Assembly: GCA_049997855.1 (NCBI GenBank)
Contig: JBEKSG010000005.1
Span: 1,111 to 65,110 of the forward strand
From: Minisyncoccia bacterium
Lineage (GTDB): Bacteria; Patescibacteriota; Minisyncoccia; Phycocordibacterales; SBAW01
Length of the DNA stretch: 64,000 nt
Direction of reading: 5' to 3'
In this document: in pieces, positions 1 to 64,000 of the stretch
How positions within the stretch are numbered: position 1 is the stretch's first letter
Layout: the number at the start of each line of letters is the position of its first letter
Notes under the pieces: model-generated
Databases searched by the model: none
Told to the model about the DNA's origin: nothing
What the model saw: only the letters and a program-made list of their open reading frames with translations
Translations under genes and position numbers: made by a program

Positions 1-813
1 GATAGCTTGGCGCGAAGAGTCAGGCGTACCGTCGCTATTGACCGGCGCAGCAATGACCGTCCATCCGCTAAGGCCAGGGTCAGAGGCGCTGCGGGTGCCG
101 TTTGCATCAACATCTTGCCATACGGTGCCTGAAAGAAGCACAGGCCCGAGGCGCGTTTTGAGTATGTTTGAAGGTACATTTGCGTTGTTGGCGGCCGTGT
201 GCACCACTCCTCCCGGTAAGCTGACCGAAACCGGTCCAGCAACCGGCGTGACAGTAAAGCTAAAATTGCGGCCGTCTGAAGAGGTAGATGCCAAGTTTGA
301 TGCTGCTCCGCCGGTTACCGTTATTTTATTTACCGTGAAGTCTGTTACTGCAATCGTAAAGTTTACACTTACGGTAAAAGGACCGGACACGGGTATAGGC
401 AAAGGATCGGGGGAGAGTGCAACGTGCGGCATCACAGTATCGAAACCGATAGAAAATTGTGCGACCTGGTTGCCGATGTTGTTGGTGTCTGTGGCGACAT
501 CAGCCGGCACCGTTACGCCGATAGTGCCGTTTGCCGTTGCGTTAAGATTAAAAGAGTATTGTGCGCCGGAGCCGGTAAAGGAGCTCGCGTCAAGCGTAGC
601 CGGTCCGCTCACTTGCACCACACCGGCGGTAAAGCCGTTTACCGGACTCGAAAAGGTTACGGTAACAGGGATAGTGGCGACATTGGTAATGGGAGAAAGT
701 GTCGAGCTTATGACGGCCGTAGGGCCGCCCGTGGCTGCCAGCGCAAAACACGGAAGCATGCCAGCTGATAACGCGGCGCCAATAATACTAACGACAAGGA
801 GTAGCTTTTTCAT
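1..813 (-). CDS. Secreted repeat-domain protein, partial (C-terminus lies beyond the window start). N-terminal signal peptide [27 protein letters not shown]; contains a Cna B / SdrD B-type motif.
   Basis: Hand translation of the reverse complement from ATG at 813 stays open to position 1. Motif [27 protein letters not shown] matches the Cna B-type consensus SGxVWxDxNxNG...GxxGVxV. The gene is absent from the ORF track because it has no in-window stop. Confidence 0.6.
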
Positions 814-865
814 GTATGTTATTATGACATACATAAATAGTGTACAAACCAATTGTGAACAACCT

Positions 866-1408
866 ATGAAGCAAAAAGGTTTTACCCTTATAGAGCTTTT
901 AGTGGTAATAGCTATTATTGGTATTCTTGCGAGTATTGTACTCGTTGCTTTAAATTCGGCGCGGGTTAAAGCACGCGACGCAAGACGTATCGCTGATTTA
1001 CATGACATCGTAAATGCGCTCGAACTATACAACGTAACCTATGGGCATTATCCTATCAATGGTTTTGATATTTATGCTTCCGACTGTAACAATACAAGCG
1101 GCTCCAATTGGATACCAAATAATTCGGATTACTCTTGGTTTACTACTGGCAGTATGCCACGCGACCCGGGTCGTACCTGTCCCACGGTGTATCCTTTTGC
1201 GGGTGACAATCGAGCCAGCACGGGGTATGCATATGGCACTGACACTGCCGGCACACGATATCAGCTCATGGCCCGGCTTGAAGACTCAAGCAATCCACAT
1301 ACAATTCAAAACAGTTTAAAAGAAGATTGCAACGGTAAAGTATATACCGACCCCACCTCGCAATATTACAACTACAATTCGCGCACCTATATCCTCGACT
1401 CCTGCTAG
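866..1408 (+). CDS. Type IV pilin / pseudopilin-like protein (prepilin N-terminal methylation motif), 180 aa.
   Basis: [26 protein letters not shown] is the canonical class III signal (G/F cleavage site, Glu+5, hydrophobic helix). The ATG at 866 is in frame with ORF 38..1408. The upstream part of that ORF is the antisense shadow of the minus-strand gene at 1..813. Confidence 0.85.
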
Positions 1409-1417
1409 TTTGCTTTT

Positions 1418-1459
1418 GAGTTAAAAAAATAAAAAAGAGCGGGGCTCTCGCCTCCGCTC
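1418..1459 (-). terminator. Hairpin plus T-tract, read on the minus strand, downstream of CDS 1458..1766; the A-tract on the plus side may also serve the pilin gene.
   Basis: GAGCGGGGC-tctc-GCC-t-CCGCTC stem (about 1437-1459) is followed on the minus strand by TTTTTTATTTTTTT. It lies between convergent genes. Confidence 0.45.
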
Positions 1460-1766
1460 AAGAACGCAATGTAAACAAATTATACTGCCGTGCCTTAGCA
1501 TCCTCAATCTTTTTTTGCTTGGCCTTTTTACGTTTTGTTTCTACACCCTTTTGTGCCATGCGTTGACGTAGGATGTGTGTGACCACTTCGATTTTGCTGA
1601 CAAGCTCCTTGCACGGGATCCACGCAAGTCCTTGTAAATACTGAGCAACCATCTCAGTAATGTATTTGGATTTTTGCTCCTCGGTAAACTTAAATGGCTT
1701 GATTCCTCTCCATAAATGCTTGAGGATGGAGCTAGCCAAGTCTTCGTCGCTCGGCCCAGCCATCAC
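1458..1766 (-). CDS. Hypothetical small basic protein (102 aa), GTG/ATG start.
   Basis: ORF track. It overlaps the upstream small ORF by 4 nt. No motif recognised. Confidence 0.45.
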   Translation of the reverse strand: MMAGPSDEDLASSILKHLWRGIKPFKFTEEQKSKYITEMVAQYLQGLAWIPCKELVSKIEVVTHILRQRMAQKGVETKRKKAKQKKIEDAKARQYNLFTLRS

Positions 1767-1969
1767 GCCCTCCGTTGCGAGGCGCGCTGCTCGTCATACT
1801 TGTCGCGGGCAAATTGGGTACCAACTTGCGACATAAGGCGTCTTACATCATCCTTGTTGGTAATGCCGACGCCTTTTATTGCCTTTCCAATTGCATCAGG
1901 TTCGGAGATTGCCTCTCCGTTTTGGAGTTTGCGTTTTGCGCTTATCGCCAGCGTTTTGATATTAGTCAT
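1763..1969 (-). CDS. Hypothetical small protein (68 aa; MTNIKTLAISAKRKLQNGEAISEPDAIGKAIKG...).
   Basis: Internal ATG of ORF 1763..2026. It is preceded on the minus strand by GAGGAGG about 10 nt upstream, one of the few clear SD sequences in the window. Confidence 0.45.
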   Translation of the reverse strand: MTNIKTLAISAKRKLQNGEAISEPDAIGKAIKGVGITNKDDVRRLMSQVGTQFARDKYDEQRASQRRA

Positions 1970-2057
1970 TTGTTTTGCGCCTCCTCGCGCATTGGTGGGA
2001 GATACGCAACACTGGTCCGTTAGCATTATGCAGTAAAATTGGCAGTAAAGTCAATAA

Positions 2058-2531
2058 CTACGCAAGCAGGCTGTCCACAACTTCTTTAACCATAGCGCCA
2101 TCAGCTTTGCCCTTTAAATCCTTCATCAGTGCGCTCATGAGCTGATTTGCGCCGCTTTTGCCCGCCTCGAGCAGGGCCGAGAGGTTAATTCCAAGTTCGG
2201 CGGCTTTGGCTTTAGCGGCTGCCTCAACCTCTGTCTTGCTCATCTGGGCGGGGAGCAGGGTTGTGAGCACGGCTAGCTCGGCCTTCTCGCTCTCGGCAAG
2301 CTCGGGGCGGCCGCCCGCCTCAAACTGCTCGATGGAATCTTTGCGTTGTTTGCTTGCCTTCATAATTACCGAAAGCACCTCATCTTCGGTGAGAATGCCG
2401 CTCCCGCCACGGCCTTTAGCTATGAGCTCGTTTGTACAAGCCGCTATGAGGGAACGCATCACACTCAGTTTAATCGGCTCTTTTGCCTTCATCGCGGCAA
2501 TCATAGCCGCTTGTATGTCTTGTTGCGTCAT
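2058..2531 (-). CDS. yqeY: GatB/YqeY domain protein.
   Basis: MTQQDIQAAMIAAMKAKEPIKLSVMRSLIAACTNELIAKGRG... is a typical YqeY N-terminus. Start taken at the internal Met (cat at 2529-2531); the longer ORF N-extension looks non-coding. Confidence 0.8.
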   Translation of the reverse strand: MTQQDIQAAMIAAMKAKEPIKLSVMRSLIAACTNELIAKGRGGSGILTEDEVLSVIMKASKQRKDSIEQFEAGGRPELAESEKAELAVLTTLLPAQMSKTEVEAAAKAKAAELGINLSALLEAGKSGANQLMSALMKDLKGKADGAMVKEVVDSLLA

Positions 2532-2571
2532 AACAGGAAGTATAGCAAAAAAATGGTAAGATACTACCAAT

Positions 2572-3678
2572 ATGACGGGATGGATCATCATTGGACTTCT
2601 TTTAATAATTCTTGCGGTAGCCGGGTATTTGCTATTTATCAATAGGAATCAAAAATCCTTAGAAGACAAAGGATCATTAGAACTCTCACGCAAGATTGAC
2701 CTTCTTGAAAATACATTCAAGAACATTAACGACATGACCTTAAGACAGCTTGGTGAAATCAAGTCGGATGTTTCAGATAATCTCAAAACAAATAGAGAAA
2801 CAATCGACTTATCATCTCGAACTATGCATCAACAAATCGGTAATTTTACGAAATCTATCACAGAGATGGAGGGGAATCTTAGAAATGTGTTTGATTCTAT
2901 AAAGACTTCTAACGATAGAATGTCTTCTTTCCAAGATATGTTTAAAACGCCAAAGTTGAGGGGCCAGTGGGGTGAGTCCAACTTAGAATATTTGCTTGAG
3001 CAAACATATTCTCACGAGAGAGTATTAAGGCAGCACTATTTTAAAAGTGGGAACCCAGTCGATTTTGCCATTAAGTTACCTAATGATTTGCTGCTTCCCA
3101 TAGATTCAAAGTTTCCTATGGAAGTGTTTGTGGCATTTGCCGAGGAGACAGATCCATCGGAAAAGCTAAGAAAAAAACAAACATTTGTTTCTGCGGTAAA
3201 AAAAGAAATAGATTCAATTTCGTCTAAATATATCATTCCAGAAGAGGCTACAATGGATTTCGCTCTTTTATATGTTCCAGCAGAAGCTGTCTACTATGAG
3301 TTGATGTTCTCAATGAAAGACTATGATTTGGTTGAGTATGCTCAACGGAAAAGAGTACAACTTGTATCCCCAAATACCCTAAACCTAACATTAGGTGTGA
3401 TTGAACATTGGGTTAAAGATATTACTGTAAATAAGGAGACCAAGGAGATACTAAAAAGATTAAATACTATTTTACAGGATGGAAAAAAACTTTCAGATAG
3501 TTTTACAAAATTAGGGAAACATATCTCAAATGTTCAAAGTGCTTATAATGACTCCGGAGAGAGATTAAACCTATTGACAGGTAGAGTTGAAAGAGTCATT
3601 ACAATAGGGACTAAAACTGAAAAAAACAACGATCTCGAAATACCACTTTTAGAGAAGTCAAGCGTTATTGAAGAGTAA
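2572..3678 (+). CDS. rmuC: DNA recombination protein RmuC.
   Basis: N-terminal TM helix, coiled coil, and the conserved block KLRGQWGESNLEYLLE...PNDLLLPIDSKFP...NTLNLTLGVIEHW. The gene is visibly AT-rich compared with both flanks. Confidence 0.85.
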   Translation: MTGWIIIGLLLIILAVAGYLLFINRNQKSLEDKGSLELSRKIDLLENTFKNINDMTLRQLGEIKSDVSDNLKTNRETIDLSSRTMHQQIGNFTKSITEMEGNLRNVFDSIKTSNDRMSSFQDMFKTPKLRGQWGESNLEYLLEQTYSHERVLRQHYFKSGNPVDFAIKLPNDLLLPIDSKFPMEVFVAFAEETDPSEKLRKKQTFVSAVKKEIDSISSKYIIPEEATMDFALLYVPAEAVYYELMFSMKDYDLVEYAQRKRVQLVSPNTLNLTLGVIEHWVKDITVNKETKEILKRLNTILQDGKKLSDSFTKLGKHISNVQSAYNDSGERLNLLTGRVERVITIGTKTEKNNDLEIPLLEKSSVIEE

Positions 3679-3737
3679 AAATATTTTAACCTTGCACAAA
3701 TAAGGCTTTCAGGCTACTATGCCCCGGGTATATCTAT

Positions 3738-4085
3738 ATGTCTAAAAATTTCGCGATAATCCAAACCGGCGGCAAGCAATATCTCGTTGAGGAAGGCGCT
3801 ACTCTCAAGGTAGAAAAAATCAAAGGTCCCCATAGCGAAACGGGCTACGGCACCTACAACGTGGGCGATAAGGTCGTTTTTGACGAAGTGCTCCTTGCCG
3901 ACGACGGCAACGCCACAACGCTCGGCGAGCCGTTTATCAAGGGCTCCAAGGTAGAGGCTGAGGTTACCAAAATCTCCCGCGCCAAAAAAGTGACGGTCAT
4001 CAAATACAAAGCCAAGAGCAACTATTTTAAAAAACGCGGCCATCGCCAGCCGTATTTTGAAGTCAAAATCACAAAGCTCGCGTAG
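3738..4085 (+). CDS. rplU: 50S ribosomal protein L21.
   Basis: MSKNFAIIQTGGKQYLVEEG... is the L21 signature. Confidence 0.9.
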   Translation: MSKNFAIIQTGGKQYLVEEGATLKVEKIKGPHSETGYGTYNVGDKVVFDEVLLADDGNATTLGEPFIKGSKVEAEVTKISRAKKVTVIKYKAKSNYFKKRGHRQPYFEVKITKLA

Positions 4086-4110
4086 TGTCATTGCCCTAAA
4101 AACTTGCATG

Positions 4111-4728
4111 CTATCCTCGCGAATTTAATGCACTGGCGATCGTGTCTGGGTCAGCATACTCCAGCTCCGAGCCTGTTGAGAGGCCTCGGCCGAGCGAGGA
4201 GAGCGTAAAGCTGAGTCCTTCGGAGAGGGGAAGGAGTTTTTCCTGCAAGATAAGGCGGGTGTGATCGCCCTCGGTGGTGGCCGAGAGGCCGAGGATGACT
4301 TCTTTAAGTTTGCCCGTGCTTGCCTCCTCCTCAACACGTTTGAGGAGCTCGCGCACGCGTATGTACTTTTGAGTATCTTCGGCGGCAAGCGGTATTGTGC
4401 CGCCAAGCACAAAATAGAGACCGCCAAAATCGCTCCGCTCGACATTGTCCATATCGGCATCCTTTTCGACTACAAAAAGGAGTCCTTCGTCGCGTCGCGA
4501 GCTTGCGCATATGCTGCACAGATTGCTTTTACGGTCTTCTTTAACAAACCAACGAAAGCATTTTTTGCACTGCGTGGTATGCGCGCCGAGCCGTTGTATC
4601 GTTTCGCCGAGCTCGCCGCGCGCGGCGGGCGATGCGGCAAGGAGATATTGCACAAAGCGCCGCGCCTGGCGCGGCCCGATGCCGGGAAAGTGCTCAAAAG
4701 CTGAAGTGAGTTTTTCAATCGGGTTCAT
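4111..4728 (-). CDS. recR: Recombination protein RecR.
   Basis: HhH motif FPGIGPRQARR, C4 zinc finger (CKKC...CSIC) and a Toprim region. Confidence 0.9.
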   Translation of the reverse strand: MNPIEKLTSAFEHFPGIGPRQARRFVQYLLAASPAARGELGETIQRLGAHTTQCKKCFRWFVKEDRKSNLCSICASSRRDEGLLFVVEKDADMDNVERSDFGGLYFVLGGTIPLAAEDTQKYIRVRELLKRVEEEASTGKLKEVILGLSATTEGDHTRLILQEKLLPLSEGLSFTLSSLGRGLSTGSELEYADPDTIASALNSRG

Positions 4729-4733
4729 AGGAG

Positions 4734-4845
4734 GTCGCAGAAGAAATAAATTTTAAGGGCAATAAATCGAGGCTGACTGAGCCGAGACATACTAATTTTT
4801 TAGCAAAAAAATTAGGGTGACCTAAAAACTTATTTCTTCTGCGAC
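4734..4845. repeat. Perfect 16-bp inverted repeat GTCGCAGAAGAAATAA ... TTATTTCTTCTGCGAC flanking about 80 bp of AT-rich spacer. Structured intergenic element or MITE-like insert between dnaB and recR.
   Basis: Read directly: 4734-4749 and 4830-4845 are exact reverse complements. The spacer contains a small GGCTGA/TGAGCC hairpin. Confidence 0.6.
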
Positions 4846-4852
4846 TAGTATA

Positions 4853-6232
4853 CTAGAAATCCTGGGATACGCTCTCAAATGCGCCAAAGTCGGTCTTCTC
4901 CAAGCTTTGGAAGGTCGTGCGTTTTTCGTCAAAGTAGAGCTCAATTTTGCCCACGGGGCCGTTGCGGTGCTTCTCGATGAGTATCTCGGCAATATTTGGA
5001 CGCTCGCTCTCTTTGTTGGTTTTGTCGTCGCGATGGATAAACATGACCACGTCGGCGTCTTGCTCGATGGAGCCGGAGTCGCGCAAATCGGAAAGACGAG
5101 GCTTGCCGCCGCGTTGCTCGACGGCGCGCGAGAGTTGCGAGAGCGCCAGCACTGGCACATCGAGCTCGCGCGCCAAGTTTTTGAGTGAGCGGGAAATTTC
5201 GGTCACTTGCTGGACCAGGCTGTCGCTCGCGCGCGTGCCGGTTGGCACCATGAGCTGAAGGTAGTCGACAATAAGGAGCCCAAGGCCATGCTCCTTTTTG
5301 AGCCGTCGCGCGGTGGCGCGCATTTTTAAAATATTGTTGCCTGGCTCGTCGCTGATAAAAATGGGCGCGGCACCCAATTTGCCATAAGCCTCGCGTATCC
5401 TATCCCAGTCATCTTGATTGTTGATATGTCCGGTGCGGAGATTCCACGAGTTGACGCCCGCCTCGGCCGCCACCATGCGGTCGATAAGCTGTTGCGCGGC
5501 CATCTCAAGCGAAAATACGCCGACCACAGTGCCGTGCTGTACCGCCGACTGCCTGGCGATGTCGAGCGCGAGCGAGGTTTTGCCGACGCTAGGCCTTGCC
5601 GCCAAAATGATGAGGTCTGACTTTTGCAGGCCGGCGAGCATATTGTCCAAATCTTTAAAGCCGGTGCGCACGCCGCGCAACTCGTCTTTGTGCTCATGCA
5701 AATGCTCGAGGCGCGTCCATGCCTCTTTAAGCGAGTCGCCAAGCGCCGTAAATTTGGAGAGCGTCGGTGTCGAAGTTACTTCGTAAATCTTTTTCTCTGC
5801 CTTTTCTAATGTTTCGTCAAGCTCGCCTACTTCGTCGTAGCCGAGCTCGGCGACAAACTCGCCTGCGTCGATAAGGTTCCGAAGCATGTACTTTTTTTGC
5901 ACCTGCACCGCATAGTGCCGCGCGCTCGAAGCGGCTGGTACATTGCTGACCAACTCGGCTAGATAGCCAATGCCGCCTATTTGCTCGAGTGTTCCTTCAT
6001 CACCGAGCTTGCCGCGCACGCTCTCAATGTCGACCGGCTCGCTCTTGGTGTAAAGCGCAAGCATCGCGCGATAGATGATGCGATGCTTCTCGCTGTAAAA
6101 AGCGTCGGGCGAGAGAAGGTCGCTCGACTCGCTCATGCCGTCGGGACGTATCATGAGGGCGCCAAGCAAAGCTTTCTCGCTCTCCAGCGTTTGCGGCGGC
6201 ACGCGGAGTGGATCGTTACGCTTTTTTACCAT
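4853..6232 (-). CDS. dnaB: Replicative DNA helicase DnaB (no intein).
   Basis: Walker A GKTSLALD, DnaB N-terminal domain, and the characteristic SQLSRAVEQRGGKPRLSDLRDSGSIEQDADVVMFIHRD block. Confidence 0.95.
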   Translation of the reverse strand: MVKKRNDPLRVPPQTLESEKALLGALMIRPDGMSESSDLLSPDAFYSEKHRIIYRAMLALYTKSEPVDIESVRGKLGDEGTLEQIGGIGYLAELVSNVPAASSARHYAVQVQKKYMLRNLIDAGEFVAELGYDEVGELDETLEKAEKKIYEVTSTPTLSKFTALGDSLKEAWTRLEHLHEHKDELRGVRTGFKDLDNMLAGLQKSDLIILAARPSVGKTSLALDIARQSAVQHGTVVGVFSLEMAAQQLIDRMVAAEAGVNSWNLRTGHINNQDDWDRIREAYGKLGAAPIFISDEPGNNILKMRATARRLKKEHGLGLLIVDYLQLMVPTGTRASDSLVQQVTEISRSLKNLARELDVPVLALSQLSRAVEQRGGKPRLSDLRDSGSIEQDADVVMFIHRDDKTNKESERPNIAEILIEKHRNGPVGKIELYFDEKRTTFQSLEKTDFGAFESVSQDF

Positions 6233-6300
6233 CCACTATAGAGTACTCTTTTTATGCAAGGGAGGGTATGTTGACGAGCGGTGGACAGATGGGGGATAAC

Positions 6301-7752
6301 CTATTTTTTGCTTAGTTTTTGGCCCTCCGGCGTGTCTTGTATCTCGTAACCGAGCGCTTCTATCTGCCCGCGCAGGTCGTCTGCTTTGGTAAAATCTTTG
6401 CCCGCGCGCGCAACTTCGCGTTCTTTAACGAGCATTTGGATATCCTCAGGCAAATCGGTTTGCTCGAGCACTGCCAATTTATACGGAGGTTTAACCTCCG
6501 CGAGCCCCAAGCCAAGTATCTTATCTGCTTCGATTAAAGTAGCGCGGTTGAGATTTTTTATGTGCTCCCACACGAGCGCGAGCGCTTTTGGCGTGTCGAG
6601 ATCGTTGGCGATTGCAGTGTAGAAATTATTTAGGAAGTTTGATGCGGAGGACATAGATGCCGCTGACGTCGAACTCAACTCTAGAAAATGCCTTTGTAGC
6701 CGCTTGAGCGCGGTGTCGGCTCCCTCGATTGCCTCCCAAGTGAAGTTCATCGGGCTTCGATAGTGGCCGGTTAAGTACCAATAGCGAAGCGCCATGGGGG
6801 AGAAACCGCGCTCGATTATTTGATGCAGATAAATAGTGTTGCCTTGCGATTTGGAGAGCCGCTTGCCCTCGATGGTAATAAACGCATTGTGCATCCAATA
6901 GCGTACAAATTGTTTGCCGGTTGCCGCCTCGGCCTGCGCTATCTCGTTGTTGTGATGTATCGGTACGAGGTCGATACCGCCCAAGTGTATGTCTATTTGT
7001 TTGCCGAGAAGTGTAAAAATCATCGCAGTGCATTCTGTATGCCAGCCGGGGAAGCCCACGCCCCACGGGCTTTTCCACTCTTGTTGGCGTTGCTCGCCCT
7101 TTGGGGAAAACTTCCACAGCGCAAAGTCATACGCGTTTTTTTTCTGCATATTTTCTCCGACGCGGACGCCGTCTTTTTGTCCGCTCAAATTGATAGCCCC
7201 TAGTTTGCCGTACGCGGCAAATTTTGACGTATCAAAATATACGCCGTCGTCTATGATGTAGGCGTAGCCTTTTTCTTCGAGTGTTTTAACCAGCGCGACT
7301 TGCTCCGCTATATAGCGGCTCGCCCGCGGGAACTCTATCTTTGAACGGTCGATACCGAGGCTATCGAGATCGTTAAAATAAAGCTGCGTGATTGTCTCGG
7401 CAATCTCCTGCGCGCTAGCCCCGTGTTTTTTGGCGCTCACTTCCATCCTATCCTCGCCACGGTCGGCGTCGCCCGCGTTGTCGCCGGTTAAGTGGCCGAC
7501 GTCGGTAATATTGCTCACATGATGCACCGGGTAACCCCACGCCTCAAGCGTCTTTTTTAATGTGTTGGCAAGGAGCGGCCCGCGCAAGTTGCCGATATGT
7601 TGCTCCTCATACACGGTTGGACCGCAATTGTACATCTTGACCGTCTCGTTAAGAGGCTCAAATGGCTCCACCTCTCCCGAAAGGGTATTGTGGAGTTTCA
7701 ATGCGGGGAAGCCGCTTTGTTTTTTAGAGGTAAAGAGTGAGAGAATGCCCAT
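6301..7752 (-). CDS. cysS: Cysteine--tRNA ligase.
   Basis: Class I HIGH motif (MYNCGPTVYEEQHIGNLRG), KMSKS variant (RLSKSQGN), zinc-binding Cys, CysRS anticodon-binding domain. Confidence 0.95.
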   Translation of the reverse strand: MGILSLFTSKKQSGFPALKLHNTLSGEVEPFEPLNETVKMYNCGPTVYEEQHIGNLRGPLLANTLKKTLEAWGYPVHHVSNITDVGHLTGDNAGDADRGEDRMEVSAKKHGASAQEIAETITQLYFNDLDSLGIDRSKIEFPRASRYIAEQVALVKTLEEKGYAYIIDDGVYFDTSKFAAYGKLGAINLSGQKDGVRVGENMQKKNAYDFALWKFSPKGEQRQQEWKSPWGVGFPGWHTECTAMIFTLLGKQIDIHLGGIDLVPIHHNNEIAQAEAATGKQFVRYWMHNAFITIEGKRLSKSQGNTIYLHQIIERGFSPMALRYWYLTGHYRSPMNFTWEAIEGADTALKRLQRHFLELSSTSAASMSSASNFLNNFYTAIANDLDTPKALALVWEHIKNLNRATLIEADKILGLGLAEVKPPYKLAVLEQTDLPEDIQMLVKEREVARAGKDFTKADDLRGQIEALGYEIQDTPEGQKLSKK

Positions 7753-7770
7753 GATATAAGAGTGACGCTT

Positions 7771-8679
7771 TTAGAGCCACCCTTTGCGCTTGAAATATAC
7801 AAAAAATCCCACCACAAGCAAAGCCATAAAGCCGGTAATAACCCAAAAATCACCCGGCGTGCCCAGGATGGGTGTGTCGTGCGTATTCATCTGAAAAAGT
7901 CCTTCTATAAAGGTGAGGGGGAGAAATAAAAAAGCGATAACGGTAAACATCTTCATGACCTCGTTTTGCTTGGTCGAGAGAAGCGAGTTATTGGTCTCGC
8001 GCAGCTCCACAAGCGACTCGCGCAGGTGTTCTACGCTGTGTGCCACGCGCTCATACTCGCCCTCCACATTGTGCACATAATATAAAAACTCCTGGCCAAA
8101 CAGTTGCGTCCCCGCCGACTCGAGCGAGCGGAGCATCTCGCGGTGCGGCAGCAAAACTTGTCGAAAATCGTAGATGATGCGTCCGGTTTTGCTTATCTGC
8201 AAAACCATCGTGCGCTCTTTGCCCTCAAAGATGCGATCCTCGATGTCTATTAAATGCTTTTCGATAATATCGCACTCGTTGACCAGCGCCTGATACAAGC
8301 TCGTGACCATGGCGACAAATACGTGGCCTCCATGCACTGCATTTTGCTGGCCGAGCACGGTGTGCACCTCAAATACTTTTGCAAAGGAGTGCAGGTGGTC
8401 AGTAGCGGCGTAGCGCGCGGTAATCAAAAAGTTTTTTCCTATGATAAAGTCTATCTCTTGCGTCGGGCGCTCGTTAAGGCCGCGCAAAATAGGGAAGTGG
8501 AGTATCACGTACAATTGCTCGCCGTGACGCTCGACTTTTGGTTTGTAGGAGGGCATGAGCAACTCTTCGGCAATGAGCGGGTCTATTGCAAACTCCTGCA
8601 TAATTGAGCGCACCTCCGCCGGCGTGGGAGAAACAAGGTCTATCCACGTTAAGTTGCGCTCTGCATATCGCGTAAGCAT
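7771..8679 (-). CDS. corA: CorA-family Mg2+/Co2+ transporter.
   Basis: Two C-terminal TM helices with the GMN-type signature (FIEGLFQMN); CorA cytoplasmic domain. Confidence 0.85.
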   Translation of the reverse strand: MLTRYAERNLTWIDLVSPTPAEVRSIMQEFAIDPLIAEELLMPSYKPKVERHGEQLYVILHFPILRGLNERPTQEIDFIIGKNFLITARYAATDHLHSFAKVFEVHTVLGQQNAVHGGHVFVAMVTSLYQALVNECDIIEKHLIDIEDRIFEGKERTMVLQISKTGRIIYDFRQVLLPHREMLRSLESAGTQLFGQEFLYYVHNVEGEYERVAHSVEHLRESLVELRETNNSLLSTKQNEVMKMFTVIAFLFLPLTFIEGLFQMNTHDTPILGTPGDFWVITGFMALLVVGFFVYFKRKGWL

Positions 8680-8722
8680 ATTGTTCAGTATAACATCCTA
8701 TATGCTATACTTGGCATTAAGT

Positions 8723-9988
8723 ATGAACACATCGCGCATGAAGGTTGCCGGGCTTTTGTTGGTGGTCGTGTTGGCGTTTGGAGTGGGAGTATTTGCGGGC
8801 GTTGGCGAACGTGTCGGAAACATCGTATTTGCACAGCAAACGGCGTCGAGTACGGCACCATCGCTCAGCATCTCTGTTTTTAATACAGCATCGCAACCCA
8901 AAGACGTGGACATGTCGCAATTTTGGCAGGCTTACAATCTGCTCCAGCAAAACTTTGTCGAGACGCATGCTTCGGGGACGATACCAACCACGCAAGATAA
9001 AATATACGGCGCCATCTCGGGCCTGGCTGCAAGCTACGGAGACCCGTATACGGTGTTCTTCCCGCCCCAAGAGGCTTCTATTTTTGAGTCGCAGGTCAGC
9101 GGCTCCTTTGCCGGTGTTGGCATGGAGATGGCGCAAGATGACAGCGGTAACCTTATCGTGACCGCTCCGCTTAAAGGTTCTCCAGCCGAAAAAGCGGGTG
9201 TTATGAGTGGCGACATCATCACGAGCATCGACGCCACTTCGACGGCAGACATGAGCATCGACGAGGCTGTGGCGCTCATCCGCGGGCCGGTTGGCACTAC
9301 CGTTACGCTCACTATCGAGCGTCAAGGGGCAAATGCGCCGATTGTGATACCTATCGTGCGCGACACCATTAATATCCCAGAAATCAACTCCTACCAGCGC
9401 CCCGACGGTATTTTTGTCATTCAGCTGTACACTTTTACCGCAAACTCCGCCGATCTTTTCCGCGATGCGCTCCGCCAATATATGCAAATAGGCGACACAA
9501 GGCTCATCTTTGACTTGCGCGGCAATCCCGGCGGTTACCTTGAGGCGGCTGTGGAAATGGCAAGCTATTTCCTCCCAGCAGGCGACGTGGTCGTAACCGA
9601 AGATTTTGAAGGCACACAGCCCAATGTCATAGACCGCTCGCTCGGCTACAACGTGTTTGCCGGCAAAAAGCTCTCGATGGCAATTTTGGTTGACCAAAAC
9701 TCGGCCTCCGCTTCCGAAATCTTCTCCGGCGCGCTGCAGCAGCACGGTGTGGCAAAACTCGTGGGCACGCGTACCTTTGGTAAGGGCTCGGTGCAACAAT
9801 TGATGGACCTCGGCAATGGTGCGGAGCTTAAAGTCACCATCGCACGCTGGCTCACGCCAAACGGTACCTCAATTAGCGACGGCGGTTTGCAGCCCGACAT
9901 TGCAGCATCATCCACCACTCCCGCCGATGTGAAAGCAGGCAAAGACCCAACCATGGATGCCGCAGCAAGCTGGCTCATGACGCAGTAG
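8723..9988 (+). CDS. ctpA: Carboxyl-terminal processing protease (S41, PDZ domain), secreted or membrane-anchored.
   Basis: N-terminal TM/signal, PDZ region (GVGMEMAQ...GDIITSID), S41 catalytic region (DLRGNPGGYL...SASASEIFSGAL...TFGKGSVQ). Start moved to ATG 8723 because CorA occupies the upstream part of ORF 8555..9988. Confidence 0.85.
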   Translation: MNTSRMKVAGLLLVVVLAFGVGVFAGVGERVGNIVFAQQTASSTAPSLSISVFNTASQPKDVDMSQFWQAYNLLQQNFVETHASGTIPTTQDKIYGAISGLAASYGDPYTVFFPPQEASIFESQVSGSFAGVGMEMAQDDSGNLIVTAPLKGSPAEKAGVMSGDIITSIDATSTADMSIDEAVALIRGPVGTTVTLTIERQGANAPIVIPIVRDTINIPEINSYQRPDGIFVIQLYTFTANSADLFRDALRQYMQIGDTRLIFDLRGNPGGYLEAAVEMASYFLPAGDVVVTEDFEGTQPNVIDRSLGYNVFAGKKLSMAILVDQNSASASEIFSGALQQHGVAKLVGTRTFGKGSVQQLMDLGNGAELKVTIARWLTPNGTSISDGGLQPDIAASSTTPADVKAGKDPTMDAAASWLMTQ

Positions 9989-10013
9989 CACAAGTTTGGT
10001 ATGCTAGGGGTCT

Positions 10014-10460
10014 ATGAAAGTTATATTCCTCAAAGACGTACGCAGGGTGGGGCAGCATGGCGAGATTAAAAATGTGGCCGACGGCTACGCAGCCAACTTT
10101 CTCTTCCCGCAAAAGCTCGCCGAGCCGGCAACCGAGGCAAAAATAGCTCAGTTTGAAAAGCAAAAGCAGGAGCATGCAGCCCTGCTTGCCAAACAAGAGG
10201 AGCAGCAAGACAAAAAAGTGGCGAGCCTCCGCGGCAAAAAAGTTACCATAAGCGCGCGTGCCACCGAGAAAGGCGGCCTCTTTAAAGCAATCACAGCCAA
10301 AGATGTTGCAAAAGCAATTTTGGGCGAGCACTCGCTCGAAATAGGGGAGGACATGTTGCATATTCCCGAACCCATAAAAACAATAGGTGAGCACAAAGTG
10401 TCCCTCGTATCCAAAAACCAAAAAGCCGAGCTCGCAGTAATCATTACAGCTGGTCTTTAA
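10014..10460 (+). CDS. rplI: 50S ribosomal protein L9.
   Basis: [36 protein letters not shown] is the L9 N-domain. Confidence 0.9.
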
Positions 10461-10485
10461 TACATAAGTTCGGTCTATGTATAGC

Positions 10486-10550
10486 TTGCCACTTGGCCGG
10501 ATTTTAGGTATATTATAGACAACGGAGCGGGTTCGCCCGCCTTTTTCGTT
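10486..10550 (+). promoter_or_regulatory. Candidate sigma-70-type promoter (TTGCCA-17-TATATT) followed by a GC hairpin plus T-tract, immediately upstream of typA. Possible rplI terminator and/or typA leader attenuator.
   Basis: -35 TTGCCA at 10486-10491, -10 TATATT at 10509-10514, hairpin GCGGG-TTCG-CCCGC at 10527-10540, then CTTTTTCG. Confidence 0.35.
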
Positions 10551-10560
10551 AAGTTTAAAG

Positions 10561-12369
10561 ATGGAGATACGCAACATTGCTATTATCGCGCACGTGGACC
10601 ATGGGAAGACGACCCTCACGGATGCTTTGATGCGCCAAACCGGCGTTGCCGAGGAGGGCGTCTCGATGGACTCCAACGCGCTTGAACTGGAGCGCGGCAT
10701 CACCATTTACTCCAAGAACGCCGCCATTTTTTATCCGCCCGCCAACTCCGGCCGCGAGGTTACCAAAATAAACATCGTCGACACGCCCGGCCACGCCGAC
10801 TTTGGCTCCGAGGTTGAGCGCGTGTTGCGCTCTATCGACTCGGTGCTTTTGGTCGTTGATGCGCAAGAGGGTCCGATGCCGCAAACGCGCTTTGTGCTCA
10901 AGAAGTCGCTTGAGCTCGGCCTCAAGCCCATGGTCGCGATCAACAAAATCGACAAACCTGCCGCCGACCCGGCGCGCGCCGAGGAGCAAGTGCTTGAGCT
11001 TTTTTTGGAACTCGGCGCTTCCGAAGAGCAAGCCAACTTCCCGGTGGTGTACGCCATTGGCCGCCGAGGTATCGCTAAAAAAAATTTGTCTGACGACTCC
11101 AAAGACCTCACGCCTTTGCTTGAGATGATCTTGGAGCATGTGCTGCCGGCAGGAAAGGGTAAGGAAGATTTGCCGCTGCGTGCGCAGCCGTTTAACTTGG
11201 GCTACGACAACTTTCTTGGTCGTCTTGCCATCGTGCGTGTATACGAAGGCGCGTTAAACACCGGCCAAACCGTGTTTGTTAAAAAACCCACCGGCGAAAC
11301 GCGCCAAGAGCGGGTAGTAAAACTATTTACTTTTAGGGGGCTTAAAAAAGAGGAGGTTGAGAGTGTCGGTGCGGGCGATATTGCGCTCGTGGCGGGCCTT
11401 CCCGATATTTTTATCGGCGAAACGATTGCAGACTCCACCGATGCGGCACCGCTCCCGGCTATTGCAATCGACGAGCCCACCATTACGCTCAATTTTTTGA
11501 TCAACAACTCGCCGTTTGCCGGCCACGAGGGCAAATATGTTACCTCGCGCCAACTTCGCGAGCGGCTCGAAAAGGAACTTGAGATAAACGTGGGGCTGCG
11601 CATCGATTTTAGCGATGATGCCGCTTACAAAGTTTCCGGTCGCGGCGAGCTCCACATTGCCATATTGCTCGAAAACATGCGCCGCGAAGGCTATGAGATG
11701 CAAGTGTCGCAACCGCACGTTATTTTCCAGGAAATTAATAACGTAACATGCGAGCCGTTTGAGGAGGTTATCATCGATACGCCGAGCGAGTTTCAAGGCG
11801 CTATCATCGAGCGCCTCGGACAGCGTCGCTTTGTCATGAAGGATATGCAAGTTCACGCAGGCACGGTGCGCCTTATTTTTGAAGGTCCGACGCGCGGGCT
11901 CTTGGGCTATCGCAATCAGTTTGTGCTCGATACCAAAGGGTTGGGCATCCTCTCTTCGCGTTTTATCGAGTTTCGCCCGTATGCCGGCGAGATAGTAAAA
12001 CGCGCCGCGGGCTCGATGGTGTCGATGATTGCCGGCAAGACGCTCGGCTTTTCGCTTGCCAACCTCCAGGAGCGCGGCGTGCTGTACGTCAAACCTGCCG
12101 AGGAGGTGTATGAGGGGCAGGTGATAGGCAACACCTCCAAGGGCGACGAGATGACCGTCAATCCGACCAAGGGCAAACAGCTTACCAACATGCGCGCATC
12201 GGGCACCGACGAGGCGCTCAACCTCGTGCCGCCGTTTACGCTCACCATTGAGCGCGGGCTCGAAATCATGGCTGACGATGAATATTTGGAGATAACACCC
12301 AAGAGTGTGCGCCTGCGCAAGCAATTTTTAACCGAATCAGCTCGGGTTAAGTCAAAAAACAAACAGTAA
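10561..12369 (+). CDS. typA: Translational GTPase TypA/BipA.
   Basis: [22 protein letters not shown] (G1), DTPGHADF (G3), NKID (G4); EF-G-like domains. Confidence 0.95.
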
Positions 12370-12373
12370 AAAG

Positions 12374-12655
12374 TTAGCGAGCGGCGACGATGTCCACCGC
12401 AGAGCGCACTTTGGTTTTGCCGGTAAAGTTAGTTTTGCGTACATTACGAAAGGCGACAAAACCCGGCTTAAGCGCAAAAAGAGTATGATCTTTGCCCAGC
12501 CCCACGTTTTTGCCCGGGAGCATAACCGTGCCCCTCTGGCGCACGATAACGTCGCCCGTTTTTGCCGCTTCACCGGCAAAGAGCTTGACGCCAAGATATT
12601 TTGGCTGTGAGGTATTGAGGTTTTTGGTTGATCCGCCCGCTTTTTTATGCGCCAT
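12374..12655 (-). CDS. rpmA: 50S ribosomal protein L27.
   Basis: [12 protein letters not shown]...[20 protein letters not shown]. Confidence 0.95.
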
Positions 12656-12668
12656 ATAGGTTGTTCAC

Positions 12669-12697
12669 ATAGTACCAAATAAGAGCCTAGATGGCAA
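12669..12697 (-). promoter_or_regulatory. Candidate promoter for rpmA (TTGCCA-17-TACTAT).
   Basis: Read on the minus strand: TTGCCAtctaggctcttatttggTACTAT, about 13 nt upstream of the rpmA ATG. Confidence 0.4.
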
Positions 12698-12730
12698 GCT
12701 TGTCGCGTCAGCGGTATACTAACGGCATCT

Positions 12731-13324
12731 ATGCTTGTGGTTGATTGCGAAATGAGCGGCCTGGACCCGCAAAAAAACTCCATTGTCAGCATTGGGGCTA
12801 TCGACTTTAGCAACCCAACCCGGCAGTTGTACGAGGAGTGCCGCGTGTGGGATGGCGCCCATATCGAGGACGAGGCCCTGACGGTCAATGGCTTTACCCG
12901 CGAGGAGATTTTGGACCCCGCCAAGCAGAGTGAAGGTGATGCGGTGCATGCTTTTATTACCTTTGCCGATGGAATGGCAGACACTACTGTTGCTGGCCAA
13001 AATGTCTTTACCGACCTCTATTTTTTGCGTGCCGCGGCCACAAGGGCGGGGCATACCGAGTGGCCCTTTGCGCACCGCATCATCGATATCCATACCCTCT
13101 GTTTTGAGCATATGATAAAGAGGAGAGTGACTCCCCCAATCGATCCCGTAAAGAGGCACTCGGCGCTCAATCTCGATGCGGTACTGCAGTATTGCGGCAT
13201 CCCTGAGGAGCCCAAGCCCCACAACGCGCTTACGGGTGCTAAGTGCAACGCCGAGGTTATCTCGCGCCTCCTCTACGGCAAAAAACTCCTCCTTGAGTTT
13301 GAGCAGTTTTCCATACCTTGGTAG
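12731..13324 (+). CDS. DnaQ-like 3'-5' exonuclease (DEDDh family; DNA polymerase III epsilon-like).
   Basis: Exo I motif VVDCEMSGLDP; Exo III region H...D near the C-terminus. Confidence 0.75.
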   Translation: MLVVDCEMSGLDPQKNSIVSIGAIDFSNPTRQLYEECRVWDGAHIEDEALTVNGFTREEILDPAKQSEGDAVHAFITFADGMADTTVAGQNVFTDLYFLRAAATRAGHTEWPFAHRIIDIHTLCFEHMIKRRVTPPIDPVKRHSALNLDAVLQYCGIPEEPKPHNALTGAKCNAEVISRLLYGKKLLLEFEQFSIPW

Positions 13325-13347
13325 CATAGGAAAGTCAGTTAAAAAAA

Positions 13348-13418
13348 CGGGCCGTAGTATACCGGCAGTACACATGCATGGGGTGCATGTAGACCGGGTC
13401 CAATTCCCGGCGGCCCGA
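13348..13418 (+). tRNA. tRNA-Pro (anticodon GGG), CCA not encoded; T-loop reads TCCAATT (C at position 55).
   Basis: Hand-folded cloverleaf: acceptor CGGGCCG/CGGCCCG (7 bp), U8, D-arm GTAT/accggca/GTAC, anticodon arm CATGC-ATGGGGT-GCATG (U33, G37), T-arm CCGGG-TCCAATT-CCCGG, discriminator A. Confidence 0.5.
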
Positions 13419-13552
13419 CAAGATAGACATCTATTATCTAAATACGTTGCAACATAAGCGTTTTATAGTCAAATCAGAACCCCCTCTTTTTTGTCAAGCT
13501 CCGCGCTTGACCTATTGACCAAAGTTCGATATCGTTATGTTGTCTTAGGTGT

Positions 13553-13575
13553 AGCCCCTCGGGGGCTTTTTTGTT
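13553..13575 (+). terminator. Rho-independent terminator (AGCCCC-tcg-GGGGCT + TTTTTTGTT).
   Basis: Read directly. It lies about 135 nt downstream of tRNA-Pro and about 55 nt upstream of CDS 13629. Confidence 0.6.
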
Positions 13576-13628
13576 GCCCAAGACTCATATACGGGCTTAC
13601 TCATAATCACTTGCAGCTTATTTAAATC

Positions 13629-14090
13629 ATGAATCTTACTGCCGGTCTCGTCATTGCGCTTAGCGCCGTGCTTGGAGGTACAACTCCAGCATCGGCCTCC
13701 GCTGTTGTACCGCCGGTTCCTCAACCACAAACGGTTGAGCAATATGTGCAAACCTATTTTGCCGACGAGCCTATCATGGTAGCGGTGGCCGAGTGCGAGT
13801 CGCACTTTCGTCAATATGATGTCGATGGGTCTGTCTATCGCGGCAAAGTCAACAACCTCGACGTGGGCGTGATGCAAATTAACGAGCACTATCACAGCGC
13901 CACGGCCGCAAAGCTCGGGCTCGACCTCTATACCATCCAGGGCAACACTGCCTACGCACAATATTTGTACCAAAAAGAGGGCATCACGCCGTGGAGCTCC
14001 TCGGAGGCGTGCTGGAGCAAAAGCACCGCCGCTAAAGAGCTCGATGCGCAGGCTATGGCTTCAAGCACGCTCGCGTTGGCTAATAAATAA
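13629..14090 (+). CDS. Secreted lysozyme-like / lytic transglycosylase-like small protein.
   Basis: Signal peptide MNLTAGLVIALSAVLGGTTPASASA. AECESHFRQ...DVGVMQIN resembles the SLT/lysozyme-like catalytic Glu-Ser and GxMQ motifs. Confidence 0.55.
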   Translation: MNLTAGLVIALSAVLGGTTPASASAVVPPVPQPQTVEQYVQTYFADEPIMVAVAECESHFRQYDVDGSVYRGKVNNLDVGVMQINEHYHSATAAKLGLDLYTIQGNTAYAQYLYQKEGITPWSSSEACWSKSTAAKELDAQAMASSTLALANK

Positions 14091-14100
14091 TTATCTTTTG

Positions 14101-14484
14101 TTAATGCCAGTCGGTGGCCCATGAGCCTGCGCCGTAGGCTGATATGTAGAGTAAGCCTCCGACAATAGCCATGTCTTGGAGAAAGAGCGCCTGGGATGAG
14201 TTGCTGGCGAGCCCAGTGTAAAAAAACGCCACCGCAATAACATACAAAGCGAGCACAAGCGCCGCTTGGCTGGTTTTAAAGCCCACCACAATGGCGATAC
14301 CGCACAACACCTCAATGAGTATGGCCACAATTGCCAGCGTGATTGGCACGAGCGCGCCTGTGTTGGCTATAGAGGTGGCAGTAGTGGGAAAGTTGATGGT
14401 AGCCTCAACGCCGCTCCAGACAAAAAATCCGCCCATGAGTATCCTCCCAATAAGGGGAGCAAAAATATCCGTATAACTGTGCAT
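14101..14484 (-). CDS. DoxX family membrane protein.
   Basis: RILMGGFFVWSG motif and four TM helices typical of DoxX. Confidence 0.8.
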   Translation of the reverse strand: MHSYTDIFAPLIGRILMGGFFVWSGVEATINFPTTATSIANTGALVPITLAIVAILIEVLCGIAIVVGFKTSQAALVLALYVIAVAFFYTGLASNSSQALFLQDMAIVGGLLYISAYGAGSWATDWH

Positions 14485-14542
14485 AAATTTATTATAACAG
14501 GGAAGTGAGTCCCCTAGCGAAAAGACATTCTTTAACTAACCT

Positions 14543-14704
14543 TCAATTTAGGAATCTAAAGTAGAAGGCAATAAACACCAGAACGATGCCGATGTTTACG
14601 ATGAGCCGTTCCCAGAATTGATCCCTGAAGAACAGCAGATCGACGCCGACGACAATGGCTACCATGGCTACAACATACACCGTGAGCAGTACCGGTCTTA
14701 TCAT
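14543..14704 (-). CDS. Unlisted small membrane protein (53 aa; MIRPVLLTVYVVAMVAIVVGVDLLFFRDQFWERLIVNIGIVLVFIAFYFRFLN), possibly co-transcribed upstream of DoxX.
   Basis: Hand translation of the reverse complement. Two hydrophobic helices. Below the ORF-track length cutoff. Confidence 0.35.
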   Translation of the reverse strand: MIRPVLLTVYVVAMVAIVVGVDLLFFRDQFWERLIVNIGIVLVFIAFYFRFLN

Positions 14705-14824
14705 TGCTTATAAATAGTACCACATGTCTGTGTTGGAACCTTTATCTTATATATACGTCGCAAAAGATATATTGTGCGACCTTTATATTCTCACAACTCT
14801 GAGTACGCGTGCCATAATGATGGT

Positions 14825-15502
14825 ATGAAGTATCGTACGCAACTCGATCCCCTGCTCTCCTCCGAGGAGCGGCGGTTGCTTGTAAAACTTTCGACACCCA
14901 ACAAGATACAAGACTTTTTAGATTCCTTCCCCGTTAATTTTTCGCCGATAGGGGAGCCCGTGCAATCACCGCGGCACGTATTAAAAAATAAAAGGGCGCA
15001 TTGCATCGAGGCGGCTATTGTAGCGGCGGCTTCCCTCGCCTATCACGGCAGAGAGGCATTACTGTTAGATTTACAGGCAAGTAATGACGATGAGGATCAT
15101 GTCGTCGCACTTTTTAAAGAACATAGTTTGTGGGGCGCGATAAGCAAAACAAATCATCCGCAGCTGCGTTGGCGCGATCCCATATACCAAAGCGTACACG
15201 AGCTCGCAATGTCATACTTTCACGAATATTTTTTGTGGGACACAACGCACAACAACAAAAAGGTACCTGCTGCACGCCAGGGCAAAAAAACCTTGCGCGC
15301 ATACTCCAAGCCATTTAACTTGATGCGTTATAAACCTGCGCGTTGGTGGGCAGCAGATAATCTAGACTGGCTTGCCGAAGAGCTCGATAGTTCGCGCCAC
15401 TTCCCTCTTGTCTCAAAATCGACTATCAAAAAATTGCGCCCGGCCAACCAGGTAGAAATAAAAGCTGCGGTACTTACCGAATACAAAAACCCGCTCATGT
15501 AG
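14825..15502 (+). CDS. Transglutaminase-like (papain-fold) domain protein.
   Basis: Cys-His-Asp arrangement: RAHCIEAAIVAAASLAYHG ... DEDHVVALF ... W...D. Start taken at the first ATG (MKYRTQLD...); the ORF-track start is GTG at 14774. Confidence 0.55.
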   Translation: MKYRTQLDPLLSSEERRLLVKLSTPNKIQDFLDSFPVNFSPIGEPVQSPRHVLKNKRAHCIEAAIVAAASLAYHGREALLLDLQASNDDEDHVVALFKEHSLWGAISKTNHPQLRWRDPIYQSVHELAMSYFHEYFLWDTTHNNKKVPAARQGKKTLRAYSKPFNLMRYKPARWWAADNLDWLAEELDSSRHFPLVSKSTIKKLRPANQVEIKAAVLTEYKNPLM

Positions 15503-15514
15503 AGCGGGTTTTGC
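15483..15514. terminator. Bidirectional terminator between convergent genes (AAAACCCGCTC-atgta-GAGCGGGTTTT).
   Basis: 11-bp stem with A-tract and T-tract on either side; it overlaps the stop codon at 15500-15502. Confidence 0.6.
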
Positions 15515-15529
15515 TGCAAGCACAAAAGG

Positions 15530-15757
15530 TTACATTGATGCTGAGCATTCTTTGCATCCTTTTTTGTGGGTTACAAGAAGCCAAACCGCCGAGATGCCTA
15601 CAAGGACATCCACAGTCCACAAGACTTGCGGCCAGGATCCAAGCAACATACCAAGCACGTCCCAATTACTACCGACAAAACCGCCAATGCCGATGAGACC
15701 CCAGTCAAGACCGCCGATAGCAAGCAGGATAAACGCTATTATGTGGAGTACTTTCAT
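15530..15757 (-). CDS. DUF378-family small membrane protein.
   Basis: MKVLHIIAFILLAIGGLDWGLIGIGGF matches the DUF378 GGLNWGL signature. Start taken at the internal Met. Confidence 0.7.
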   Translation of the reverse strand: MKVLHIIAFILLAIGGLDWGLIGIGGFVGSNWDVLGMLLGSWPQVLWTVDVLVGISAVWLLVTHKKGCKECSASM

Positions 15758-15873
15758 ATTGTTTTCGTACAAGAAAAATGATGGTAGGCGGCTCGACCTA
15801 TCCGCGCTGCTATAAGTATGAGCTGTCTACTGTTTTTTTAACAGTCCTCTTGTGGGGATAGTTTTTATTGCGC

Positions 15874-17247
15874 TTAGACACCGGGCAAATATGATAGCGG
15901 GTTGAGGTAAGCAGAAAGGTCGGCTACCGGCATGGTGTAAGTTTTGCCCGGGCATCCGGAGCTTGCAAATGAAGCGATTTCCGAACCTGCCGAAGCATAT
16001 ACGCCAAAGTGTAGGTGCGGCCCGGTAGCGTAGCCGGTGGTGTCGGAGTAGCCTATTATCTCTCCGGTCGTGATCATGTCGCCTGTAGCTACGGTAAAGC
16101 TTGCAAGATGGCCATAGAGGGTTGAGAGGCCATTGTCATGCTTGATAAATATCCATTTGCCAAACGAGGCGCCCGGACACGTAAGGTCGGTATTGCCCGT
16201 GCCGAGCACCACTCCCTCACGCGCAGCCAATACCGGCGTGCCGGGGCTTGCGGCAAGGTCTACGCCGCTGTGGCCATGGCCACTATATATCTGCGGGTTT
16301 GCGGTAGCGAATGGCGTATTGCCAAAATATTGCGTAATGCACGATATCCACCCCTCCCCAGCGGGAGCAGGGCATGCTCCTCCATATACGTGCGCCAGCG
16401 GCCACTGCAAAGCCCCCTGCCCCGTTGCAGGTAAGCTCGATGCGCTGAAGGAGAGATTGAGTTTGCTTTGAAAGTTTAACAGATCGCTCTCAAATCCGGC
16501 CTCCTCTTTTTGCTTTTCGGTAATCTGCGCCTGATAGAGGCTCTCTTGATTTTTTGTTTGAGTAAGAAGTTTTGACTGGCTGTCTTTAGAGATAGCAAGG
16601 CCTTGCTGTTGCTCGGCAAGCGTTTGTTGATAGGCAGCTAACTGCGCTTTTTGCGCCTCTGCCATAGTCTCGTTGGTTTTAAGTGTATTTTTAAGCGAGT
16701 TCAAGTCATCTATTTTATTTTCGAGATCGGTGCGGACCGAAGCTAGTGTGGTCTCCTCATCAAAAAACGACGATATGGTACCGCCGCTGAGCAATACTGC
16801 AAGCAACGATTCGTTATCTAACATATCCAATTGACGGAGTGAGTCGGCTATTTCGGTCTGCATTTCGCTTATTTGCGAAGTGGTAGTCGATATGGTGGTA
16901 TTTATTTGACTTATTTGCGAGTCTTTTTGTTTGATTTGTATTTGTGCTAAGGTAATGCTCTTTTGAAGTTTTTGAATATTAAGATTGAGCGCTGCTATCG
17001 CGTTTTGGAGCGTCAGTTTTTGGGCGCTGGTACTTGTCAGCTGGCTTTGGAGCTTTGTAATATCGTTTTGGAGCTGTTTAATCTGCGCGTTGGTTTGGTC
17101 AATTTGCGCTTGGAGCGTCGAGGTCGAGGTCGAGGTTATTGTTTGGGCTTCTGAGTGCGGTGCGTGCAAAAAAAAGAGTACAGCTGAGGCACCTACTATC
17201 ATAGACAGAAAAAAAACACCTGCACGCATCGCAAATAGGCGTCGCAT
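15874..17247 (-). CDS. M23-family peptidoglycan endopeptidase with N-terminal signal/TM and long coiled coil.
   Basis: Long coiled-coil N-region. C-terminal M23 LytM motifs HSGVDLAA...GxTG...GPHLHFGVY (HxxxD, HxH). Confidence 0.85.
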   Translation of the reverse strand: MRRLFAMRAGVFFLSMIVGASAVLFFLHAPHSEAQTITSTSTSTLQAQIDQTNAQIKQLQNDITKLQSQLTSTSAQKLTLQNAIAALNLNIQKLQKSITLAQIQIKQKDSQISQINTTISTTTSQISEMQTEIADSLRQLDMLDNESLLAVLLSGGTISSFFDEETTLASVRTDLENKIDDLNSLKNTLKTNETMAEAQKAQLAAYQQTLAEQQQGLAISKDSQSKLLTQTKNQESLYQAQITEKQKEEAGFESDLLNFQSKLNLSFSASSLPATGQGALQWPLAHVYGGACPAPAGEGWISCITQYFGNTPFATANPQIYSGHGHSGVDLAASPGTPVLAAREGVVLGTGNTDLTCPGASFGKWIFIKHDNGLSTLYGHLASFTVATGDMITTGEIIGYSDTTGYATGPHLHFGVYASAGSEIASFASSGCPGKTYTMPVADLSAYLNPLSYLPGV

Positions 17248-17256
17248 CTGCCTATT

Positions 17257-18612
17257 TTAAAGCATTTGGATTGCTTTCTCAATACGCAGAAGCGTTTTTT
17301 CTTTTCCTATAAGGCCGGCGAGTACAAAAGGGTCCGGAGATTTTTCTTTACCCGATAGTGCTACGCGCATGGGCCACAATACCCCCGCCCTGCCAGCTCC
17401 CGTGGCATAGGGAAATACGACTTCTTTTACCGCTTCTGCGGTAAAGTGCTCCTTCGGTATCTTGGCGAGCAAGCCTATAACCGTTTGCAGGTTACTTTTT
17501 ACCACTGAAGCTTCAGTTTTTGCACCTTGGAGGAGAAGCAACGGGTCTAATGTTATGTCCGGTTCCATAAAAGAAAACTCACCGGTGCGGATATACTCAG
17601 CAGCCTCGCCGAGCGTGTGTGCGCGCACTTGAAGCTCTGCTGCAATGTCCGCAAGATACTCAGGTGTCTGTTCATTATGTTCATGCATAAACTCTCGGAG
17701 GAGTACCTCGAACTCGAGCACAGAACGTTTTTTAAGATATTCATGATTAAACCACTTTAATTTTTCTATATTAAACACAGCGCCGCTTTTATGCACACGC
17801 TCGATGGTAAAGAGTGCCACCAGCTCGGCAAGCGTAAAAATTTCCTGCTCTTTGCCGCCTGCCTGCGCAGGCAGGCCTGGGTTCCATCCCAAGAGAGCTA
17901 AATAATTAACAAGCGCTTCTGGCACATATCCTAGAGAGCGATACTCGTTTGCTGATACAGCACCGTGACGTTTGGAAAGTTTAGTTTTGTCGGGCGCCAA
18001 GATAAGCGGGATGTGCGCATATACGGGACGAGTAAAACCGAGCGCCTCAAGCATTAAAATTTGTCGCGGCGTGTTGGAGAGATGCTCTTCTCCCCTAATG
18101 ACATGGGTGACACCCATTTCGTGGTCGTCGATAACGACTGCCAGGTGGTAGAGCGGTTCGTCCATGCCGCGCGCGATGACAAAATCGCCGAGCTCAGTGG
18201 TATCAAAGGCAACCTCGCCATGTACAAGATCCTGAAAGATGATTGTTTTGTTTGGATTTTTAAAACGAACGACTTTTTTGCCGGAGTTGTTGTTTGCTTC
18301 CTCTGCCTCGTAAGCAAAGCCTTGCTCTACAAGAGTTTTAAAATATTTTTTGTAGATTTCTATACGCTCCGATTGGCGCGCCACAGGCGGCATAACATAC
18401 GGAATACTAGCCCAGTTGATAGCGTTTACAATATCATCCTCGAACTCTTTTTTACTGCGCTCTTTGTCGGTATCTTCAAAACGCAGATACATGGTGCCGC
18501 CATAGTGTGCCGCAAAAAGATAGTTAAACAATGCAGTGCGCACGCCGCCGATGTGCAAAAGGCCGGTGGGGCTTGGAGGAAACCGGGTAATGACCGTGTT
18601 GCTATTGTTCAT
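17257..18612 (-). CDS. gltX: Glutamate--tRNA ligase.
   Basis: RFPPSPTGLLHIGGVRTALFNYLFA (HIGH) and KLSKRHG (KMSKS). Confidence 0.95.
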   Translation of the reverse strand: MNNSNTVITRFPPSPTGLLHIGGVRTALFNYLFAAHYGGTMYLRFEDTDKERSKKEFEDDIVNAINWASIPYVMPPVARQSERIEIYKKYFKTLVEQGFAYEAEEANNNSGKKVVRFKNPNKTIIFQDLVHGEVAFDTTELGDFVIARGMDEPLYHLAVVIDDHEMGVTHVIRGEEHLSNTPRQILMLEALGFTRPVYAHIPLILAPDKTKLSKRHGAVSANEYRSLGYVPEALVNYLALLGWNPGLPAQAGGKEQEIFTLAELVALFTIERVHKSGAVFNIEKLKWFNHEYLKKRSVLEFEVLLREFMHEHNEQTPEYLADIAAELQVRAHTLGEAAEYIRTGEFSFMEPDITLDPLLLLQGAKTEASVVKSNLQTVIGLLAKIPKEHFTAEAVKEVVFPYATGAGRAGVLWPMRVALSGKEKSPDPFVLAGLIGKEKTLLRIEKAIQML

Positions 18613-19732
18613 GGGAAACGGCTATATCGAGCAATACGTTGGCTATTGTTTTTGCGGCGTCGGGGCGGGCAAAACTTTTGGCCGCGTTTTGCATTGTGCG
18701 CAATATATCGGGATGACTTACGATACGCTCGATTTCGGACACTAATACGCCCGACGTGAGATTGCGTTGCTCTATAACCACGCCGCCGCCGTGGCGCGCG
18801 TAGGTAAAGGCGTTAATCGTCTGGTCGTGCGATATAGGCTCGGGAATCGGGACAAGTATTGAAGGGATGCCCCATGTGGCCGCCTCAAATATATTGCCCG
18901 CTCCTGCGCGCGAGATGATGAGTGTGGCGACACCGGCGGCCATGCGGGTCGCGACGTCGTTAAAATATTCAAACGGTTTGTAGCGCTCCGCAATGAGCGA
19001 GTCGGTAAGCACCACGCGCGCGCGGCCCTCTACTTCTTTAAAATTGGCACGGCCTGTTTGATGTATAAGCTGGTATTTTTCTATCAGCTGCGGCAATGCA
19101 TCAAGAATGGCATCGTTGATTGTTTGAGAACCCTGGCTCCCGCCGGTAACTACTATGATAGGAAGATTGTGACGGAGTTTGAGAAACTCGTATGCGCCTT
19201 CGCGCGCGGGTATAAGCACCTCTTTGCGTACGGGATAGCCGGTGTGCGCGACCTTGTTTTTGGGGAAGAACTCGGCGCCTTCGGCAAACGACACGGCTAT
19301 TTTTTGCGCAAACTTCGCCGCCCATTTGTTAACACGGCCCGGGTCGACATCGCATTGGAGTATGACCACCGGGATGCGGAAAAACCGCGCCGCAAGCAGG
19401 GTTGGAAACGCCATATACCCGCCGGTCGAAAACACGACATCCGGGTAGAGGAAAAAAATACGCCATACGGAGCGGAATATCCCCCACCCTGTTTTAAAGT
19501 AATCAAAAAAGTTAAGGATCGAAACATAGTTGCGAATTTTACCCGCCGCGACCGGCACAAAGGTAATGTTGTTTGCGAGCAGGAGCTCGCGATCGTACGG
19601 GTCTGACGCGGCATAAAAAAGCTGCGGCTCCAGGAGCTTGCGCTCGCGCACCTCCTCGTTGAGGGCCTCCGCCACCGCAATGATGGGATAAAAATGCCCT
19701 CCTGTTTTCCCGCCGGTAAAAAGTATCTTCAT
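18602..19732 (-). CDS. murG: UDP-GlcNAc:lipid I GlcNAc transferase MurG.
   Basis: MKILFTGGKTGGHFYPIIAVAEAL is the MurG N-terminus; GT-B fold. It overlaps the gltX start by 11 nt. Confidence 0.9.
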   Translation of the reverse strand: MKILFTGGKTGGHFYPIIAVAEALNEEVRERKLLEPQLFYAASDPYDRELLLANNITFVPVAAGKIRNYVSILNFFDYFKTGWGIFRSVWRIFFLYPDVVFSTGGYMAFPTLLAARFFRIPVVILQCDVDPGRVNKWAAKFAQKIAVSFAEGAEFFPKNKVAHTGYPVRKEVLIPAREGAYEFLKLRHNLPIIVVTGGSQGSQTINDAILDALPQLIEKYQLIHQTGRANFKEVEGRARVVLTDSLIAERYKPFEYFNDVATRMAAGVATLIISRAGAGNIFEAATWGIPSILVPIPEPISHDQTINAFTYARHGGGVVIEQRNLTSGVLVSEIERIVSHPDILRTMQNAAKSFARPDAAKTIANVLLDIAVSHEQ

Positions 19733-19751
19733 ACAAGTAATGGTATCAATC

Positions 19752-20855
19752 TCATGTCTGTCTCATCCGTCGTGAGACGCTTAATATCATGCCAACCTCA
19801 CAAAGTGAAATTGCAAGCGCCGTGCCACCATGAGAAACAAAGATGAGAGGAACGCCGATGAGGGGCACTAGCCCCAACGTCGAGGCGATATTGAAAAACG
19901 ATTGCCCGATAATGAGTATAACAAGACCCGTGGCTATGAGTCCACCGAACGGATCGGCTGCCCGGGCCGCGATGCGCAGGCCAAGGAGGCCAAACGCCAG
20001 ATACAAAAGGACAAGCGCCGAGGCTCCTATAAAGCCAAATTCTTCGCCGGCAACCGCAAAAATAGAGTCGCCGCTCGGTTCCGGCAGGTACGAAAACTTT
20101 TCGATGCTTTGACCAAAACCGCGGCCGGTGAAACCTCCGGAGCCAACCGCGATGAGAGACTGCTGTATTTGCCAGCCGGCGCCCTGTGGATCACTGGTTT
20201 GGTTTAAAAAAGTTTCAATGCGTTGTGCAATATAGGGGCGTTCGTACGCGGCAGCACCAACCGCAAGCACTCCGATGAGAAAAAGTAATAGCAAATGCGA
20301 TACACGCCCGCCTGCAGCAAAAAGTATTGCAACCGAAGAAATGCCGATGATAATGACGCCGGCCGTGTCGGGTTGTATGAGCAAAACAAGAGCCGCACTC
20401 CCAGAAACTATGGCAAGAGGTCCTATACCGCCAAGAAGCGTCCTTGTTTTTTTGAGTCGTGTTGAGTATATGGCGGCAAGGAACATCACAGTGGCGAATT
20501 TGAGCACCTCCTCGGGCTGGAAAGAAACCGGCCCAACCACTATCCAACGCGCGGCGCCTTTAAGCGAAAGTCCGATATGCGGCACAAAAGTAAGAAGCGA
20601 TAAAAAAAAGGCGAGCACAAAAAAATAGATCGTGTACGGACGCCACACGCGATAGTCGATGCGCGCAAAAAAAATGAGTCCTATGCCTCCTATTACCAGG
20701 CCGAGGAGTAGTTGGCTCACGGCGGCCGAAGTAAACGAGGCACCGCCATTTTCGGCCAGGAGCGAGAGCGAGGCGGAGGTAAAGATAAGAAGACCAGACA
20801 CGAGGAGTGCACATAATACGAGGAGAAACGGAGCGTCGATTGATTTTTTACTCAT
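19752..20855 (-). CDS. ftsW: SEDS-family peptidoglycan polymerase FtsW/RodA.
   Basis: 10-TM profile and conserved SEDS blocks (PEPSGDSIFAVAGEEFGFIG, GLVPLIGVPLIFVSHGG). Confidence 0.9.
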   Translation of the reverse strand: MSKKSIDAPFLLVLCALLVSGLLIFTSASLSLLAENGGASFTSAAVSQLLLGLVIGGIGLIFFARIDYRVWRPYTIYFFVLAFFLSLLTFVPHIGLSLKGAARWIVVGPVSFQPEEVLKFATVMFLAAIYSTRLKKTRTLLGGIGPLAIVSGSAALVLLIQPDTAGVIIIGISSVAILFAAGGRVSHLLLLFLIGVLAVGAAAYERPYIAQRIETFLNQTSDPQGAGWQIQQSLIAVGSGGFTGRGFGQSIEKFSYLPEPSGDSIFAVAGEEFGFIGASALVLLYLAFGLLGLRIAARAADPFGGLIATGLVILIIGQSFFNIASTLGLVPLIGVPLIFVSHGGTALAISLCEVGMILSVSRRMRQT

Positions 20856-20868
20856 GGCAGACCCTCTA

Positions 20869-21924
20869 CTACAAAAGCGCGATACTCATGCCTATAATAG
20901 CCGCGACAACACCCACTATCCAATAGCGCATCACTACTTTATACGATGGCCACCCAATGGCCTCAAAATGGTGGTGCAGAGGCGCTATGCGGAATATTTT
21001 TTTATGAAATATTTTTTTACCAAGAATTTGGATGATATTTGAACATACCGTTGCTACAAGCGGCAGCGCAATAATAGGAAGCACAGTGACTCCCTTGCCG
21101 CCGCCTAAAGTGTCGGTTAAAAAGGCAATGACCGTAAGCACGAGCGTGAGCCCCATCGTGCCTGTTTCGGAGAGATAAAAGCGCGCAGGAGGAATATTAA
21201 ACCACAAAAAAGCCAACAATCCTCCAGCAATTGCCGCCGAAAGTGCCGCAATATCCATTTGATCCTGGAAAAACGCGATACCAGCATACGCGCCAAAAAT
21301 GGTGGCAAAAATCCCGCCTGCAAGACCGTCGATGCCGTCAATGACGCCGCCTGCATATATAAAGAGAGCGACCAAAACAAAAAACGGTATAAACCAAATG
21401 CCAAGCTCTAAAGACCCTGTTTTAAATGGAAAAGAAATAGAGCTCACGCCAAGTTTGTCATAAAACCACCACGCGCACAGGAGCGATATCATGGCGATAA
21501 TCCCGAGTCGTACGCGCAAAGGTATTCCATACTGGCCCCGTACTTCATACAGATCATCGAGAAACCCGACCAAGGAGCCTGCCATAAACGCGGCGAGTGG
21601 CACCCATGTTTGATTGCGGCTGATAAATGCAAGCGCATCAAATGCGCCGGGAAAGATAAGCCGCAACAATTGCAGGAGGCTTGCGGTGAGAAGCACGCTC
21701 CCCCACACAATGACACCGCCAAAAAACGGTGTGCCTGTGTCTCTGCTTTCGTGCAGTTGGTTACGTACGGTCGCGGGTGTGCCATCGAGCGCCATTTTGC
21801 CGGCTTTAGGCTTCCACATTTTATGTTTATAAAGAAATGGCGTTATAAAAGGAGTGATGCCTATGCCAAAAAGAAAGGCTATAGTTGCAGGGATAAAAAT
21901 GAGCATAATATGAGAAGTGGTCAT
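20869..21924 (-). CDS. mraY: Phospho-N-acetylmuramoyl-pentapeptide transferase MraY.
   Basis: KAGKMALDGTPATVRNQLHES...TPFFGGVIVW; DDxxD and H-rich C-terminal motifs (APLHHHFE). Confidence 0.95.
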   Translation of the reverse strand: MTTSHIMLIFIPATIAFLFGIGITPFITPFLYKHKMWKPKAGKMALDGTPATVRNQLHESRDTGTPFFGGVIVWGSVLLTASLLQLLRLIFPGAFDALAFISRNQTWVPLAAFMAGSLVGFLDDLYEVRGQYGIPLRVRLGIIAMISLLCAWWFYDKLGVSSISFPFKTGSLELGIWFIPFFVLVALFIYAGGVIDGIDGLAGGIFATIFGAYAGIAFFQDQMDIAALSAAIAGGLLAFLWFNIPPARFYLSETGTMGLTLVLTVIAFLTDTLGGGKGVTVLPIIALPLVATVCSNIIQILGKKIFHKKIFRIAPLHHHFEAIGWPSYKVVMRYWIVGVVAAIIGMSIALL

Positions 21925-22859
21925 TGTTGTGCAAGTTCTGCTTCGCGGCTGGCGTTTACCAAGGTGCGTATGTCGGCAAAACGGCCTTCTTCGGTCGAGC
22001 CGAGCACGACGGCGATAAGTGGATGGTCTATATCAATATCATACGCCATAATCAGGTTGCCGCCCGCCAAATCAGTGTACCCCGTTTTTGCCGCAATAAA
22101 ACCCGGGATATCCTGAAGCGGCAGCGCCGTGGCCACCGCGGTTATCACGCGCCCGCTTGCGTCTACGGTAACCGACGGATGCGAAGAAGTCTCAAAATAT
22201 TGCGGATATTGTTTTAAAAAGTCGCTCGCAAGCAGTGCAACATCGTAGGCTGAGCCGTACGCGCCCGACGTGTCTTTGTTGATATCAAGGCCGGTAGGAT
22301 TAAGAAAGTAGGTGTGTGTAAGACCGAGCTCGTTTGCGTCGCGATTCATGTCCGTGAGGAAGTCGTTTCCCAAACTGCTCGCGGCCGCGGCCATCGCGTA
22401 GTTGGAGGATGCGGCGAGCCCGATTCGTATCAAGTCGCCCACTTTAAGCACATCGCCAACTTTGAGGACCAGGTCGCCCGCATCGTTGTCGGTCGAAATA
22501 TCTTTTGCCGAGATGGCGACAAGCGTCGTTGTGGGTACCGAGCCGAGCACCGCTTGCGCGGTCATGAGCTTGGTGAGCGATGCAAGCGGGAGCGTGAGGT
22601 CCGCGTTTTTTTGATACAAGACTTGTTTTGTTGTCGGGTCATATACCACGGCCGCTTTGGCGCTCAACGAGCCTAGTGGCAGCTCAAAGGCTATAGAAGA
22701 TATTTTGTGTTGCTGTGCGTTAAGGGCGGTTTTGTACGCGTATAGCAGAAAAATAATACCCACACAGGCGCACAACCCCGCGCTTACAAACAAGACAGGT
22801 ATTGGCATCAATTTTGGCAAGCGCGCAAATGTCATATCACGAAGTTTGTGGCGCTTCAT
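21921..22859 (-). CDS. D-alanyl-D-alanine carboxypeptidase (S11, PBP5/6-like), membrane-anchored.
   Basis: SxxK (ASLTK), SxN (SSNYA), KTG (AKTGYT). Start taken at MKRHKL (cat at 22857-22859). An alternative ATG at 22835 would abut the scpB stop. Confidence 0.8.
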   Translation of the reverse strand: MKRHKLRDMTFARLPKLMPIPVLFVSAGLCACVGIIFLLYAYKTALNAQQHKISSIAFELPLGSLSAKAAVVYDPTTKQVLYQKNADLTLPLASLTKLMTAQAVLGSVPTTTLVAISAKDISTDNDAGDLVLKVGDVLKVGDLIRIGLAASSNYAMAAAASSLGNDFLTDMNRDANELGLTHTYFLNPTGLDINKDTSGAYGSAYDVALLASDFLKQYPQYFETSSHPSVTVDASGRVITAVATALPLQDIPGFIAAKTGYTDLAGGNLIMAYDIDIDHPLIAVVLGSTEEGRFADIRTLVNASREAELAQQ

Positions 22860-23412
22860 CCTCTTTGGCACGATACGCGGCTTCAAGCTGCCCCAACTTT
22901 GCGCGTATTGCAGTGTACTCCGGCAGCTCTGTTTTGCCGTGTATGCCAAGCTCGGCATAGAGCTCAGTGGTTGGCTCGTACAAAAATGAGCGCTCGTCTT
23001 TAGGATTGGGCACCTTGCGCACGAGGCCGCGCATCGTGAGCGTGCGCAGCGTTTGTGTAGAGTTGACGCCGCGAATAAAGTCCACCTCGGTGCGCGTGAG
23101 CGGACCGCGATAAAGTATGGCCGCAAGTGCTTCAAGTCCCGCCTTGCCGATGTCGCGTGCATACTCCTCTTTTTGGATGCGCTCGACAAGCTCGGCCGCC
23201 TCCGCCGAGGTACGTAACTCAAGAGTGGCGCCATCGTCTACAAGCGTAATGCCTCCCGTCTTGCGGGAGGCATACATAAGGAGAGCCGCCTCTATTTCCT
23301 CTTTCGATACCTCAAGTTTTTTAGTGATTTCCTGTTTTGAGACAGGCCGACCGAGCGCAAACAAAAGCGCTTCTATGTCTGCGACTGTTTTTTCGGGATT
23401 GCGTTCATTCAT
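22837..23412 (-). CDS. scpB: Segregation and condensation protein B.
   Basis: Winged-helix ScpB blocks (IEALLFALGRPVSKQEI...LEALAAILYRGPLTRTEVDFIRG). Start at the Met placed 2 nt after the scpA stop. Confidence 0.85.
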   Translation of the reverse strand: MNERNPEKTVADIEALLFALGRPVSKQEITKKLEVSKEEIEAALLMYASRKTGGITLVDDGATLELRTSAEAAELVERIQKEEYARDIGKAGLEALAAILYRGPLTRTEVDFIRGVNSTQTLRTLTMRGLVRKVPNPKDERSFLYEPTTELYAELGIHGKTELPEYTAIRAKLGQLEAAYRAKEDEAPQTS

Positions 23413-24157
23413 ACGAGGGAGTAGATACGCTGTCGGACTCAAGCGTTATATCGCCGTGCTCGCCCTCTTGCGTCGCTTTGATTATACCCTGTTTAACGAG
23501 CTCTAATAAGGCTAAAAAGCTTACAATGATGTTTTCACGTTCTTTATTTTTGCCGACGCCGGCAAACTCTTTAAAAGAAAGGCGCATGGCCGAGGTGACG
23601 CGATCCTTTAGCCTGTCGATCATTTCTTCAATCGACACTACTGCTTTAACCTGTACGTTAGGTAATACTACATATTGCGGAAATCCGATGATAAGTGTTT
23701 GCGCGGCGTCAAGCAAACTTTGCGGTGCAATCGTTGTATCCGGGATAAACATCGGTTTAAACAGCGGTCCGGCTCCTTCGTAAAGCATGGGCTCATCAAG
23801 TTGCCGATTAAGAGCGCGGCTCGCCTCTTTAATGAATTGATACAACGCGAGACGATATTCCAACTCTTTGATATCTTTGCTTTCCTCTTCGGTAAGAGTG
23901 AGGAGCGGCAAGAGCGAGCGCGATTTGATAAGGAGCAGCGTCGCGGCGAGCGCGACAAACTCGGCTGTCTCGCCCATCGGCATGCTCTCCATGCTGTTTA
24001 CACGCGCGATATACTCCTCGGTTACAGCCGCGAGCGCAATGTCGTTAATAAGCAGTTTGCGTTTTTCTATAAGCTCAAGCAAAAGGTCGAGCGGCCCCTC
24101 GTAGACGGGGGTTTTGATATGCAAATGGGGGGATGATTGCGCGATATTAAGGGGCAT
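23405..24157 (-). CDS. scpA: Segregation and condensation protein A (kleisin).
   Basis: PVYEGPLDLLLELIEKRKLLINDIALAAVTEEYI is the ScpA N-terminus. Confidence 0.85.
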   Translation of the reverse strand: MPLNIAQSSPHLHIKTPVYEGPLDLLLELIEKRKLLINDIALAAVTEEYIARVNSMESMPMGETAEFVALAATLLLIKSRSLLPLLTLTEEESKDIKELEYRLALYQFIKEASRALNRQLDEPMLYEGAGPLFKPMFIPDTTIAPQSLLDAAQTLIIGFPQYVVLPNVQVKAVVSIEEMIDRLKDRVTSAMRLSFKEFAGVGKNKERENIIVSFLALLELVKQGIIKATQEGEHGDITLESDSVSTPSYE

Positions 24158-25556
24158 AACTTTCGATAAGCGCCAAGAGTAAACGCACCGGCACGCCGGT
24201 GGCACCTTTGGCGAGCTGCTCGCTTGGTGTTGAAGTCATTTTTGGTGCGATATCGAGATGCGCCCACGGACAGTCGAGCTCTTTGGCAAATACCTCAAGA
24301 AACTTGCCGCCGGCAATGACGCCGCCATAGCGGCTGTTGCCCATCGTGGAGATGTTGGGCACATCGCCAAAGGTGCCTTTAACCATCTCGTCGTACTCCT
24401 CCCACAGCGGGAACGGCCACACATAGTCGCCGCTTTGTTCGCCAAGCTCCTCAAGCATGTCGTTTAAGTTTTTGTCGTTACTCATGAATGCTGATGCGAC
24501 AGTACCAAGCGCCGTGAGCGCCGCGCCGGTGAGCGTTGCAACATCGACAACCGCCGCCGGATGATACTTTTTTGCATAGGTGATGCCGTCGGCGAGAATA
24601 ACGCGTCCTTCGGCGTCGGTGTTGAGCACCTCGATTGTTTTGCCGCTCATTGACCTAAGAATGTCGCCGGGACGCACGGCATTATTTGCAAGATTATTTT
24701 CAACTGCGGGCACAAGTGCTACAACGTTTGCCTTTGTATTAAGTTTGGCGGCGAGCACCACTGCATGTATCACCGCAGCTCCGCCTGACATATCCATATG
24801 CATCTCGTACATGTGATCGCCGGGTTTAATATTGAGGCCGCCGGTATCAAAGGTAACGCCTTTGCCAACAAATACCACAGGCGGTTCGTTTTTGGCACCG
24901 CCTTTGTACTCAACGATGATAAACTGCGGCTCCTCAATGGAGCCTTTAGCGATCCCAAGCACCGCGCCCATGCCGAGCTTCCCCATCTCTTTTTGGCCAA
25001 GAACAACAACAGTTGCTTTAGTTCCTTTAACAGCCGTTTTGGCTGCGTTGGCTAAAAGTTTTGGCGTCATGTCGCCGCCCGGCGTATTGCAAAGTTCGCG
25101 GCAAGCGTTTACCTCGGCACCAATAACTTCTCCGCGGTGCACACCGCTCCAGGTGCCGAGCGATGCACCCTGTATTGCAACCTCGGTAACCATGCTCCAG
25201 CCTTCTTTTGGTTTTGTTTTGTAGGTGTTGTGCTCGTAATTAGCCATGACAAAAGCCACTGCCGCTATTTCGCCTGCCGCCTCTTCGGGCGCATCGTGTG
25301 GCAAAAGACTTTTGATGTGCTTCCAGTCAAGCGCGAGCGAGGCAATATTGTTTTGCTTGGCGACGGCAACAACCTTGCGCATCAAGATAACAAATTGCCG
25401 GCGCGAAAGACCGGCTCCTTCTCCATTTGTTTTATCTATTGTGCCATAGCCGATGCGGAGTTCCTTAGTTCCCTCTTTTTCGACAAACGTATTGAGTGAA
25501 CCCTCAACCAGCCGCACCATAACAGCACTTCTAAGCGCCTTGTCAGTAATCCTCAT
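24147..25556 (-). CDS. pepA: Leucyl aminopeptidase (M17).
   Basis: M17 signature NTDAEGRVILADG, metal ligands (VGKGVTFDTGG, DMSGGAAV). Confidence 0.9.
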   Translation of the reverse strand: MRITDKALRSAVMVRLVEGSLNTFVEKEGTKELRIGYGTIDKTNGEGAGLSRRQFVILMRKVVAVAKQNNIASLALDWKHIKSLLPHDAPEEAAGEIAAVAFVMANYEHNTYKTKPKEGWSMVTEVAIQGASLGTWSGVHRGEVIGAEVNACRELCNTPGGDMTPKLLANAAKTAVKGTKATVVVLGQKEMGKLGMGAVLGIAKGSIEEPQFIIVEYKGGAKNEPPVVFVGKGVTFDTGGLNIKPGDHMYEMHMDMSGGAAVIHAVVLAAKLNTKANVVALVPAVENNLANNAVRPGDILRSMSGKTIEVLNTDAEGRVILADGITYAKKYHPAAVVDVATLTGAALTALGTVASAFMSNDKNLNDMLEELGEQSGDYVWPFPLWEEYDEMVKGTFGDVPNISTMGNSRYGGVIAGGKFLEVFAKELDCPWAHLDIAPKMTSTPSEQLAKGATGVPVRLLLALIESYAP

Positions 25557-25558
25557 AT

Positions 25559-26899
25559 TTATTCCTCAGTATTTAAAGACTGATCGATGCGATGCATGTC
25601 GCGCGGGAACATCGCGGCTTCTCTCACATTTTTGAGATTTAACATTTGCATGGTCATTCTTTCGGCGCCAAGGGCAAAGCCGCCTTCGGGCGGTGCCCCG
25701 TAACGGAAAGCCTCGAGGAACATCTCTATTTTTTTAGGGTCCATCTTCCATTTCTCAACATGCTCCATAAGCTGTGTGTAATCGTTGATGCGGCGCCCGC
25801 CCGAGAGCCACTCGACGCCGCGACACAGCAAGTCCATCCCCTCATTAAACTCCGGATGCTCCGGATTGGGATACACATAAAAAGGCTTTTGTCTGGTCGG
25901 ATAGCCGTATACATATACAAAGTCCGAGTTGGTTTCCGCTTTAATTATTTCACACAAGGCGCGCTCATCCTCGGGGTTGAGGTCCTTTTCTCCCCTGCTG
26001 TCGCGACCCGTTTTGGTAAAAATCTTTTCTTGCGCTTGGGTTAAACTCAAGGTCGGCGTCTTTTCAATCATGGTTGGCAACTCGGCTTGCAACACGGCAA
26101 GCTCGGAGGCGCATTTAGATGCAACTTCTTGCAAAATATAGCGCACGGTTGCCTCCGACATGTCGCGCACATCTTCCCATGAGTCGATAAAGGCTATCTC
26201 GGCATCGAGCGATACTATTTCGGTAAGATGACGCGTCGTTACGCTCGGTTCGGCCCTAAATATTTTGTTGACACTAAAGACGCGCTCAAACGCGGTCATG
26301 ACAATTTGCTTGTAGAGCTGAGGCGACTGGCTCAAGTATGCTTTTTTATCGAAATACTCTACTTTAAACACTTCGGCGCCGCCCTCGGCGGTTGCAGGCA
26401 CTATTGCCGGCGCTTGAAACTCAAAAAAATCCTGCGCCTTCATAAACTCGCGGAATGAGTCGATGATGACGGTTTGCACTTTAAATATCGCCTGCAAGCG
26501 CGGATGGCGGAGCGTAAGCGCGCGATGGTCGAGTTCGGTTGGCAGATCGAGTTTATAGCCATCAGGAGACATATCAAACGGCAGAGGCTCGGCCTTTGCC
26601 AAAACGGCAATACTGATAACTTCAAGCTCAATGTCACCGTTTTGCACTTTGTCGTTGCGATTTTTCTCTGGGCGCTGGTTGATTTTGCCTTCCACCTTTA
26701 CCACATACTCGCTGCGGAGCTCCTTGGCAGTTTTGATAGCTCCTGATGCAGGCAAGACAACGCCCTGCACGTTGCCTGAGCGGTCGCGGAAGTCAAAAAA
26801 TACCATCTTACCTTGGTCGCGCCGCACGCTAATCCAGCCCGAGATAGAAACTTCCTGCCCCACCTTGCCCTCTAAGTCTTTAATGAGAGTCCGTTCCAT
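25559..26899 (-). CDS. aspS: Aspartate--tRNA ligase, archaeal/eukaryal-type short form (class IIb; probably non-discriminating).
   Basis: OB anticodon-binding N-domain, motif 2 FRAEPSVTTRHLTE, C-terminal FLEAFRYGAPPEGGFALGAERMTMQMLNLKNVREAAMFPRD. Closely resembles archaeal AspRS blocks. The alternative AsnRS assignment is not fully excluded. Confidence 0.8.
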   Translation of the reverse strand: MERTLIKDLEGKVGQEVSISGWISVRRDQGKMVFFDFRDRSGNVQGVVLPASGAIKTAKELRSEYVVKVEGKINQRPEKNRNDKVQNGDIELEVISIAVLAKAEPLPFDMSPDGYKLDLPTELDHRALTLRHPRLQAIFKVQTVIIDSFREFMKAQDFFEFQAPAIVPATAEGGAEVFKVEYFDKKAYLSQSPQLYKQIVMTAFERVFSVNKIFRAEPSVTTRHLTEIVSLDAEIAFIDSWEDVRDMSEATVRYILQEVASKCASELAVLQAELPTMIEKTPTLSLTQAQEKIFTKTGRDSRGEKDLNPEDERALCEIIKAETNSDFVYVYGYPTRQKPFYVYPNPEHPEFNEGMDLLCRGVEWLSGGRRINDYTQLMEHVEKWKMDPKKIEMFLEAFRYGAPPEGGFALGAERMTMQMLNLKNVREAAMFPRDMHRIDQSLNTEE

Positions 26900-26903
26900 A
26901 TAG

Positions 26904-27893
26904 TTATAGTGTCACACCGATTTTTTGCCGCACCTCAGCCATTTTTGTTGATGCTATCGATTTGGCCCTTGCCGCGCCTTCCTTCAAAACTTGTTTGACC
27001 TCGTTATCAGTTATAGCCTCACGTTTTGTCCACATGGGAATAATCATTTTTTCTAAATCTTCTACAAGTATTTGTTTGAGAATCTTATAATTATTTTTAT
27101 TTTCTTTGTATAAATCATTCAGTTCTTTAATTCCTTGCCCGTTTTTAAAATCATTTGTCAGTATACTTCTTACCAACAGATGGATAGCATATACGTTAGG
27201 AGCCCCCGTCCCTCCTGTGTCAGTAACAATACTCATTACAGCTTTGGTTATTTCTTCTTTTGTTCCAAATAACGGAATTGTATTTCCATAGCTTTTACTC
27301 ATTTTCCTGCCATCAGTGCCGGGTACAATAGCCGCACCTTTTTGAATCATTTCAGTAGGGAGTTTAAACGTTTGCCCAAACGTATTGTTAAATTTTTGTG
27401 CGATATCCCGCGCATACTCGACGTGCTGCTTTTGATCCTGTCCTATCGGTACTACATCGGCGTCATACAGCAATATGTCTGACGCCATAAGCACAGGATA
27501 GTTAAAGGTACCTACAGATATTTCTTTATTATTTCTTGCTTCAGCGTCTTTAAATGCATGCGCGCGCATGAGGTACGGCATGGTTGTAATAGTATCGAAA
27601 ATCCATGTAAGCTCAGTATGTTCAGATATATCTGACTGCTTATACAAAACTACCCTTTGAGGATCTAGACCGACTGCGATGTAATCTTTAACCAGCTCAA
27701 TAATATTGCCGCGCATCTCTTCGGCATTTTGGATAAAATTAAGGCCGTGATAATCTGCGACGAATACAAAGCATTCATACTCTCCCGTATTGAGGAGGTC
27801 AACAAACTGTTTCATTGCCCCAAAGTAGTTGCCCAAATGTGGTCGACCTGTCGGCTTAACACCGCTTAAAATACGTTTTTTTTGCTCCGTCAT
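26904..27893 (-). CDS. trpS: Tryptophan--tRNA ligase.
   Basis: ILSGVKPTGRPHLGNYFGA (HIGH-type) and KMSKSYGN. Confidence 0.95.
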   Translation of the reverse strand: MTEQKKRILSGVKPTGRPHLGNYFGAMKQFVDLLNTGEYECFVFVADYHGLNFIQNAEEMRGNIIELVKDYIAVGLDPQRVVLYKQSDISEHTELTWIFDTITTMPYLMRAHAFKDAEARNNKEISVGTFNYPVLMASDILLYDADVVPIGQDQKQHVEYARDIAQKFNNTFGQTFKLPTEMIQKGAAIVPGTDGRKMSKSYGNTIPLFGTKEEITKAVMSIVTDTGGTGAPNVYAIHLLVRSILTNDFKNGQGIKELNDLYKENKNNYKILKQILVEDLEKMIIPMWTKREAITDNEVKQVLKEGAARAKSIASTKMAEVRQKIGVTL

Positions 27894-27956
27894 ACCAACC
27901 TATAGTAGCAGAAAGCCGCCTTTTTAAAAGGCGGTCTGTTTTATAACTTGTGAGTT

Positions 27957-29036
27957 TTATATCCCTTCTTCTTTTAACTTCTCTATCAAACCTTTGGCGG
28001 TTTTGGAGAGCTTCTGCGGGAGTATGATTTTTACTTTTACAAACAAGTCGCCGCGTTTGCCGCGCGTGGTGGGTACGCCGCGGCCGCTCATGCGCAAAAG
28101 TTCGCCATGCGTAACACCGGGCGGAATGGTAAGCGGCTGATTACCGTCGAGTGTCGCGATAGTATACTCCGCGCCGAGGAGCGCATCCGAGAGTTTGACC
28201 GAGAGCTCGGTGATGATATTGGCGCCATCTTTTTTAAAGCGCGGGTCGCTTTGCACGTGGATTTTTACATACAGGTCGCCCGCAGGGCCGCCTGCCACCG
28301 CCTCGCCGAGGCCTGAGAGACGGATCATCTCGCCGCCTTCAATGCCCGCCGGCACGGCAATGTCTATTTCCTCCTGCTTGCGATACACGCCCTCGCCGCG
28401 GCAGGTCGGGCACTTTTCAGCGGGGACTTTGCCGGTACCGTGACACTGGCGGCATGGCTGTACCATGGAGATGGTGCCAAAAAATGAGTTGCTACTTTCG
28501 CGCACGGAGCCTTTGCCGTTGCAGTGTTTGCACGTTTCTATCTTGGTGCCCGGTGCGCCGCCCATGCCATGGCAGGTTTCGCACTCGGCTATCTTTGCGA
28601 GGAGCACGGTGCGCTTGGTGCCGAATATCGACTCTTTGAATGAGACCTCGAGATCGATGGATATATCGCGGCCGCGGCGAGTGCGCGTACCTCCGCCAAA
28701 TACATCGCCAAAAATATCGCCAAAATCAAACCCGCCGTTTTGAAACGCATCTTGGAATTGCGAAAAGTCGAAGTTGGTTCCGCCTGCAAAACCGCGGCCG
28801 CCCTCGCTTGCCGAGCCGTCGCTAAAGGTGCGGCCGTAGGAGTCAAACTCCGCGCGTTTTTTGTCGTCGCTCAAAATTGAGTACGCCTCGCTCACCTCTT
28901 TAAACTTGTTGACATCACCGCCGCTTTTATCTGGGTGGAACTTGTGCGCGAGTTTATGGAAGGCTTTTTTGATGTCTTCTTTGGAGGCCTTTTTATCGAC
29001 CCCTAATACCTCGTAGTAATCGCGCTTCGTTGCCAT
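27957..29036 (-). CDS. dnaJ: Chaperone DnaJ.
   Basis: J-domain with HPD, G/F region, four CxxCxGxG zinc-finger repeats. Confidence 0.95.
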
Positions 29037-29083
29037 ACACGTTGTATTGTACGCTTATTCGTGCGTTTTTACAAACAATTGAT

Positions 29084-30994
29084 TTATTTTTGACTGGGGT
29101 TGTCTTGCGGCGCATTTTGAGAACCCGGCCCATCCCCCGGCGGGGTTTGTGTGCCATCTTGTGGTGAGCCCGCCCCACCAGCTTTTTGCACCGCTTCGTA
29201 CACTTTCGAAAGTTCTTTAGAGAGCTCCTCGGTTGCCGATGTTATCGTAGTCAAGTCATCGCTGCCCTTTTTCGACTCAAGTGCGGTAATTTTTTCGTTA
29301 ATTGAAGTCTCGAGCTCAACAGGAATTTTACCTTTGTTGTCGGTAAGCGCTTTACGCGCCGCATAGACGGCCTGATCGGCCATGTTGCGCGCCTCGGCGA
29401 GCTCAAACTTCTTTTTGTCGGAGTCGGCGTTGGCCTCGGCATCCTTCTTCATCCGCTCGATATCCTGCTCGCTCAAGCCCGAACGCGCCTCGATGCGAAT
29501 GCTCTGCTCTTTGCCGGTGGCTTTGTCCTTTGCTTTAACCGAAAGGATGCCGTTGGCGTCGACATCAAAGGTAACCTCGATTTGCGGCAGGCCCCTTGGC
29601 GCCGGCGGGATGCCGTCGAGCACAAACTTGCCTAAACTTTTGTTGTCGGCAGCCATAGCTCTATCGCCTTGCACAATGTGTATCTCAACGCTCGTTTGAT
29701 TGTCTGATGCGGTCGAGTATACTTGCGAACGGCTCGTGGGGATAGTCGTATTGCGCTCTATAAGCTTATGCGCGACGCCGCCCATGGTCTCGATGCCGAG
29801 GCTAAGCGGGATAACGTCGAGGAGGAGCACATCTTTAACCTCGCCGCGGAGAATACCGCCTTGTATTGCGGCGCCAATAGCCACTACCTCGTCGGGGTTG
29901 ACCGAGAGGTTTGCTTTTTTCCCGAAGAATTTTTCGACCGCAGCTTGCAAAGCGGGCATGCGGGTTTGGCCGCCGACGAGTATGACCTCGTTGAGATCAC
30001 CCACCTTAAACGGCGATGCCTCCATCGCGCGCTTAGTGATAGACATGGCACGCTCGATAAACTCGCTTGCAAGCTCCTCGAGTTTTGCGCGCGAGAGTTT
30101 AATGAGCAAATGGCGCGGACCGGACGAGTCGGAGGTGATAAATGGAATGTTGACCTCGCTCTCAAGCGCGGTGGAAAGCTCTATCTTAGCTTTTTCGGCA
30201 GCTTCGTCGAGACGCTGGCGCGCGAGCGGATCGTTGCGCACGTCAATACCGCTCTCTTTTTGAAACTCGCTCGCCAAAAAGTCGATTATTTTTTGGTCAA
30301 TGTCTTTGCCTCCGAGGTGCGCGTCGCCATCGGTCGACTTAACTTCGATTGAACCCTCACCTTCCTCCGAGGTGCCTACCTCGAGGATCGAGATGTCAAA
30401 GGTGCCGCCGCCAAAGTCGAAGACGGCAATCTTCTCGTTTTTCTTTTTGTCAAAACCATACGCGAGCGCCGCCGCGGTGGGCTCGTTGATGATGCGCTTC
30501 ACGTCAAGACCGGCAATTTTGCCCGCATCTTTGGTGGCCTGGCGCTGGCTGTCGTTAAAGTAGGCCGGCACCGTGATGACCGCCTCGGTAATCGGCTCAC
30601 CCAGGCGCTTTTCGGCATCAGCTTTGAGTTTGCCGAGTATCATTGCGGAGATTTCCTCCGGGCGATACCATTTGTCGCCCATCAGGACCTCGATACCTCC
30701 TGTTGCCGACTTGCGCATTTCGTAAGGCACCGACGCCCGGTCTTTTTGCACAAAAGGCTCGTCAAAGTTGTGACCGATAAATCGTTTGATTTGATAGACC
30801 GTGTTTTTAGGATTGGTAACCGCTTGGCGGCGCGCAATAAGACCAACCAGGCGCTCGCCGGTTTTGCTGGTTGCCACCACCGAGGGAGTCGTGCGTGCGC
30901 CCTCCGCATTTTCTAAAATTTGCGGCTCGCCGCCGCGCATGACCGCAGCTGCCGAGTTTGTAGTGCCCAAGTCAATGCCAAGAATTTTTCCCAT
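29084..30994 (-). CDS. dnaK: Chaperone DnaK (Hsp70).
   Basis: [26 protein letters not shown], full Hsp70 architecture. Confidence 0.97.
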
Positions 30995-31041
30995 AGTATT
31001 TTTATTAAAATATGAATAATATTGTAATCAACAATAATGTA

Positions 31042-31581
31042 CTATGGTTTGAAGGCAAATACCGCAACCTGTGCAGGGCGTATTACTCTCTCCCCCACCC
31101 TATATCCCGAGCGTTCTACCGACTCTACGGTATGATCCTGCGCTTGGTTGTCGGTGACAACCTCGCGTAGAGCTTCATATTTGTGCGGAGTAAATGCATC
31201 GCCCACTGTCCCATATCTTTCTACCCTCATATTTTTTAAAGAGGTAAGAAACTGTTTATAAATCATCTCCAACCCGTTTTGGCCCTCTTTTTCGTGCTTA
31301 AGCGCAAGCTCAAGGGCATCTAAGGCGGGGATAAGTGACTCAATAAGTGTCGACTTTATCCGTGCTTCCCTGTCGTGATGTATAAGCGCCTCTTCGCGTT
31401 TAAAGTTGGCAAGGTCGGCCCGTGCGCGCTGCCATCCTTCTAAATACTCCTGCTTTTCTTCAATCGCTTTTTTTAATTTTGCCCGTAATTTGGCAAGAGC
31501 TGCAGGGTCGCCCTCGGCCTCCTCCTCGTCGACAAACTCGCTGTCATTGTTGCCGTTCATTTCCTCTCTGGAGTCTGTCAT
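31042..31581 (-). CDS. grpE: Nucleotide exchange factor GrpE.
   Basis: Coiled-coil N-region and the GrpE C-terminal block (VGDAFTPHKYEAL...RSGYRVGERVIRPAQV). Confidence 0.9.
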   Translation of the reverse strand: MTDSREEMNGNNDSEFVDEEEAEGDPAALAKLRAKLKKAIEEKQEYLEGWQRARADLANFKREEALIHHDREARIKSTLIESLIPALDALELALKHEKEGQNGLEMIYKQFLTSLKNMRVERYGTVGDAFTPHKYEALREVVTDNQAQDHTVESVERSGYRVGERVIRPAQVAVFAFKP

Positions 31582-31592
31582 ACGTGATAAGC

Positions 31593-31620
31593 ATTATACA
31601 CAAAAAAACATGTTGGTCAA
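31593..31620 (-). promoter_or_regulatory. Near-consensus sigma-70-type promoter for grpE-dnaK-dnaJ: TTGACC-16-tgTATAAT (extended -10). Leader only about 3-5 nt.
   Basis: Read on the minus strand: TTGACCaacatgtttttttgtgTATAATgcttatcacgtaATG. No CIRCE inverted repeat is present. Confidence 0.55.
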
Positions 31621-31621
31621 A

Positions 31622-31651
31622 TTAAAAAACCCCGCCGAAGCGGAGTTTTTT
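31622..31651 (-). terminator. Rho-independent terminator after rpsI (CCGC-UUCG-GCGG tetraloop hairpin with flanking A/T tracts).
   Basis: aaaaaaccCCGCCGAAGCGGagtttttt read directly. It sits immediately upstream of the grpE promoter. Confidence 0.6.
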
Positions 31652-31655
31652 AATA

Positions 31656-32063
31656 TTAGCGCTTGCTCCACTGCTTGCGTTTGCGGGCTTTAACGAGGCC
31701 CGGTTTCTTGCGCTCTTTGGCGCGCGGGTCGCGCTTAAGGAAGCCCTCTTTTTTAAGGATGCCGCGAAGCGAAATGTCGTAATCGATGAGCGCGCGCGAA
31801 ATAGCGTGGCGCACGGCGATCGCCTGCCCTGTGATGCCGCCGCCCGATACCACTACCGTGACTGTAAACGGGTTTGGGAGCGACACTTTAAGAAAAGGTT
31901 CGAGTGCCGCCTCGCGCAAAGCCGGCGTGCCAAAGTATTCCCCCGCTTCTTTGTTGTTGACCGAGACAATGGTGCGGGCAGAGGGTGTCAAACGCGCGCG
32001 AGCAATCGCCGTTTTGCGGCGGCCGACTGACTCTACATATTTTTCCTCTGTTTTGGTTGCCAT
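31656..32063 (-). CDS. rpsI: 30S ribosomal protein S9.
   Basis: C-terminal GGGITGQAIAVRHAISRAL...KARKRKQWSKR. Confidence 0.95.
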   Translation of the reverse strand: MATKTEEKYVESVGRRKTAIARARLTPSARTIVSVNNKEAGEYFGTPALREAALEPFLKVSLPNPFTVTVVVSGGGITGQAIAVRHAISRALIDYDISLRGILKKEGFLKRDPRAKERKKPGLVKARKRKQWSKR

Positions 32064-32094
32064 CTTATTATTTGTAGTTTCGTAAACTCACTGG

Positions 32095-32436
32095 TTAGTT
32101 TTCTATCGAAAGAAGCTTGATGCGCAAAGTTTGCAGGCGATTTTTGGGAAGCATGCCTAAAATTGCGCGGCGTATTGCCTCTCCCGAGCCGCGGCGCGCC
32201 GTGAGCATAGCATAGTTCTCTTTTTTTTTCCCGCCCGGATAGCCGGAGTAGCGCACGTAGCTTTTGTCTTTGGCTTTATCGCCTGAGATTTTTACTTTGC
32301 TTGCGTTGATGATCTTTACCTCAACTTTGGCAACCGCGTTTTTTGCAAAATCGGCGCTGTGCTTGCCGAGCAGGGTCTTAGCCGCTGCGCTTGCAACGCG
32401 TCCGAGCGATTTGTTTTCTGCGTTAATAGTGATCAT
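32095..32436 (-). CDS. rplM: 50S ribosomal protein L13 (short form).
   Basis: LGRVASAAAKTLLGKH...YVRYSGYPGG...AIRRAILGMLPKN. Confidence 0.9.
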   Translation of the reverse strand: MITINAENKSLGRVASAAAKTLLGKHSADFAKNAVAKVEVKIINASKVKISGDKAKDKSYVRYSGYPGGKKKENYAMLTARRGSGEAIRRAILGMLPKNRLQTLRIKLLSIEN

Positions 32437-32471
32437 ATTGCAAATACATTCGAATAAATTTGTGACATTCG

Positions 32472-32819
32472 TTAGACAAATTCTATGAGCGCCATCGGTG
32501 CGGCATCACCCTTGCGCGGGCCCATTTTGATAATACGGGTATAGCCTCCGGCGCGGTCGGCATACGTACCTGCTGTTTTGATTATTTTTGCCGCGGTCTT
32601 TTCGTCACCCAACGCAATTACAAGTGCGCGGCGGTTGGCAAGCGTTGCCGATTTTGCTTTGGTGAGGAATTTTTCTACCATGGGACGGATTTCTTTAGCC
32701 TTAGCCTCGGTCGTTTTTATTTTGCCGCGGATCACGAGCGAGCGGCAAAGGCTCTTGAGCAAAGCTCCGCGCTCGTCTGTTTTGCGTCTAAATTTCCGTA
32801 CGTTGTTTCCGTGTCTCAT
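32472..32819 (-). CDS. rplQ: 50S ribosomal protein L17.
   Basis: MRHGNNVRKFRRKTDERGALLKSL...GYTRIIKMGPRKGDAAPMALIEFV. Confidence 0.9.
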   Translation of the reverse strand: MRHGNNVRKFRRKTDERGALLKSLCRSLVIRGKIKTTEAKAKEIRPMVEKFLTKAKSATLANRRALVIALGDEKTAAKIIKTAGTYADRAGGYTRIIKMGPRKGDAAPMALIEFV

Positions 32820-32821
32820 GG

Positions 32822-33781
32822 CTATTTAAGTACGATGCCGAAATTGGCAAGCGCGCGCTTTACCTCTTGTATCGCCTTCGGTCCAAGGCCGTCTATCTCG
32901 AGGAGATCTTCCTCTTTTTTGCGTGCAAGACCGCCCACGGTGCGGATGTTGGCCTTTTCAAGCGCGGAAATAGTCCGGCTTGAAAGTTCAAGATCCTCAA
33001 TGCGAGTTTTGAGCGCCTCGGCGGCAACCTCTCCAGTTGGCGTGCTCTCGGACACTTGCGGTGCATTTGCGCTTTGAGTTGGCAACTCTTCTTCTCGGAA
33101 GCCGACAATCGACTTAAGTTGGGTGATCATGATTTCGATCGATTGCTCGAGTGCTGCGCGCGGCGCCAGGGTGCCGTCGGTCTCGATTGCGATGCGCAGG
33201 CGGTTAAAATCGGTGCGATCGCCGACACGCATGTTATCTACCTCGTAGTTGACGCGGCGGATAGGGCTAAAGATGGCATCGACGGAAATCTCGCCGATAT
33301 CGACGCGCTCTTTTTTGAGCACCTCGCGCGGCACATAGCCTAAGCCCCGCTCGATGTGAAACTCCGCATTAAGCGTGGTCTTGTCGCCGAGCTCGCAGAT
33401 GTAAGCGTTTGGGTTGAGAAGGCGCACTTGTCCGGGAAGTGTCAGGTCGTCGCCCGATACTTTTTTAGGACCTTTAACATTGAGCGCGATGGTTTGCGCC
33501 TCGCCCGCCACTATCTCAAAACGCAGTTTTTTGAGATTGAGCAGGACGGTCACCACATCCTCTTTGATGCCGTTGATGGTCGAAAACTCATGATTGACGC
33601 CGTCAATTTTGACCGAGGTAATAGCGGCGCCCGGGAGCGAGGAAAGGATAATGCGGCGCAAAGAGTTGCCGAGCGTGTGCCCGTAGCCGGGATAGAGGCC
33701 GTCTATTTCAAACACCCCCTCGTTGCCCTCTTCCGAGACCGCGCGAGGCTTGCTCGGCAATGTGATTGAATATTCCATCAT
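32822..33781 (-). CDS. rpoA: DNA-directed RNA polymerase subunit alpha.
   Basis: N-terminal dimerisation domain ([22 protein letters not shown]) and C-terminal alpha-CTD HhH. Confidence 0.95.
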   Translation of the reverse strand: [319 protein letters not shown]

Positions 33782-33846
33782 ATAAATTTTAATATTTTTA
33801 ATAATTACTCGTCTTATTATATTTGCCTCGTAAACTCGGCGTCGGC

Positions 33847-34461
33847 CTAACGGCTGTAGAACTGTATGATTGTTGCCGGATTAAAGGGAGCCTCAGTCTC
33901 GAGAACCGTGGGAGCCGCAATAATGGTCGCGGAAAATCCGTCGGCGCTCATTGATAGCCACGCAGGCGTCTTTGTCTCCGCAACCGTCTCGGCGCGATTG
34001 GCAAACAAGGGGCTCATTTTGCTGCCCTCGCGGATAGAAACAATATCGCCAACTTTAACCGCGTGCGACGGGATGCTCATGCGAGTGCCGTTTATGGTGA
34101 CGTGCGCGTGCGAGACAAGCTGGCGGGCGGCACGGCGTGTTTTCCCAAACCCCGCGCGAAAAATGACGTTGTCGAGGCGCGCTTCAAGACGATTCATGAG
34201 CATTTCGGTAGAGACTTTGCCTTTGCGCTCCATAGCCTCATGCACATACCGTGAAAACTGTCTCTCGGAAAGACCGTAGGTAAAGCGCGCCTTTTGTTTC
34301 TCTAACAGTTGCGCGCTAAAATCGGTGCCGCCGCCGCGCTTGGGTCGCCCTGTGCGATGAGGAGCACGCGCTTCGGCAAGCTGATATTTTTGCGTCTGGC
34401 ACTTTTCAAATACGGAAGCGCCGAGGCGTTTGCAAATTTTATATTTTGGTCCAGTAATCAT
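33847..34461 (-). CDS. rpsD: 30S ribosomal protein S4.
   Basis: MITGPKYKICKRLG...S4 domain. Confidence 0.95.
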   Translation of the reverse strand: MITGPKYKICKRLGASVFEKCQTQKYQLAEARAPHRTGRPKRGGGTDFSAQLLEKQKARFTYGLSERQFSRYVHEAMERKGKVSTEMLMNRLEARLDNVIFRAGFGKTRRAARQLVSHAHVTINGTRMSIPSHAVKVGDIVSIREGSKMSPLFANRAETVAETKTPAWLSMSADGFSATIIAAPTVLETEAPFNPATIIQFYSR

Positions 34462-34498
34462 CGTTTTCTATACGCTCTTCTTATATTTATTTGCCTCG

Positions 34499-34930
34499 TT
34501 ACACTCGGCGAGGTTTAGGTGGCCTCGGGCCGTTGTGCGGCACCGGCGTCGTGTCTTTTATGGAGTTGATGTGGATGCCTTTGCCAGAGAAAGCGCGTAC
34601 CGAAGACTCGCGGCCGGCGCCGACACCGGAGATAATCACGCCGACCTCTTTAACGCCCATTGCGACCGCCCTATCGCCCAAAAGCTCTCCGACCTTTGCA
34701 GCTGCAAAAGGAGTGCCCTTTTTAGCGCCTGAAAAGCCAAGCGAGCCGGAAGACGACCAGCTCACGATATTGCCGCCGATATCGGCAAGCGACATCTTCG
34801 TGTTGTTGTAGGTTGCTTCGACAAAGACGAGCCCCGCATCCATTTTGCGGCGCGACGCGCGCGAAGAAGAGCCGCGGTTCCCCGTGTTATCATTCTCGCC
34901 CCCTTTTTTGACTATTCGTTTCTTACCCAT
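34499..34930 (-). CDS. rpsK: 30S ribosomal protein S11.
   Basis: GLVFVEATYNNTKMSLADIGGNIVSWSSSG... Confidence 0.95.
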   Translation of the reverse strand: MGKKRIVKKGGENDNTGNRGSSSRASRRKMDAGLVFVEATYNNTKMSLADIGGNIVSWSSSGSLGFSGAKKGTPFAAAKVGELLGDRAVAMGVKEVGVIISGVGAGRESSVRAFSGKGIHINSIKDTTPVPHNGPRPPKPRRV

Positions 34931-35073
34931 AGGTGACTGATTTTAAACGAGTTTTGCGAGTACAAAAATTGCCATCCCGCTCAATGCAGGCTGGTATCAC
35001 TATCTCGTTGGAATAACTTAACATATAATTTGGCATAACTCAATCGTAGTAACATTAGCGAGATCTCGAAGGA

Positions 35074-35454
35074 CTACGTCTTTTCAACCTTGCGACGACC
35101 CGAACCCATGGTCTTGCGAACATTACCGCGCAGGGTGCGAGAGTTGGTTCTCGTGCGCTGGCCGCGTGAAGGGAGTTTTTTGGTGTGACGCGAGCCGCGA
35201 TAACTGCCGATATCTTTGAGACGCTTGATATTGCCGGCAACCTCGCGTTTCAAGTCGCCTTCGAGCTTGACGCTCTCGAGTATCGTGCGGATGCGAGCCT
35301 CCTCGTCGGTTGAGAGGTCTTTGGTCTTTATCATCGGATCAACTTTTGCCTCTGTCAAAATGGTGAGTGCGCGCGAAGGGCCGATGCCGTATAAAAAGTT
35401 AAGCGCATAGCGAATGCGCTTGTTATCGGGGAGTGTAATACCTGAAATACGCAT
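35074..35454 (-). CDS. rpsM: 30S ribosomal protein S13.
   Basis: MRISGITLPDNKRIRYALNFLYGIGPSRAL... Confidence 0.95.
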   Translation of the reverse strand: MRISGITLPDNKRIRYALNFLYGIGPSRALTILTEAKVDPMIKTKDLSTDEEARIRTILESVKLEGDLKREVAGNIKRLKDIGSYRGSRHTKKLPSRGQRTRTNSRTLRGNVRKTMGSGRRKVEKT

Positions 35455-35460
35455 ACTAAA

Positions 35461-35574
35461 TTATCCTTGGCGCTGTTTGTGGCGCGGATTGCTGCACATA
35501 ACATACACGCGCCCTTTGCGGCGTACCATTTTGCAATTTACACAGCGGGTTTTGATCGAAGCTTTTACTTTCAT
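35461..35574 (-). CDS. rpmJ: 50S ribosomal protein L36 (37 aa; absent from the ORF track because of its size).
   Basis: Hand translation [42 protein letters not shown] overlap with the infA stop. Confidence 0.85.
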
Positions 35575-35783
35575 TACAGTCTCCGGGTAATCCTGCCCTT
35601 CCCGCCATACGGGTCAAGCGTAATTATCACTTTGTCTCCTACCAGAACCTTGATGCGATGCAGCCGCATTTTACCGGCCAAATACGCAAGGATGACCTCT
35701 CCGTTCCCTAAAGAGACCCGGAAAAGGGTGTTTGGCAAAGCCTCTTCGACGATGCCCTGTACTTCCTCGGACTTGGTATCCAT
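35574..35783 (-). CDS. infA: Translation initiation factor IF-1.
   Basis: [63 protein letters not shown] at 35783; the ORF-track start one codon upstream is TTG. Confidence 0.9.
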
Positions 35784-35805
35784 CAAACAATAAGCGACAA
35801 AAGCT

Positions 35806-35834
35806 ATCTTAGCCTATCCTTAAACGAGTGTCAA
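35806..35834 (-). promoter_or_regulatory. Near-consensus promoter for the infA-rpmJ-rpsM-rpsK-rpsD-rpoA-rplQ array: TTGACA-17-TAAGAT.
   Basis: Read on the minus strand: TTGACActcgtttaaggataggcTAAGAT, about 22 nt upstream of the infA ATG, with no SD. Confidence 0.5.
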
Positions 35835-35973
35835 CAACAGCGTGGCCTAAATTAAGCTCTTTTGTGGATTGTGCCTAGGGCTTGCCAAAACGCCATATTT
35901 AAGGCTATTCTAGACCCAGAAATCTGAACTTGGTCTGTTCTTCCACATCACAGCGCAAAAGGACGCTCAACAG

Positions 35974-36504
35974 ATGTACAAGCCGCGAAAATTTACTTGG
36001 GTTATGAAGGCTGCTCTCGTGTTAACCGCAAGCGGTGTGGCATACGCTGTAACGGCACACCTTGAGAGCGAAATGGCTGGCATCAATGCTTTCGCCACAT
36101 TCTTTATTGCCACTCAGCTGAATATGTCAAATAAGTCAGCGTATGCTCACGGAATAAATGGGGGTCGACACGTTCTTTCGATGCCAATAGGTCTGTTTAT
36201 CAAGTATCTTGTTGTTCTTATAGCATTTATGCTGTTGGCTTTTTCCTCATTATCCAACGAAAACGGACTGTCGGTGGCAGCAACCTTCAGGCTCCATCTT
36301 TGCGCATTTTCAGGTCTGCTGGGCTGGCTCGCTGCACTTATTTACTGGTACGCTTTTTCGTATCGAGAAACATACTATCTATCGGAAAGTTATGAGCGAG
36401 AACTGCTAAAAATGAACGGGACAAATGATGCGCGCATTGAAGACGTCATAGCCCACGACAAAAGGAAGGGCTTGTTTGGCCCCTCGGCACAACAAAAAGA
36501 ATAA
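35974..36504 (+). CDS. Hypothetical polytopic membrane protein (176 aa), lone plus-strand gene, somewhat lower GC than flanks.
   Basis: ORF track. Several hydrophobic helices. Followed by a strong terminator. No recognised motif. Confidence 0.5.
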   Translation: MYKPRKFTWVMKAALVLTASGVAYAVTAHLESEMAGINAFATFFIATQLNMSNKSAYAHGINGGRHVLSMPIGLFIKYLVVLIAFMLLAFSSLSNENGLSVAATFRLHLCAFSGLLGWLAALIYWYAFSYRETYYLSESYERELLKMNGTNDARIEDVIAHDKRKGLFGPSAQQKE

Positions 36505-36520
36505 CTCGTCCAAACTTTAA

Positions 36521-36558
36521 GCCGCTCGCTCTAACGTGGAGTACGAGCGGCTTTTTTT
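36521..36558 (+). terminator. Rho-independent terminator (GCCGCTCG-15nt-CGAGCGGC + TTTTTTT).
   Basis: Read directly, 17 nt after the stop of CDS 35974..36504. Confidence 0.7.
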
Positions 36559-36563
36559 CTTTT

Positions 36564-37826
36564 CTATTTTGTGACGACCGTAATTTTGTTGGCATCCGTG
36601 GGGAACGTTGACGACCAAAACGGCCTAATGCTGGCGCTGCATGGGGTGTCTTTGCTGCAGGTGATGGCCGGAGCAAATGAGGAGACAATCTGCTCGAAGG
36701 CGCTTTTGCTCTTGCCGAGCAACGCAGCTTTAAGCGCGTTGGGGTCAAATTGCCACACTAAGGTCGGCGAGCCCGAGAGCGCGAGGGTTAAGCTGCCTTG
36801 CGAGGGCGTACTGCTTCCTTGCAGACCTACCGTGATGGCCGAGATGTCCGCAAAGTCGACCGCTTCCCCTTTGTATCCGCTTACTTCCTGCTTGGCAATG
36901 GCGGCGGCGAGGTCGCTGGTGCGAACGGTGTCACCGCTTGCGGTTGCCGTTTCGGAAAGTGCGACGGTATTGCTGTCGATAGGCGTTTGTATAATATCGC
37001 TATAAGAAATAGTAAACGTACCGGGGATCAACAGATATTGCTTTGGAATCTCGGTAGAGGCGGCTTGTTGCAAAGCGTTTTTAAGCCCTTGCTCAAACGC
37101 GTTTTGGGCTGCGGCAAGATCAGCCGGAGCCACGGTAGCCTGGGCGCCCACAAAACCGCCGGTTATGCCGCTTGTTTGCGCATAAAACTTGGTGTATTGA
37201 GGATCGCCTTTAAACCCGGGGATTGTAAATTGGGTTTGACCCAGGTTGTATGTTGCGCCGGGAGCATCGGCATAGACGGTTGCAGAGACAGTACCCGGGG
37301 TAAGCGTGCCGTCGGCCGCTTTAATAGCGCCCGGCACGGTAATGCCGCTTTTAATACGATATATGTTGCCGTTGGGAGCTTCAAAACGCGTCGTGGCTAC
37401 GAGCGTTTGCGGGCTGATGCTATAGTCGTTGTAAATCGTGATGACTCCTGAAGCAGATTTGGAAACTTGCGAGGAGCCGCTCGCTTTAACTGTGGTGCTT
37501 GCAGTGCGAGAGGCAGAGACTATTTGATATGGAAGCACGCCTACGGGTGCGTTAACCTCGGCAAGCATAGTAGAAGGCGACGTTACAACCGCTGTTTTGG
37601 GCGTCACGTTTACCGTAACACCGGCAAAGAGAGTCGAGAGCAAGATGCCACCAATCGCGCACAACACCAATATTCCTATAAGGATCCAAAAAAACCAGCT
37701 TTTTGTCATTGATATTCTTTTTTTACGGGGTAATACGGGTTCGGCCGGAGGAGGGCGATGCCCGGGAGGTAAAGGGATGTCGCGGATCGAGCGCTCTCCT
37801 TTTGGGATCATGTCTCGCATATACAC
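36564..37826 (-). CDS. Hypothetical membrane-anchored protein: Pro-rich cytoplasmic N-tail, one TM helix, about 350-aa extracytoplasmic Ser/Thr/Ala-rich domain.
   Basis: MYMRDMIPKGERSIRDIPLPPGHRPPPAEPVLPRKKR + TM (WFFWILIGILVLCAIGGILL). Co-oriented 7 nt downstream of the actin-fold gene. Topology resembles PilN/PilO or FtsQ-type bitopic proteins, but no motif was recognised. Confidence 0.55.
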   Translation of the reverse strand: MYMRDMIPKGERSIRDIPLPPGHRPPPAEPVLPRKKRISMTKSWFFWILIGILVLCAIGGILLSTLFAGVTVNVTPKTAVVTSPSTMLAEVNAPVGVLPYQIVSASRTASTTVKASGSSQVSKSASGVITIYNDYSISPQTLVATTRFEAPNGNIYRIKSGITVPGAIKAADGTLTPGTVSATVYADAPGATYNLGQTQFTIPGFKGDPQYTKFYAQTSGITGGFVGAQATVAPADLAAAQNAFEQGLKNALQQAASTEIPKQYLLIPGTFTISYSDIIQTPIDSNTVALSETATASGDTVRTSDLAAAIAKQEVSGYKGEAVDFADISAITVGLQGSSTPSQGSLTLALSGSPTLVWQFDPNALKAALLGKSKSAFEQIVSSFAPAITCSKDTPCSASIRPFWSSTFPTDANKITVVTK

Positions 37827-37832
37827 AGATAA

Positions 37833-38834
37833 TTATACACGATTATAAAGGCCTGGCCGAGACCTGCCATTCACAAACAAAGCGGCAAGCGCCAAATGGA
37901 GGTCGGGGTTAGGAGCGTGCCCCGCAAGCAAAGCGGCGGCGCGCGAAGCACCAAAGGTGCGCACGGTGGCGCCTGGCACAAACAGCGCTCCAAGCGACGC
38001 GTCGCTCTCGAGTGCGCGTGCAAACCAACTTCCGAGCGGCTCCTCGGCAACCACGAGCGCTTCCTCCGGAGTGCCATTTTGTGCAAGCGTTTCAACTCCT
38101 TCCGCAAATTGCTCCAACCAATGGCGCTCTGCTGCTTCAAACGGCTCGTGATAGAGATGCTCAGCGTGCTTGGCAAGCGCGAGCGCGGTGGATATCTCTG
38201 CAAACGTGAGTGCGGCGTGCGTGGAGAGCGTCCGATACACGCTGTGCGCGCCAACCGGCAATGTGCCGTAGCCAAGCGCCTTGCCGTCTTGCAGCAACAC
38301 GAGCTCGGTTATCTCGCCGCGCGGGATGGTAAGCAATATGGTGCCGCCCGCGAGCGCTCCTGCTCCGCCATAAGCCGCCGCGGCTGCACTGGTGTGGAGA
38401 GAAAGCGGCAAGTCGTCGGCAAAAAGCGCGAGTTCGTTTTTTAACATCGTGTGTAGATACGGAGAAAAATCAGGTTTGCCTGCGGCAAGGTTTGGCACGC
38501 CCCACGGCGCTCCTAAAAAAGCGGTCGCGCGCGAAAAGATGCCGCGATTGGCGGTCTTTGGGTTTGAGCGCAAGCGCGCCGCCACCAAGCTGATCTCGGC
38601 AAGAGCCTCGTGCAAAGCCTTTTCTACCTGTGAGGCAATGGCAACACTCGAGAGCATGCGAGGCGGTGCAAAGCGGATGCGCCGTTCGGCAAAAAGCACC
38701 GGCGCGCTTTCTGTAGAAAGATGTGCGAGAGCGGCGCCCACGCTCGAGCTCTCAACGTCGAGCAAAAGGACATTTTGCGTAGAAGCCTGTTTCCTCCAAA
38801 ACATGCTTTTAGTATAGCGCAAAATTAAATCCAC
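37833..38834 (-). CDS. Putative actin-fold ATPase (FtsA/PilM-like), Ala-rich.
   Basis: N-terminal phosphate-1-like VLLLDVESSSVGAALA and a central AGGTILLTIPRGEITELVLLQDGKALGYGTLPVGA resembling the DxGGGTTD adenosine/phosphate-2 motif of the ASKHA superfamily. The true start may be a downstream Met. Confidence 0.5.
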   Translation of the reverse strand: MDLILRYTKSMFWRKQASTQNVLLLDVESSSVGAALAHLSTESAPVLFAERRIRFAPPRMLSSVAIASQVEKALHEALAEISLVAARLRSNPKTANRGIFSRATAFLGAPWGVPNLAAGKPDFSPYLHTMLKNELALFADDLPLSLHTSAAAAAYGGAGALAGGTILLTIPRGEITELVLLQDGKALGYGTLPVGAHSVYRTLSTHAALTFAEISTALALAKHAEHLYHEPFEAAERHWLEQFAEGVETLAQNGTPEEALVVAEEPLGSWFARALESDASLGALFVPGATVRTFGASRAAALLAGHAPNPDLHLALAALFVNGRSRPGLYNRV

Positions 38835-38918
38835 TCACTGATTACATGTGTCTATAGCTGGAACTATTTTAAAAAAGTGCTAAGGTAGCGCTTGGAACAG
38901 TTTTGGAGGCAACCCGTG

Positions 38919-39218
38919 TTCTATCCTGAATGTATTGCAGAGCTTAAGCGCTTAATCGAGAAAAAAGCTCCAGGCATTACTCCGCGCTATATAAGACCTC
39001 GAAAAGGTAGACATGCTCCGTTGCCTTATCTGCTTTGGATGCTTAATCGAATTGAACAAATGAACACCTCTTCAATCGACAAAGCACTCCAAGCCGCCCG
39101 GTGGATTGGCTGGATCTTTGCACATGCCGAACTTAACGGGCTGTTGAGCAACAGCGAAACTCGAACATTAATTCGCACCGATCGCGAAAAGGGTTTCGAC
39201 AAACCGCACTCACGCTGA
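38919..39218 (+). CDS. Hypothetical protein (99 aa from GTG; the ORF-track alternative is TTG at 38892).
   Basis: GGAGG lies 6 nt upstream of GTG 38919. No motif recognised. Confidence 0.4.
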   Translation, partial: FYPECIAELKRLIEKKAPGITPRYIRPRKGRHAPLPYLLWMLNRIEQMNTSSIDKALQAARWIGWIFAHAELNGLLSNSETRTLIRTDREKGFDKPHSR

Positions 39219-39233
39219 GTTGCGGTTTTTTTA
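39202..39233. terminator. Bidirectional terminator between convergent CDS 38919..39218 and alaS (AACCGCA-12nt-TGCGGTT + TTTTTTT).
   Basis: Read directly. The hairpin overlaps both stop codons. Confidence 0.6.
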
Positions 39234-41165
39234 TTCCAACACCGCCCTGATGCGTCTTATACCTTGGGCGACGGCTTCTTCTTTTACTATTTTAAATACG
39301 CCACTCTTCCCAAGCTTGCCGGTATGCTCTGCGTGCGGACCGCCGCAAAACTCTATCGAAAATGGGTTGGAAAGCGGCCCAACCGAGTACACCGATACTT
39401 TGTCGGGATATTTTGCGCCAAACTCATGTTCCGCACCAAGCTTTTCGGCATCTTCTTTTGCCATTTCAGTGCAAGTCATAGGGACATTCTCGGCAATTTT
39501 TTCGTTGACGATGCGTTCTACCTCCCTTTTTTGCTCGTCGGTCATTTTTTGCGGCCAGCTAAAGTCGATACGCAAGCGTTCCTCGGTGATATTGCTGCCG
39601 CGCTGATGCACCTCGGGGCCGAGTACTATTTGCAATGCTTTAAGCAAAAGGTGATGTGCCGTGTGGAGGCGCGTGGTCTTCTCGCTCGTGTCGGCTAAGC
39701 CGCCCTTAAACTTTTGCTCGCTCCCCGCGCGCGAACGGTTTTGATGCTCTTTGAGCAGTTCTTTAAACCCTTCGATGTCGATTTGTTTGATGCCTTTAGC
39801 GCCTGCCTCTTCGATGATCAGCTCAAGCGGAAATCCGTACGTGGTAAACAGCTGGAACGCGTCTTCGGCTGACACATGCCCGCTTCCCACAAACCGCTCA
39901 AGCTCGGCGCTACCGCGCGCAAGCGCGCGCCTAAATTGCTCTTCCTCTTCGGCAATCGCTTTTTCAATAGCCACAATTTTTTCGGTCAGTTCGGGATAGG
40001 CATCTTTATACATGTCGGCAATCGGCTTCACGATAGTTGCAAAACCCGCCTCGGTGATGCCTAAGCGGTCGGCGTGACGCACCGAGCGGCGGATGAGCCG
40101 GCGCACAAAGTAGCCTCGGTCGCTTTTGGCGGGCAATACGCCATCGGCGATCAAAAATACGGCGGCCTTCATGTGGTCGGCGATGATTCTAAATGCGCGT
40201 GTTTCCGAGGCGACGCCTCTATCAAGAGGCGTCGCCTCCAGGTGATATTTTTTGCCTGAAGCCTTTTCGAGATACTCAACGATGGGTTTATGACCGACGG
40301 CAATGATGTCGGGCAAGTTGTGGGCTGCCATAGCGATGCGCTCGAGGCCGCCGCCAAAGTCGACGTTTTGCTTAGGCAATGGCACAAACGAACCATCGAG
40401 GTGTTTCTGATATTGCATAAACACCGAGTTGCCTATCTCCAAAAAACGGCCACAATCGCAGTTGGGGTGGCAACGCTCACCAAATTTTTTGTCGTGCGCT
40501 GCTTGCCCGTCTTTTTTAAATTGTCCAAAGTCATAAAAAATTTCGGAGTCGGGGCCGCCCGGCTCGCCGGGCGGCATCTTGTGGGGCATGCCGGCGCGAC
40601 TCCACCAGTTTTTGCTGGAGTCGTAGTAAAAAATGCGTTCGCCTTCTTGCATCCCTTTTGTATATCCGTCGGCTTCGGAACCGATTGATGCTATCTTTGC
40701 CTCGATACCTTTCCCGTTAAAAAGTTTTTGCCAAATCCCCGCCGATTCGGTGTCTCGCGGAAGATTGAGCGCGGCATCGCCGATAAAAACCGAGACAAAC
40801 AGCTTGTGAGGATCGAGGCCGATGCTGTCGGTCAAAAACTCAAAGACCCACGGCAGTTGCTCTTTTTTAAAATAATCACCCAACGACCAATTGCCGAGCA
40901 TTTCAAAAAAAGTGGTGTGGCGATTGTCACCCACCTCCTCGATGTCGTCGCTCCTAAAAGCTTTTTGCGAATCGGCAATGCGCGTACCTTCGGGGTGCGT
41001 TTTGCCGAGTAAATACGGCACCATGGGTTGCATGCCCGAACCGGTAAAAAGCGTGGTCGGGTCGTTTTGCGGCACGAGAGGAGCCGAGGGGACAATGGCG
41101 TGTCCGCGCGCCTTAAAAAACTCAAGATAAGCCTGCCTGATTTCGCCGAGCGTCATGGCATCCAT
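39231..41165 (-). CDS. alaS: Alanine--tRNA ligase, short form (catalytic + tRNA-recognition + editing domains; no C-terminal C-Ala/oligomerisation domain).
   Basis: N-terminus MDAMTLGEIRQAYLEFFKARGH; class II motifs; editing-domain HxxxH...CxxxH (HTAHHLL ... FCGGPH). The protein ends about 25 aa after the editing-site Cys. Start set at the internal ATG (ORF-relative). Confidence 0.9.
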   Translation of the reverse strand: MDAMTLGEIRQAYLEFFKARGHAIVPSAPLVPQNDPTTLFTGSGMQPMVPYLLGKTHPEGTRIADSQKAFRSDDIEEVGDNRHTTFFEMLGNWSLGDYFKKEQLPWVFEFLTDSIGLDPHKLFVSVFIGDAALNLPRDTESAGIWQKLFNGKGIEAKIASIGSEADGYTKGMQEGERIFYYDSSKNWWSRAGMPHKMPPGEPGGPDSEIFYDFGQFKKDGQAAHDKKFGERCHPNCDCGRFLEIGNSVFMQYQKHLDGSFVPLPKQNVDFGGGLERIAMAAHNLPDIIAVGHKPIVEYLEKASGKKYHLEATPLDRGVASETRAFRIIADHMKAAVFLIADGVLPAKSDRGYFVRRLIRRSVRHADRLGITEAGFATIVKPIADMYKDAYPELTEKIVAIEKAIAEEEEQFRRALARGSAELERFVGSGHVSAEDAFQLFTTYGFPLELIIEEAGAKGIKQIDIEGFKELLKEHQNRSRAGSEQKFKGGLADTSEKTTRLHTAHHLLLKALQIVLGPEVHQRGSNITEERLRIDFSWPQKMTDEQKREVERIVNEKIAENVPMTCTEMAKEDAEKLGAEHEFGAKYPDKVSVYSVGPLSNPFSIEFCGGPHAEHTGKLGKSGVFKIVKEEAVAQGIRRIRAVLE

Positions 41166-41234
41166 AGTACCAAGATTATAAAATTTTGGTACTATGAACA
41201 CTCACGATTACCTTTATATAAATAGACAAAGATA

Positions 41235-43211
41235 ATGACAAAAAGACCAAAAAACTGGTGGGGATTTAAAACGCGCACTATCGACGCCTCGGTGCGGCCG
41301 CAAGACAACTTCTATCTCTACGCCAACGGCGGATGGCTTAAGCGCGCAAAAATACCAAAAGACGAGTCGCGCTGGGGCAGTTTTGTTACTCTGCGTGTCG
41401 ATACTGAGCACCAGCTTAAAGCGATTATGGATGATTTGCTTAAACGCAAAGCGTACCCAAAAGGCTCGCCTGAGCAGATGGCGAGCGATTACTATCGCGC
41501 CGCTTTTGACATGAAAACGCGCAACGCGCTCGGCATGCGACCACTCGAGCCTTTACTCAAAACAATTGATGCCATACAAACTAAAAAAGATCTGCTCAAT
41601 TGTATTGCGCGCTTTCACGTGCTCGGCATATCCGTTTTTTGGGGCGCCGGCGTCGACCAAGATTCTAAAAAAAGCACGGAGTATATAGTGCACCTCGTGC
41701 AAGACGGCCTTGGCTTGCCCGACCGTGATTACTATCTTGAAGATAAGCCCGAGCAAAAGCGCGTACGCGACGCCTACCTGGCACATATCGAAAAGCTTTT
41801 ACGCCTGGGAGGCACGGCTCCCGCCGAAGCTCGGCATGTGAGGAAGGTAGTGATGAACATAGAAATGAAGCTGGCAGGAGCTTCGATGAAAAAAGAGGAT
41901 CTCCGCGATCCGGAAAAGACATATCACAAAAGATCATTGGCAAAACTTAAAGCGATAGCGCCTGCTATCGATTGGAAAAACTATTTCGCTCGCACTAACG
42001 CGCAAAAAGCAAAACAGTTTATCGTGTGCCAGCCAAAGTTTTTTGCTTTTGTAAGTACTGTTATACAACATACTCCGCTTGAGGATCTCAAAACCTACAT
42101 GAGGTGGCACCTCGTTAACGAGTCGGCCGGATTACTTTCGGAAGCTTTTGTAAAAGAACATTTTGCCTTTTACGGCACCACACTCTCGGGCGCCAAAACA
42201 ATGAAGCCGCTGTGGCGTCGCGCGCTTGCTGCAGCCAATGGTGCGCTTGGCGACGCGCTCGGCAAGTTGTATGTGGCAAAGCATTTTCCTCCCGCATCGA
42301 AACGCGCTATGGACGCGCTCGTTGATGATTTGTTTGCAGCGTATGCCGAACGCATCAAAACGCTCGACTGGATGAGTGCCGGAACCAAGCGCAAAGCACT
42401 CACAAAACTAAAAAGTATGAACCGTAAAATCGGCTATCCTGCCAAATGGCGCGGCTACCGCGGGCTCAATGTAGCGCCGCAAGATTATTATGGAAACGTA
42501 ATGCGCAGTACCACCTACGAGCATTATCGCAACATGAATAAACTTGGCAAGCCGATAGACCGCAGCGAGTGGTTTATGTATCCGCAAACGGTCAACGCGT
42601 ACTTTTTGCCAACACTCAACGATATTGCTTTTCCTGCGGCAATACTCCAATGGCCGTTTTTTGACGCGCACGCCGACGCGGCGGTCAACTATGCGGCTAT
42701 TGGCTCGGTCATTGGGCACGAAATTACCCACGGCTTTGATGACCAAGGCGCTAAGTTTGATGCCAAGGGCACTATGCGCATGTGGTGGATAAAAAAAGAC
42801 GTGCAAAACTTTACCGCAAAAACAAAACCGTTTATCGCACAGGCCGACAAAGAAATTGCTGCCGATGGCGTGCACATTAACGGCAAGCTGACGTTGGGAG
42901 AGAACATAGCTGACTCGGGCGGCCTTATCATCGCCTACGATGCGTACCAAAACCATCTCAAAAAAACAAGCCGAAAGGTGATTGGCGGATTGTCGCCCGA
43001 GGAGCGCTTCTTTTTTGGTTTTGCTCAAACGGAGCGGGAGCTAGCACGGCCCGAACTTCTTAAACTTGCAGCACTAACCGATCCGCACGCCGCCGCGCCG
43101 TGGCGTATCAACGGCCCGCTCTCCAATTTTGAGCCGTTTTATCAAACGTTTAATGTTACAAAAGGCGACAACCTGTACCGCGAGCCAAAAACACGCGCAC
43201 AGATGTGGTAA
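41235..43211 (+). CDS. pepO: Peptidase M13 (neprilysin / PepO-like zinc endopeptidase).
   Basis: HEITHGFDDQG (HExxH) and ENIADSGG (ENxADxGG). Confidence 0.9.
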   Translation: MTKRPKNWWGFKTRTIDASVRPQDNFYLYANGGWLKRAKIPKDESRWGSFVTLRVDTEHQLKAIMDDLLKRKAYPKGSPEQMASDYYRAAFDMKTRNALGMRPLEPLLKTIDAIQTKKDLLNCIARFHVLGISVFWGAGVDQDSKKSTEYIVHLVQDGLGLPDRDYYLEDKPEQKRVRDAYLAHIEKLLRLGGTAPAEARHVRKVVMNIEMKLAGASMKKEDLRDPEKTYHKRSLAKLKAIAPAIDWKNYFARTNAQKAKQFIVCQPKFFAFVSTVIQHTPLEDLKTYMRWHLVNESAGLLSEAFVKEHFAFYGTTLSGAKTMKPLWRRALAAANGALGDALGKLYVAKHFPPASKRAMDALVDDLFAAYAERIKTLDWMSAGTKRKALTKLKSMNRKIGYPAKWRGYRGLNVAPQDYYGNVMRSTTYEHYRNMNKLGKPIDRSEWFMYPQTVNAYFLPTLNDIAFPAAILQWPFFDAHADAAVNYAAIGSVIGHEITHGFDDQGAKFDAKGTMRMWWIKKDVQNFTAKTKPFIAQADKEIAADGVHINGKLTLGENIADSGGLIIAYDAYQNHLKKTSRKVIGGLSPEERFFFGFAQTERELARPELLKLAALTDPHAAAPWRINGPLSNFEPFYQTFNVTKGDNLYREPKTRAQMW

Positions 43212-43250
43212 CCCCGACGTAAAGTCAGGGTTCCGACCAAAGTGTCGGGA

Positions 43251-43934
43251 TTACAACCAGTTAATGGGTTTTTTATTGTGTGCCAGCAAATAGTCATTGG
43301 TTTTGCTAAACGGCTTTGAACCGAAAAATCCGTTGGATGCCGAAAATGGCGACGGGTGTGCCGATTCGATAACGAGGTGTTTGCTCCGGTCGATATGCGC
43401 GCCTTTAGCCCGCGCGTAGTTGCCCCAGAGTACAAACACAAGATGTTCTTTTCTGTCGGAGAGTGCTTTGATAGCCGCGTCGGTAAACTCTTCCCAGCCT
43501 CGGCCCTGGTGCGAGCCGGCTGCCCCGCCTTGTACGGTGAGTGTTGCGTTTAACAGAAGTACACCCTGCTCCGCCCAGCGTGAAAGGTCGCCGTTCTTAT
43601 GCACGAGAGGTTTTCCTAAATCGTCCTCGATTTCTTTGAAAATATTTTGAAGTGAAGGCGGAAGTGGTGCTCTTTCGCCTACCGCAAAGGAAAGGCCGTT
43701 GGCTTGCCCTATGTTGTGGTAGGGATCTTGGCCGAGTATCACAACCTCGACTGTATCAAATGGGCACAAATCAAACGCGCGAAAAATATATTTTGCCGGA
43801 GGGTACACTGTTTTATTTTGGTACTCATGCTTTACAAAAGCTGCCAACGCCTCAAAATAAAGTTTGCCAAACTCATCCTCCAAAGCCTCCTTCCAACTTT
43901 GTTCAATTTTTACCTCCATGCCTTTAGTATACAA
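43251..43934 (-). CDS. ung: Uracil-DNA glycosylase (family 1).
   Basis: GQDPYH water-activating motif and the HPSPFS leucine-loop region. Confidence 0.95.
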   Translation of the reverse strand: MYTKGMEVKIEQSWKEALEDEFGKLYFEALAAFVKHEYQNKTVYPPAKYIFRAFDLCPFDTVEVVILGQDPYHNIGQANGLSFAVGERAPLPPSLQNIFKEIEDDLGKPLVHKNGDLSRWAEQGVLLLNATLTVQGGAAGSHQGRGWEEFTDAAIKALSDRKEHLVFVLWGNYARAKGAHIDRSKHLVIESAHPSPFSASNGFFGSKPFSKTNDYLLAHNKKPINWL

Positions 43935-43958
43935 AACTACGGAGGTTTAACCTCCGTA

Positions 43959-44246
43959 TTAGCAGTAGCCCTCTTCACGAAGAATTTCCATCTTACGTTC
44001 TGTGCCACCACGGTTGTAGTTGCCTATTTTGCCGTCGCTCCTTACCGCGCGATGACATGGGATTTTAGGATTGTAATTTTTAGACATCAAGGTGCCAACC
44101 GCGCGCGCTGCATTAGGATTGCCTGCTTTAGTAGCAACCTGTTTATAAGTCATTACCTTTCCTTTGGGGATTTTTGCCACAATGGCATAAACTTTTTTAG
44201 AAAAGAGATTTTGTCGTCGGCTTTTCATACTTTTTTGTAACTTCAC
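43959..44246 (-). CDS. ogt: Methylated-DNA--protein-cysteine methyltransferase, DNA-binding/active-site domain only (95 aa).
   Basis: IPCHRAV active-site motif and HTH (VMTYKQVATKAGNPNAARAVG). There is no N-terminal domain. The 5' end overlaps the stop of the next gene. Confidence 0.8.
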   Translation of the reverse strand: MKLQKSMKSRRQNLFSKKVYAIVAKIPKGKVMTYKQVATKAGNPNAARAVGTLMSKNYNPKIPCHRAVRSDGKIGNYNRGGTERKMEILREEGYC

Positions 44247-44982
44247 TCACCGCCTCGCGATAGGTACAGTAATCGCACTCTGCCCCGGCTTGCGGCAGTG
44301 CATCGCCATCCAAACATTTTTTTAACTCGACAAGCGCGCTGTCTATCCAGTCGGTCGAGCCTTTGTACGGTACGAGCGTGAGTTCAAAATCGAGCCGGCC
44401 GTCAAACGACTCTCGGTCTTTGCTTGCATTGGCATAAAACCAATAGCCCGTGTCGGACACGGTAAATCCGTTTTGGCGCAACAACCATTGATATATTTCG
44501 ATTTGGCGTTTGTAGCCGCGATGCCATTCTTCGTCGAGACTCTCGATACGGCCGTCTTTGCTGGTGGCTTTGTAATCGATAACGATGAGTTCGCCAGCTT
44601 TATTGACCCAAATATCATCAACACCACCGCGCACGGTAAGTCCGGTTTCTTTGTGCACGCACTTGATGCCCTGATTGAGCGCATTGCGCCACTCGTCCAT
44701 TTGTGCGTGATTTAGCGGCACTGCGTCTAGACCGTAGGCTTTAGCAAGCGGATGCGGCGTACCAAGCGCGCGATGAGTGTCGAGCTCCTTTTTAAGCAGC
44801 GCGTCGACGGCACTGTTGAGACTAAACGGGAATCCGGGCGGCCGCGCGACGCCGAGCTTGTTGTCGATGTAAAAACAGCGCGGACACTCCAAAAAAAGAT
44901 CTATTTTGGAGCGAGAAAGGGTCCATTTTGCTCCGCCGTAGCTGTAATCGGAGTTACGATTGGGTTTGTAGTACTGACTCAT
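44197..44982 (-). CDS. Cas4/RecB-like PD-(D/E)XK nuclease with four-Cys Fe-S cluster (DUF83-like), standalone.
   Basis: N-terminal CPRC, nuclease motifs GVDDIW / VIDYK / QIEIYQ, C-terminal CDYC. No cas genes or CRISPR array in the window. Confidence 0.75.
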   Translation of the reverse strand: MSQYYKPNRNSDYSYGGAKWTLSRSKIDLFLECPRCFYIDNKLGVARPPGFPFSLNSAVDALLKKELDTHRALGTPHPLAKAYGLDAVPLNHAQMDEWRNALNQGIKCVHKETGLTVRGGVDDIWVNKAGELIVIDYKATSKDGRIESLDEEWHRGYKRQIEIYQWLLRQNGFTVSDTGYWFYANASKDRESFDGRLDFELTLVPYKGSTDWIDSALVELKKCLDGDALPQAGAECDYCTYREAVSEVTKKYEKPTTKSLF

Positions 44983-45009
44983 AGGACACGTGCGTCCCAT
45001 TGTACCTCG

Positions 45010-45489
45010 CTAGTGCTCTCCTGTCCCGTATTTAGTGCGCACAATATTTTCAAGTGGAAGAAGCAGAGTTAATATCAATAGCGCAAACACCGCGGCGCCG
45101 AGCGCCAACAGCTCAAAGCCGAAACCGGTGGCCATGCCAATACCAGCCGCGACCCATAAGCCTGCGGCGGTGGTAAGCTCCACCGGATGCTCGCCGTGGA
45201 ACATCGCGAGGCCGGTACCAAGAAACCCGACGCCGAGCACCACGTTGGCTGCCACTTGGAGCGGATTGACTCCGGTAAAACCGGAAAGTTGGTAGCTTGC
45301 CAACACGCCCGCTATGACAAACAGCGCCGAGCCCATGGAGACCAGCGCATAGGTGCGCATGCCCGCGTGTTTGCCGGCAAGCGAGCGCTCAAGCCCCAAC
45401 AGCGCTCCGAGTACTGCCGCCACCAAAAGCCGCCACGCTAAAGCGAGTTGCATTACCGTTGAAATATCTATGCCAGGCCAAAGATACAT
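45010..45489 (-). CDS. mgtC: MgtC/SapB-family membrane protein.
   Basis: LAWRLLVAAVLGALLGLERSLAGKHAGMRTYALVSMGSALF is the MgtC N-domain. Confidence 0.8.
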   Translation of the reverse strand: MYLWPGIDISTVMQLALAWRLLVAAVLGALLGLERSLAGKHAGMRTYALVSMGSALFVIAGVLASYQLSGFTGVNPLQVAANVVLGVGFLGTGLAMFHGEHPVELTTAAGLWVAAGIGMATGFGFELLALGAAVFALLILTLLLPLENIVRTKYGTGEH

Positions 45490-45524
45490 AAGGCTATTGT
45501 AGCACCTGTTTTGAATGCACGTTG

Positions 45525-46220
45525 TTAGTTGGTCGTAAACTCCACCAACACGGGGTTGCCTTGTGCGTCGCGGACGGGTTTGTCGCTTTCAAGCGAAAAT
45601 ACTTTGTCGCCGTCATCAAGCGCCTCGCCTGCAAGGTACGTAAGCCCTGGCAAAGTACCGCGCAAAAGCTCAACGGTACCGCTTTGCGCGGCGTTTCCGG
45701 ATTGCGGCAAAAACAGCTCCGCACCGAGTGCGTTGCCGGGGACGCCTGCGTGGTCTTCATACACCACTACCCAGGTGGGTTGAGACACGACTACCCGCGA
45801 TACCGCTACGTCAAACCCTGCCGTTTGCGGAGAGGATATGACAAAATCACCCGAAGTGCTGGTAATGTTTAATACCGGCGCGGTGCTGTGTTGCCCTTGA
45901 GAGGAGGTAGAAGTTGCTGCCGTTTCGGTAGAAGTTGCGGTGAGCGCTGTTAATCCGCCATGATGCGAACCGGCAATGCCCCAACCGACAAGCGCTCCGA
46001 TAATAACTCCCGCTATAAATATACTCACATAGGTGCCTGTGTAAGATTTTGTCTGCATCGCAGTTTGCGTGGTACTGCGAGGCATAGAAGTCACCGGCGA
46101 CGTACTAGACGTCGCGCTTGCGGGAACGATAGGCTGAGACCATGAGAGCGACGACTTTTGACCCTGCGCTTGTTGACCTCCTTGATTATTGTCCTGACTA
46201 TGCCCGGTGTTTGCTTGCAT
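45525..46220 (-). CDS. Hypothetical membrane-anchored protein with low-complexity Gln/Ser/Thr-rich N-region and one TM helix.
   Basis: ORF track. TM YVSIFIAGVIIGALVGWGIA. No motif recognised. Confidence 0.5.
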   Translation of the reverse strand: MQANTGHSQDNNQGGQQAQGQKSSLSWSQPIVPASATSSTSPVTSMPRSTTQTAMQTKSYTGTYVSIFIAGVIIGALVGWGIAGSHHGGLTALTATSTETAATSTSSQGQHSTAPVLNITSTSGDFVISSPQTAGFDVAVSRVVVSQPTWVVVYEDHAGVPGNALGAELFLPQSGNAAQSGTVELLRGTLPGLTYLAGEALDDGDKVFSLESDKPVRDAQGNPVLVEFTTN

Positions 46221-46269
46221 ACGGTTATTACCTATTTAAAAATAATGCCTGGCGCTTGCCACGCCCCTA

Positions 46270-47094
46270 TCATATATCCCCTACTGGAGAGCACAATGCC
46301 TTTATTTCTTGGAACACGGTTTCGGCTTTAGTGCCAGTAACCCCTATCCTTTCAAGAGCGTCGCGATGGCTTCTTAATGTATTGCAAAGCACTATTTTTT
46401 CGCTGAGTAGAGCCGTTTTTTCGCGCTTCGAAAGCGTGGTCAAAGCAGTAATCGGATACAGGCCGGCGCGATCTATCCGCTCGTGGAGCGTGGCGCCTTG
46501 TGGATAATCCCAACCGAGAAGACCGAGGAGCCGGCACTCGGCATAGCGCTTGGCTGTGTCGGTAAACTTGGTATTGGTGGCCACCAAACTTTTGGCATCA
46601 GGGTGCCCGGCCGCGATAATGTCCTCGATGCGCGCCTGTACATACAACACCACTTTAAGGTCGGCTTTAAAAGCGGGGCTGTTGTGAAATTTCGCTTCAA
46701 CATAGAACGTATCGCCGCCTTTGGTTGCGACAACATCCACTTCGTGCTCGACGCAATGGCCTTTGATGATTTGATCGACGGATGCATGGTATCCTTCGGC
46801 GCGATATATCTCCGCGACAAACGCCTCAAACGGAAAACCGGAAGGTCCAAAGTCGAGCATTGCGTGTTTGAGGCTGTAGCGCGCCGCTGGACCGTGCTTT
46901 TCGAAGCTTAAGTGCGCAAAAGCACGCGAATATATCTCGCTCGTGGTTATGGCTGGCCGCAACTCTTTTTCAATTTCGCGGCAGATGCGCTCTGCGGTAG
47001 CCTCATCGGCACCCGATCTACGGAGCGAGCGCATTAATTTTTCTGCTTCAAAAGGCTCGGCAGTGCCGTCCGATTTTGTAATGAGCACCGACAT
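46270..47094 (-). CDS. ATP-cone domain fused to Mrr-type (PD-(D/E)XK) restriction-endonuclease catalytic domain.
   Basis: N-terminus MSVLITKSDGTAEPFEAEKLMRSLRRSGADEATAERICREIEKEL (ATP-cone, as in NrdR / RNR allosteric domains). C-terminus FEAFVAEIYRAEGYHASV...HEVDVVATKGGDTFYVEAKFH (Mrr_cat D...ExK). Start at the internal ATG 47094; the upstream ORF-track extension overlaps the preceding gene. Confidence 0.65.
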   Translation of the reverse strand: MSVLITKSDGTAEPFEAEKLMRSLRRSGADEATAERICREIEKELRPAITTSEIYSRAFAHLSFEKHGPAARYSLKHAMLDFGPSGFPFEAFVAEIYRAEGYHASVDQIIKGHCVEHEVDVVATKGGDTFYVEAKFHNSPAFKADLKVVLYVQARIEDIIAAGHPDAKSLVATNTKFTDTAKRYAECRLLGLLGWDYPQGATLHERIDRAGLYPITALTTLSKREKTALLSEKIVLCNTLRSHRDALERIGVTGTKAETVFQEIKALCSPVGDI

Positions 47095-47102
47095 GTGGGT
47101 TA

Positions 47103-47576
47103 TTATGCGTGTATGGATTTTATCGTAGTAGGTATGATGATTCCGTTTATCGTAAGACCGTCCAACATCGCTTTTGTTCCAGACGCTACTAATACGGAAA
47201 CGGAGAAAGGCTCGTTCGTGCCACCTTCGGAGGCTTGTGCACAGGCAACGGACGGTTTTACGAGCGTAAGAAGGATGGTAACGTGCGAGGGATTTTGTCC
47301 GTTTACAGAAATTCCCTCGCCAAGTTCCTCGCACGAAGAATCAAGCGGCATCGAACCGCTGTAGGTATACGTGTTGTTTGCAAAAGCTACTTGCACTTCA
47401 ACAGGCTTCAATGTCCCTTGAGGAACATACTGCACGCTCGGTGCATCGGCTGTAGGTTGCTGATTGGATACGCCCGTACTGTTTTGTGTAAACACAGCAA
47501 TCCCCCACCAAAATGCAAATATGCACACGAAAAGCAACACCAGCGACCATGTGCTCGAGTGAGCGCGATTTTGCAT
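47103..47576 (-). CDS. Hypothetical protein with N-terminal TM anchor and small extracytoplasmic domain.
   Basis: Internal Met of ORF 47103..47738 (the upstream portion overlaps mnmA). WSLVLLFVCIFAFWWGIAVF TM helix. Confidence 0.45.
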   Translation of the reverse strand: MQNRAHSSTWSLVLLFVCIFAFWWGIAVFTQNSTGVSNQQPTADAPSVQYVPQGTLKPVEVQVAFANNTYTYSGSMPLDSSCEELGEGISVNGQNPSHVTILLTLVKPSVACAQASEGGTNEPFSVSVLVASGTKAMLDGLTINGIIIPTTIKSIHA

Positions 47577-47628
47577 ATGCGCTAAGTATAGCCTTCTCAC
47601 GTGCAGAGGAACACAAGTTATCAACACA

Positions 47629-48684
47629 TCAGCAAAGTTGGGCAGCTTCGATAATGCCGCCGCCCATGCATTGCTCGCCCCGATAGAGCACAAGCGATTG
47701 GCCGTAAGGCATGTAATGCGGTTCGTGTAACCGTGCAATTGCCTTGCCGTTTTTTATTTCAATGTCCGCGGAAATCAACGGTTGGCGATAACGAAAGCGC
47801 GCCAGGCATGGGCCGCCTCCTAAAGCACCTATCCAATTGGTGCGTGTGAGCGTAATCTCTGTATGTTTATAATGAACAGGAAAGCGCTCGGTTGAAACGG
47901 TGATTGTATTTGCGGCGCTATTTTTTGCAATGACAAAATGAGGAAGCGTATCGACTCCACGCCCGCCTATGGACGAGAAAAGCTCAAATCCATGACGCTG
48001 TCCCATCGTGTACAGTGCCGCTCCATCGTGACGACCCACTATCGTGCCCGCCTCATCAAGCACGTCGCCCGGTAAGGGCTTGAGTTCGCGCCCGATCATC
48101 TCTTCTATCGAGAGGTCGCCCAAAAAGCACAAGCCCTGGCTGTCGGGGCGAGTGGCATTGGGTAGGGCAAACTTTGCAGCCAATGTACGTACCTCTGTTT
48201 TGCGCATATCTCCTATTGGGAACAGCACATGCTTTAAAACCTTTTGCGGCACCATCCAAAGGAAATAGCTTTGATCTTTGTCGGCATCCGCCCCTTTATA
48301 GAGCAATCCGTTTTTTACCCGCGCGTAGTGCCCCGTTGCGACACACTCGACACCGCGCATGCGGGCAAACGCGTAAAAAGCGCCAAATTTTATTTTTTGA
48401 TTGCAAAGCGTATCCGGATTTGGCGTCCTCCCTTCTCGGAGCTCAGAGATGGCGTATGTAAAAACTTCATCCTTGTACTCTTTTGACAAATCAATTTCGA
48501 TAAAAGGAATCTTGAGATGTGCGGCAACACGCTGTGCGCTTATCTTGTCCTCACCTGCATTGCATGGGTAGCCTTTGAGAGCAATGCGTATAAACACGCC
48601 GGTGACCTCATGCCCTTGTTGTTGCAAAAGAGCGGCCGAGACGGCGGAGTCGACTCCTCCCGAGAGGCCCACAAATACCTTCAT
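47629..48684 (-). CDS. mnmA: tRNA-specific 2-thiouridylase MnmA.
   Basis: PP-loop SGGVDS and catalytic Cys motifs. Confidence 0.95.
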   Translation of the reverse strand: MKVFVGLSGGVDSAVSAALLQQQGHEVTGVFIRIALKGYPCNAGEDKISAQRVAAHLKIPFIEIDLSKEYKDEVFTYAISELREGRTPNPDTLCNQKIKFGAFYAFARMRGVECVATGHYARVKNGLLYKGADADKDQSYFLWMVPQKVLKHVLFPIGDMRKTEVRTLAAKFALPNATRPDSQGLCFLGDLSIEEMIGRELKPLPGDVLDEAGTIVGRHDGAALYTMGQRHGFELFSSIGGRGVDTLPHFVIAKNSAANTITVSTERFPVHYKHTEITLTRTNWIGALGGGPCLARFRYRQPLISADIEIKNGKAIARLHEPHYMPYGQSLVLYRGEQCMGGGIIEAAQLC

Positions 48685-48687
48685 AGC

Positions 48688-49737
48688 TTAATTATTAAGG
48701 TATTTTTTCTCGTTTGCCAATTGGCAGGCAAATGTCACACAGTAATGCAGGTTGCCTTGCAAGTCGGAAAGATAATAGAGATCTCTCGTTTTGGTCGGCG
48801 TCACTGCGGCCAAAATCGAGTCGAGGCTCGGGTTTGAGATTGGTCCCGGCGGCAAACCGGGATATACATAGGTGTTGTACGGCGAGTCTATTTGTAAATC
48901 AGCTTTGGTGAGCTGCAGCGAATTGACGCCAATGATGTATGGGAACACCGAATCAACCTGGAGCTTCATGCCGATTGCAATGCGGTGCCACAAAATGCCC
49001 GCTATCATCTCGCGGTCTTTGGTGGTGGCGCCCTCCTTTTCCAAAATGGAGGCCATGGTAAGAATCTGATTTTCCGGTTTGCCGAACTTGGCTATTGCAG
49101 CCGCCGTGCTCGAGGCGGTTATATGATGTTGAAAGTTGGTAAGCAAAGCATTCAGCGCCTCTTTCGAATTTTCACCCGGCAAAAAGAGGTACGTGTCCGG
49201 AAACAGCATGCCTTCGTCGGGTTTTGCCTCCTGCAAAAAAACGTTTGCATCAAAGTCGGGAATGTTTTGGGCGAGCAGGCTTGCTATCTGTGTTGAAGTG
49301 GCACCCTCGGGAATGCGCACGCGCACCGGTGTGAGCTCTCTATCGCCGCGCACCATGCGCCACACGACGGTAAAAAGATTTTCCGAACCCGGAAAAAAGT
49401 ACTCGCCCGAAACAAGGGGCGCATTGCGGCCGTACAGTCGCAACACCAGCCTAAACAAATATGTTGAGTTGATAATATGTCGCTCCTGAAGCAGTTCGGC
49501 TACCTGGCTCGGCGTTGAGCCGTCGGGCACTTTAAGGAGCGACGCGTTTGGAAAATTAAGAGGCGCGGCTATGGTAACAAAATAGACAAGGAAGACGAGT
49601 ATGCCGCCCAAAAACGCAGCCGGCAAAATGCGATCGTAAACCCGGGCCTCGCGGCACCACGCGTCGCACACGTCTCTGGTGCGGATGATGTGCTGACGCA
49701 CGCGATGATGAAGGGGGGCCGGTTTTTTAGGGTCCAT
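48688..49737 (-). CDS. mltG: Endolytic murein transglycosylase MltG (YceG-like).
   Basis: N-terminal TM; the YceG C-terminal block (DSPYNTYVYPGLPPGPISNPSLDSILA...YYLSDLQGNLHY). Confidence 0.85.
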   Translation of the reverse strand: MDPKKPAPLHHRVRQHIIRTRDVCDAWCREARVYDRILPAAFLGGILVFLVYFVTIAAPLNFPNASLLKVPDGSTPSQVAELLQERHIINSTYLFRLVLRLYGRNAPLVSGEYFFPGSENLFTVVWRMVRGDRELTPVRVRIPEGATSTQIASLLAQNIPDFDANVFLQEAKPDEGMLFPDTYLFLPGENSKEALNALLTNFQHHITASSTAAAIAKFGKPENQILTMASILEKEGATTKDREMIAGILWHRIAIGMKLQVDSVFPYIIGVNSLQLTKADLQIDSPYNTYVYPGLPPGPISNPSLDSILAAVTPTKTRDLYYLSDLQGNLHYCVTFACQLANEKKYLNN

Positions 49738-49755
49738 GAAGAAAAGAGAAAATAC

Positions 49756-51096
49756 TTATATCGGTAAGTTTGCCGGAGCCTCGGCACGGCGGCTCGGCAT
49801 GCGCTGCAAGGTTGGCGTATGCGCCACCTTGCCCGGGAAGTGCCACAACGAAGCGAGCTCCTCGGTGTTAAGCGCAATGTGGAAGTCTTTGTTGGGCGGA
49901 TAAAAATATTGCCGCGTCACGTAGCCCCGATACAATTTTGCTTTAAGCAATCGCCTGCGGATACCCATAAAATCATGCCATTTGACGTTAAAGGGGCCGA
50001 TATAAAAAATCGGTTTAAGACCGTTAAGACCAATGCCTTTTGAACCGTGCTCAAACGAGCGAAACATAGTAGGAATAGCGTTATTGCGGATGCCGCCCTT
50101 CCACACGTCTTTGCGCGCGATATAGATAGTGCGGATACCGACGTCAAAAATGGGTTTATTGAGTTTTTGCCCGATAGCTTTAATGGCTTCTTTATCATTA
50201 TCCGGCAAACGCGAAAAGTTTGGAATTGATTTGCCTTCGGCAGTTTTATCGACATATTTTTTGCCAAGCTTGTCGACTACCACCTCCGCCCACTTATTGA
50301 GCGGCAACGCACGATAATGAGCATCCTCATCGTCTTCCGACCAATAACATTTGGTGTGTCCGCGCAGGATTATCTGCGACCATACATGCTCGCCCGGGCC
50401 TATCGAGCCCATAAACTCAATGACCGAGTTAAGCGGATCACTTTTAAACTCTTCTTCAGTGTCTGCCTTGTCGAGCCCCCATGCCACGTAGGTCATGATA
50501 GGATACGGATCGGGCTTTTGGAGGCATTGTTCAACGCCCCACAAATCATAGTCGCCGGAGTTCCATGGGACTGCGAGCGTGTAATCGGACACTTCCGCCA
50601 CCTGCACCGTTGGATAATGCGCATAAAGTTGCGATTTAATCCTTTCCTTAAATTTGACGCGGGTCCATATATAAAAACGCACCGCGCCTTCGGTTGAGGC
50701 TATCTCAAGCGAAAACCACGGGCTGGTATTGCCAAACCATAAATGCGCCGGCGTATCCACTTCGCCGGTGTCGTATAGTGTTCGTATCAACAGCTCGGCT
50801 GCATAGGGGCTCTGGGTAATTTCCTCCGGAAGCTTGATTTCAAGCAATACATGCTCAGTACTCCAATATTTTTGTTGTTGTTTGTACTCAAGCCATCCAT
50901 AGGCCGCCAATATGCAAAACAGCACCGGTAATACGAACGGTGAAGACGCCAAAAGAAATCCCCATATGATCATCCATTCACCGAAGTGGAAAGGTATCCA
51001 CACAACAATAAAATACACCAACACGAGCGTGACGTATGGGACGTCCAACGCGTATTGCATGAGATTTTTTCGAAAACTCTTATAGAACTTTCCCAT
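49756..51096 (-). CDS. Hypothetical membrane protein: N-terminal TM hairpin + about 370-aa cytoplasmic domain.
   Basis: ORF track; hydrophobic N-terminus (VTLVLVYFIVVWIPF...IIWGFLLASSPFVLPVLFCILAAYGW). No recognised catalytic motif. Confidence 0.55.
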   Translation of the reverse strand: MGKFYKSFRKNLMQYALDVPYVTLVLVYFIVVWIPFHFGEWMIIWGFLLASSPFVLPVLFCILAAYGWLEYKQQQKYWSTEHVLLEIKLPEEITQSPYAAELLIRTLYDTGEVDTPAHLWFGNTSPWFSLEIASTEGAVRFYIWTRVKFKERIKSQLYAHYPTVQVAEVSDYTLAVPWNSGDYDLWGVEQCLQKPDPYPIMTYVAWGLDKADTEEEFKSDPLNSVIEFMGSIGPGEHVWSQIILRGHTKCYWSEDDEDAHYRALPLNKWAEVVVDKLGKKYVDKTAEGKSIPNFSRLPDNDKEAIKAIGQKLNKPIFDVGIRTIYIARKDVWKGGIRNNAIPTMFRSFEHGSKGIGLNGLKPIFYIGPFNVKWHDFMGIRRRLLKAKLYRGYVTRQYFYPPNKDFHIALNTEELASLWHFPGKVAHTPTLQRMPSRRAEAPANLPI

Positions 51097-51230
51097 GCAA
51101 ATATAATAACATAGTAAAATTGCACAAATCTTTTTGAGAAAAAGCTAGGTGGGGGCGTGCCACTTTTTAAGGAGCAGAGCGACTATAAAAAGTGGGGTTA
51201 AGGCTTTTTTGAGAAAAGATTTATGCGATT

Positions 51231-52274
51231 TTACTTTAACAAAGTAAACTTGCCGTCTTTGTCGCGCTTAAAGTATTTTTGATTTTGGAGGTTGACTACC
51301 ACGGTGCCCGGCTTTACATGGCGTTCTTTAAGCACCTTCTCGACAATCTGCTCGCGAGTCATGGGGCCCCCTTCGCGTAAAATATTGCGGATAACGTCGC
51401 GCACGACGCCTTCGGTATATCCCCACTCTTTGAGCGCATACATGCCGCGGCCTACCAGCACAAAACGGCTGTCTTTGATGAGTTCGTTGTGCGTGGTGGC
51501 TACATGCGCCGCGCGGTTAAACATCTTTTCGATGAGTGCGGCCACCTCTTTAAAGTGAAGCGGACTGCCGTGCTTTTTAACCGCCAAGTAGGCATAATCG
51601 CGGATGCCTTTGGTCCTGACATTGCTCGAGTTCGCCTGACCCCACTCGCCGAGCGGATTTTTCCCGACTTTTTTAGAAATCTTAAGCCAGCGTTTGATAA
51701 TCTCATCATTGCGATGCTTGTCGTTGATGTTCTGGAGCTCTTTGAGGAAGCGGTCTATCATCTCACCCTCCGGTATCAAGTCTTCATCGGAAAGGCCTTC
51801 GTACAGGTTTTTGAGCGCCGTTTCTACCTGAGTTGCAAGCTCCGCATCGACATACCAGCAACGATTGATCTCGTCGTCCTCTTTTTTGTATTTGAAGGAA
51901 TCGCCGAGCACCAGAAGGAAGTAGATGTGGTTTTGCATCGACTTGTCTTTGGTGATGAAGTTGAGCAGGTCGTCCTCGCACACGATGCCGCCAAGACTGT
52001 CGACAATGCGCTCGAGCTCTTGAAAAGCCGCTTCGGCTTCGCCAAACGCCGGCGATTTTTTGAGGCTGGCAAGCGCGTGATTTTCGATCTGGCGCACGCG
52101 CTCGCGCGTGATGCCGTATTTTTTGCCTATAGACTCAAGCGTGACGCGCTCGGGGAGCGTACCCAAACCAAAGCGCGCTTCAAGCACCATGCGCGAGCGT
52201 TCGGGAAGGCTCTGCAGCAACTTGCGCACTATCGCTTTTGGTTTAAAACCGGTTTTGTCGCCTGTAGGTGCCAT
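51231..52274 (-). CDS. Sigma-70 region-4 (HTH) domain protein with long uncharacterised C-terminal extension.
   Basis: LPERSRMVLEARFGLGTLPERVTLESIGKKYGITRERVRQIENHALASLKK is a textbook sigma-70 region 4.2, but it sits at the N-terminus. No regions 2 or 3 recognised. Confidence 0.6.
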   Translation of the reverse strand: MAPTGDKTGFKPKAIVRKLLQSLPERSRMVLEARFGLGTLPERVTLESIGKKYGITRERVRQIENHALASLKKSPAFGEAEAAFQELERIVDSLGGIVCEDDLLNFITKDKSMQNHIYFLLVLGDSFKYKKEDDEINRCWYVDAELATQVETALKNLYEGLSDEDLIPEGEMIDRFLKELQNINDKHRNDEIIKRWLKISKKVGKNPLGEWGQANSSNVRTKGIRDYAYLAVKKHGSPLHFKEVAALIEKMFNRAAHVATTHNELIKDSRFVLVGRGMYALKEWGYTEGVVRDVIRNILREGGPMTREQIVEKVLKERHVKPGTVVVNLQNQKYFKRDKDGKFTLLK

Positions 52275-52323
52275 ATATCGTGTGTCTTAATATATCACAC
52301 TCTACTGCTAGGGTCAAACACTG

Positions 52324-54663
52324 TCAATTCTCCACAACTACAAAGTTGATAATGCGCCCGGGCACGTAAATTGCCTTGGTCTCCTTCCCTTTCTTAAGCC
52401 AAGCGGCCACTTGGGGGTTGGCGCGAGCCGCGGCCAAAGCCTCCTCATCGGGAACATTTGTGGCGAGTTCTACCCTGCCGCGTACTTTGCCGTTTATCTG
52501 CACGGCAATGGTGGCCATAGAGACGGAGGTTTTTTGAGGGTCAAATTCGGGCCAAGAATCTATGGTGAACTCTAATTGTTCAGCCAGCTCGCTGGCAATA
52601 TGAGGAGCAAACGGTGCCAACAGCTGTAAAAAGGAGTTCCATTGTTTGCTGCCTACATGTTCTTCTTTTTCAATAAAATTAAGAAGTGTCATTAATTTAC
52701 TTACGGCAGTATTTAGCTTCAAATTTTCAATATCATCAGCAATTTTTTTAATACTTTGATTCAATAGTAAATCTATATCTTGATTAGGCACATCGGAAGA
52801 TTCTTTAATTTTTTGACTCAATTTCCACACACGCTCCAAAAAGCGGCGCACACCCATGATGTTGTTGGTATTCCAGGGCTTCATCGCCTCAAGCGGACCC
52901 ATAAACATCTCGTACAATCGCACCGAATCGGCGCCAAAACGCTCGGCCATGTCGTCAGGATTGATAACATTATTCCAGCGCTTGCTCATTTTACGGCTGT
53001 CCTCCGCAAGAATAATCCCCTGATGACGCAAAGTAAGGAACGGCTCGCCAAAAGTAAGGTACCCCATATCGCGCAGCGCCTTGGTATAAAAACGCGCGTA
53101 TAAAAGATGAAGCACCGTATGCTCGGCGCCGCCCACGTACAAATCAACTGGCAACCACTTTTGCAGAGCCTCTTTAGAAGCAAACTCTTTAATGTTGTGT
53201 GGATCGGCAAAGCGGAAAAAGTACCACGATGAGCACGCAAAGGTATCCATTGTGTCTATCTCGGGCTTCCAGCCTTTGCCAAAAATTGTTTCGGTGCGCA
53301 TAAATAATTCTTTAGACGTACCGAGCGGCGAAGTGCCTTTGGGTAAATACTCCACATCGGTGGGTAAAAGCCATGGCAAATGTTCATCTGGCACGGCGTG
53401 CGGCTTCCCCTCCGGATCATACACAATCGGTATAGGCGCGCCCCAATAGCGCTGGCGAGAAATGAGCCAATCCCGCAGACGATATTTTTTGACCCATGTA
53501 CCGCCAACCTCGTTTACTATTTTTTTTGCATCAGCCAGTTCTGCCTCAATAATCGGCAGATGAAATTTTTTGGCAAATTTATTATCGCGCTCGTCGTGCG
53601 CGGGCACGGCCATGATTGCTCCTGTGCCGTAGCCCTCCAAGACATAGTCGGCAATATATATCGGAATTTCTTCTTTATTGGCGGGATTGATTGCTTTGAT
53701 TCCTTTAAGTTCAACGCCCGTCTTTTCCTTCCCTTCGGCATTGCGTTCGATATCGCTCTTTACTTTGGTCACTTCGATATATCGAAGCACTTCCTCCTTA
53801 TTTTCGAGTTGTTCCAGCAAGTCTCCCAATAAAGGATGCTCGGGAGCGAGCACGAGATAAGTAGCGCCAAAGAGCGTATCCGGCCGCGTGGTGAAAACCT
53901 TTATTGAGTTAAAGGTTCGACCTTGGGAGCCTTGAGCTAAGGTCGAACCTTGGAGTATTGCAAAATCTATCTCGGCTCCTTCGCTCCTGCCAATCCAGTT
54001 GCGCTGGTTTATTTTTGTCGACTCGGGCCAGTCAACTTGGCTCAGGCCATCAACGAGTTCGTCGGCATAGTCGGTGATTTTATAAAACCATTGCTCAAGC
54101 TCCTTTTTTTCAACTTTGGCGCCGCTGCGCTCCGCCGTGCCGTCGGGCAACACTTGCTCGTTGGCAAGCACCGTTTGGTCGACCGGATCCCAATTAACCA
54201 ATGCTTTCTTTTTATATACCAAGCCTCTTTCAAAAAATTTGGTAAATAGCCACTGCGTCCAGCGATAGTACTCGGGGCTATGCGTGCCAAACTCTCGGGT
54301 CCAATCATATGAAAGGCCGAGATTTTTTATCTGCTTTCTAAATGTGTTTATCGACTCGTCGGTTGTTTTTTGCGGCGGCGTGCCGGTTTTTATCGCGTAA
54401 TTTTCGGCAGGCAAGCCGAAAGCGTCCCACCCCATCGGATGAAGCACATTAAACCCTTTTGCCCTTTTATAACGGCTGTAAACATCGGTCGCGGTGTAGC
54501 CCTCGACATGCCCCACATGCAGGCCCACGCCCGAAGGATACGGGAACATATCGAGCACATAAAACTTTTGCTTGTCCGAACCTTCGGCTGTTTTGTATGT
54601 GCCGGAGTCTTCCCACTTTTTTTGCCACTTTTTTTCAATTTTTTTGTGGTCGTACTTAGTCAT
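52324..54663 (-). CDS. leuS: Leucine--tRNA ligase (compact form).
   Basis: PYPSGVGLHVGHVEGY (HIGH), KMSKRWNN (KMSKS), CP1 editing domain. Confidence 0.97.
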   Translation of the reverse strand: MTKYDHKKIEKKWQKKWEDSGTYKTAEGSDKQKFYVLDMFPYPSGVGLHVGHVEGYTATDVYSRYKRAKGFNVLHPMGWDAFGLPAENYAIKTGTPPQKTTDESINTFRKQIKNLGLSYDWTREFGTHSPEYYRWTQWLFTKFFERGLVYKKKALVNWDPVDQTVLANEQVLPDGTAERSGAKVEKKELEQWFYKITDYADELVDGLSQVDWPESTKINQRNWIGRSEGAEIDFAILQGSTLAQGSQGRTFNSIKVFTTRPDTLFGATYLVLAPEHPLLGDLLEQLENKEEVLRYIEVTKVKSDIERNAEGKEKTGVELKGIKAINPANKEEIPIYIADYVLEGYGTGAIMAVPAHDERDNKFAKKFHLPIIEAELADAKKIVNEVGGTWVKKYRLRDWLISRQRYWGAPIPIVYDPEGKPHAVPDEHLPWLLPTDVEYLPKGTSPLGTSKELFMRTETIFGKGWKPEIDTMDTFACSSWYFFRFADPHNIKEFASKEALQKWLPVDLYVGGAEHTVLHLLYARFYTKALRDMGYLTFGEPFLTLRHQGIILAEDSRKMSKRWNNVINPDDMAERFGADSVRLYEMFMGPLEAMKPWNTNNIMGVRRFLERVWKLSQKIKESSDVPNQDIDLLLNQSIKKIADDIENLKLNTAVSKLMTLLNFIEKEEHVGSKQWNSFLQLLAPFAPHIASELAEQLEFTIDSWPEFDPQKTSVSMATIAVQINGKVRGRVELATNVPDEEALAAARANPQVAAWLKKGKETKAIYVPGRIINFVVVEN

Positions 54664-54673
54664 GCACTCAATA

Positions 54674-55645
54674 CTAGTTGACCGTATTTTTGATTATTGG
54701 ATAGAGCGCCGGGTCGATTGTGCGGATAAAGCACACTTGGCCCGCTCCATGCTGCCAGTTGTTGCCTATCGTGTTAACGCTATCAGCGCCGTTTATGGCG
54801 GGCATCGGCATATTTGCGTAGCCGCTCGTCGGCTGAGGTTCGCCGTTGCTGTCGCGGTTAAAAACGGCGCACAGCTCAAAAGTATGCGCTCCGTTTACGA
54901 TATAGTGGTATGCCTTTCCGCTCTGCGAGTCCACGGGCACGCTGTAATTGGAAATAGAGTCATTAAGTTGGTTAAGTGTCGAAGGCAGCACCCCTTTGTG
55001 CTGCCAGTAATACACAATCTGCGATTGAATGTTTTCCAAGTCGGTAACTTTTTGCGCATCAAAAAGCGCAGCCCTCGCTTGCATCGGCGTACCGACGATA
55101 AAAAATCCCGCAACAATGGTGAGCACCACCAAGAGGCCGGTACCGTAGCCCACGCGGTGTGCGCGCTCGGGAAATTCCTCCCAGTAGCCGTACAAATCAG
55201 CGACAAAGTGCATACATATCCCAACCGCTACCAAGAACACCAGCGCCACTTTTAAAAGGAAAGGCGCGGTGAGTGTCTCGCCGCTGAGGAAGGTAGTGAG
55301 CAACACAATGAGGTCGATAGCGGCCGTGAGAATGGCGATAAAAAGCGTCAGAACAAGCGACCAGCGGCGCACCCACACCTCGCGGCGGCTCGCGTCGCGC
55401 GCAATGTCGCGGTGGATAAACCACATCAGCGCCAAAAAGAGTGGAAACATCACGATGAGCGACGCCATCTCGTAGCTGATGCCGCTTTGATATGGGTCGG
55501 TGTAATAGGTTTGGAGCGGATTTGGAAAAGCGTAATTGAGATAATCAAATACAAGCTCCAAAAAAGCAAAAACGCTTACATACAGGGATATTATCGCGCC
55601 CGCCCACAAGAAAAAATCCTTCGGCGTTGTTCTTGGTTTGTCCAT
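54674..55645 (-). CDS. Hypothetical polytopic membrane protein with C-terminal extracytoplasmic domain (DUF5671-like architecture).
   Basis: Five or more TM helices followed by a soluble Cys-containing C-domain. Family assignment is from memory and is low confidence. Confidence 0.5.
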   Translation of the reverse strand: MDKPRTTPKDFFLWAGAIISLYVSVFAFLELVFDYLNYAFPNPLQTYYTDPYQSGISYEMASLIVMFPLFLALMWFIHRDIARDASRREVWVRRWSLVLTLFIAILTAAIDLIVLLTTFLSGETLTAPFLLKVALVFLVAVGICMHFVADLYGYWEEFPERAHRVGYGTGLLVVLTIVAGFFIVGTPMQARAALFDAQKVTDLENIQSQIVYYWQHKGVLPSTLNQLNDSISNYSVPVDSQSGKAYHYIVNGAHTFELCAVFNRDSNGEPQPTSGYANMPMPAINGADSVNTIGNNWQHGAGQVCFIRTIDPALYPIIKNTVN

Positions 55646-55662
55646 ATAAAAATAATTAGCGA

Positions 55663-56763
55663 TTAACTATGCAGGAATTCTATCACATCGCCGTCTTTGA
55701 CTATATACTCCTTCCCTTCTGTTTTTAGTATGCCTTGCTCGCGCGCCTTGGCGTATGAGCCCGCTTCAAGCAGTTTTTGCCAGTTGATGACTTCGGCGCG
55801 GATAAACTTGTTGTAAAAGTCGGTGTGTATCGCCGCGCCCGCCTCGGGCGCGGTAGAGCCCAGGGGAATAGTCCACGCGCGGCTCTCGTCGGCGCCGGTG
55901 GTAAAAAAACTCATGAGCCCCAACAATTGATACGCACCAACAATAAGTCCGTTGACGCCATCATCAAACACGCCGTACTCTTGCCTAAAACTTGCTTTGT
56001 CGTCGCCGTGCAAATCGCGCAACTCGTTTTCGATATTGGCGTCAATCGGCACATAGGTTGCACCTATCGAGTTAAAATAGTCGACCAAGCGCTCGTAGCG
56101 GCCGTCGTTGAGTTCATCGAGATTGTGGCCGCCGGCTTCTTTGTTGAGCACATAGAGCATCGGCTTCATGCTGAGCAAGTGGAGCCCTTTGAGCGTATCG
56201 CGCTCCTCTTTGGTATACACGGCGCCTGAGGCGGGCTTGCCCTCCTCAAGTGCACTTTTTGCTTTTGCAATTGCTGTTTGCTCGGCCAGTGCTTCTTTTT
56301 TACCGGCGCGCACATCGCGCTCGAGAGAGCCGAGCCTCCTTTCGACCGTTTCGGTATCGGCGAGTATCAATTCAAGATTAACTACTTCGACATCGCGTAG
56401 AGGATCAATCACCGCATCCACATGCGTAATATTTGGATTATCAAAGAGCCGCACGACATGCGCGATGGCATCCACCTCGCGGATGTGCGAGAGAAACTGA
56501 TTGCCCAACCCCTCGCCCTCGCTCGCGCCCTTAACCAAGCCGGCGATATCGACAAACTCAATCGCAGCCGGCACTATTTTGGCGGAGCTTGAAAATGCGG
56601 CAAGCTTGTCGAGGCGCAGGTCGGGCACGGCAACGACTCCCACCGACGGGTCGATGGTCGCAAACGGATAGTTGGCAATCAGCACGCTCTTTTTGGTAAT
56701 AGCCTGAAAGAGCGTCGACTTGCCGACATTGGGCAACCCCACGATGCCTACCGATAATCCCAT
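55663..56763 (-). CDS. ychF: Ribosome-binding ATPase YchF (Obg family).
   Basis: GIVGLPNVGKSTLF (G1), NKEAGGH..., TGS domain at the C-terminus. Confidence 0.95.
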   Translation of the reverse strand: MGLSVGIVGLPNVGKSTLFQAITKKSVLIANYPFATIDPSVGVVAVPDLRLDKLAAFSSSAKIVPAAIEFVDIAGLVKGASEGEGLGNQFLSHIREVDAIAHVVRLFDNPNITHVDAVIDPLRDVEVVNLELILADTETVERRLGSLERDVRAGKKEALAEQTAIAKAKSALEEGKPASGAVYTKEERDTLKGLHLLSMKPMLYVLNKEAGGHNLDELNDGRYERLVDYFNSIGATYVPIDANIENELRDLHGDDKASFRQEYGVFDDGVNGLIVGAYQLLGLMSFFTTGADESRAWTIPLGSTAPEAGAAIHTDFYNKFIRAEVINWQKLLEAGSYAKAREQGILKTEGKEYIVKDGDVIEFLHS

Positions 56764-56764
56764 A

Positions 56765-57631
56765 CTATTTTTTTGCTTCCAGTTCGCCGGGAGTTTTAGG
56801 CATGACGTTTAGAGCCATTGCCGAAGTCCCACCAGGGAGTGTCGAGAGCGCCGATTTGGGTTCGGGCGAAGGAGCCGAGGTGTTTGGCATTACGGTAAGC
56901 GCGCCGTTCAGAACCTGGACAATTTCAGATATGGGCTGGAGTGCCGGCACCTTTGGCAAAAACGGTGTGTCGGTTACCTTGGGCGCGGGCGAAGTGGGGG
57001 TTGTAGGCGATGGCGCGGAGATATCCGGAATAATTTTTATCTCTTTCGGCGGAATAAAATCTTTTGGCAAAGAAACGGGCTCGGGCACCGGGGGCGGTGG
57101 CGGGAGAGGTGCCGGTTTTTTCCTTGGCACCATTTTTCTGTCGCGGCGAATGACCACTATCGCCTCCCAACACAACACAAATCCTATAAGCCACGCGGCG
57201 TAGAACGTGCCGAGATTGGCCCACGTAGTGACCGGCGCCAAAATGTGTACCAAAAAAAGCGCGTACCATGTGCCTCCGATGACTCCTTCGACAATGCTAA
57301 GCTTGCTGGTACGACGCACAGACGTAAGTGCCACCACCAGGAGTATGAGCACCCATTTAAAGAGAAAGGCAGGAGCAAAAACAACGGCGCTCTCCCCCGC
57401 CGTGAGATGCAGCACTGCTATGCCGAGCCCCGAGAGGACGATAAGCCAGAGCGCGGCGGCCATAACGCGCTTGATGGCAAGGGCGTATTGCGTTTCCTTC
57501 TCGTCCACGATGCCGTCGCGCATGGAGATAAGGTAGGCAGCAAGCATAATAGTTTCGGCACCGACGCCGAGTGTTACGCCGAGCTGCTGAGCGCAATAAA
57601 AAATCAGATTTAAAAAATCCGCGCTGAACAT
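56765..57631 (-). CDS. Hypothetical membrane protein with Pro-rich C-terminal tail.
   Basis: Six TM helices, then PAPLPPPPPVPEPVSLP... low-complexity tail. Confidence 0.5.
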   Translation of the reverse strand: MFSADFLNLIFYCAQQLGVTLGVGAETIMLAAYLISMRDGIVDEKETQYALAIKRVMAAALWLIVLSGLGIAVLHLTAGESAVVFAPAFLFKWVLILLVVALTSVRRTSKLSIVEGVIGGTWYALFLVHILAPVTTWANLGTFYAAWLIGFVLCWEAIVVIRRDRKMVPRKKPAPLPPPPPVPEPVSLPKDFIPPKEIKIIPDISAPSPTTPTSPAPKVTDTPFLPKVPALQPISEIVQVLNGALTVMPNTSAPSPEPKSALSTLPGGTSAMALNVMPKTPGELEAKK

Positions 57632-57735
57632 ACAAAAATTGTATCACGGGTTTTTTCTGTGGCGTCGAGTACACTCTCGACATCCGACGTACCGTCGGGT
57701 ACACAAAATTACAGTCGCTTTGCTCCTTAATTTTG

Positions 57736-57806
57736 TGGACCTACGGGGAGTCGGACCCCGACCTCGTCCATGCCATGGACGCGTTCTACCGCTGAACTAT
57801 AGGCCC
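57736..57806 (-). tRNA. tRNA-Ala (anticodon GGC), CCA not encoded; T-loop TCCGACT (C55).
   Basis: Hand fold of the reverse complement: GGGCCTA/TAGGTCC acceptor (one G-U), D-arm GTTC/AGCGGTA/GAAC, anticodon arm CGTCC-ATGGCAT-GGACG, T-arm CGGGG-TCCGACT-CCCCG, discriminator A. Confidence 0.6.
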
Positions 57807-57815
57807 TCGAACACA

Positions 57816-58232
57816 TCATACATTACCGGGCATCCGCTTATCGCGCATGCTGCGTCTTTTTTCCCGCCCGCGTATCTGGCGCTCGTCGTAACCGAAGTGA
57901 TGCGCGACTTCATGCCAGACGGTGTCGCGGATAACTTGCCGCACGTCTTTGCCCTCTGCCAGTGCGTTTTCCTCAATCGGTTTTTGAAACAGTGTAATGG
58001 TGTCGGGCAACGTCCCTCCAACGCCGTAGTAGTCACCGCGTGCAGTTGCAGGGACGCCGTGATACAAACCGAGCAGTGTCTCGTTCCGGCCTAAGCCTTC
58101 TTGTTTCCGCAATGCCTGCGACGGCTCATCTTCAATCAAGAACGCAACATTGTGTATCATGGTGCGGAACTTCTCCGGTATAGCCTTGGGGAATTCCTCC
58201 CCGACTAATTGTTCAAATGCATCTCTGGTCAT
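57816..58232 (-). CDS. Minimal zincin-like metallopeptidase (HExxH; DUF1025/Zincin_1-like).
   Basis: TVWHEVAHHFGYDE motif. Start at the internal Met MTRDAFEQL. Confidence 0.55.
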   Translation of the reverse strand: MTRDAFEQLVGEEFPKAIPEKFRTMIHNVAFLIEDEPSQALRKQEGLGRNETLLGLYHGVPATARGDYYGVGGTLPDTITLFQKPIEENALAEGKDVRQVIRDTVWHEVAHHFGYDERQIRGREKRRSMRDKRMPGNV

Positions 58233-58561
58233 TGGACTAACTGTAACAGAAAACACACAAACCAACCTGATTGTGTCACATGCCGGGCGGAAAATGGAAA
58301 AAGAAAAATAACCCGACCGAAGCCGGGCCATTAATATCGGCCTTCCAACTGATCTTGCTCTTCGTGGTCGCGCGCGATTTGCGCATTCCCGTTTGGGTGT
58401 TGTCTGTGCCAGCGAACATCGCCGTCGACAAGTTCAAGCACCAAAGCAATCACTAGCGCGACTGCAGTTGCCCATAACGGTATGTGTATGATAAACATGC
58501 TGAACTCCCCCAAACAACATTGAGAACGAATCTGCAAGATATTATACCACTAATATGAAAA

Positions 58562-58584
58562 TAAAAAAGCCTGCTTGTGCAGGC
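58562..58584 (-). terminator. Rho-independent terminator after the tRNA pair (GCCTGC-acaa-GCAGGC + TTTTTTAT on the minus strand).
   Basis: Read directly on the plus strand as AAAAAAGCCTGCTTGTGCAGGC. Confidence 0.5.
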
Positions 58585-58616
58585 AGACGTCATGAGTAGT
58601 GAATGTCATAACGATG

Positions 58617-58687
58617 TGGACCCGGCGAGAATCGGACTCGCGCCTCTGCAATGCGAATGCAGCGTTTTACCACTTAACTACGGGCCC
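58617..58687 (-). tRNA. tRNA-Ala (anticodon CGC), CCA not encoded; T-loop TCCGATT (C55); 3-bp D-stem.
   Basis: Hand fold: acceptor GGGCCCG/CGGGTCC (one G-U), anticodon arm CTGCA-TTCGCAT-TGCAG, T-arm GCGAG-TCCGATT-CTCGC, discriminator A. Confidence 0.5.
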
Positions 58688-58720
58688 TAATATAAAAATT
58701 ATATTAGTCAAAATCTAAGT

Positions 58721-58789
58721 CGGGGTGCCGAGAATCGGACTCGAGTTTCACGCACCCGAAGCGTGTATAATACCACTATAAGACACCCC
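58721..58789 (-). tRNA. tRNA-Pro (anticodon CGG), short (69 nt), CCA not encoded; T-loop TCCGATT (C55). The acceptor helix extends into 10-11 bp of complementary flanks.
   Basis: Hand fold: acceptor GGGGTGT/GCACCCC, D-arm TATA/GTGGTAT/TATA, anticodon arm CACGC-TTCGGGT-GCGTG (G37). Flanks AAATCTAAGTC / GACTTAGATTT are complementary. Confidence 0.45.
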
Positions 58790-58821
58790 GACTTAGATTT
58801 CGACTTTTAAAATATACCAAT

Positions 58822-58859
58822 AAAAAGAAAAAGGGTCGAGTCGCTACGCGACTCGACCC
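58822..58859 (-). terminator. Strong rho-independent terminator (GGGTCGAGTCG-ctacg-CGACTCGACCC + TTTTTCTTTTTAT on the minus strand) after CDS 58868..59251.
   Basis: 11-bp perfect stem read directly. Coordinates may be off by 1. Confidence 0.65.
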
Positions 58860-58867
58860 GAGAAGCA

Positions 58868-59251
58868 TTACGTCCGTTTCGAATGCGGAGTTAACGGGAT
58901 CATGATGCCTTTGATCATATGGGCAAGACAAGTCGCCGCAATTCCTAAACTCTTGGCGAAAGGTAAAAACTCTTTGATTCGCCGCAACTTTTCTGCCTCC
59001 ATTGAAGGGTTGCCATTGATTATAGTGGCGACCTTCCAATCGTGTTCCTTGCACGCACCATTGGCGGTGCAAATGGTTACCCTTACGTAAAGACGACTGT
59101 TGGGCCTGTGATAAAAATCGAAATCGGCATAATCGACATCGACATCTTCCGAAAAGCCTCCAGAAACTCTGGCCGATCTGATAATTTTGAAGTTGTTTTT
59201 TCCTACTGAAATAACAACGCCAACTTTCTTATCTTGAAGCCGGAAGTCCAT
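58868..59251 (-). CDS. Hypothetical protein (127 aa), lower GC than surroundings.
   Basis: ORF track; no motif recognised. Flanked by a strong terminator and by tRNA genes. Confidence 0.4.
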   Translation of the reverse strand: MDFRLQDKKVGVVISVGKNNFKIIRSARVSGGFSEDVDVDYADFDFYHRPNSRLYVRVTICTANGACKEHDWKVATIINGNPSMEAEKLRRIKEFLPFAKSLGIAATCLAHMIKGIMIPLTPHSKRT

Positions 59252-59352
59252 CTTTCGTCCCCAATTGTTTATCTTCCGTCGGCTTGATTGCCGATGGCAC
59301 GGCTAACACTGTACTACTAAGTACAGTTTTGTCCAGTCTACTTGTGTATAAG

Positions 59353-59426
59353 TGCACCCTTCAGGATTCGAACCTGAGACCTCACCCGTGTGAAGGGTGC
59401 GCTCTAACCAGCTGAGCTAAGGGTGC
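59353..59426 (-). tRNA. tRNA-Val (anticodon CAC), canonical T-loop TTCGAAT; CCA not encoded.
   Basis: Hand fold: acceptor GCACCCT/AGGGTGC, D-arm GCTC/AGCTGGTTA/GAGC, anticodon arm CACCC-TTCACAC-GGGTG, T-arm TCAGG-TTCGAAT-CCTGA. Confidence 0.8.
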
Positions 59427-59478
59427 AAACACTATACAGATTGCAATATATGGACAATTTAGTAAAGTAATTGAGCAA

Positions 59479-59554
59479 GGGCCCTTAGCTCAACTGGTAG
59501 AGCGCCTCATTTGCAATGAGGAGGTAACCGGTTCAACCCCGGTAGGGTCCACCA
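59479..59554 (+). tRNA. tRNA-Ala (anticodon TGC) with encoded CCA. Its last 6 nt (CCACCA) are the outer end of IR-L.
   Basis: Hand fold: GGGCCCT/AGGGTCC acceptor, D-arm GCTC/AACTGGTA/GAGC, anticodon arm CCTCA-TTTGCAA-TGAGG, T-arm ACCGG-TTCAACC-CCGGT, ACCA end. Confidence 0.85.
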
Positions 59555-61057
59555 AAATTGATTAGCATCAGAATTGACCGCGCCCGCGCCTCTGGCGCGG
59601 GCTTGGGCTGGCATTTCCGCCAAGAAATTCCAAGGGGTTTTGAATTCCGCCGAAAGCATTCCCGCCGCGAGGCGGCGGTTCGAGCCGATGCCAACAAGAA
59701 AATCTTTCATCCCCGAAAGATTTTCTTGTTTAGAGAGATTTTCGGCTTGGTTGGCCTCAATAATCCAGTTTCGCATGAGTTCGAGCCAATGATTGCCTTT
59801 TCGTTCAAAATCACTCAATTTCTCCTCCAATGTCTTTTTTTCCGACATTAAAATATTCTTTTTCTCTTGATACTCGCCAAGTTCCAATGCCTCGCCTAAA
59901 TATGCGTCTGTCAGTCGCTCTAGCCGTATTTTAATGGCGGAAATATTATCGCGGAGATTTTGAGCGAAAAGGTCTGATGAGTGGCGGGATTCTGATTGCT
60001 CGCTTTCAAGGCGAGCAAGATATTTTTCCCGCCATTCGTCAGGCAAAGAAACTTTTTGACAAAGATTTTTCACTTGCTCGGTTAGCACTTCTTCCCGCAA
60101 AAAGCGATTTTCAGTACACGAAATAGTTTTGCTCTTGTGGGTACAACGATAGTAAATAAACTTCAAACCACTTTTCTTGATGTGTCGCTCCGCAGTTATC
60201 GCATATCCACATACCCCACAAGTAGCAAAACCTAAAAACTGAAAATTCTTTGGTCCTCGCTTTTTGCGGGGCTTTCCATTGGCGACGAGTGCTTCCTGTA
60301 TTTTGTCAAAAAGTTTCTTTGAAATCATTGGCTTATGCGATCCGGCATGCACCTCGCCGCGATAGCGAAAATGCCCGTAATAAAATGGATTAGTCAAAAC
60401 TTTTTGCACAGTTGAAAGGGCGGGGTGCTTGCCGTCTTTGCCAACCAAGCCGACAGAAAACATTTTGCGCTGAATTGCCGTGAGCGTGTATTGTCCCGAA
60501 GCAAAAGCCCTTAAAATCTCTTTTACTTTGCCAAATGTCTTTTTGTCAGGTTCAATCGTTCGTAACCTTGGCTCGTTAAAATAACCGAGAGGGGCTTTTG
60601 CCGACAATTCACCACGGCGTATCTTTTGCCGAATACCGCGCAAAATGTTTTCTCGCAAATTGTCGGTGTAATATTTTGCTTGACCGAACGCCACAGACAG
60701 CATGAATTTTCCCTGTGGCGTCGGTTCAAACCAAAATGTAGGGAATTTTAGCGTGGTGATTTTGCCAGTATCAACGAGATATATCACTCGTCCGCCATCT
60801 ATCGAGTTGCGTGCCAATCTATCGGGATTCCACGCTAAAATTCCCTGTGCGATGCCTTTTTCAATTTCGCCAAGCATTTCGTTAAAAATCTCACGACCAG
60901 GTTCTTTGGCTGTTTTAGACTCGTAAAATTCCTTAACGATAAAAAGAGAGTTTTGCTTGGCGAATTCCCGAAGCTCCGTAAGTTGCGCCTCAATGCTCAA
61001 AACTTGGCGTTCCTCATCTTCACTCGATTTTCTACAATATATAAAATATTTTGTCAT
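59507..61057 (-). CDS. Large serine recombinase (resolvase/invertase catalytic domain + recombinase domain + zinc ribbon + coiled coil).
   Basis: N-terminus MTKYFIYCRKSSEDEERQVLSIEAQ...LDRLARN (catalytic Ser/Arg), zinc ribbon CGVCGYA...YYRCTH...C, long coiled coil. Start at the internal ATG 61057. The 3' about 190 nt lie within IR-L and run antisense across tRNA-Ala, so the true C-terminus is uncertain. Confidence 0.8.
   Translation of the reverse strand: MTKYFIYCRKSSEDEERQVLSIEAQLTELREFAKQNSLFIVKEFYESKTAKEPGREIFNEMLGEIEKGIAQGILAWNPDRLARNSIDGGRVIYLVDTGKITTLKFPTFWFEPTPQGKFMLSVAFGQAKYYTDNLRENILRGIRQKIRRGELSAKAPLGYFNEPRLRTIEPDKKTFGKVKEILRAFASGQYTLTAIQRKMFSVGLVGKDGKHPALSTVQKVLTNPFYYGHFRYRGEVHAGSHKPMISKKLFDKIQEALVANGKPRKKRGPKNFQFLGFATCGVCGYAITAERHIKKSGLKFIYYRCTHKSKTISCTENRFLREEVLTEQVKNLCQKVSLPDEWREKYLARLESEQSESRHSSDLFAQNLRDNISAIKIRLERLTDAYLGEALELGEYQEKKNILMSEKKTLEEKLSDFERKGNHWLELMRNWIIEANQAENLSKQENLSGMKDFLVGIGSNRRLAAGMLSAEFKTPWNFLAEMPAQARARGAGAVNSDANQFWWTLPGLNRLPPHCK
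59549..59668. repeat. IR-L: left copy of a perfect 120-bp inverted repeat (imperfect extension to about 59681).
   Basis: 59549-59668 is the exact reverse complement of 61174-61293 (checked base by base). It contains an internal hairpin GCCCGCGCC-tct-GGCGCGGGC and an inner-end palindrome CCGCCGC-gag-GCGGCGG. Confidence 0.85.
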
Positions 61058-61173
61058 AGCTTCGGGAATTAAATTGATAAAGGCATTGCACTTACACCGA
61101 CAATTTGCAATCTCTCCACATCGGCTCCTGTGCGAAGCACAGAACAAGCGTTAGCTTGTTGAACCGCCGCGTA

Positions 61174-61293
61174 GCGGCGGGAATGCTTTCGGCGGAATTC
61201 AAAACCCCTTGGAATTTCTTGGCGGAAATGCCAGCCCAAGCCCGCGCCAGAGGCGCGGGCGCGGTCAATTCTGATGCTAATCAATTTTGGTGG
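61174..61293. repeat. IR-R: right copy of the perfect 120-bp inverted repeat (imperfect extension inward to about 61161).
   Basis: See IR-L. Inner-end palindrome CCGCCGC-gta-GCGGCGG. Confidence 0.85.
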
Positions 61294-61634
61294 TGTTTGT
61301 TTGAAAAAGTTAGAACCCATTTCGAGCAGAACCCTGACTGACTTCGCACGCTCCGCGTGCGTGGTGGCTTGAAACTGCCTCGTACGCTCTGATTGCGTGG
61401 TGATGCGAACCAATGCGCCTCGACCGCGCTCGCGGACTCGCGCGGGCAAAACCCAAAAATTTTCCTTCCTTAATTTTAGATTTTCGGCGGGGGGTGTGGG
61501 GGGAGCCGACAAAAAATGGAAAGGAAATTTTTGGTTTTGCTTCGCCGGTAGCATATTGAAAATATCTAATATATTTGCTATCATACTATTGTCATCAAGT
61601 ATAACACAAGTAATGATATCAAAGTATTGAAACT

Positions 61635-61832
61635 ATGGCAACGATTGGCGAAAATATAAAAAGAGTACGCAACAAGCTTGGTTTGACCCAAGATGATTTG
61701 GTGCGGAAATCTGGTGTAAAGCACACTACCCTTACAAAAATTGAGAGTAATGTGGTTGTTAAGCCAAGTGTTCAAACGGTCGCCAAGATTGCAAAAGCGT
61801 TAGGCGTTCCAATGGAAGATTTGGTAAAATAA
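61635..61832 (+). CDS. XRE-family (Cro/CI-type) HTH transcriptional regulator.
   Basis: IKRVRNKLGLTQDDLVRKSGVKHTTLTKIESN is the HTH_3 signature. Confidence 0.8.
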   Translation: MATIGENIKRVRNKLGLTQDDLVRKSGVKHTTLTKIESNVVVKPSVQTVAKIAKALGVPMEDLVK

Positions 61833-61836
61833 TTTT

Positions 61837-62427
61837 ATGGAAACGAAAAAATTTGAAGATTTGAATAAGGGAGATCAAATTAAAGCGGATTTGTATTCGA
61901 GACCGAATGCTATGAATGGGAAATACAGAGTCGGTCAACTTGGATTGGATGATTTGGTAAAAATTAAAAGTAGCGATACTTTCTTTTTGGAAACATTGAA
62001 AATGAAAGCTGATTTGGCTGACAAAATGATTGCGGAAGCTGAATCACAGGGCAAAAATACATCAGACCAGAAAGTGATGAAAGAGTTGGGCGAAGAAATA
62101 AATGCCGTAGGCACTCCGCTTCACAGAAGCGAATCTGTAATGACTGCAATTTTTGCTTCCTTGCATTTAATCGTGTATTACGGAATTGCGATTGGTATTT
62201 GGGGGCTAGTTTTCAAAAAAAGTTTTCTGATGTTTGGTTTTTACGGCGTTATCGTGGGACTTTTAATTAGCTTACTATCTGTCGCTCCTGTAATCGCTTT
62301 TCAGAGAACAAAAGAAAAAGTTAGAGATATGTCGTTTGGTGCCGGTGCAACATGGGGGAATTTAGGAATTATCATTGGCGTTGTCGGCCTAATAGCTTTG
62401 GTAATAAGATTAGTATTTTTTAAATAA
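61837..62427 (+). CDS. Hypothetical protein with C-terminal TM helices, AT-rich.
   Basis: ORF track; 5-nt spacer after the XRE gene. Confidence 0.5.
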   Translation: METKKFEDLNKGDQIKADLYSRPNAMNGKYRVGQLGLDDLVKIKSSDTFFLETLKMKADLADKMIAEAESQGKNTSDQKVMKELGEEINAVGTPLHRSESVMTAIFASLHLIVYYGIAIGIWGLVFKKSFLMFGFYGVIVGLLISLLSVAPVIAFQRTKEKVRDMSFGAGATWGNLGIIIGVVGLIALVIRLVFFK

Positions 62428-62432
62428 ACTAT

Positions 62433-63362
62433 ATGGAATACAAAAAATTAGAGGAAAAAATCGACAACGATCTTAAATGGAAAACTATTGAGGATATTCC
62501 TAATTTTCCAGTCTCTAACTTTAATGAAATAAAAAAGAAGATAGACTCGAAAGAGTTTTCCTTAAGTCTTAATCCTATAACTACTCTTGAATTTTCCTCT
62601 AATTTTTCTAGCGGATTTTCCAGTTTATTTTTTTCGCTTTTTCTTCATACCACATGGATTGTGACTATTGCTTCAATTATCTTAGCTTTTGTCCTTGGGA
62701 ATTACTGGCTGTTTCTAGGAATAATTGTTTGTTATGTCGCGCATTTTACTTCTCTCCCGTATGTTCAATTTAAAAAATTATGTTATCTCGTCGCTGCACT
62801 ACTTTTTCTTGTTTTCTTCTATGGCATCATGCAACATAAAGAACTAGCTACATATCTCTCGTTGTTTTTTATTCTTCCAGTTCTAGCTAATATTTTCCTA
62901 TACGATATGAGTTATAGAAAACTTCGTGATGTATCAATAAATTCAGAGAAAATTTTTATTTATCTATTTCAAACAGGCAAATTAATGTTGGAAGATAATA
63001 AAAACAAGTTTCTTTTTAGTGTACATAGTGCTAGAAATGTCAGCGTTGATCCTGATTTTATTTCAAAGGTAATTCAAGAAGCGTCGGAAACGATGAAAAA
63101 AACCAACTGCAACACTTTAGCAATGGAAAACATAAATGATATAGGTCGGTACGTTCCTTTTACTTATGTTTATCAAAAAACTTGGATTGATGCCGCTAAT
63201 TTTACTGCCAGTGATATGGCTAGAGACGAAGGCTTAACTGGTCAAGAACTAAAAGATAGAGCGACGGAAATATTTAGAGATGCAGTGAGAGTTGAGCCGA
63301 ATACAAAAGAAGGTAAAAAGGTTCGTGGTTTAGCGCAAGTTACAGCGGCAATCTCAAAATAA
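62433..63362 (+). CDS. Hypothetical polytopic membrane protein, AT-rich.
   Basis: ORF track; several hydrophobic segments. Confidence 0.5.
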   Translation: MEYKKLEEKIDNDLKWKTIEDIPNFPVSNFNEIKKKIDSKEFSLSLNPITTLEFSSNFSSGFSSLFFSLFLHTTWIVTIASIILAFVLGNYWLFLGIIVCYVAHFTSLPYVQFKKLCYLVAALLFLVFFYGIMQHKELATYLSLFFILPVLANIFLYDMSYRKLRDVSINSEKIFIYLFQTGKLMLEDNKNKFLFSVHSARNVSVDPDFISKVIQEASETMKKTNCNTLAMENINDIGRYVPFTYVYQKTWIDAANFTASDMARDEGLTGQELKDRATEIFRDAVRVEPNTKEGKKVRGLAQVTAAISK

Positions 63363-63367
63363 TAAAA

Positions 63368-64000
63368 ATGGAAATTAGAGACTTCAATTCGCAAACGCAA
63401 GCTTTGATTGCTCTAGTGGACGAGATAACGAAAGGCTTACAGAAGATAAAAGAGTCGAACGATATAGACAAAAGGAAGAACGCCGAAAACGGGCGAATGG
63501 AATTTGCTTATGTTGAATACTACTTGGCAGAGGTTTCGTCCCTACTAAACCTTTCTGTTTATCTGGTGGAGCATACTGCGTTTAGGAAATATGCCTACTT
63601 CCCGGCGCGTTTGATAATGGAAATCGTATTGCAGTTGGAACATGTTTACTCGGTAAAGAAGAAAAAAGGATTAAATGGAGTCCGTCGCTTATTTTTCAAA
63701 GACATTGCAATTAGTGCAAAATCATCTCTTGCTCTGCCCGGCGAAGGGGGCAAGGAAAAGCTAGGTGGTCATTTAATCTTTCTGAATATTGCCAGCAAAA
63801 TTCTAAAATTAGACTTCAGTACAGATGATGTTTCTGCGAAGTCAAACAGGGACATAAAATCGTTGTGCAATAAAAGTCATATTGTTGTTAAAAATCTTAC
63901 AGGAAGTGAACTATACAGCTTTTACGAAATGCTTAGCGAAGCTTCTCACGCCAACGTTGTAAACGTGGGAGCAAGCGATTATGTAAACGACGGGGAAGGA
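63368..64000 (+). CDS. Hypothetical protein, partial (runs off the window end), AT-rich.
   Basis: ATG at 63368 with open frame to 64000 (hand translation MEIRDFNSQTQALIALVDEITKG...). Confidence 0.4.
   Translation, partial: MEIRDFNSQTQALIALVDEITKGLQKIKESNDIDKRKNAENGRMEFAYVEYYLAEVSSLLNLSVYLVEHTAFRKYAYFPARLIMEIVLQLEHVYSVKKKKGLNGVRRLFFKDIAISAKSSLALPGEGGKEKLGGHLIFLNIASKILKLDFSTDDVSAKSNRDIKSLCNKSHIVVKNLTGSELYSFYEMLSEASHANVVNVGASDYVNDGEG

Follow-up and report, generated by a model that had tools for sequence, protein, structure and literature searches.

Can a bacterial tRNA work with C in place of U at position 55? U55 is near-universal in tRNAs and is converted by TruB to pseudouridine 55, which pairs with G18 (PMC7912444). 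A preliminary description of the 64,000-nucleotide stretch of DNA analysed here (hereafter the window) started from this premise, which holds, and read C55 in four of its six tRNAs, leaving two options: either the stems had to be redrawn, or the lineage tolerates C55. The window is a piece of housekeeping chromosome from the MAG of an uncultured, ultra-small bacterium of the Patescibacteria (Minisyncoccia/Paceibacteria), and also carries murG, ftsW and mraY. Our analyses favour, with a probability of roughly three in four, the view that these genes are genuine working Patescibacteria elongator tRNAs encoding C55, probably as one case of a relaxation of the 18-55 elbow pair throughout the lineage.

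The tRNA genes of the window

Exactly six tRNAs were called in the window by ARAGORN, matching the six named earlier. tRNA-Pro(GGG) (13348..13418, forward strand, 71 nt; RF00005 score 48.7 bits) carries C55 at window position 13400 in the T-arm CCGGG-UCCAAUU-CCCGG, together with a 7-nt D-loop (ACCGGCA) that contains G18G19 and a 4-nt variable loop; its CCA is not encoded, and it was missed by the default RF00005 filters and recovered solely in E-value mode. The other three C55 genes lie on the reverse strand and are likewise 71 nt long: tRNA-Ala(GGC) (57736..57806; C55 at 57754; 59.9 bits), with G3:U70, the D-loop AGCGGUA and the T-arm CGGGG-UCCGACU-CCCCG; tRNA-Ala(CGC) (58617..58687; C55 at 58635; 66.7 bits), with G3:U70 and the T-arm GCGAG-UCCGAUU-CUCGC; and tRNA-Pro(CGG) (58720..58790; C55 at 58738; 44.1 bits), with C1:G72, A73 and the T-arm UCGAG-UCCGAUU-CUCGG. 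The latter has the 15-mer CGAGUCCGAUUCUCG in common with the adjoining tRNA-Ala(CGC). The two remaining genes possess the canonical U55 previously attributed to them, namely tRNA-Val(CAC) (59353..59426, reverse strand; T-loop UUCGAAU; 68.7 bits), which served as an internal comparator, and tRNA-Ala(UGC) (59479..59554, forward strand; T-loop UUCAACC; 66.7 bits), the only one of the six to encode CCA. tRNA-Ala(UGC) adjoins a recombinase cassette; the proposal that its canonical T-arm was brought in by this element was rejected, as a search for partial tRNA copies came up empty and the inverted repeat begins only at the CCA end.

The reading of C55 as an artefact, whether of a wrong fold or register or of sequencing or assembly error, is already refuted by covariance-model alignments and independent assemblies. 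Infernal aligned all six tRNAs end to end to RF00005, with the maximal posterior probability ('*') across the entire T-arm, and agreed with ARAGORN, an independent tRNA finder, in placing C in column 55 of the four genes, no U being reached through another T-stem register. Each C55 T-stem comprises five base pairs and is fully paired, and therefore no shifted register can give U at position 55; the option of redrawing the stems is thus ruled out. The four loci also score as tRNAs (44.1-66.7 bits, vs an RF00005 gathering score of 29 bits). Identical tRNA genes are found on a JGI metagenome contig and in a Logan assembly, the three assemblies being 100% identical over the cluster, which argues against assembly error, and the same C55 change recurs in dozens of unrelated data sets. 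The artefact reading retains practically no probability.

Position 55 in related contigs

A scan with a pattern excluding the T-arm yielded 120 metagenome contigs, without stated taxonomy and biased toward neighbours of the bait tRNA-Ala(CGC); a tRNA-Ala(CGC) pattern gave no match in viral contigs. After dereplication, the related contigs contained 328 distinct tRNAs, with 274 U55, 49 C55, 5 G55 and no A55 (199, 20 and 5, respectively, when the bait family Ala(CGC) was left out), a C55 share of ~11-15%, or about one in seven. The families with C55 include Ala, Pro, Val and Arg, and examples from these contigs were upheld by the covariance model at 62-70 bits. The second option of the preliminary description is accordingly borne out, and to a greater extent than was supposed there: C55 is spread over numerous tRNA families in contigs of related Patescibacteria, and is kept through compensatory T-stem changes. 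Our control outside Patescibacteria comprised 5 tRNAs only, and the claim of lineage specificity takes its U55 baseline from the literature. Four C55 genes out of six is high even for a lineage at ~15% C55 (binomial P of at least 4/6 at p=0.15, the lineage rate, ~0.006), and is far beyond chance by the standard of other organisms, in which U55 is near-universal (PMC7912444).

Comparison with orthologous tRNAs in relatives, as had been suggested, revealed both recurrent C55 and U55 orthologs. Tracing the cluster by synteny with ychF showed that the nearest relatives (YchF 93-81% identical) end at ychF or carry an ATP synthase operon there, and that the tRNA cluster is kept in contig L085 alone (YchF 87% identical), whose Ala(CGC) ortholog retains C55 with a different, compensated T-stem and whose ortholog of tRNA-Pro(CGG) has U55. 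Among distinct compact Ala(CGC) orthologs, 28 of 98 encode C55. In this family C55 was found on eight or more distinct T-stems, all perfectly paired, each of the six commonest T-stems was seen with U55 and with C55, and three sequence pairs differ at position 55 alone. Parsimony gave 21 changes over the 28 C55 tips, vs 24.4 with shuffled states, which suggests that position 55 of Ala(CGC) switches between U and C repeatedly, almost without phylogenetic signal. A permissive state at the level of the genome was rejected, non-U55 in other tRNAs being unlinked to the Ala(CGC) state (p=0.38), and GC pressure as a driver was set aside, with a weak trend only (median GC 45.7% vs 42.6%, p=0.027).

The rarer G55 follows a strict pattern, being always accompanied by A18 in place of G18 (D-loop AG, not GG; 5/5 G55 tRNAs vs 0/323 others), as in a relative of tRNA-Ala(GGC) in L035, whose T-arm is identical except for G55 and whose D-loop has A18. 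Three of the five cases were upheld by the covariance model, and two, Pro-CGG in L134 and L154, gave no RF00005 match. This A18:G55 covariation suggests selection on the 18-55 contact. In the structure-derived consensus of T-loops, position 2 is U or G, with C tolerated in some riboswitches; T-loops with G at this position accept an intercalating A, and the tRNA T-loop is regarded as belonging to the U-at-position-2 class (bioRxiv 10.1101/2022.12.26.521914). With U54-G55-C56-R57-A58 and an A at the intercalation site of G18, the A18:G55 tRNAs of relatives show the same combination as UGNRA T-loops with an intercalated adenosine, the latter belonging to riboswitches, RNase P and rRNA, not to tRNAs.

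A loosened elbow would explain these patterns if the 18-55 contact were kept in more than one way, with U or C opposite G18 and G opposite A18. In the crystal structure of tRNA-Phe, G18 touches the carbonyl beside the glycosidic bond of residue 55, which is O4 in pseudouridine and O2 in U; cytosine has O2 there as well. Because of this O2 at the equivalent place, C55 would retain the G18 contact and the L-shape, and the sole losses would be pseudouridine itself and the bond from N3-H to phosphate; G55, devoid of that carbonyl, would need A18, as in the UGNRA T-loops of riboswitches. Against this view, yeast SUP4oc tolerated none of the single changes made in G18-U55 (PMC4117946). Tolerance in Patescibacteria may stem from drift in small symbiont genomes or from the loss of partners that read the elbow, such as uL1, absent in Paceibacteria (PMC12641178), and the C-Ala domain of AlaRS. 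The AlaRS found here has no C-Ala domain.

Integrity of the C55 tRNAs and alternative explanations

In the alignments, all four C55 genes show an intact cloverleaf, with G18, G19, U54, C56, A58 and G53-C61 present, and the identity elements of their amino acids, which are G3:U70 for Ala and C1:G72 with A73 for bacterial Pro. The lineage set is similar, with G3:U70 in 32/33 C55 Ala tRNAs, C1:G72 with A73 in 7/8 C55 Pro tRNAs, a D-loop GG in 49/49 C55 tRNAs, and stem mismatches of 0.00, vs 0.015 in U55 tRNAs. Among the Ala and Pro codons of 27 housekeeping genes, those read by the C55 tRNAs are the commonest (Ala: GCG 32%, GCC 31%; Pro: CCG 41%, CCC 24%), no duplicate of any C55 anticodon was found within the 64-kb window, and genes for CCA-adding enzymes are present at related loci. 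The perfect stems, the identity elements, the match to major codons and the lack of duplicate anticodons in the window speak against the four genes being decaying pseudogenes or non-translational tRNAs for cell-wall or lipid aminoacylation, which we consider very improbable. Some cell-wall pathways do use Ala-tRNA as a donor, murG, ftsW and mraY lie in the window, and both Pro tRNAs have modest Rfam scores (44-49 bits); yet proline is no cell-wall donor and two of the four genes are Pro tRNAs, U55 orthologs occupy the same loci in relatives, and C55 survives compensatory stem changes. Nor, within the window, does any of the four stand as an extra specialised isoacceptor beside a canonical one, as expected of a cell-wall tRNA.

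The fate of pseudouridine 55 bears on two further explanations. A U55C tRNA is not pseudouridylated in vitro by TruB or Pus4 (PMC13492117), and the U55 within a UUCRA T-loop that makes a TruB substrate is missing from the four C55 genes. As C55 and G55 tRNAs would not be pseudouridylated by TruB, pseudouridine 55 is probably not universal in these cells. U55 might no longer be needed if TruB had been lost in this genome or clade, which we regard as unlikely. No truB was found within the 64-kb window with 120 Patescibacteria TruB sequences as queries; in two other Minisyncoccia MAGs (L214 and L223) truB lies after dnaJ or one gene further, whereas in the window the gene after dnaJ encodes a tRNA synthetase of the Trp/Tyr type; and U55 is present in 13/13 distinct tRNAs adjoining truB genes, a sample of six truB neighbourhoods likewise yielding U55 tRNAs only. 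The synteny is nevertheless weak, the dnaK of the L214 and L223 MAGs being only 61% identical to that of the window, and 13/13 is not significant at a base rate of 11-15% (P ~0.1-0.2). Moreover, short TruB proteins are very common across Patescibacteria (7792 matches at E<=1e-20), non-U55 tRNAs are scattered over diverse contigs irrespective of the Ala(CGC) state, and the full UUCRA site persists in 2/6 window tRNAs. A query with E. coli TruB returned one copy, in L115. The nearest named truB (MGC9603451.1) was rejected as that of the window's MAG, since NCBI accession numbers place it in a sibling MAG that has a separate dnaK operon.

The other explanation is that a cytidine deaminase turns C55 into U55 after transcription, for TruB then to isomerise, so that the gene could carry either base to the same effect. 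A comparable system operates in Methanopyrus kandleri, where the deaminase CDAT8 restores U8 from genomic C8. The C55 genes likewise encode C where U is universally conserved, in several tRNAs of one lineage, but in the CDAT8 system editing is proven and most tRNAs are affected, whereas nothing points to editing of the C55 tRNAs, and Pfam scans of the ORFs revealed no deaminase-like gene as a candidate in the window. Editing would lead one to expect the nearly signal-free, very frequent U/C flips and the unchanged G18 of C55 tRNAs, which, unlike G55, lack any compensating change at position 18; it would also fit the strong preponderance of C among the non-U bases (49 C, 5 G, 0 A) and the wide retention of TruB in the phylum. 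However, C55 stands at 15%, not the ~40-50% expected at a truly neutral site at 43-50% GC, the A18:G55 variant shows the elbow adapting without editing, and editing is not known to have been invoked for the natural C55 tRNA-Gly of Lactiplantibacillus plantarum. Editing thus appears improbable, though slightly less so than the pseudogene or non-translational reading; if true, bacteria would have their own equivalent of the C8-to-U8 editing of archaea, performed by a so-far-unknown tRNA cytidine deaminase.

Precedents and implications

Bacterial C55 itself has a precedent in the tRNA-Gly of L. plantarum, where it occurs naturally in all but the GCC isoacceptor; it was called 'unique' given the conservation of U55, and GlyRS charges the wild type and a C55U mutant equally (PMC10464925). 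These are, like those of the window, bacterial elongator tRNAs encoding C55, but are confined to one amino-acid family in one Firmicutes group, whereas in Patescibacteria C55 extends to Ala, Pro, Val and Arg, amounts to ~11-15% of tRNAs over many contigs and flips frequently with U. The T-loop also departs from T-psi-C in the non-proteinogenic tRNA-Gly species that staphylococci use for peptidoglycan synthesis, which are devoid of the T-psi-C sequence. Those are extra specialised isoacceptors kept off the ribosome, in contrast to the C55 tRNAs, which are ordinary isoacceptors for major Ala and Pro codons with U55 orthologs. In the tRNA-Pyl of Desulfitobacterium hafniense, another bacterial C55 in an altered elbow, C55 pairs with G13 (PMC7609411); that tRNA lacks G18G19 and has a rebuilt core, whereas the C55 tRNAs of the window keep G18G19 and a normal core. 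The eroded tRNAs of mitochondria (PMC7609411) and insect endosymbionts likewise lose conserved elbow nucleotides in small drifting genomes; the C55 tRNAs, however, keep the cloverleaf, G19-C56, U54-A58 and G53-C61, and only 18-55 varies, in a patterned way. A literature search turned up no work dealing specifically with C55 or TruB in this phylum, and the lineage-wide scale of C55 and the A18:G55 covariation appear to be undescribed so far.

A practical consequence concerns annotation. C55-type tRNAs score lower and can be overlooked: default Rfam filters missed two tRNAs in this analysis, and a further two, Pro tRNAs whose T-loops are more radically altered, were unmatched altogether, so that the tRNA counts used to estimate MAG completeness may be too low. 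For the organisms themselves, a whole bacterial lineage appears to treat position 55, which ranks among the best conserved in any RNA, as a pyrimidine, or as G with A18, and this may tie in with other peculiarities of translation in Paceibacteria, among them the missing uL1 (PMC12641178). The prediction is of cells that may still have TruB but whose major tRNAs are without pseudouridine 55, and C55 in Patescibacteria would represent a natural experiment on the purpose of both the 18-55 contact and pseudouridine 55.

C55 in the tRNA genes of the window

ARAGORN identified six tRNA genes in the window, exactly those of the preliminary description. Five matched RF00005, the Rfam tRNA covariance model, at the gathering threshold with default filters, and the sixth, tRNA-Pro(GGG), gave 48.7 bits once the speed filters were relaxed. 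The T-loop reads U54-C55-C56 in tRNA-Pro(GGG) (13348-13418, UCCAAUU, C55 at 13400), tRNA-Ala(GGC) (57736-57806, UCCGACU, C55 at 57754), tRNA-Ala(CGC) (UCCGAUU, C55 at 58635) and tRNA-Pro(CGG) (UCCGAUU, C55 at 58738), the comparators tRNA-Val(CAC) and tRNA-Ala(UGC) having UUCGAAU and UUCAACC. ARAGORN and RF00005 agree that four of the six tRNAs carry C55, as had been described. The same description had left a choice between redrawing the stems and a lineage tolerant of C55. The former is excluded by the covariance-model alignments, in all six of which the T-arm has maximal posterior probability, and by T-stems of five Watson-Crick pairs each, which put a U at position 55 out of reach of any alternative register; the latter is supported by the recurrence of C55 across related Patescibacteria contigs, among which the window is an extreme case. 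Default Rfam speed filters lost two tRNAs far over the gathering threshold, the tRNA-Pro(GGG) of the window and a G55 tRNA-Ala(GGC) at 4780-4850 of a related contig, L035 (47.0 bits), so that routine annotation may return too few tRNAs for these genomes.

The window is ordinary chromosome. It encodes Glu-, Cys-, Leu- and Ala-tRNA synthetases, synthetases of the Asp/Asn/Lys and Trp/Tyr types, MurG, FtsW, MraY, GrpE-DnaK-DnaJ, RpoA, ribosomal proteins, DnaB, BipA, MnmA, YchF and a DUF5671 protein. YchF matches NCBI protein MGC9602598.1 ("MAG: Minisyncoccia bacterium") at 100% identity; at species level, the closest genomes belong to Candidatus Adlerbacteria and to other Paceibacteria/Parcubacteria. 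An RNase T-type DEDD 3'-5' exonuclease domain is encoded by a forward-strand ORF (12731-13324) that overlaps a longer unannotated ORF on the opposite strand and stops 24 nt before tRNA-Pro(GGG) begins. Near the other end of the window, a large serine recombinase ORF (59507-61147, reverse strand; Resolvase, Recombinase and Zn_ribbon_recom domains) is flanked by a 133-bp inverted repeat (59549-59681 and 61161-61293, 98.5% identical), whose left arm begins at the CCA end of tRNA-Ala(UGC) and shortly beyond whose right arm a matching JGI metagenome contig stops; the layout of 59507-61293 suggests an invertible or mobile cassette. Past it, GC content drops from ~50% to 36-43% and the ORFs have no clear Pfam match (60000-64000), a stretch that may be foreign DNA.

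The four C55 genes share a compact format: each is 71 nt long, has a 7-nt D-loop bearing G18G19 and a 4-nt variable loop, and does not encode CCA. That their C55 is an artefact has a practically negligible probability: the tRNA cluster is 100% identical in the window, the JGI contig and a Logan assembly, which rules out an assembly error, and the alignments leave no slack in posterior probability. It is also highly improbable that they are pseudogenes or tRNAs working outside translation. Their stem pairing is perfect throughout, G3:U70 is present in both C55 tRNA-Ala, and C1:G72 and A73 in both tRNA-Pro. Codon counts over 27 housekeeping genes in the window show the codons cognate to the C55 anticodons to be the most used ones for alanine (GCG 32%, GCC 31%) and for proline (CCG 41%, CCC 24%). 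Relatives have compact Ala(GGC/CGC) and Pro(CGG/GGG) genes in comparable clusters, as a rule with U55. The 577-kb JGI contig L085, whose YchF is 87% identical to that of the window, keeps the cluster Ala(UGC)-Val(CAC)-Pro(CGG)-Ala(CGC); its tRNA-Pro(CGG) has U55, and its tRNA-Ala(CGC) combines C55 with another T-stem, compensated throughout (CCGGG/CCCGG versus GCGAG/CUCGC in the window), where a pseudogene would have stopped compensating. Judged by their sequences, the C55 tRNAs of the window are normal-looking tRNAs for major codons with a non-canonical elbow nucleotide.

Distribution and turnover of base 55

A metagenome collection was scanned with positions 1-47 of the compact tRNA-Ala(CGC), the T-arm being left out to avoid biasing base 55, and 120 contigs were matched. 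These have no stated taxonomy, and where they encode YchF it shows a moderate 48-63% identity to that of the window. ARAGORN called 118 tRNA-Ala(CGC) on them (36 C55, 82 U55) and 193 other tRNAs, 17 with C55 and four with G55. Pooling with genome-derived loci and removal of identical sequences gave 328 distinct tRNAs, a sample drawn around one gene, tRNA-Ala(CGC), with 274 U55, 49 C55, five G55 and no A55. Without this bait family the figures are 199, 20, five and none, i.e. 11% non-U55. C55 occurs beyond the bait in Ala(GGC), Ala(UGC), Pro(GGG), Pro(CGG), Val(CAC), Val(UAC), Arg(CCU), Arg(UCG) and Arg(UCU), and in compact (35/143) as well as ordinary-sized tRNAs (14/185). RF00005 confirmed examples at 62-70 bits (Val(CAC) and Ala(UGC) of contig L149, Val(UAC) and Arg(UCU) of L160). 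Pairing quality is equal in C55 and U55 tRNAs, and the former retain their identity elements. All five tRNAs of a non-Patescibacteria control had U55; given this small number, the baseline frequency of U55 was taken from the literature. On a Candidatus Staskawiczbacteria contig (L045 5083-5159), ARAGORN labelled as "Pyl" a 77-nt tRNA with an amber-reading CUA anticodon, which may be of suppressor type.

Position 55 is the most variable of the tRNA-Ala(CGC) T-loop (28 C versus 69 U, never a purine). C55 stands on at least eight different T-stems, each of the six commonest being seen with both bases; three pairs of sequences differ at position 55 alone, and the window gene is, outside position 55, one substitution away from a U55 gene. 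On a neighbour-joining tree that leaves out position 55, parsimony required 21 changes for 28 C55 tips, against a mean of 24.4 for shuffled states; base 55 would thus have almost no phylogenetic signal, a result indicative only, as a 70-nt molecule gives a weak tree. Non-U55 bases among other tRNAs are not tied to the Ala(CGC) state of the contig (12/79 with C55, 13/126 with U55; p=0.38), which makes tolerance of C55 seem characteristic of the lineage and not of a few genomes. GC content correlates weakly with C55.

A 15-nt T-arm core, CGAGTCCGATTCTCG, is identical in the adjacent tRNA-Ala(CGC) and tRNA-Pro(CGG) of the window (58617-58790), but in L085 the two T-arms are unlike and only tRNA-Ala(CGC) has C55, which suggests that C55 may have spread between them through gene conversion. 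Upstream of ychF, L085 (8903-8976) and a further contig, L087 (6885-6958), have an ordinary 74-nt U55 tRNA-Ala(GGC) at the site of the compact 71-nt C55 version of the window (57736-57806); the kind of tRNA gene at this site has been exchanged or remodelled between close relatives.

The 18-55 contact and its partners

In all five G55 tRNAs, and in none of the 323 others, AG replaces the G18G19 doublet. RF00005 confirmed A18 and G55 in the tRNA-Ala(GGC) of L035, which has the same anticodon arm as the C55 tRNA-Ala(GGC) of the window and, apart from base 55, the same T-arm, and in tRNA-Cys(GCA) of L090 (55.8 bits) and L154 (55.4 bits). The tRNA-Pro(CGG) called by ARAGORN at L134 414-484 (T-loop AGCAUAA) and L154 2564-2635 (CGCACAU) have AG in the D-loop, perfect stems and Pro identity elements; RF00005 matched neither, leaving A18 and G55 unconfirmed there, and they may be dead genes or have a more radically rebuilt elbow. 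The A18:G55 covariation shows that the 18-55 contact remains under selection, these elbows probably being constrained and functioning rather than drifting.

In the structure of yeast tRNA-Phe, O4 of pseudouridine 55 receives hydrogen bonds from G18, and pseudouridine, joined to its sugar via C5, has this O4 where uridine has O2. Since cytidine offers the same carbonyl as its O2, C55 should keep the contact with G18, while the N3-H bond to the backbone would be lost, as would the water bridge of pseudouridine N1-H. G55 would present no such carbonyl on that edge, its N3 and N2 amino group suiting adenine, not guanine, at position 18. In the general T-loop motif, the structural consensus at position 2 is U or G, some riboswitches accept C, and G is almost always accompanied by an intercalating adenosine (bioRxiv 10.1101/2022.12.26.521914), with which the A18/G55 tRNAs are consistent. 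TruB does not pseudouridylate a U55C tRNA and binds it ~fivefold tighter (PMC13492117), so that the C55 tRNAs of the window must be without pseudouridine 55. Against easy tolerance speaks yeast SUP4oc, in which no single G18-U55 change was accepted (PMC4117946).

Relaxation of U55 through loss of TruB in this clade is unlikely. A search for truB within the 64-kb window found none, but TruB is not generally missing from Patescibacteria, a short (~220 aa) PUA-less form being very common (7792 matches at E<=1e-20). All 13 distinct tRNAs beside truB genes have U55, which is not significant at the base rate of the lineage; on contig L115 one truB copy adjoins a U55 tRNA-Ala(CGC). A 106-aa tRNA_bind (PF01588) gene adjoins the short truB at the Patescibacteria loci L208 9571-10663, L214 10001-10959 and L223 7988-8960; in L208 and L220, tRNA genes and a gene for the CCA-adding enzyme lie nearby. 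Post-transcriptional C-to-U editing of C55 would account for the free U/C flips and for G18 needing no compensation; it is nonetheless decidedly improbable, no candidate enzyme being found among the window ORFs and C55 being less frequent than a neutral site would give.

The L1 stalk of the ribosome touches the elbow of tRNA in the E site; in other organisms, the elbow of tRNA-Ala is bound by the C-Ala domain. The window alanyl-tRNA synthetase (39231-41201, reverse strand; 656 aa) stops directly after its tRNA_SAD (second additional) domain and lacks C-Ala, which may bear on C55 being most frequent in alanine tRNAs. Paceibacteria have been reported without ribosomal protein uL1, a part of the stalk aiding tRNA release (PMC12641178). 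Both absences are leads, rather than tests, as to why this lineage tolerates C55. Natural C55 was already known in a single tRNA family (Lactiplantibacillus plantarum tRNA-Gly, PMC10464925); the wider pattern in Patescibacteria, of U or C at position 55 with G18, or G with A18, is apparently undescribed.

Follow-up and report, generated by a model that had tools for sequence, protein, structure and literature searches.

A putative adenine-nucleotide-gated nuclease of Patescibacteria belongs to a family shared with other bacteria and archaea

The window, a stretch of 64,000 nucleotides from a Minisyncoccia bacterium (Patescibacteriota), carries a complete gene for a 274-amino-acid protein in which Pfam searches and structure comparison identify three parts: an N-terminal ATP-cone, then a PD-(D/E)XK nuclease core and, at the C terminus, an AF1548-like domain (Table 1). 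An earlier note on this DNA had proposed the fusion of an ATP-cone to an Mrr-type nuclease and suggested a Pfam search, which recovers both PF03477 and PF04471 above their GA thresholds and also matches a third domain, PF22357; the AlphaFold model of the protein (pLDDT 83, pTM 0.70) agrees. The same note had allowed for a frameshift artefact. The open reading frame is single and intact, an identical database protein (P0001) is on record and the fused architecture occurs in at least 2761 database proteins in one search and 6551 in another, with thousands of homologues of equal length and domain content; a frameshift or artificial fusion was therefore rejected. A longer, GTG-started reading frame (to 47334) was also rejected as the true start: the extension is not conserved and the homologues, which are 260–290 amino acids long, begin at the same MxxxIxKxDG motif as the ATG-started protein. 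A scan for promoters and terminators around the gene returned nothing informative, and an Rfam scan found tRNAs only.

Table 1. Positions in the window of the gene, its predicted domains and one neighbouring gene
Feature	Positions	Strand	Description	Basis
Target gene (complete)	46270..47094	-	274-aa protein; ATG start, TGA stop at 46270-46272	ORF and translation
ATP-cone domain	46849..47094	-	Residues 1-82	PF03477; model and NrdR superposition; conservation
PD-(D/E)XK (Mrr_cat / AF1548-type) nuclease domain	46504..46848	-	Residues 83-197	PF04471; 1Y88; invariant columns
Catalytic signature	46690..46737	-	D120 (46735-46737), E133 (46696-46698), K135 (46690-46692)	Direct sequence reading
AF1548-like C-terminal helical domain	46285..46503	-	Residues 198-270, five helices	PF22357; domain model; Foldseek
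mgtC (context, outside the target gene)	45010..45489	-	Two genes downstream, same strand	Pfam MgtC, E 8.7e-30

The PF03477 match (residues 5–56, 31.3 bits against a GA of 25.8, E = 3e-7) spans only the first 60 or so positions of the cone, and the same domain is precomputed on nearly all homologues in the databases. In the model, the cone consists of a β-hairpin lid (residues 3–14, with strands at 4–6 and 12–14) followed by helices at 17–26, 31–43, 51–65 and 70–86, and the N-terminal 73 or so residues superpose on the ATP-cones of NrdR (1.7–2.3 Å over 72–73 residues, Foldseek probability 1.00). K7, G10 and K19 are invariant across phyla, from Patescibacteria to Archaea; R26 shows no variation in the cross-phylum alignment (A2), but is variable in the Patescibacteria alignment (A1) and in archaeal sequences. 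Archaeal family members retain the canonical V-R-K-R-D-G motif of ATP-cones.

ATP-cones have been characterized as allosteric switches in ribonucleotide reductases and in the repressor NrdR; we know of no functional work on ATP-cones in other proteins. In the ribonucleotide reductases (NrdA, NrdD and the Leeuwenhoekiella NrdB), the same mobile regulatory module senses ATP versus dATP and regulates a radical enzyme, whereas the cone described here is fused to a phosphodiesterase and has no dNTP-synthesis context. NrdR shares the cone fold and the lid motif V-x-K-S/A-x-G-x-x-E-P-F-x-x-x-K-L with the target, and its logic, a nucleotide-dependent change of quaternary state, is probably common to both. 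The nucleotide contacts of Escherichia coli NrdR include K53, S54, E59, P60, F61, K65, L66 and R72 (bioRxiv 10.1101/2025.03.28.645925). The corresponding target residues are K7, S8, E13, P14, F15, K19, L20 and R26, in an hhalign register against NrdR residues 50–73 that is a short, low-probability match (24 columns, 21%). On the basis of this register and the family alignments, the adenine and phosphate contacts of NrdR are conserved in the target cone; the tyrosine that gates the outer site of NrdR (Y131 in E. coli) has no confident counterpart. The output domains differ: a Zn-ribbon DNA binder in NrdR, and a nuclease with a helix–hairpin–helix (HhH)-like domain in the target, which is also unlinked to nrd genes. 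The NCBIfam model TIGR00244 matches the cone only, at 19.9 bits against a cut-off of 124.65.

The Mrr_cat match (PF04471) covers residues 86–186 (34.3 bits against a GA of 21, E = 2.8e-8). The nuclease domain starts with the segment GPSGFPFE, in which G83, P84, G86, F89 and E90 are invariant; the pattern GPxGxxFE is present in all lineages sampled, including the archaeal ones. The D...E-A-K signature that had been read from the sequence corresponds to D120 and E133-A134-K135. D120, E133 and K135, as well as E90, show no variation in alignment A1 (48 sequences), in A2 or in archaeal sequences. In the alignment to 1Y88, the structure of AF1548 from Archaeoglobus fulgidus, the D120/E133/K135 triad falls on D38/E51/K53, the residues predicted to be catalytic in AF1548 (PMC1821046). 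Foldseek matches of the core include 1Y88, MspJI, NucS/EndoMS and Can2, with Cdn1 and Card1 also among them. These invariant core residues predict that the protein is a catalytically competent endonuclease.

The C-terminal domain had been missed by the earlier note. In the full protein, PF22357 matches residues 213–267 at 21.1 bits, below its GA of 23.9; on the isolated domain the score is 24.0 bits, and all of the 21 family members searched have the domain. The domain model (pLDDT 85.8) has 1Y88 as its best fold match (1.6 Å), and the remaining neighbours are weak (E about 0.5–1): BAF, the α-CTD of RNA polymerase and the N-terminal domain of RAD51/RadA, all of which are HhH/SAM-like nucleic-acid binders. 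HHH_5 gives one weak match, in a single member (E = 0.09), and a profile of the domain found only 1Y88 in the PDB. Four cysteines (C114, C187, C237 and C268) show little or no variation among bacterial members. The idea that they form a metal site throughout the family was rejected, as C268 is missing from archaeal members and C237 from some of them as well.

AF1548 shares with the target the nuclease core, the C-terminal helical domain and the D/E-x-K triad. Its structure matches target residues 92–267 (phmmer E = 8.7e-30, 34% identity), and the target model superposes on it with a TM-score of 0.80 on the target. The deposited chain of 199 amino acids lacks about 66 N-terminal residues that make up most of the ATP-cone, so 1Y88 is uninformative on gating. 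The missing cone probably reflects a start codon that was called too far downstream. A natural protein that is 99% identical to AF1548 (P0391, 265 amino acids) carries the ATP-cone; AF1548 is therefore an orthologue-level relative. It was deposited by structural genomics as a ‘protein of unknown function’ and is the sole solved relative. Conserved C237 and C268 distinguish the bacterial members from archaeal sequences, which lack one or both.

At 50% identity, the family falls into 1155 clusters; 423 of these reach E ≤ 1e-30, almost all of them at full length. The family is represented in no fewer than 585 species genomes and 595 metagenome loci. Members are found in Patescibacteria, Bacteroidota, Chlamydiota and many Archaea and share an architecture of 260–290 amino acids, with the same three domains in the archaeal proteins. 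The family is ancient, occurs in both bacteria and archaea and is uncharacterized. Like the earlier note, which knew of no functional work on the fusion, we found no functional paper in the literature on it or on an ‘ATP cone domain-containing protein’.

The similarity of the cone to that of NrdR raises the alternative of a non-catalytic regulator, in which a degenerate nuclease fold and the HhH-like domain would bind DNA under the control of the cone, to regulate nucleotide-metabolism genes. The cone is indeed most similar to that of NrdR (the weak TIGR00244 match, Foldseek and hhalign), the window is without an NrdR homologue and the gene sometimes heads an operon of nucleotide-metabolism genes. 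However, the invariance of E90, D120, E133 and K135 across bacteria and archaea argues for catalysis, the protein has no Zn-ribbon and no nrd (ribonucleotide reductase) genes are among the recurrent neighbours in about 170 loci. We regard a regulator of this type as extremely improbable.

In the window, the gene is followed by genes for a 231-amino-acid membrane protein, MgtC, a Cas4-like nuclease, an Ogt-like protein and Ung. The target is thus not next to ung and ogt, as had been reported. Across Patescibacteria, the gene belongs to a deeply conserved same-strand synteny of leuS, a sigma-r4/HARE-HTH gene, mltG, mnmA, the target, mgtC, the Cas4-like gene, ogt and ung, in which the recognizable functions near the target are DNA repair (Cas4-like, ogt and ung) and tRNA modification (mnmA). 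The median difference in identity between the target and mnmA, mgtC, an M13 peptidase or alaS is about 0–1.4 points. In Patescibacteria, the gene is conserved like housekeeping genes and diverges at the rate of mnmA, mgtC and alaS. mgtC is near the target in 35 Patescibacteria loci and is the only type of Patescibacteria neighbour that recurs outside this group.

A role in repair had also been suggested for this locus. Under this alternative, the ATP-cone would tune a DNA-repair or replication nuclease to the dNTP/ATP pool, beside the Cas4-like nuclease, the alkyltransferase and the uracil-DNA glycosylase. ATP-cones are otherwise tied to dNTP homeostasis through ribonucleotide reductases and NrdR, a link that favours such a role, as does the presence of Cas4-like PD-(D/E)XK, ogt-like and ung/UDG-IV genes three to five genes downstream on the same strand in at least 45 Patescibacteria loci. 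The core also resembles NucS/EndoMS repair nucleases, among others, and the C-terminal domain is weakly similar to the DNA-backbone binders BAF, α-CTD and the RAD51 N-terminal domain. Yet it is only in the Patescibacteria gene order that the repair genes accompany the target, from which two unrelated genes, that for the membrane protein and mgtC, separate them. Because this co-occurrence is confined to one inherited synteny block, it does not count as independent evidence. Recurrent repair genes are absent from the neighbour families shared by about 100 Bacteroidota and Chlamydiota loci, in which neighbours were annotated through cluster representatives, and from eight archaeal loci, and the fold matches to repair nucleases (E about 1e-3) amount to generic PD-(D/E)XK similarity. 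We therefore consider a repair nuclease unlikely.

Outside Patescibacteria, target homologues are often translationally coupled to other genes. Among 77 informative non-Patescibacteria loci, 42 have a β-CASP gene no more than three genes downstream, immediately next to the target homologue in 28 of them, and the gaps between the two genes are mostly −41 to +17 nucleotides; about 45% of these loci lack a β-CASP neighbour. The best solved homologue of the β-CASP partner is the Thermus ribonuclease TTHA0252 (E = 2.4e-70), followed by Cas14 and archaeal CPSF. The β-CASP gene is itself often followed by genes for an archaeal-type AMP-phosphorylase (AMPpase)-like enzyme and a PRPP synthetase; the AMPpase-like gene is found in 14 of the 77 loci. 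The phosphorylase is closest to the Thermococcus kodakarensis AMP phosphorylase (4GA5/4GA6, E = 3.5e-99 compared with 1e-39 for true thymidine phosphorylases). In a Bathyarchaeon, a ribose-1,5-bisphosphate isomerase (TIGR00511, above cut-off) and a genuine AMP phosphorylase, which scores 617 bits on TIGR03327 (cut-off 535), precede the target homologue, which overlaps the latter by 11 nucleotides. The coupling to β-CASP RNase and AMP-phosphorylase-type genes, and the spread across bacteria and archaea, had been missed by the earlier note.

Other neighbours outside Patescibacteria include stress genes (tandem universal stress proteins (USPs), Hsp20, a PAS kinase and a Crp-type regulator) as well as PFK, class I aldolase, a P-type ATPase and MgtC-DUF4010. 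Loci that contain β-CASP sit in islands rich in USPs; we found no paper in the literature on the Bacteroidota USP/β-CASP island. MgtC-DUF4010 is found in 10 non-Patescibacteria loci, Bacteroidota among them, and Mg2+-related neighbours (MgtC, CorA and the P-type ATPase) recur across phyla. Archaeal contexts are heterogeneous and include MscS, CorA and DJ-1/PfpI, among others: CorA overlaps the target homologue in Ferroglobus, and a permease–USP fusion adjoins it in two Archaeoglobi. The window has no β-CASP, AMP-phosphorylase, PRPP-synthetase, USP or NrdR homologue detectable by tblastn, and the β-CASP/AMPpase operon linkage was not found in any Patescibacteria locus examined.

A sensor joined to a PD-(D/E)XK nuclease is a common defence design, and the earlier note considered a nucleotide-sensing defence effector plausible. 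Such an anti-phage or restriction-type effector would unleash its Mrr-like nuclease once infection perturbs the ATP/dATP pools. Consistent with this, the Mrr_cat domain is present, Can2, Card1 and Cdn1 are among the fold matches and one archaeal locus adjoins an MjaI restriction–modification pair. The CARF/SAVED nucleases (Can1/Can2, Card1, Cdn1 and Cap4) have the same arrangement of an N-terminal small-molecule sensor and a PD-(D/E)XK effector, with cores that are structural neighbours of the target. However, their CARF or SAVED domains sense a cyclic-oligonucleotide second messenger, whereas an ATP-cone is a sensor for a primary metabolite, and the target, unlike these nucleases, has no CRISPR or CBASS association and no defence-island context. 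E. coli Mrr and the type IV restriction endonucleases have in common with the target an Mrr_cat domain above the Pfam threshold. In contrast to E. coli Mrr, the target has an ATP-cone at its N terminus and no Mrr_N winged-helix reader of modified DNA; neither Mrr_N nor any other modified-DNA reader was found in Pfam and NCBIfam searches. It is also neither patchy nor mobile, as type IV Mrr-like enzymes are, and lies in conserved synteny.

Matches to PADLOC-DB v2 could be taken as further support for defence, but are weak (E only 4e-4 to 4e-3) and are to the nuclease subdomains of ZorD (its Mrr-like domain), PDC-S02 and CARF_PDDEXK; no PADLOC family covers the whole protein, and all matches, at E ≥ 1e-4, fall in the nuclease core. 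A PADLOC scan of the neighbours in the window gave no system matches, except for a standalone Cas4-like similarity. Homologues are absent from 50,697 phage genomes (tblastn) and from 2.9 million IMG/VR contigs, and are nearly absent from plasmids (2 of 72,556, tblastn). The recurrent neighbours are metabolic and stress genes, none of them a defence gene, there is no cognate methyltransferase, and the housekeeping synteny is stable with a divergence rate to match. A defence effector is thus very unlikely, and the label ‘restriction endonuclease’ on family genes invites this mistaken reading.

We propose instead that the target is a nuclease gated by adenine nucleotides that serves the turnover of nucleic acids and the salvage of nucleotides, a reading to which we assign a probability of about 0.5; the functional part of this proposal derives entirely from gene neighbourhood. 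The gating that the earlier note had put forward fits the evidence, as the cone retains the NrdR contacts, the nuclease core has invariant catalytic residues and the final helix of the cone continues straight into the invariant GPSGFPFE segment. Because this helix leads directly into the segment that bears the core residue E90, a nucleotide bound to the cone would be in a good position to turn nuclease activity on or off. The cone would bind ATP, dATP or possibly ADP or AMP, and binding would probably shift the oligomeric or conformational state, by analogy with ribonucleotide reductases and NrdR. The role would be one of housekeeping or stress, namely controlled degradation of nucleic acid, whether the cell's own or scavenged. 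The products may enter salvage or catabolism via the β-CASP exo- or endoribonuclease and the AMP (NMP) phosphorylase, with ribose-1,5-bisphosphate or PRPP as the next step, a route that would run under limiting energy charge or Mg2+. In the small Patescibacteria genome from which the window comes, the gene would belong to the conserved chromosomal equipment for scavenging nucleotides, rather than being a mobile defence gene.

In the archaeal pathway of AMPpase, ribose-1,5-bisphosphate isomerase and type III RuBisCO, the first two enzymes are operon-linked to target relatives in Bathyarchaeia, and relatives in Bacteroidota and Chlamydiota are operon-linked to AMPpase-like enzymes and PRPP synthetase. 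The AMP-phosphorylase/pentose-bisphosphate pathway as described has no such nuclease, and its genes are absent from the window. More tentatively, the family could be the missing regulated entry point from nucleic acid through nucleotide to sugar phosphate, in which an energy-charge sensor would license the endonuclease. This endonuclease and a TTHA0252-type β-CASP RNase would together convert RNA (ribosomal or otherwise) or scavenged nucleic acid to NMPs for AMP phosphorylase and the pentose-bisphosphate or PRPP pathways during dormancy, hypoxia or Mg2+ or energy limitation. If so, this would be a core gene for the lifestyle of Patescibacteria and DPANN-type organisms, with its reliance on nucleotide salvage, and the first demonstrated case of a nuclease under the control of an ATP-cone.

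Were the nucleotide gating real, it would extend ATP-cone allostery to nucleic-acid degradation and offer a candidate for how cells decide when to cannibalize RNA or DNA for nucleotides, ribose and Mg2+. This question bears on the source of NMPs for the AMP-phosphorylase pathway of archaea and CPR bacteria (Patescibacteria), and on dormancy islands rich in USPs.

With regard to the substrate, the partner enzymes somewhat favour RNA, although DNA would also be possible. DNA is the usual substrate of PD-(D/E)XK enzymes that carry HhH-like domains, in contrast to these partners, which are RNA- and NMP-directed. Card1 and Can2 cut both single-stranded DNA and single-stranded RNA, so the PD-(D/E)XK fold can act on RNA.

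The open reading frame of the target gene is intact and encodes 274 amino acids, beginning MSVLITKSDG. A longer reading from GTG 47334 was rejected: homologues are 260–290 amino acids long and begin at the same motif, which sets the start at ATG 47094. As the earlier note proposed, an ATP-cone and an Mrr-type nuclease are fused in one protein; Pfam places ATP-cone at residues 5–56 (31.3 bits, threshold 25.8) and Mrr_cat at residues 86–186 (34.3 bits, threshold 21). The note had stopped at these two domains, and a third, AF1548-like_C, occupies residues 213–267 (21.1 bits in the full protein; 24.0 bits as an isolated domain, threshold 23.9). PDB 1Y88, the structure of Archaeoglobus fulgidus AF1548, matches residues 92–267 (E 8.7e-30), and an AlphaFold model built with 48 homologues as input (pLDDT 83, pTM 0.70) superposes on it with a TM of 0.80 on the target. 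The first ~73 residues of the model fit the ATP-cones of NrdR, the repressor of ribonucleotide reductase (RNR) genes, at 1.7–2.3 Å. Modelled alone, the C-terminal domain (pLDDT 85.8; rmsd 1.6 Å to 1Y88) weakly resembles BAF, RNA polymerase alpha-CTD, RAD51/RadA N-terminal and SAM-like domains (E 0.5–1, TM 0.5–0.65), which is at most suggestive of an (HhH)2-like binder of the nucleic-acid backbone.

The protein has an intact PD-(D/E)XK active site, and the nucleotide-contact residues of its cone are conserved. E90, D120, E133 and K135 are invariant in our 48-sequence Patescibacteria alignment, in a cross-phylum alignment and in archaeal sequences. E90 lies within GPSGFPFE (GPxGxxFE across lineages), and the ‘D...E-A-K’ read from the sequence corresponds to D120 and E133-A134-K135; by alignment, D120, E133 and K135 are the predicted triad D38/E51/K53 of AF1548 (PMC1821046). 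That the protein is instead a non-catalytic, NrdR-like regulator is the less likely reading. H117-E118, H137 and a T-N-T motif (173–175) are invariant in both bacterial alignments but variable in archaeal sequences. The cone residues K7, G10 and K19 do not vary across phyla, and the cross-phylum alignment has R26 throughout. A profile–sequence alignment places K7, S8, E13, P14, F15, K19, L20 and R26 onto Escherichia coli NrdR K53, S54, E59, P60, F61, K65, L66 and R72, which cover the adenine, read N6, contact phosphates or line the outer site (bioRxiv 10.1101/2025.03.28.645925); because this alignment is short (24 columns) and of low probability (21%), the mapping is supportive rather than decisive. 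In the AlphaFold model, the fourth cone helix (70–86) runs unbroken into GPSGFPFE, with the core residue E90, a path by which allosteric coupling could plausibly occur. Four cysteines (C114, C187, C237 and C268), each in a different structural element, are invariant or nearly so in all bacterial members; archaeal members keep C114 and C187 and lack C268, and some archaeal lineages have lost C237.

An artificial fusion was rejected, given an identical database protein (P0001, labelled ‘MAG: restriction endonuclease [Minisyncoccia bacterium]’) and many homologues of the same architecture. A search with the window protein yields 2761 database proteins; the top 120 all share its architecture at 58–100% identity. 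With a Chlamydiota orthologue as query, at least 6551 more are found. An exhaustive HMMER search over 1.84 billion cluster representatives gave 1155 clusters, 423 of them at E<=1e-30 and nearly all of these full length at 270–290 amino acids. The family occurs in at least 585 species genomes and at least 595 metagenome loci; hosts include Patescibacteria (Adler-, Kaiser-, Wolfe-, Nomura- and Ryanbacteria), Bacteroidota (Cyclobacterium, Pontibacter, Kaistella, Fluviicola, Chryseobacterium, Chitinophaga, Psychroserpens and Saprospiraceae), Chlamydiota (Criblamydia) and archaea (Archaeoglobus, Geoglobus, Ferroglobus, Aenigmarchaeota, Nanoarchaeota, Korarchaeota, Bathyarchaeia and Altiarchaeales). 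A Sediminibacterium MAG (sp. C8_maxbin.045) holds two copies on two contigs (L065 and L079) with the same RND-efflux and P-type ATPase genes upstream, which may be a real duplication or assembly or strain redundancy.

The top match to the AF1548 sequence, as recovered from the 1Y88 alignment, is a natural 265-amino-acid protein (P0391, 99% identity) that has all three Pfam domains and whose N terminus, MLRVRKRDGRLEEFSRAKI, is a canonical ATP-cone. Archaeal relatives are almost all three-domain proteins of 260–290 amino acids. Judged from lengths and alignment, the start codon behind the 199-amino-acid 1Y88 chain was most likely placed about 66 residues too far downstream; this apparent N-terminal truncation leaves the structure without its sensor domain, which in P0391 opens with MLRVRKRDGRLEEF... 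The ATP-cone/nuclease fusion is the ancestral state of the family, present in bacteria and archaea.

In 55 Patescibacteria loci the gene belongs to a single conserved row on one strand, with leuS, a sigma-r4/HARE-HTH protein, a 446-aa membrane protein, mltG, mnmA (and a small membrane ORF) upstream, and a 231-aa membrane protein, mgtC, a Cas4-like nuclease, an ogt-like gene, ung or UDG-IV, and M13 peptidase or alaS downstream. The genes ung and ogt, taken in the earlier note for direct neighbours, are four to five genes away. The main alternative to the function that we propose below is a repair nuclease tuned to dNTP pools, for which the Cas4-like, ogt and ung neighbours, the HhH-like domain and a NucS-like fold speak; that evidence comes from one inherited synteny block only. 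At the same loci the target diverges about as fast as mnmA, mgtC, M13 peptidase and alaS (median paired differences 0.1–1.4 identity points); mltG and the membrane proteins diverge faster. The family genes are chromosomal, slowly evolving and non-mobile.

These properties also bear on a role as a defence effector, which the note had called plausible alongside repair. Scanned with PADLOC, the window protein and an orthologue from Bacteroidota gave only marginal nuclease sub-domain matches (ZorD, PDC-S02 and CARF_PDDEXK; E 4e-4 to 4e-3), and the neighbours nothing system-like. Relatives were found by tblastn in none of 50,697 phage genomes and only 2 of 72,556 plasmids, and an IMG/VR scan gave no contig with one. 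The protein carries no modified-DNA reader domain and its neighbours include no recurrent methyltransferase. Given these results, the stable synteny and the housekeeping-like divergence, a defence nuclease is not supported and is less likely than repair. One Archaeoglobus-group contig has a complete MjaI-type restriction enzyme with an N6/N4 methyltransferase, divergent from and adjoining the ATP-cone nuclease gene; this pair is a self-sufficient restriction–modification system, and we saw the arrangement at no other locus.

Outside Patescibacteria, family genes are often translationally coupled to genes for an RNA-type beta-CASP nuclease and the AMP-phosphorylase pathway, in stress islands. 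Both gene-bearing plasmids, of Criblamydia sequanensis and Pontibacter actiniarum, are annotated with a row of an ATP-cone protein, an MBL-fold hydrolase, a ‘thymidine phosphorylase family protein’ and a ribose-phosphate pyrophosphokinase. We clustered ORFs from 102 non-Patescibacteria loci, 77 with at least 1.6 kb downstream; in 42 of the 77 an MBL protein with Beta-Casp and RMMBL domains lies at most three genes downstream, and in 28 it is immediately next. From stop to start, most gaps span −41 to +17 nt, widening to about 250–350 nt wherever a conserved 84-aa ORF separates the two genes. The closest solved relative of the partner is Thermus thermophilus ribonuclease TTHA0252 (E 2.4e-70), followed by the type VII CRISPR RNA nuclease Cas14 and archaeal or eukaryotic CPSF-type RNA endonucleases. 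The phosphorylase, present in 14 loci, is archaeal-type (PRK04350/TIGR02645) and matches Thermococcus kodakarensis AMP phosphorylase (4GA5/4GA6) at E 3.5e-99, versus about 1e-39 for true thymidine phosphorylases; a PRK07199-type PRPP synthetase follows in 12 loci. The wider islands, all on the same strand, encode up to seven tandem universal stress proteins (USPs), Hsp20, a PAS histidine kinase, a receiver–cNMP–Crp regulator, PFK, class I aldolase, a GAPDH-like protein, 2-hydroxyacid dehydrogenase, a Ca/Mg-type P-type ATPase, MgtC-DUF4010, an AAA_28 P-loop protein and cardiolipin synthase.

In nine loci (L119, L122, L128, L139, L151, L153, L156, L159 and L165), 4–7 tandem USP paralogues precede the nuclease/beta-CASP pair on the same strand, with the PAS histidine kinase and receiver–cNMP-binding–Crp regulator before the array and Hsp20 and cardiolipin synthase after it. 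It resembles a dormancy or hypoxia-type island, so far undescribed, of Bacteroidota-like genomes, on which our literature search found no paper. The gene content of the wider islands is reminiscent of regulons for dormancy or hypoxia, for example mycobacterial DosR with its USPs, HspX, PfkB, CtpF and phosphoribosyltransferases. The 84-aa ORF, without a family match, recurs in Flavobacteria-type loci (L084, L086–L091, L093, L095, L096 and L098). A second island type has recurrent unknown ORFs of about 137 aa upstream (9–10 loci) and about 147 and 218 aa downstream.

Archaeal contexts are heterogeneous, and the bacterial themes of NMP phosphorylase, USP and Mg2+/ion transport recur in them. A Bathyarchaeon row, ribose-1,5-bisphosphate isomerase (TIGR00511, 419 bits, cut-off 314), AMP phosphorylase (TIGR03327, 617 bits versus cut-off 535) and then the nuclease gene overlapping by 11 nt, ties the family independently to NMP catabolism. 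In Ferroglobus placidus the gene overlaps its neighbours on both sides, CorA upstream and a DUF389 membrane protein downstream; it abuts an amino-acid-permease–USP fusion in Geoglobus and another Archaeoglobus-group contig, and in an A. fulgidus-like contig its overlap is with the gene of an MscS channel. In DPANN-type contigs the neighbours are DJ-1/PfpI, a Glu_synthase-like protein and a thioredoxin-reductase-like protein. The ion theme spans MgtC in Patescibacteria and Bacteroidota (for example, Psychroserpens), CorA in Ferroglobus and P-type ATPases in Bacteroidota and Chlamydiota, and is the only one of the three to reach the window as well, where mgtC lies two genes downstream of the target.

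We hypothesize that the cone binds ATP or dATP and switches the nuclease, probably through oligomerization as in RNR and NrdR; the inner site of NrdR also takes ADP and AMP (bioRxiv 10.1101/2025.03.28.645925). The nuclease would start a controlled breakdown of RNA or DNA, the beta-CASP enzyme would trim the products to NMPs, and AMP phosphorylase and PRPP synthetase would pass these on to salvage or to central metabolism under a shortage of ATP or Mg2+. Our guess is that the ATP-replete state is off and the depleted or dATP/AMP-bound state on. Patescibacteria are widely regarded as dependent on nucleotide salvage, and a conserved regulated nuclease fits this dependence. The window contains no NMP-catabolism or stress partner genes, so the function proposed for its gene is transferred from orthologues at 37–53% identity. 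ATP-cone allostery in RNR and NrdR and sensor-gated PD-(D/E)XK nucleases of the Can2/Card1 type work on a similar principle, but this family belongs to neither kind.

The architecture is already catalogued, as ‘ATP cone domain-containing protein’, ‘restriction endonuclease’ or ‘restriction endonuclease/ATP cone domain-containing protein/AF1548-like protein’. NCBIfam has no model specific to it, and our literature search found no paper on the fusion; the note, too, knew of no functional work on it. The family is very large, ancient and uncharacterized, its sole structure lacks the sensor domain, and its contexts offer a concrete, testable hypothesis that ties nucleic-acid turnover and the AMP-phosphorylase pathway to energy and Mg2+ status.

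Coordinates of the target and of further features in the window and in homologue loci
Location	Strand	Feature	Observation
43959..44246	-	95 aa, solely MGMT C-terminal DNA-binding domain	PCHR motif; 50-nt overlap with Cas4-like gene; median 63–66% identity in Patescibacteria (with Cas4-like protein)
44197..45000	-	Standalone Cas4-like PD-(D/E)XK nuclease (PDDEXK_1)	Cysteines near both ends; Cas4 models E about 1e-9, below cut-off; no CRISPR genes seen nearby
45525..46220	-	231 aa, membrane/secreted	Weak DUF7282 match; conserved in Patescibacteria; no significant Pfam/NCBIfam family; 34–37% median identity (range of the three such proteins), far faster evolution than target
46270..47094	-	Target
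about 46291-46755		Codons of C114, C187, C237, C268
47103..47582	-	About 150 aa, membrane/secreted	Conservation, family search and identity as for 231-aa protein
49756..51096	-	446 aa, membrane/secreted, flanks target	Conservation, family search and identity as for 231-aa protein
51231..52274	-	347 aa, N-terminal sigma-70 region 4 + HARE-HTH/RNA-polymerase-delta-like domain	Most conserved neighbourhood gene (median 79% identity across Patescibacteria loci); specific family matches only to region-4 part of RpoD and MzaA
57735..59554		Five tRNA genes	Ala-GGC, Ala-CGC, Pro-CGG, Val-CAC, Ala-TGC
62001..64000 region		Last 4 kb	G+C 0.36–0.43, about 0.5 elsewhere
L088:8874-9125		84-aa ORF	Example from Flavobacteria-type loci
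L170:6001-6798		P0391	Full-length AF1548 match
L173:4163-5807		MjaI-type restriction enzyme and methyltransferase	Archaeoglobus-group contig
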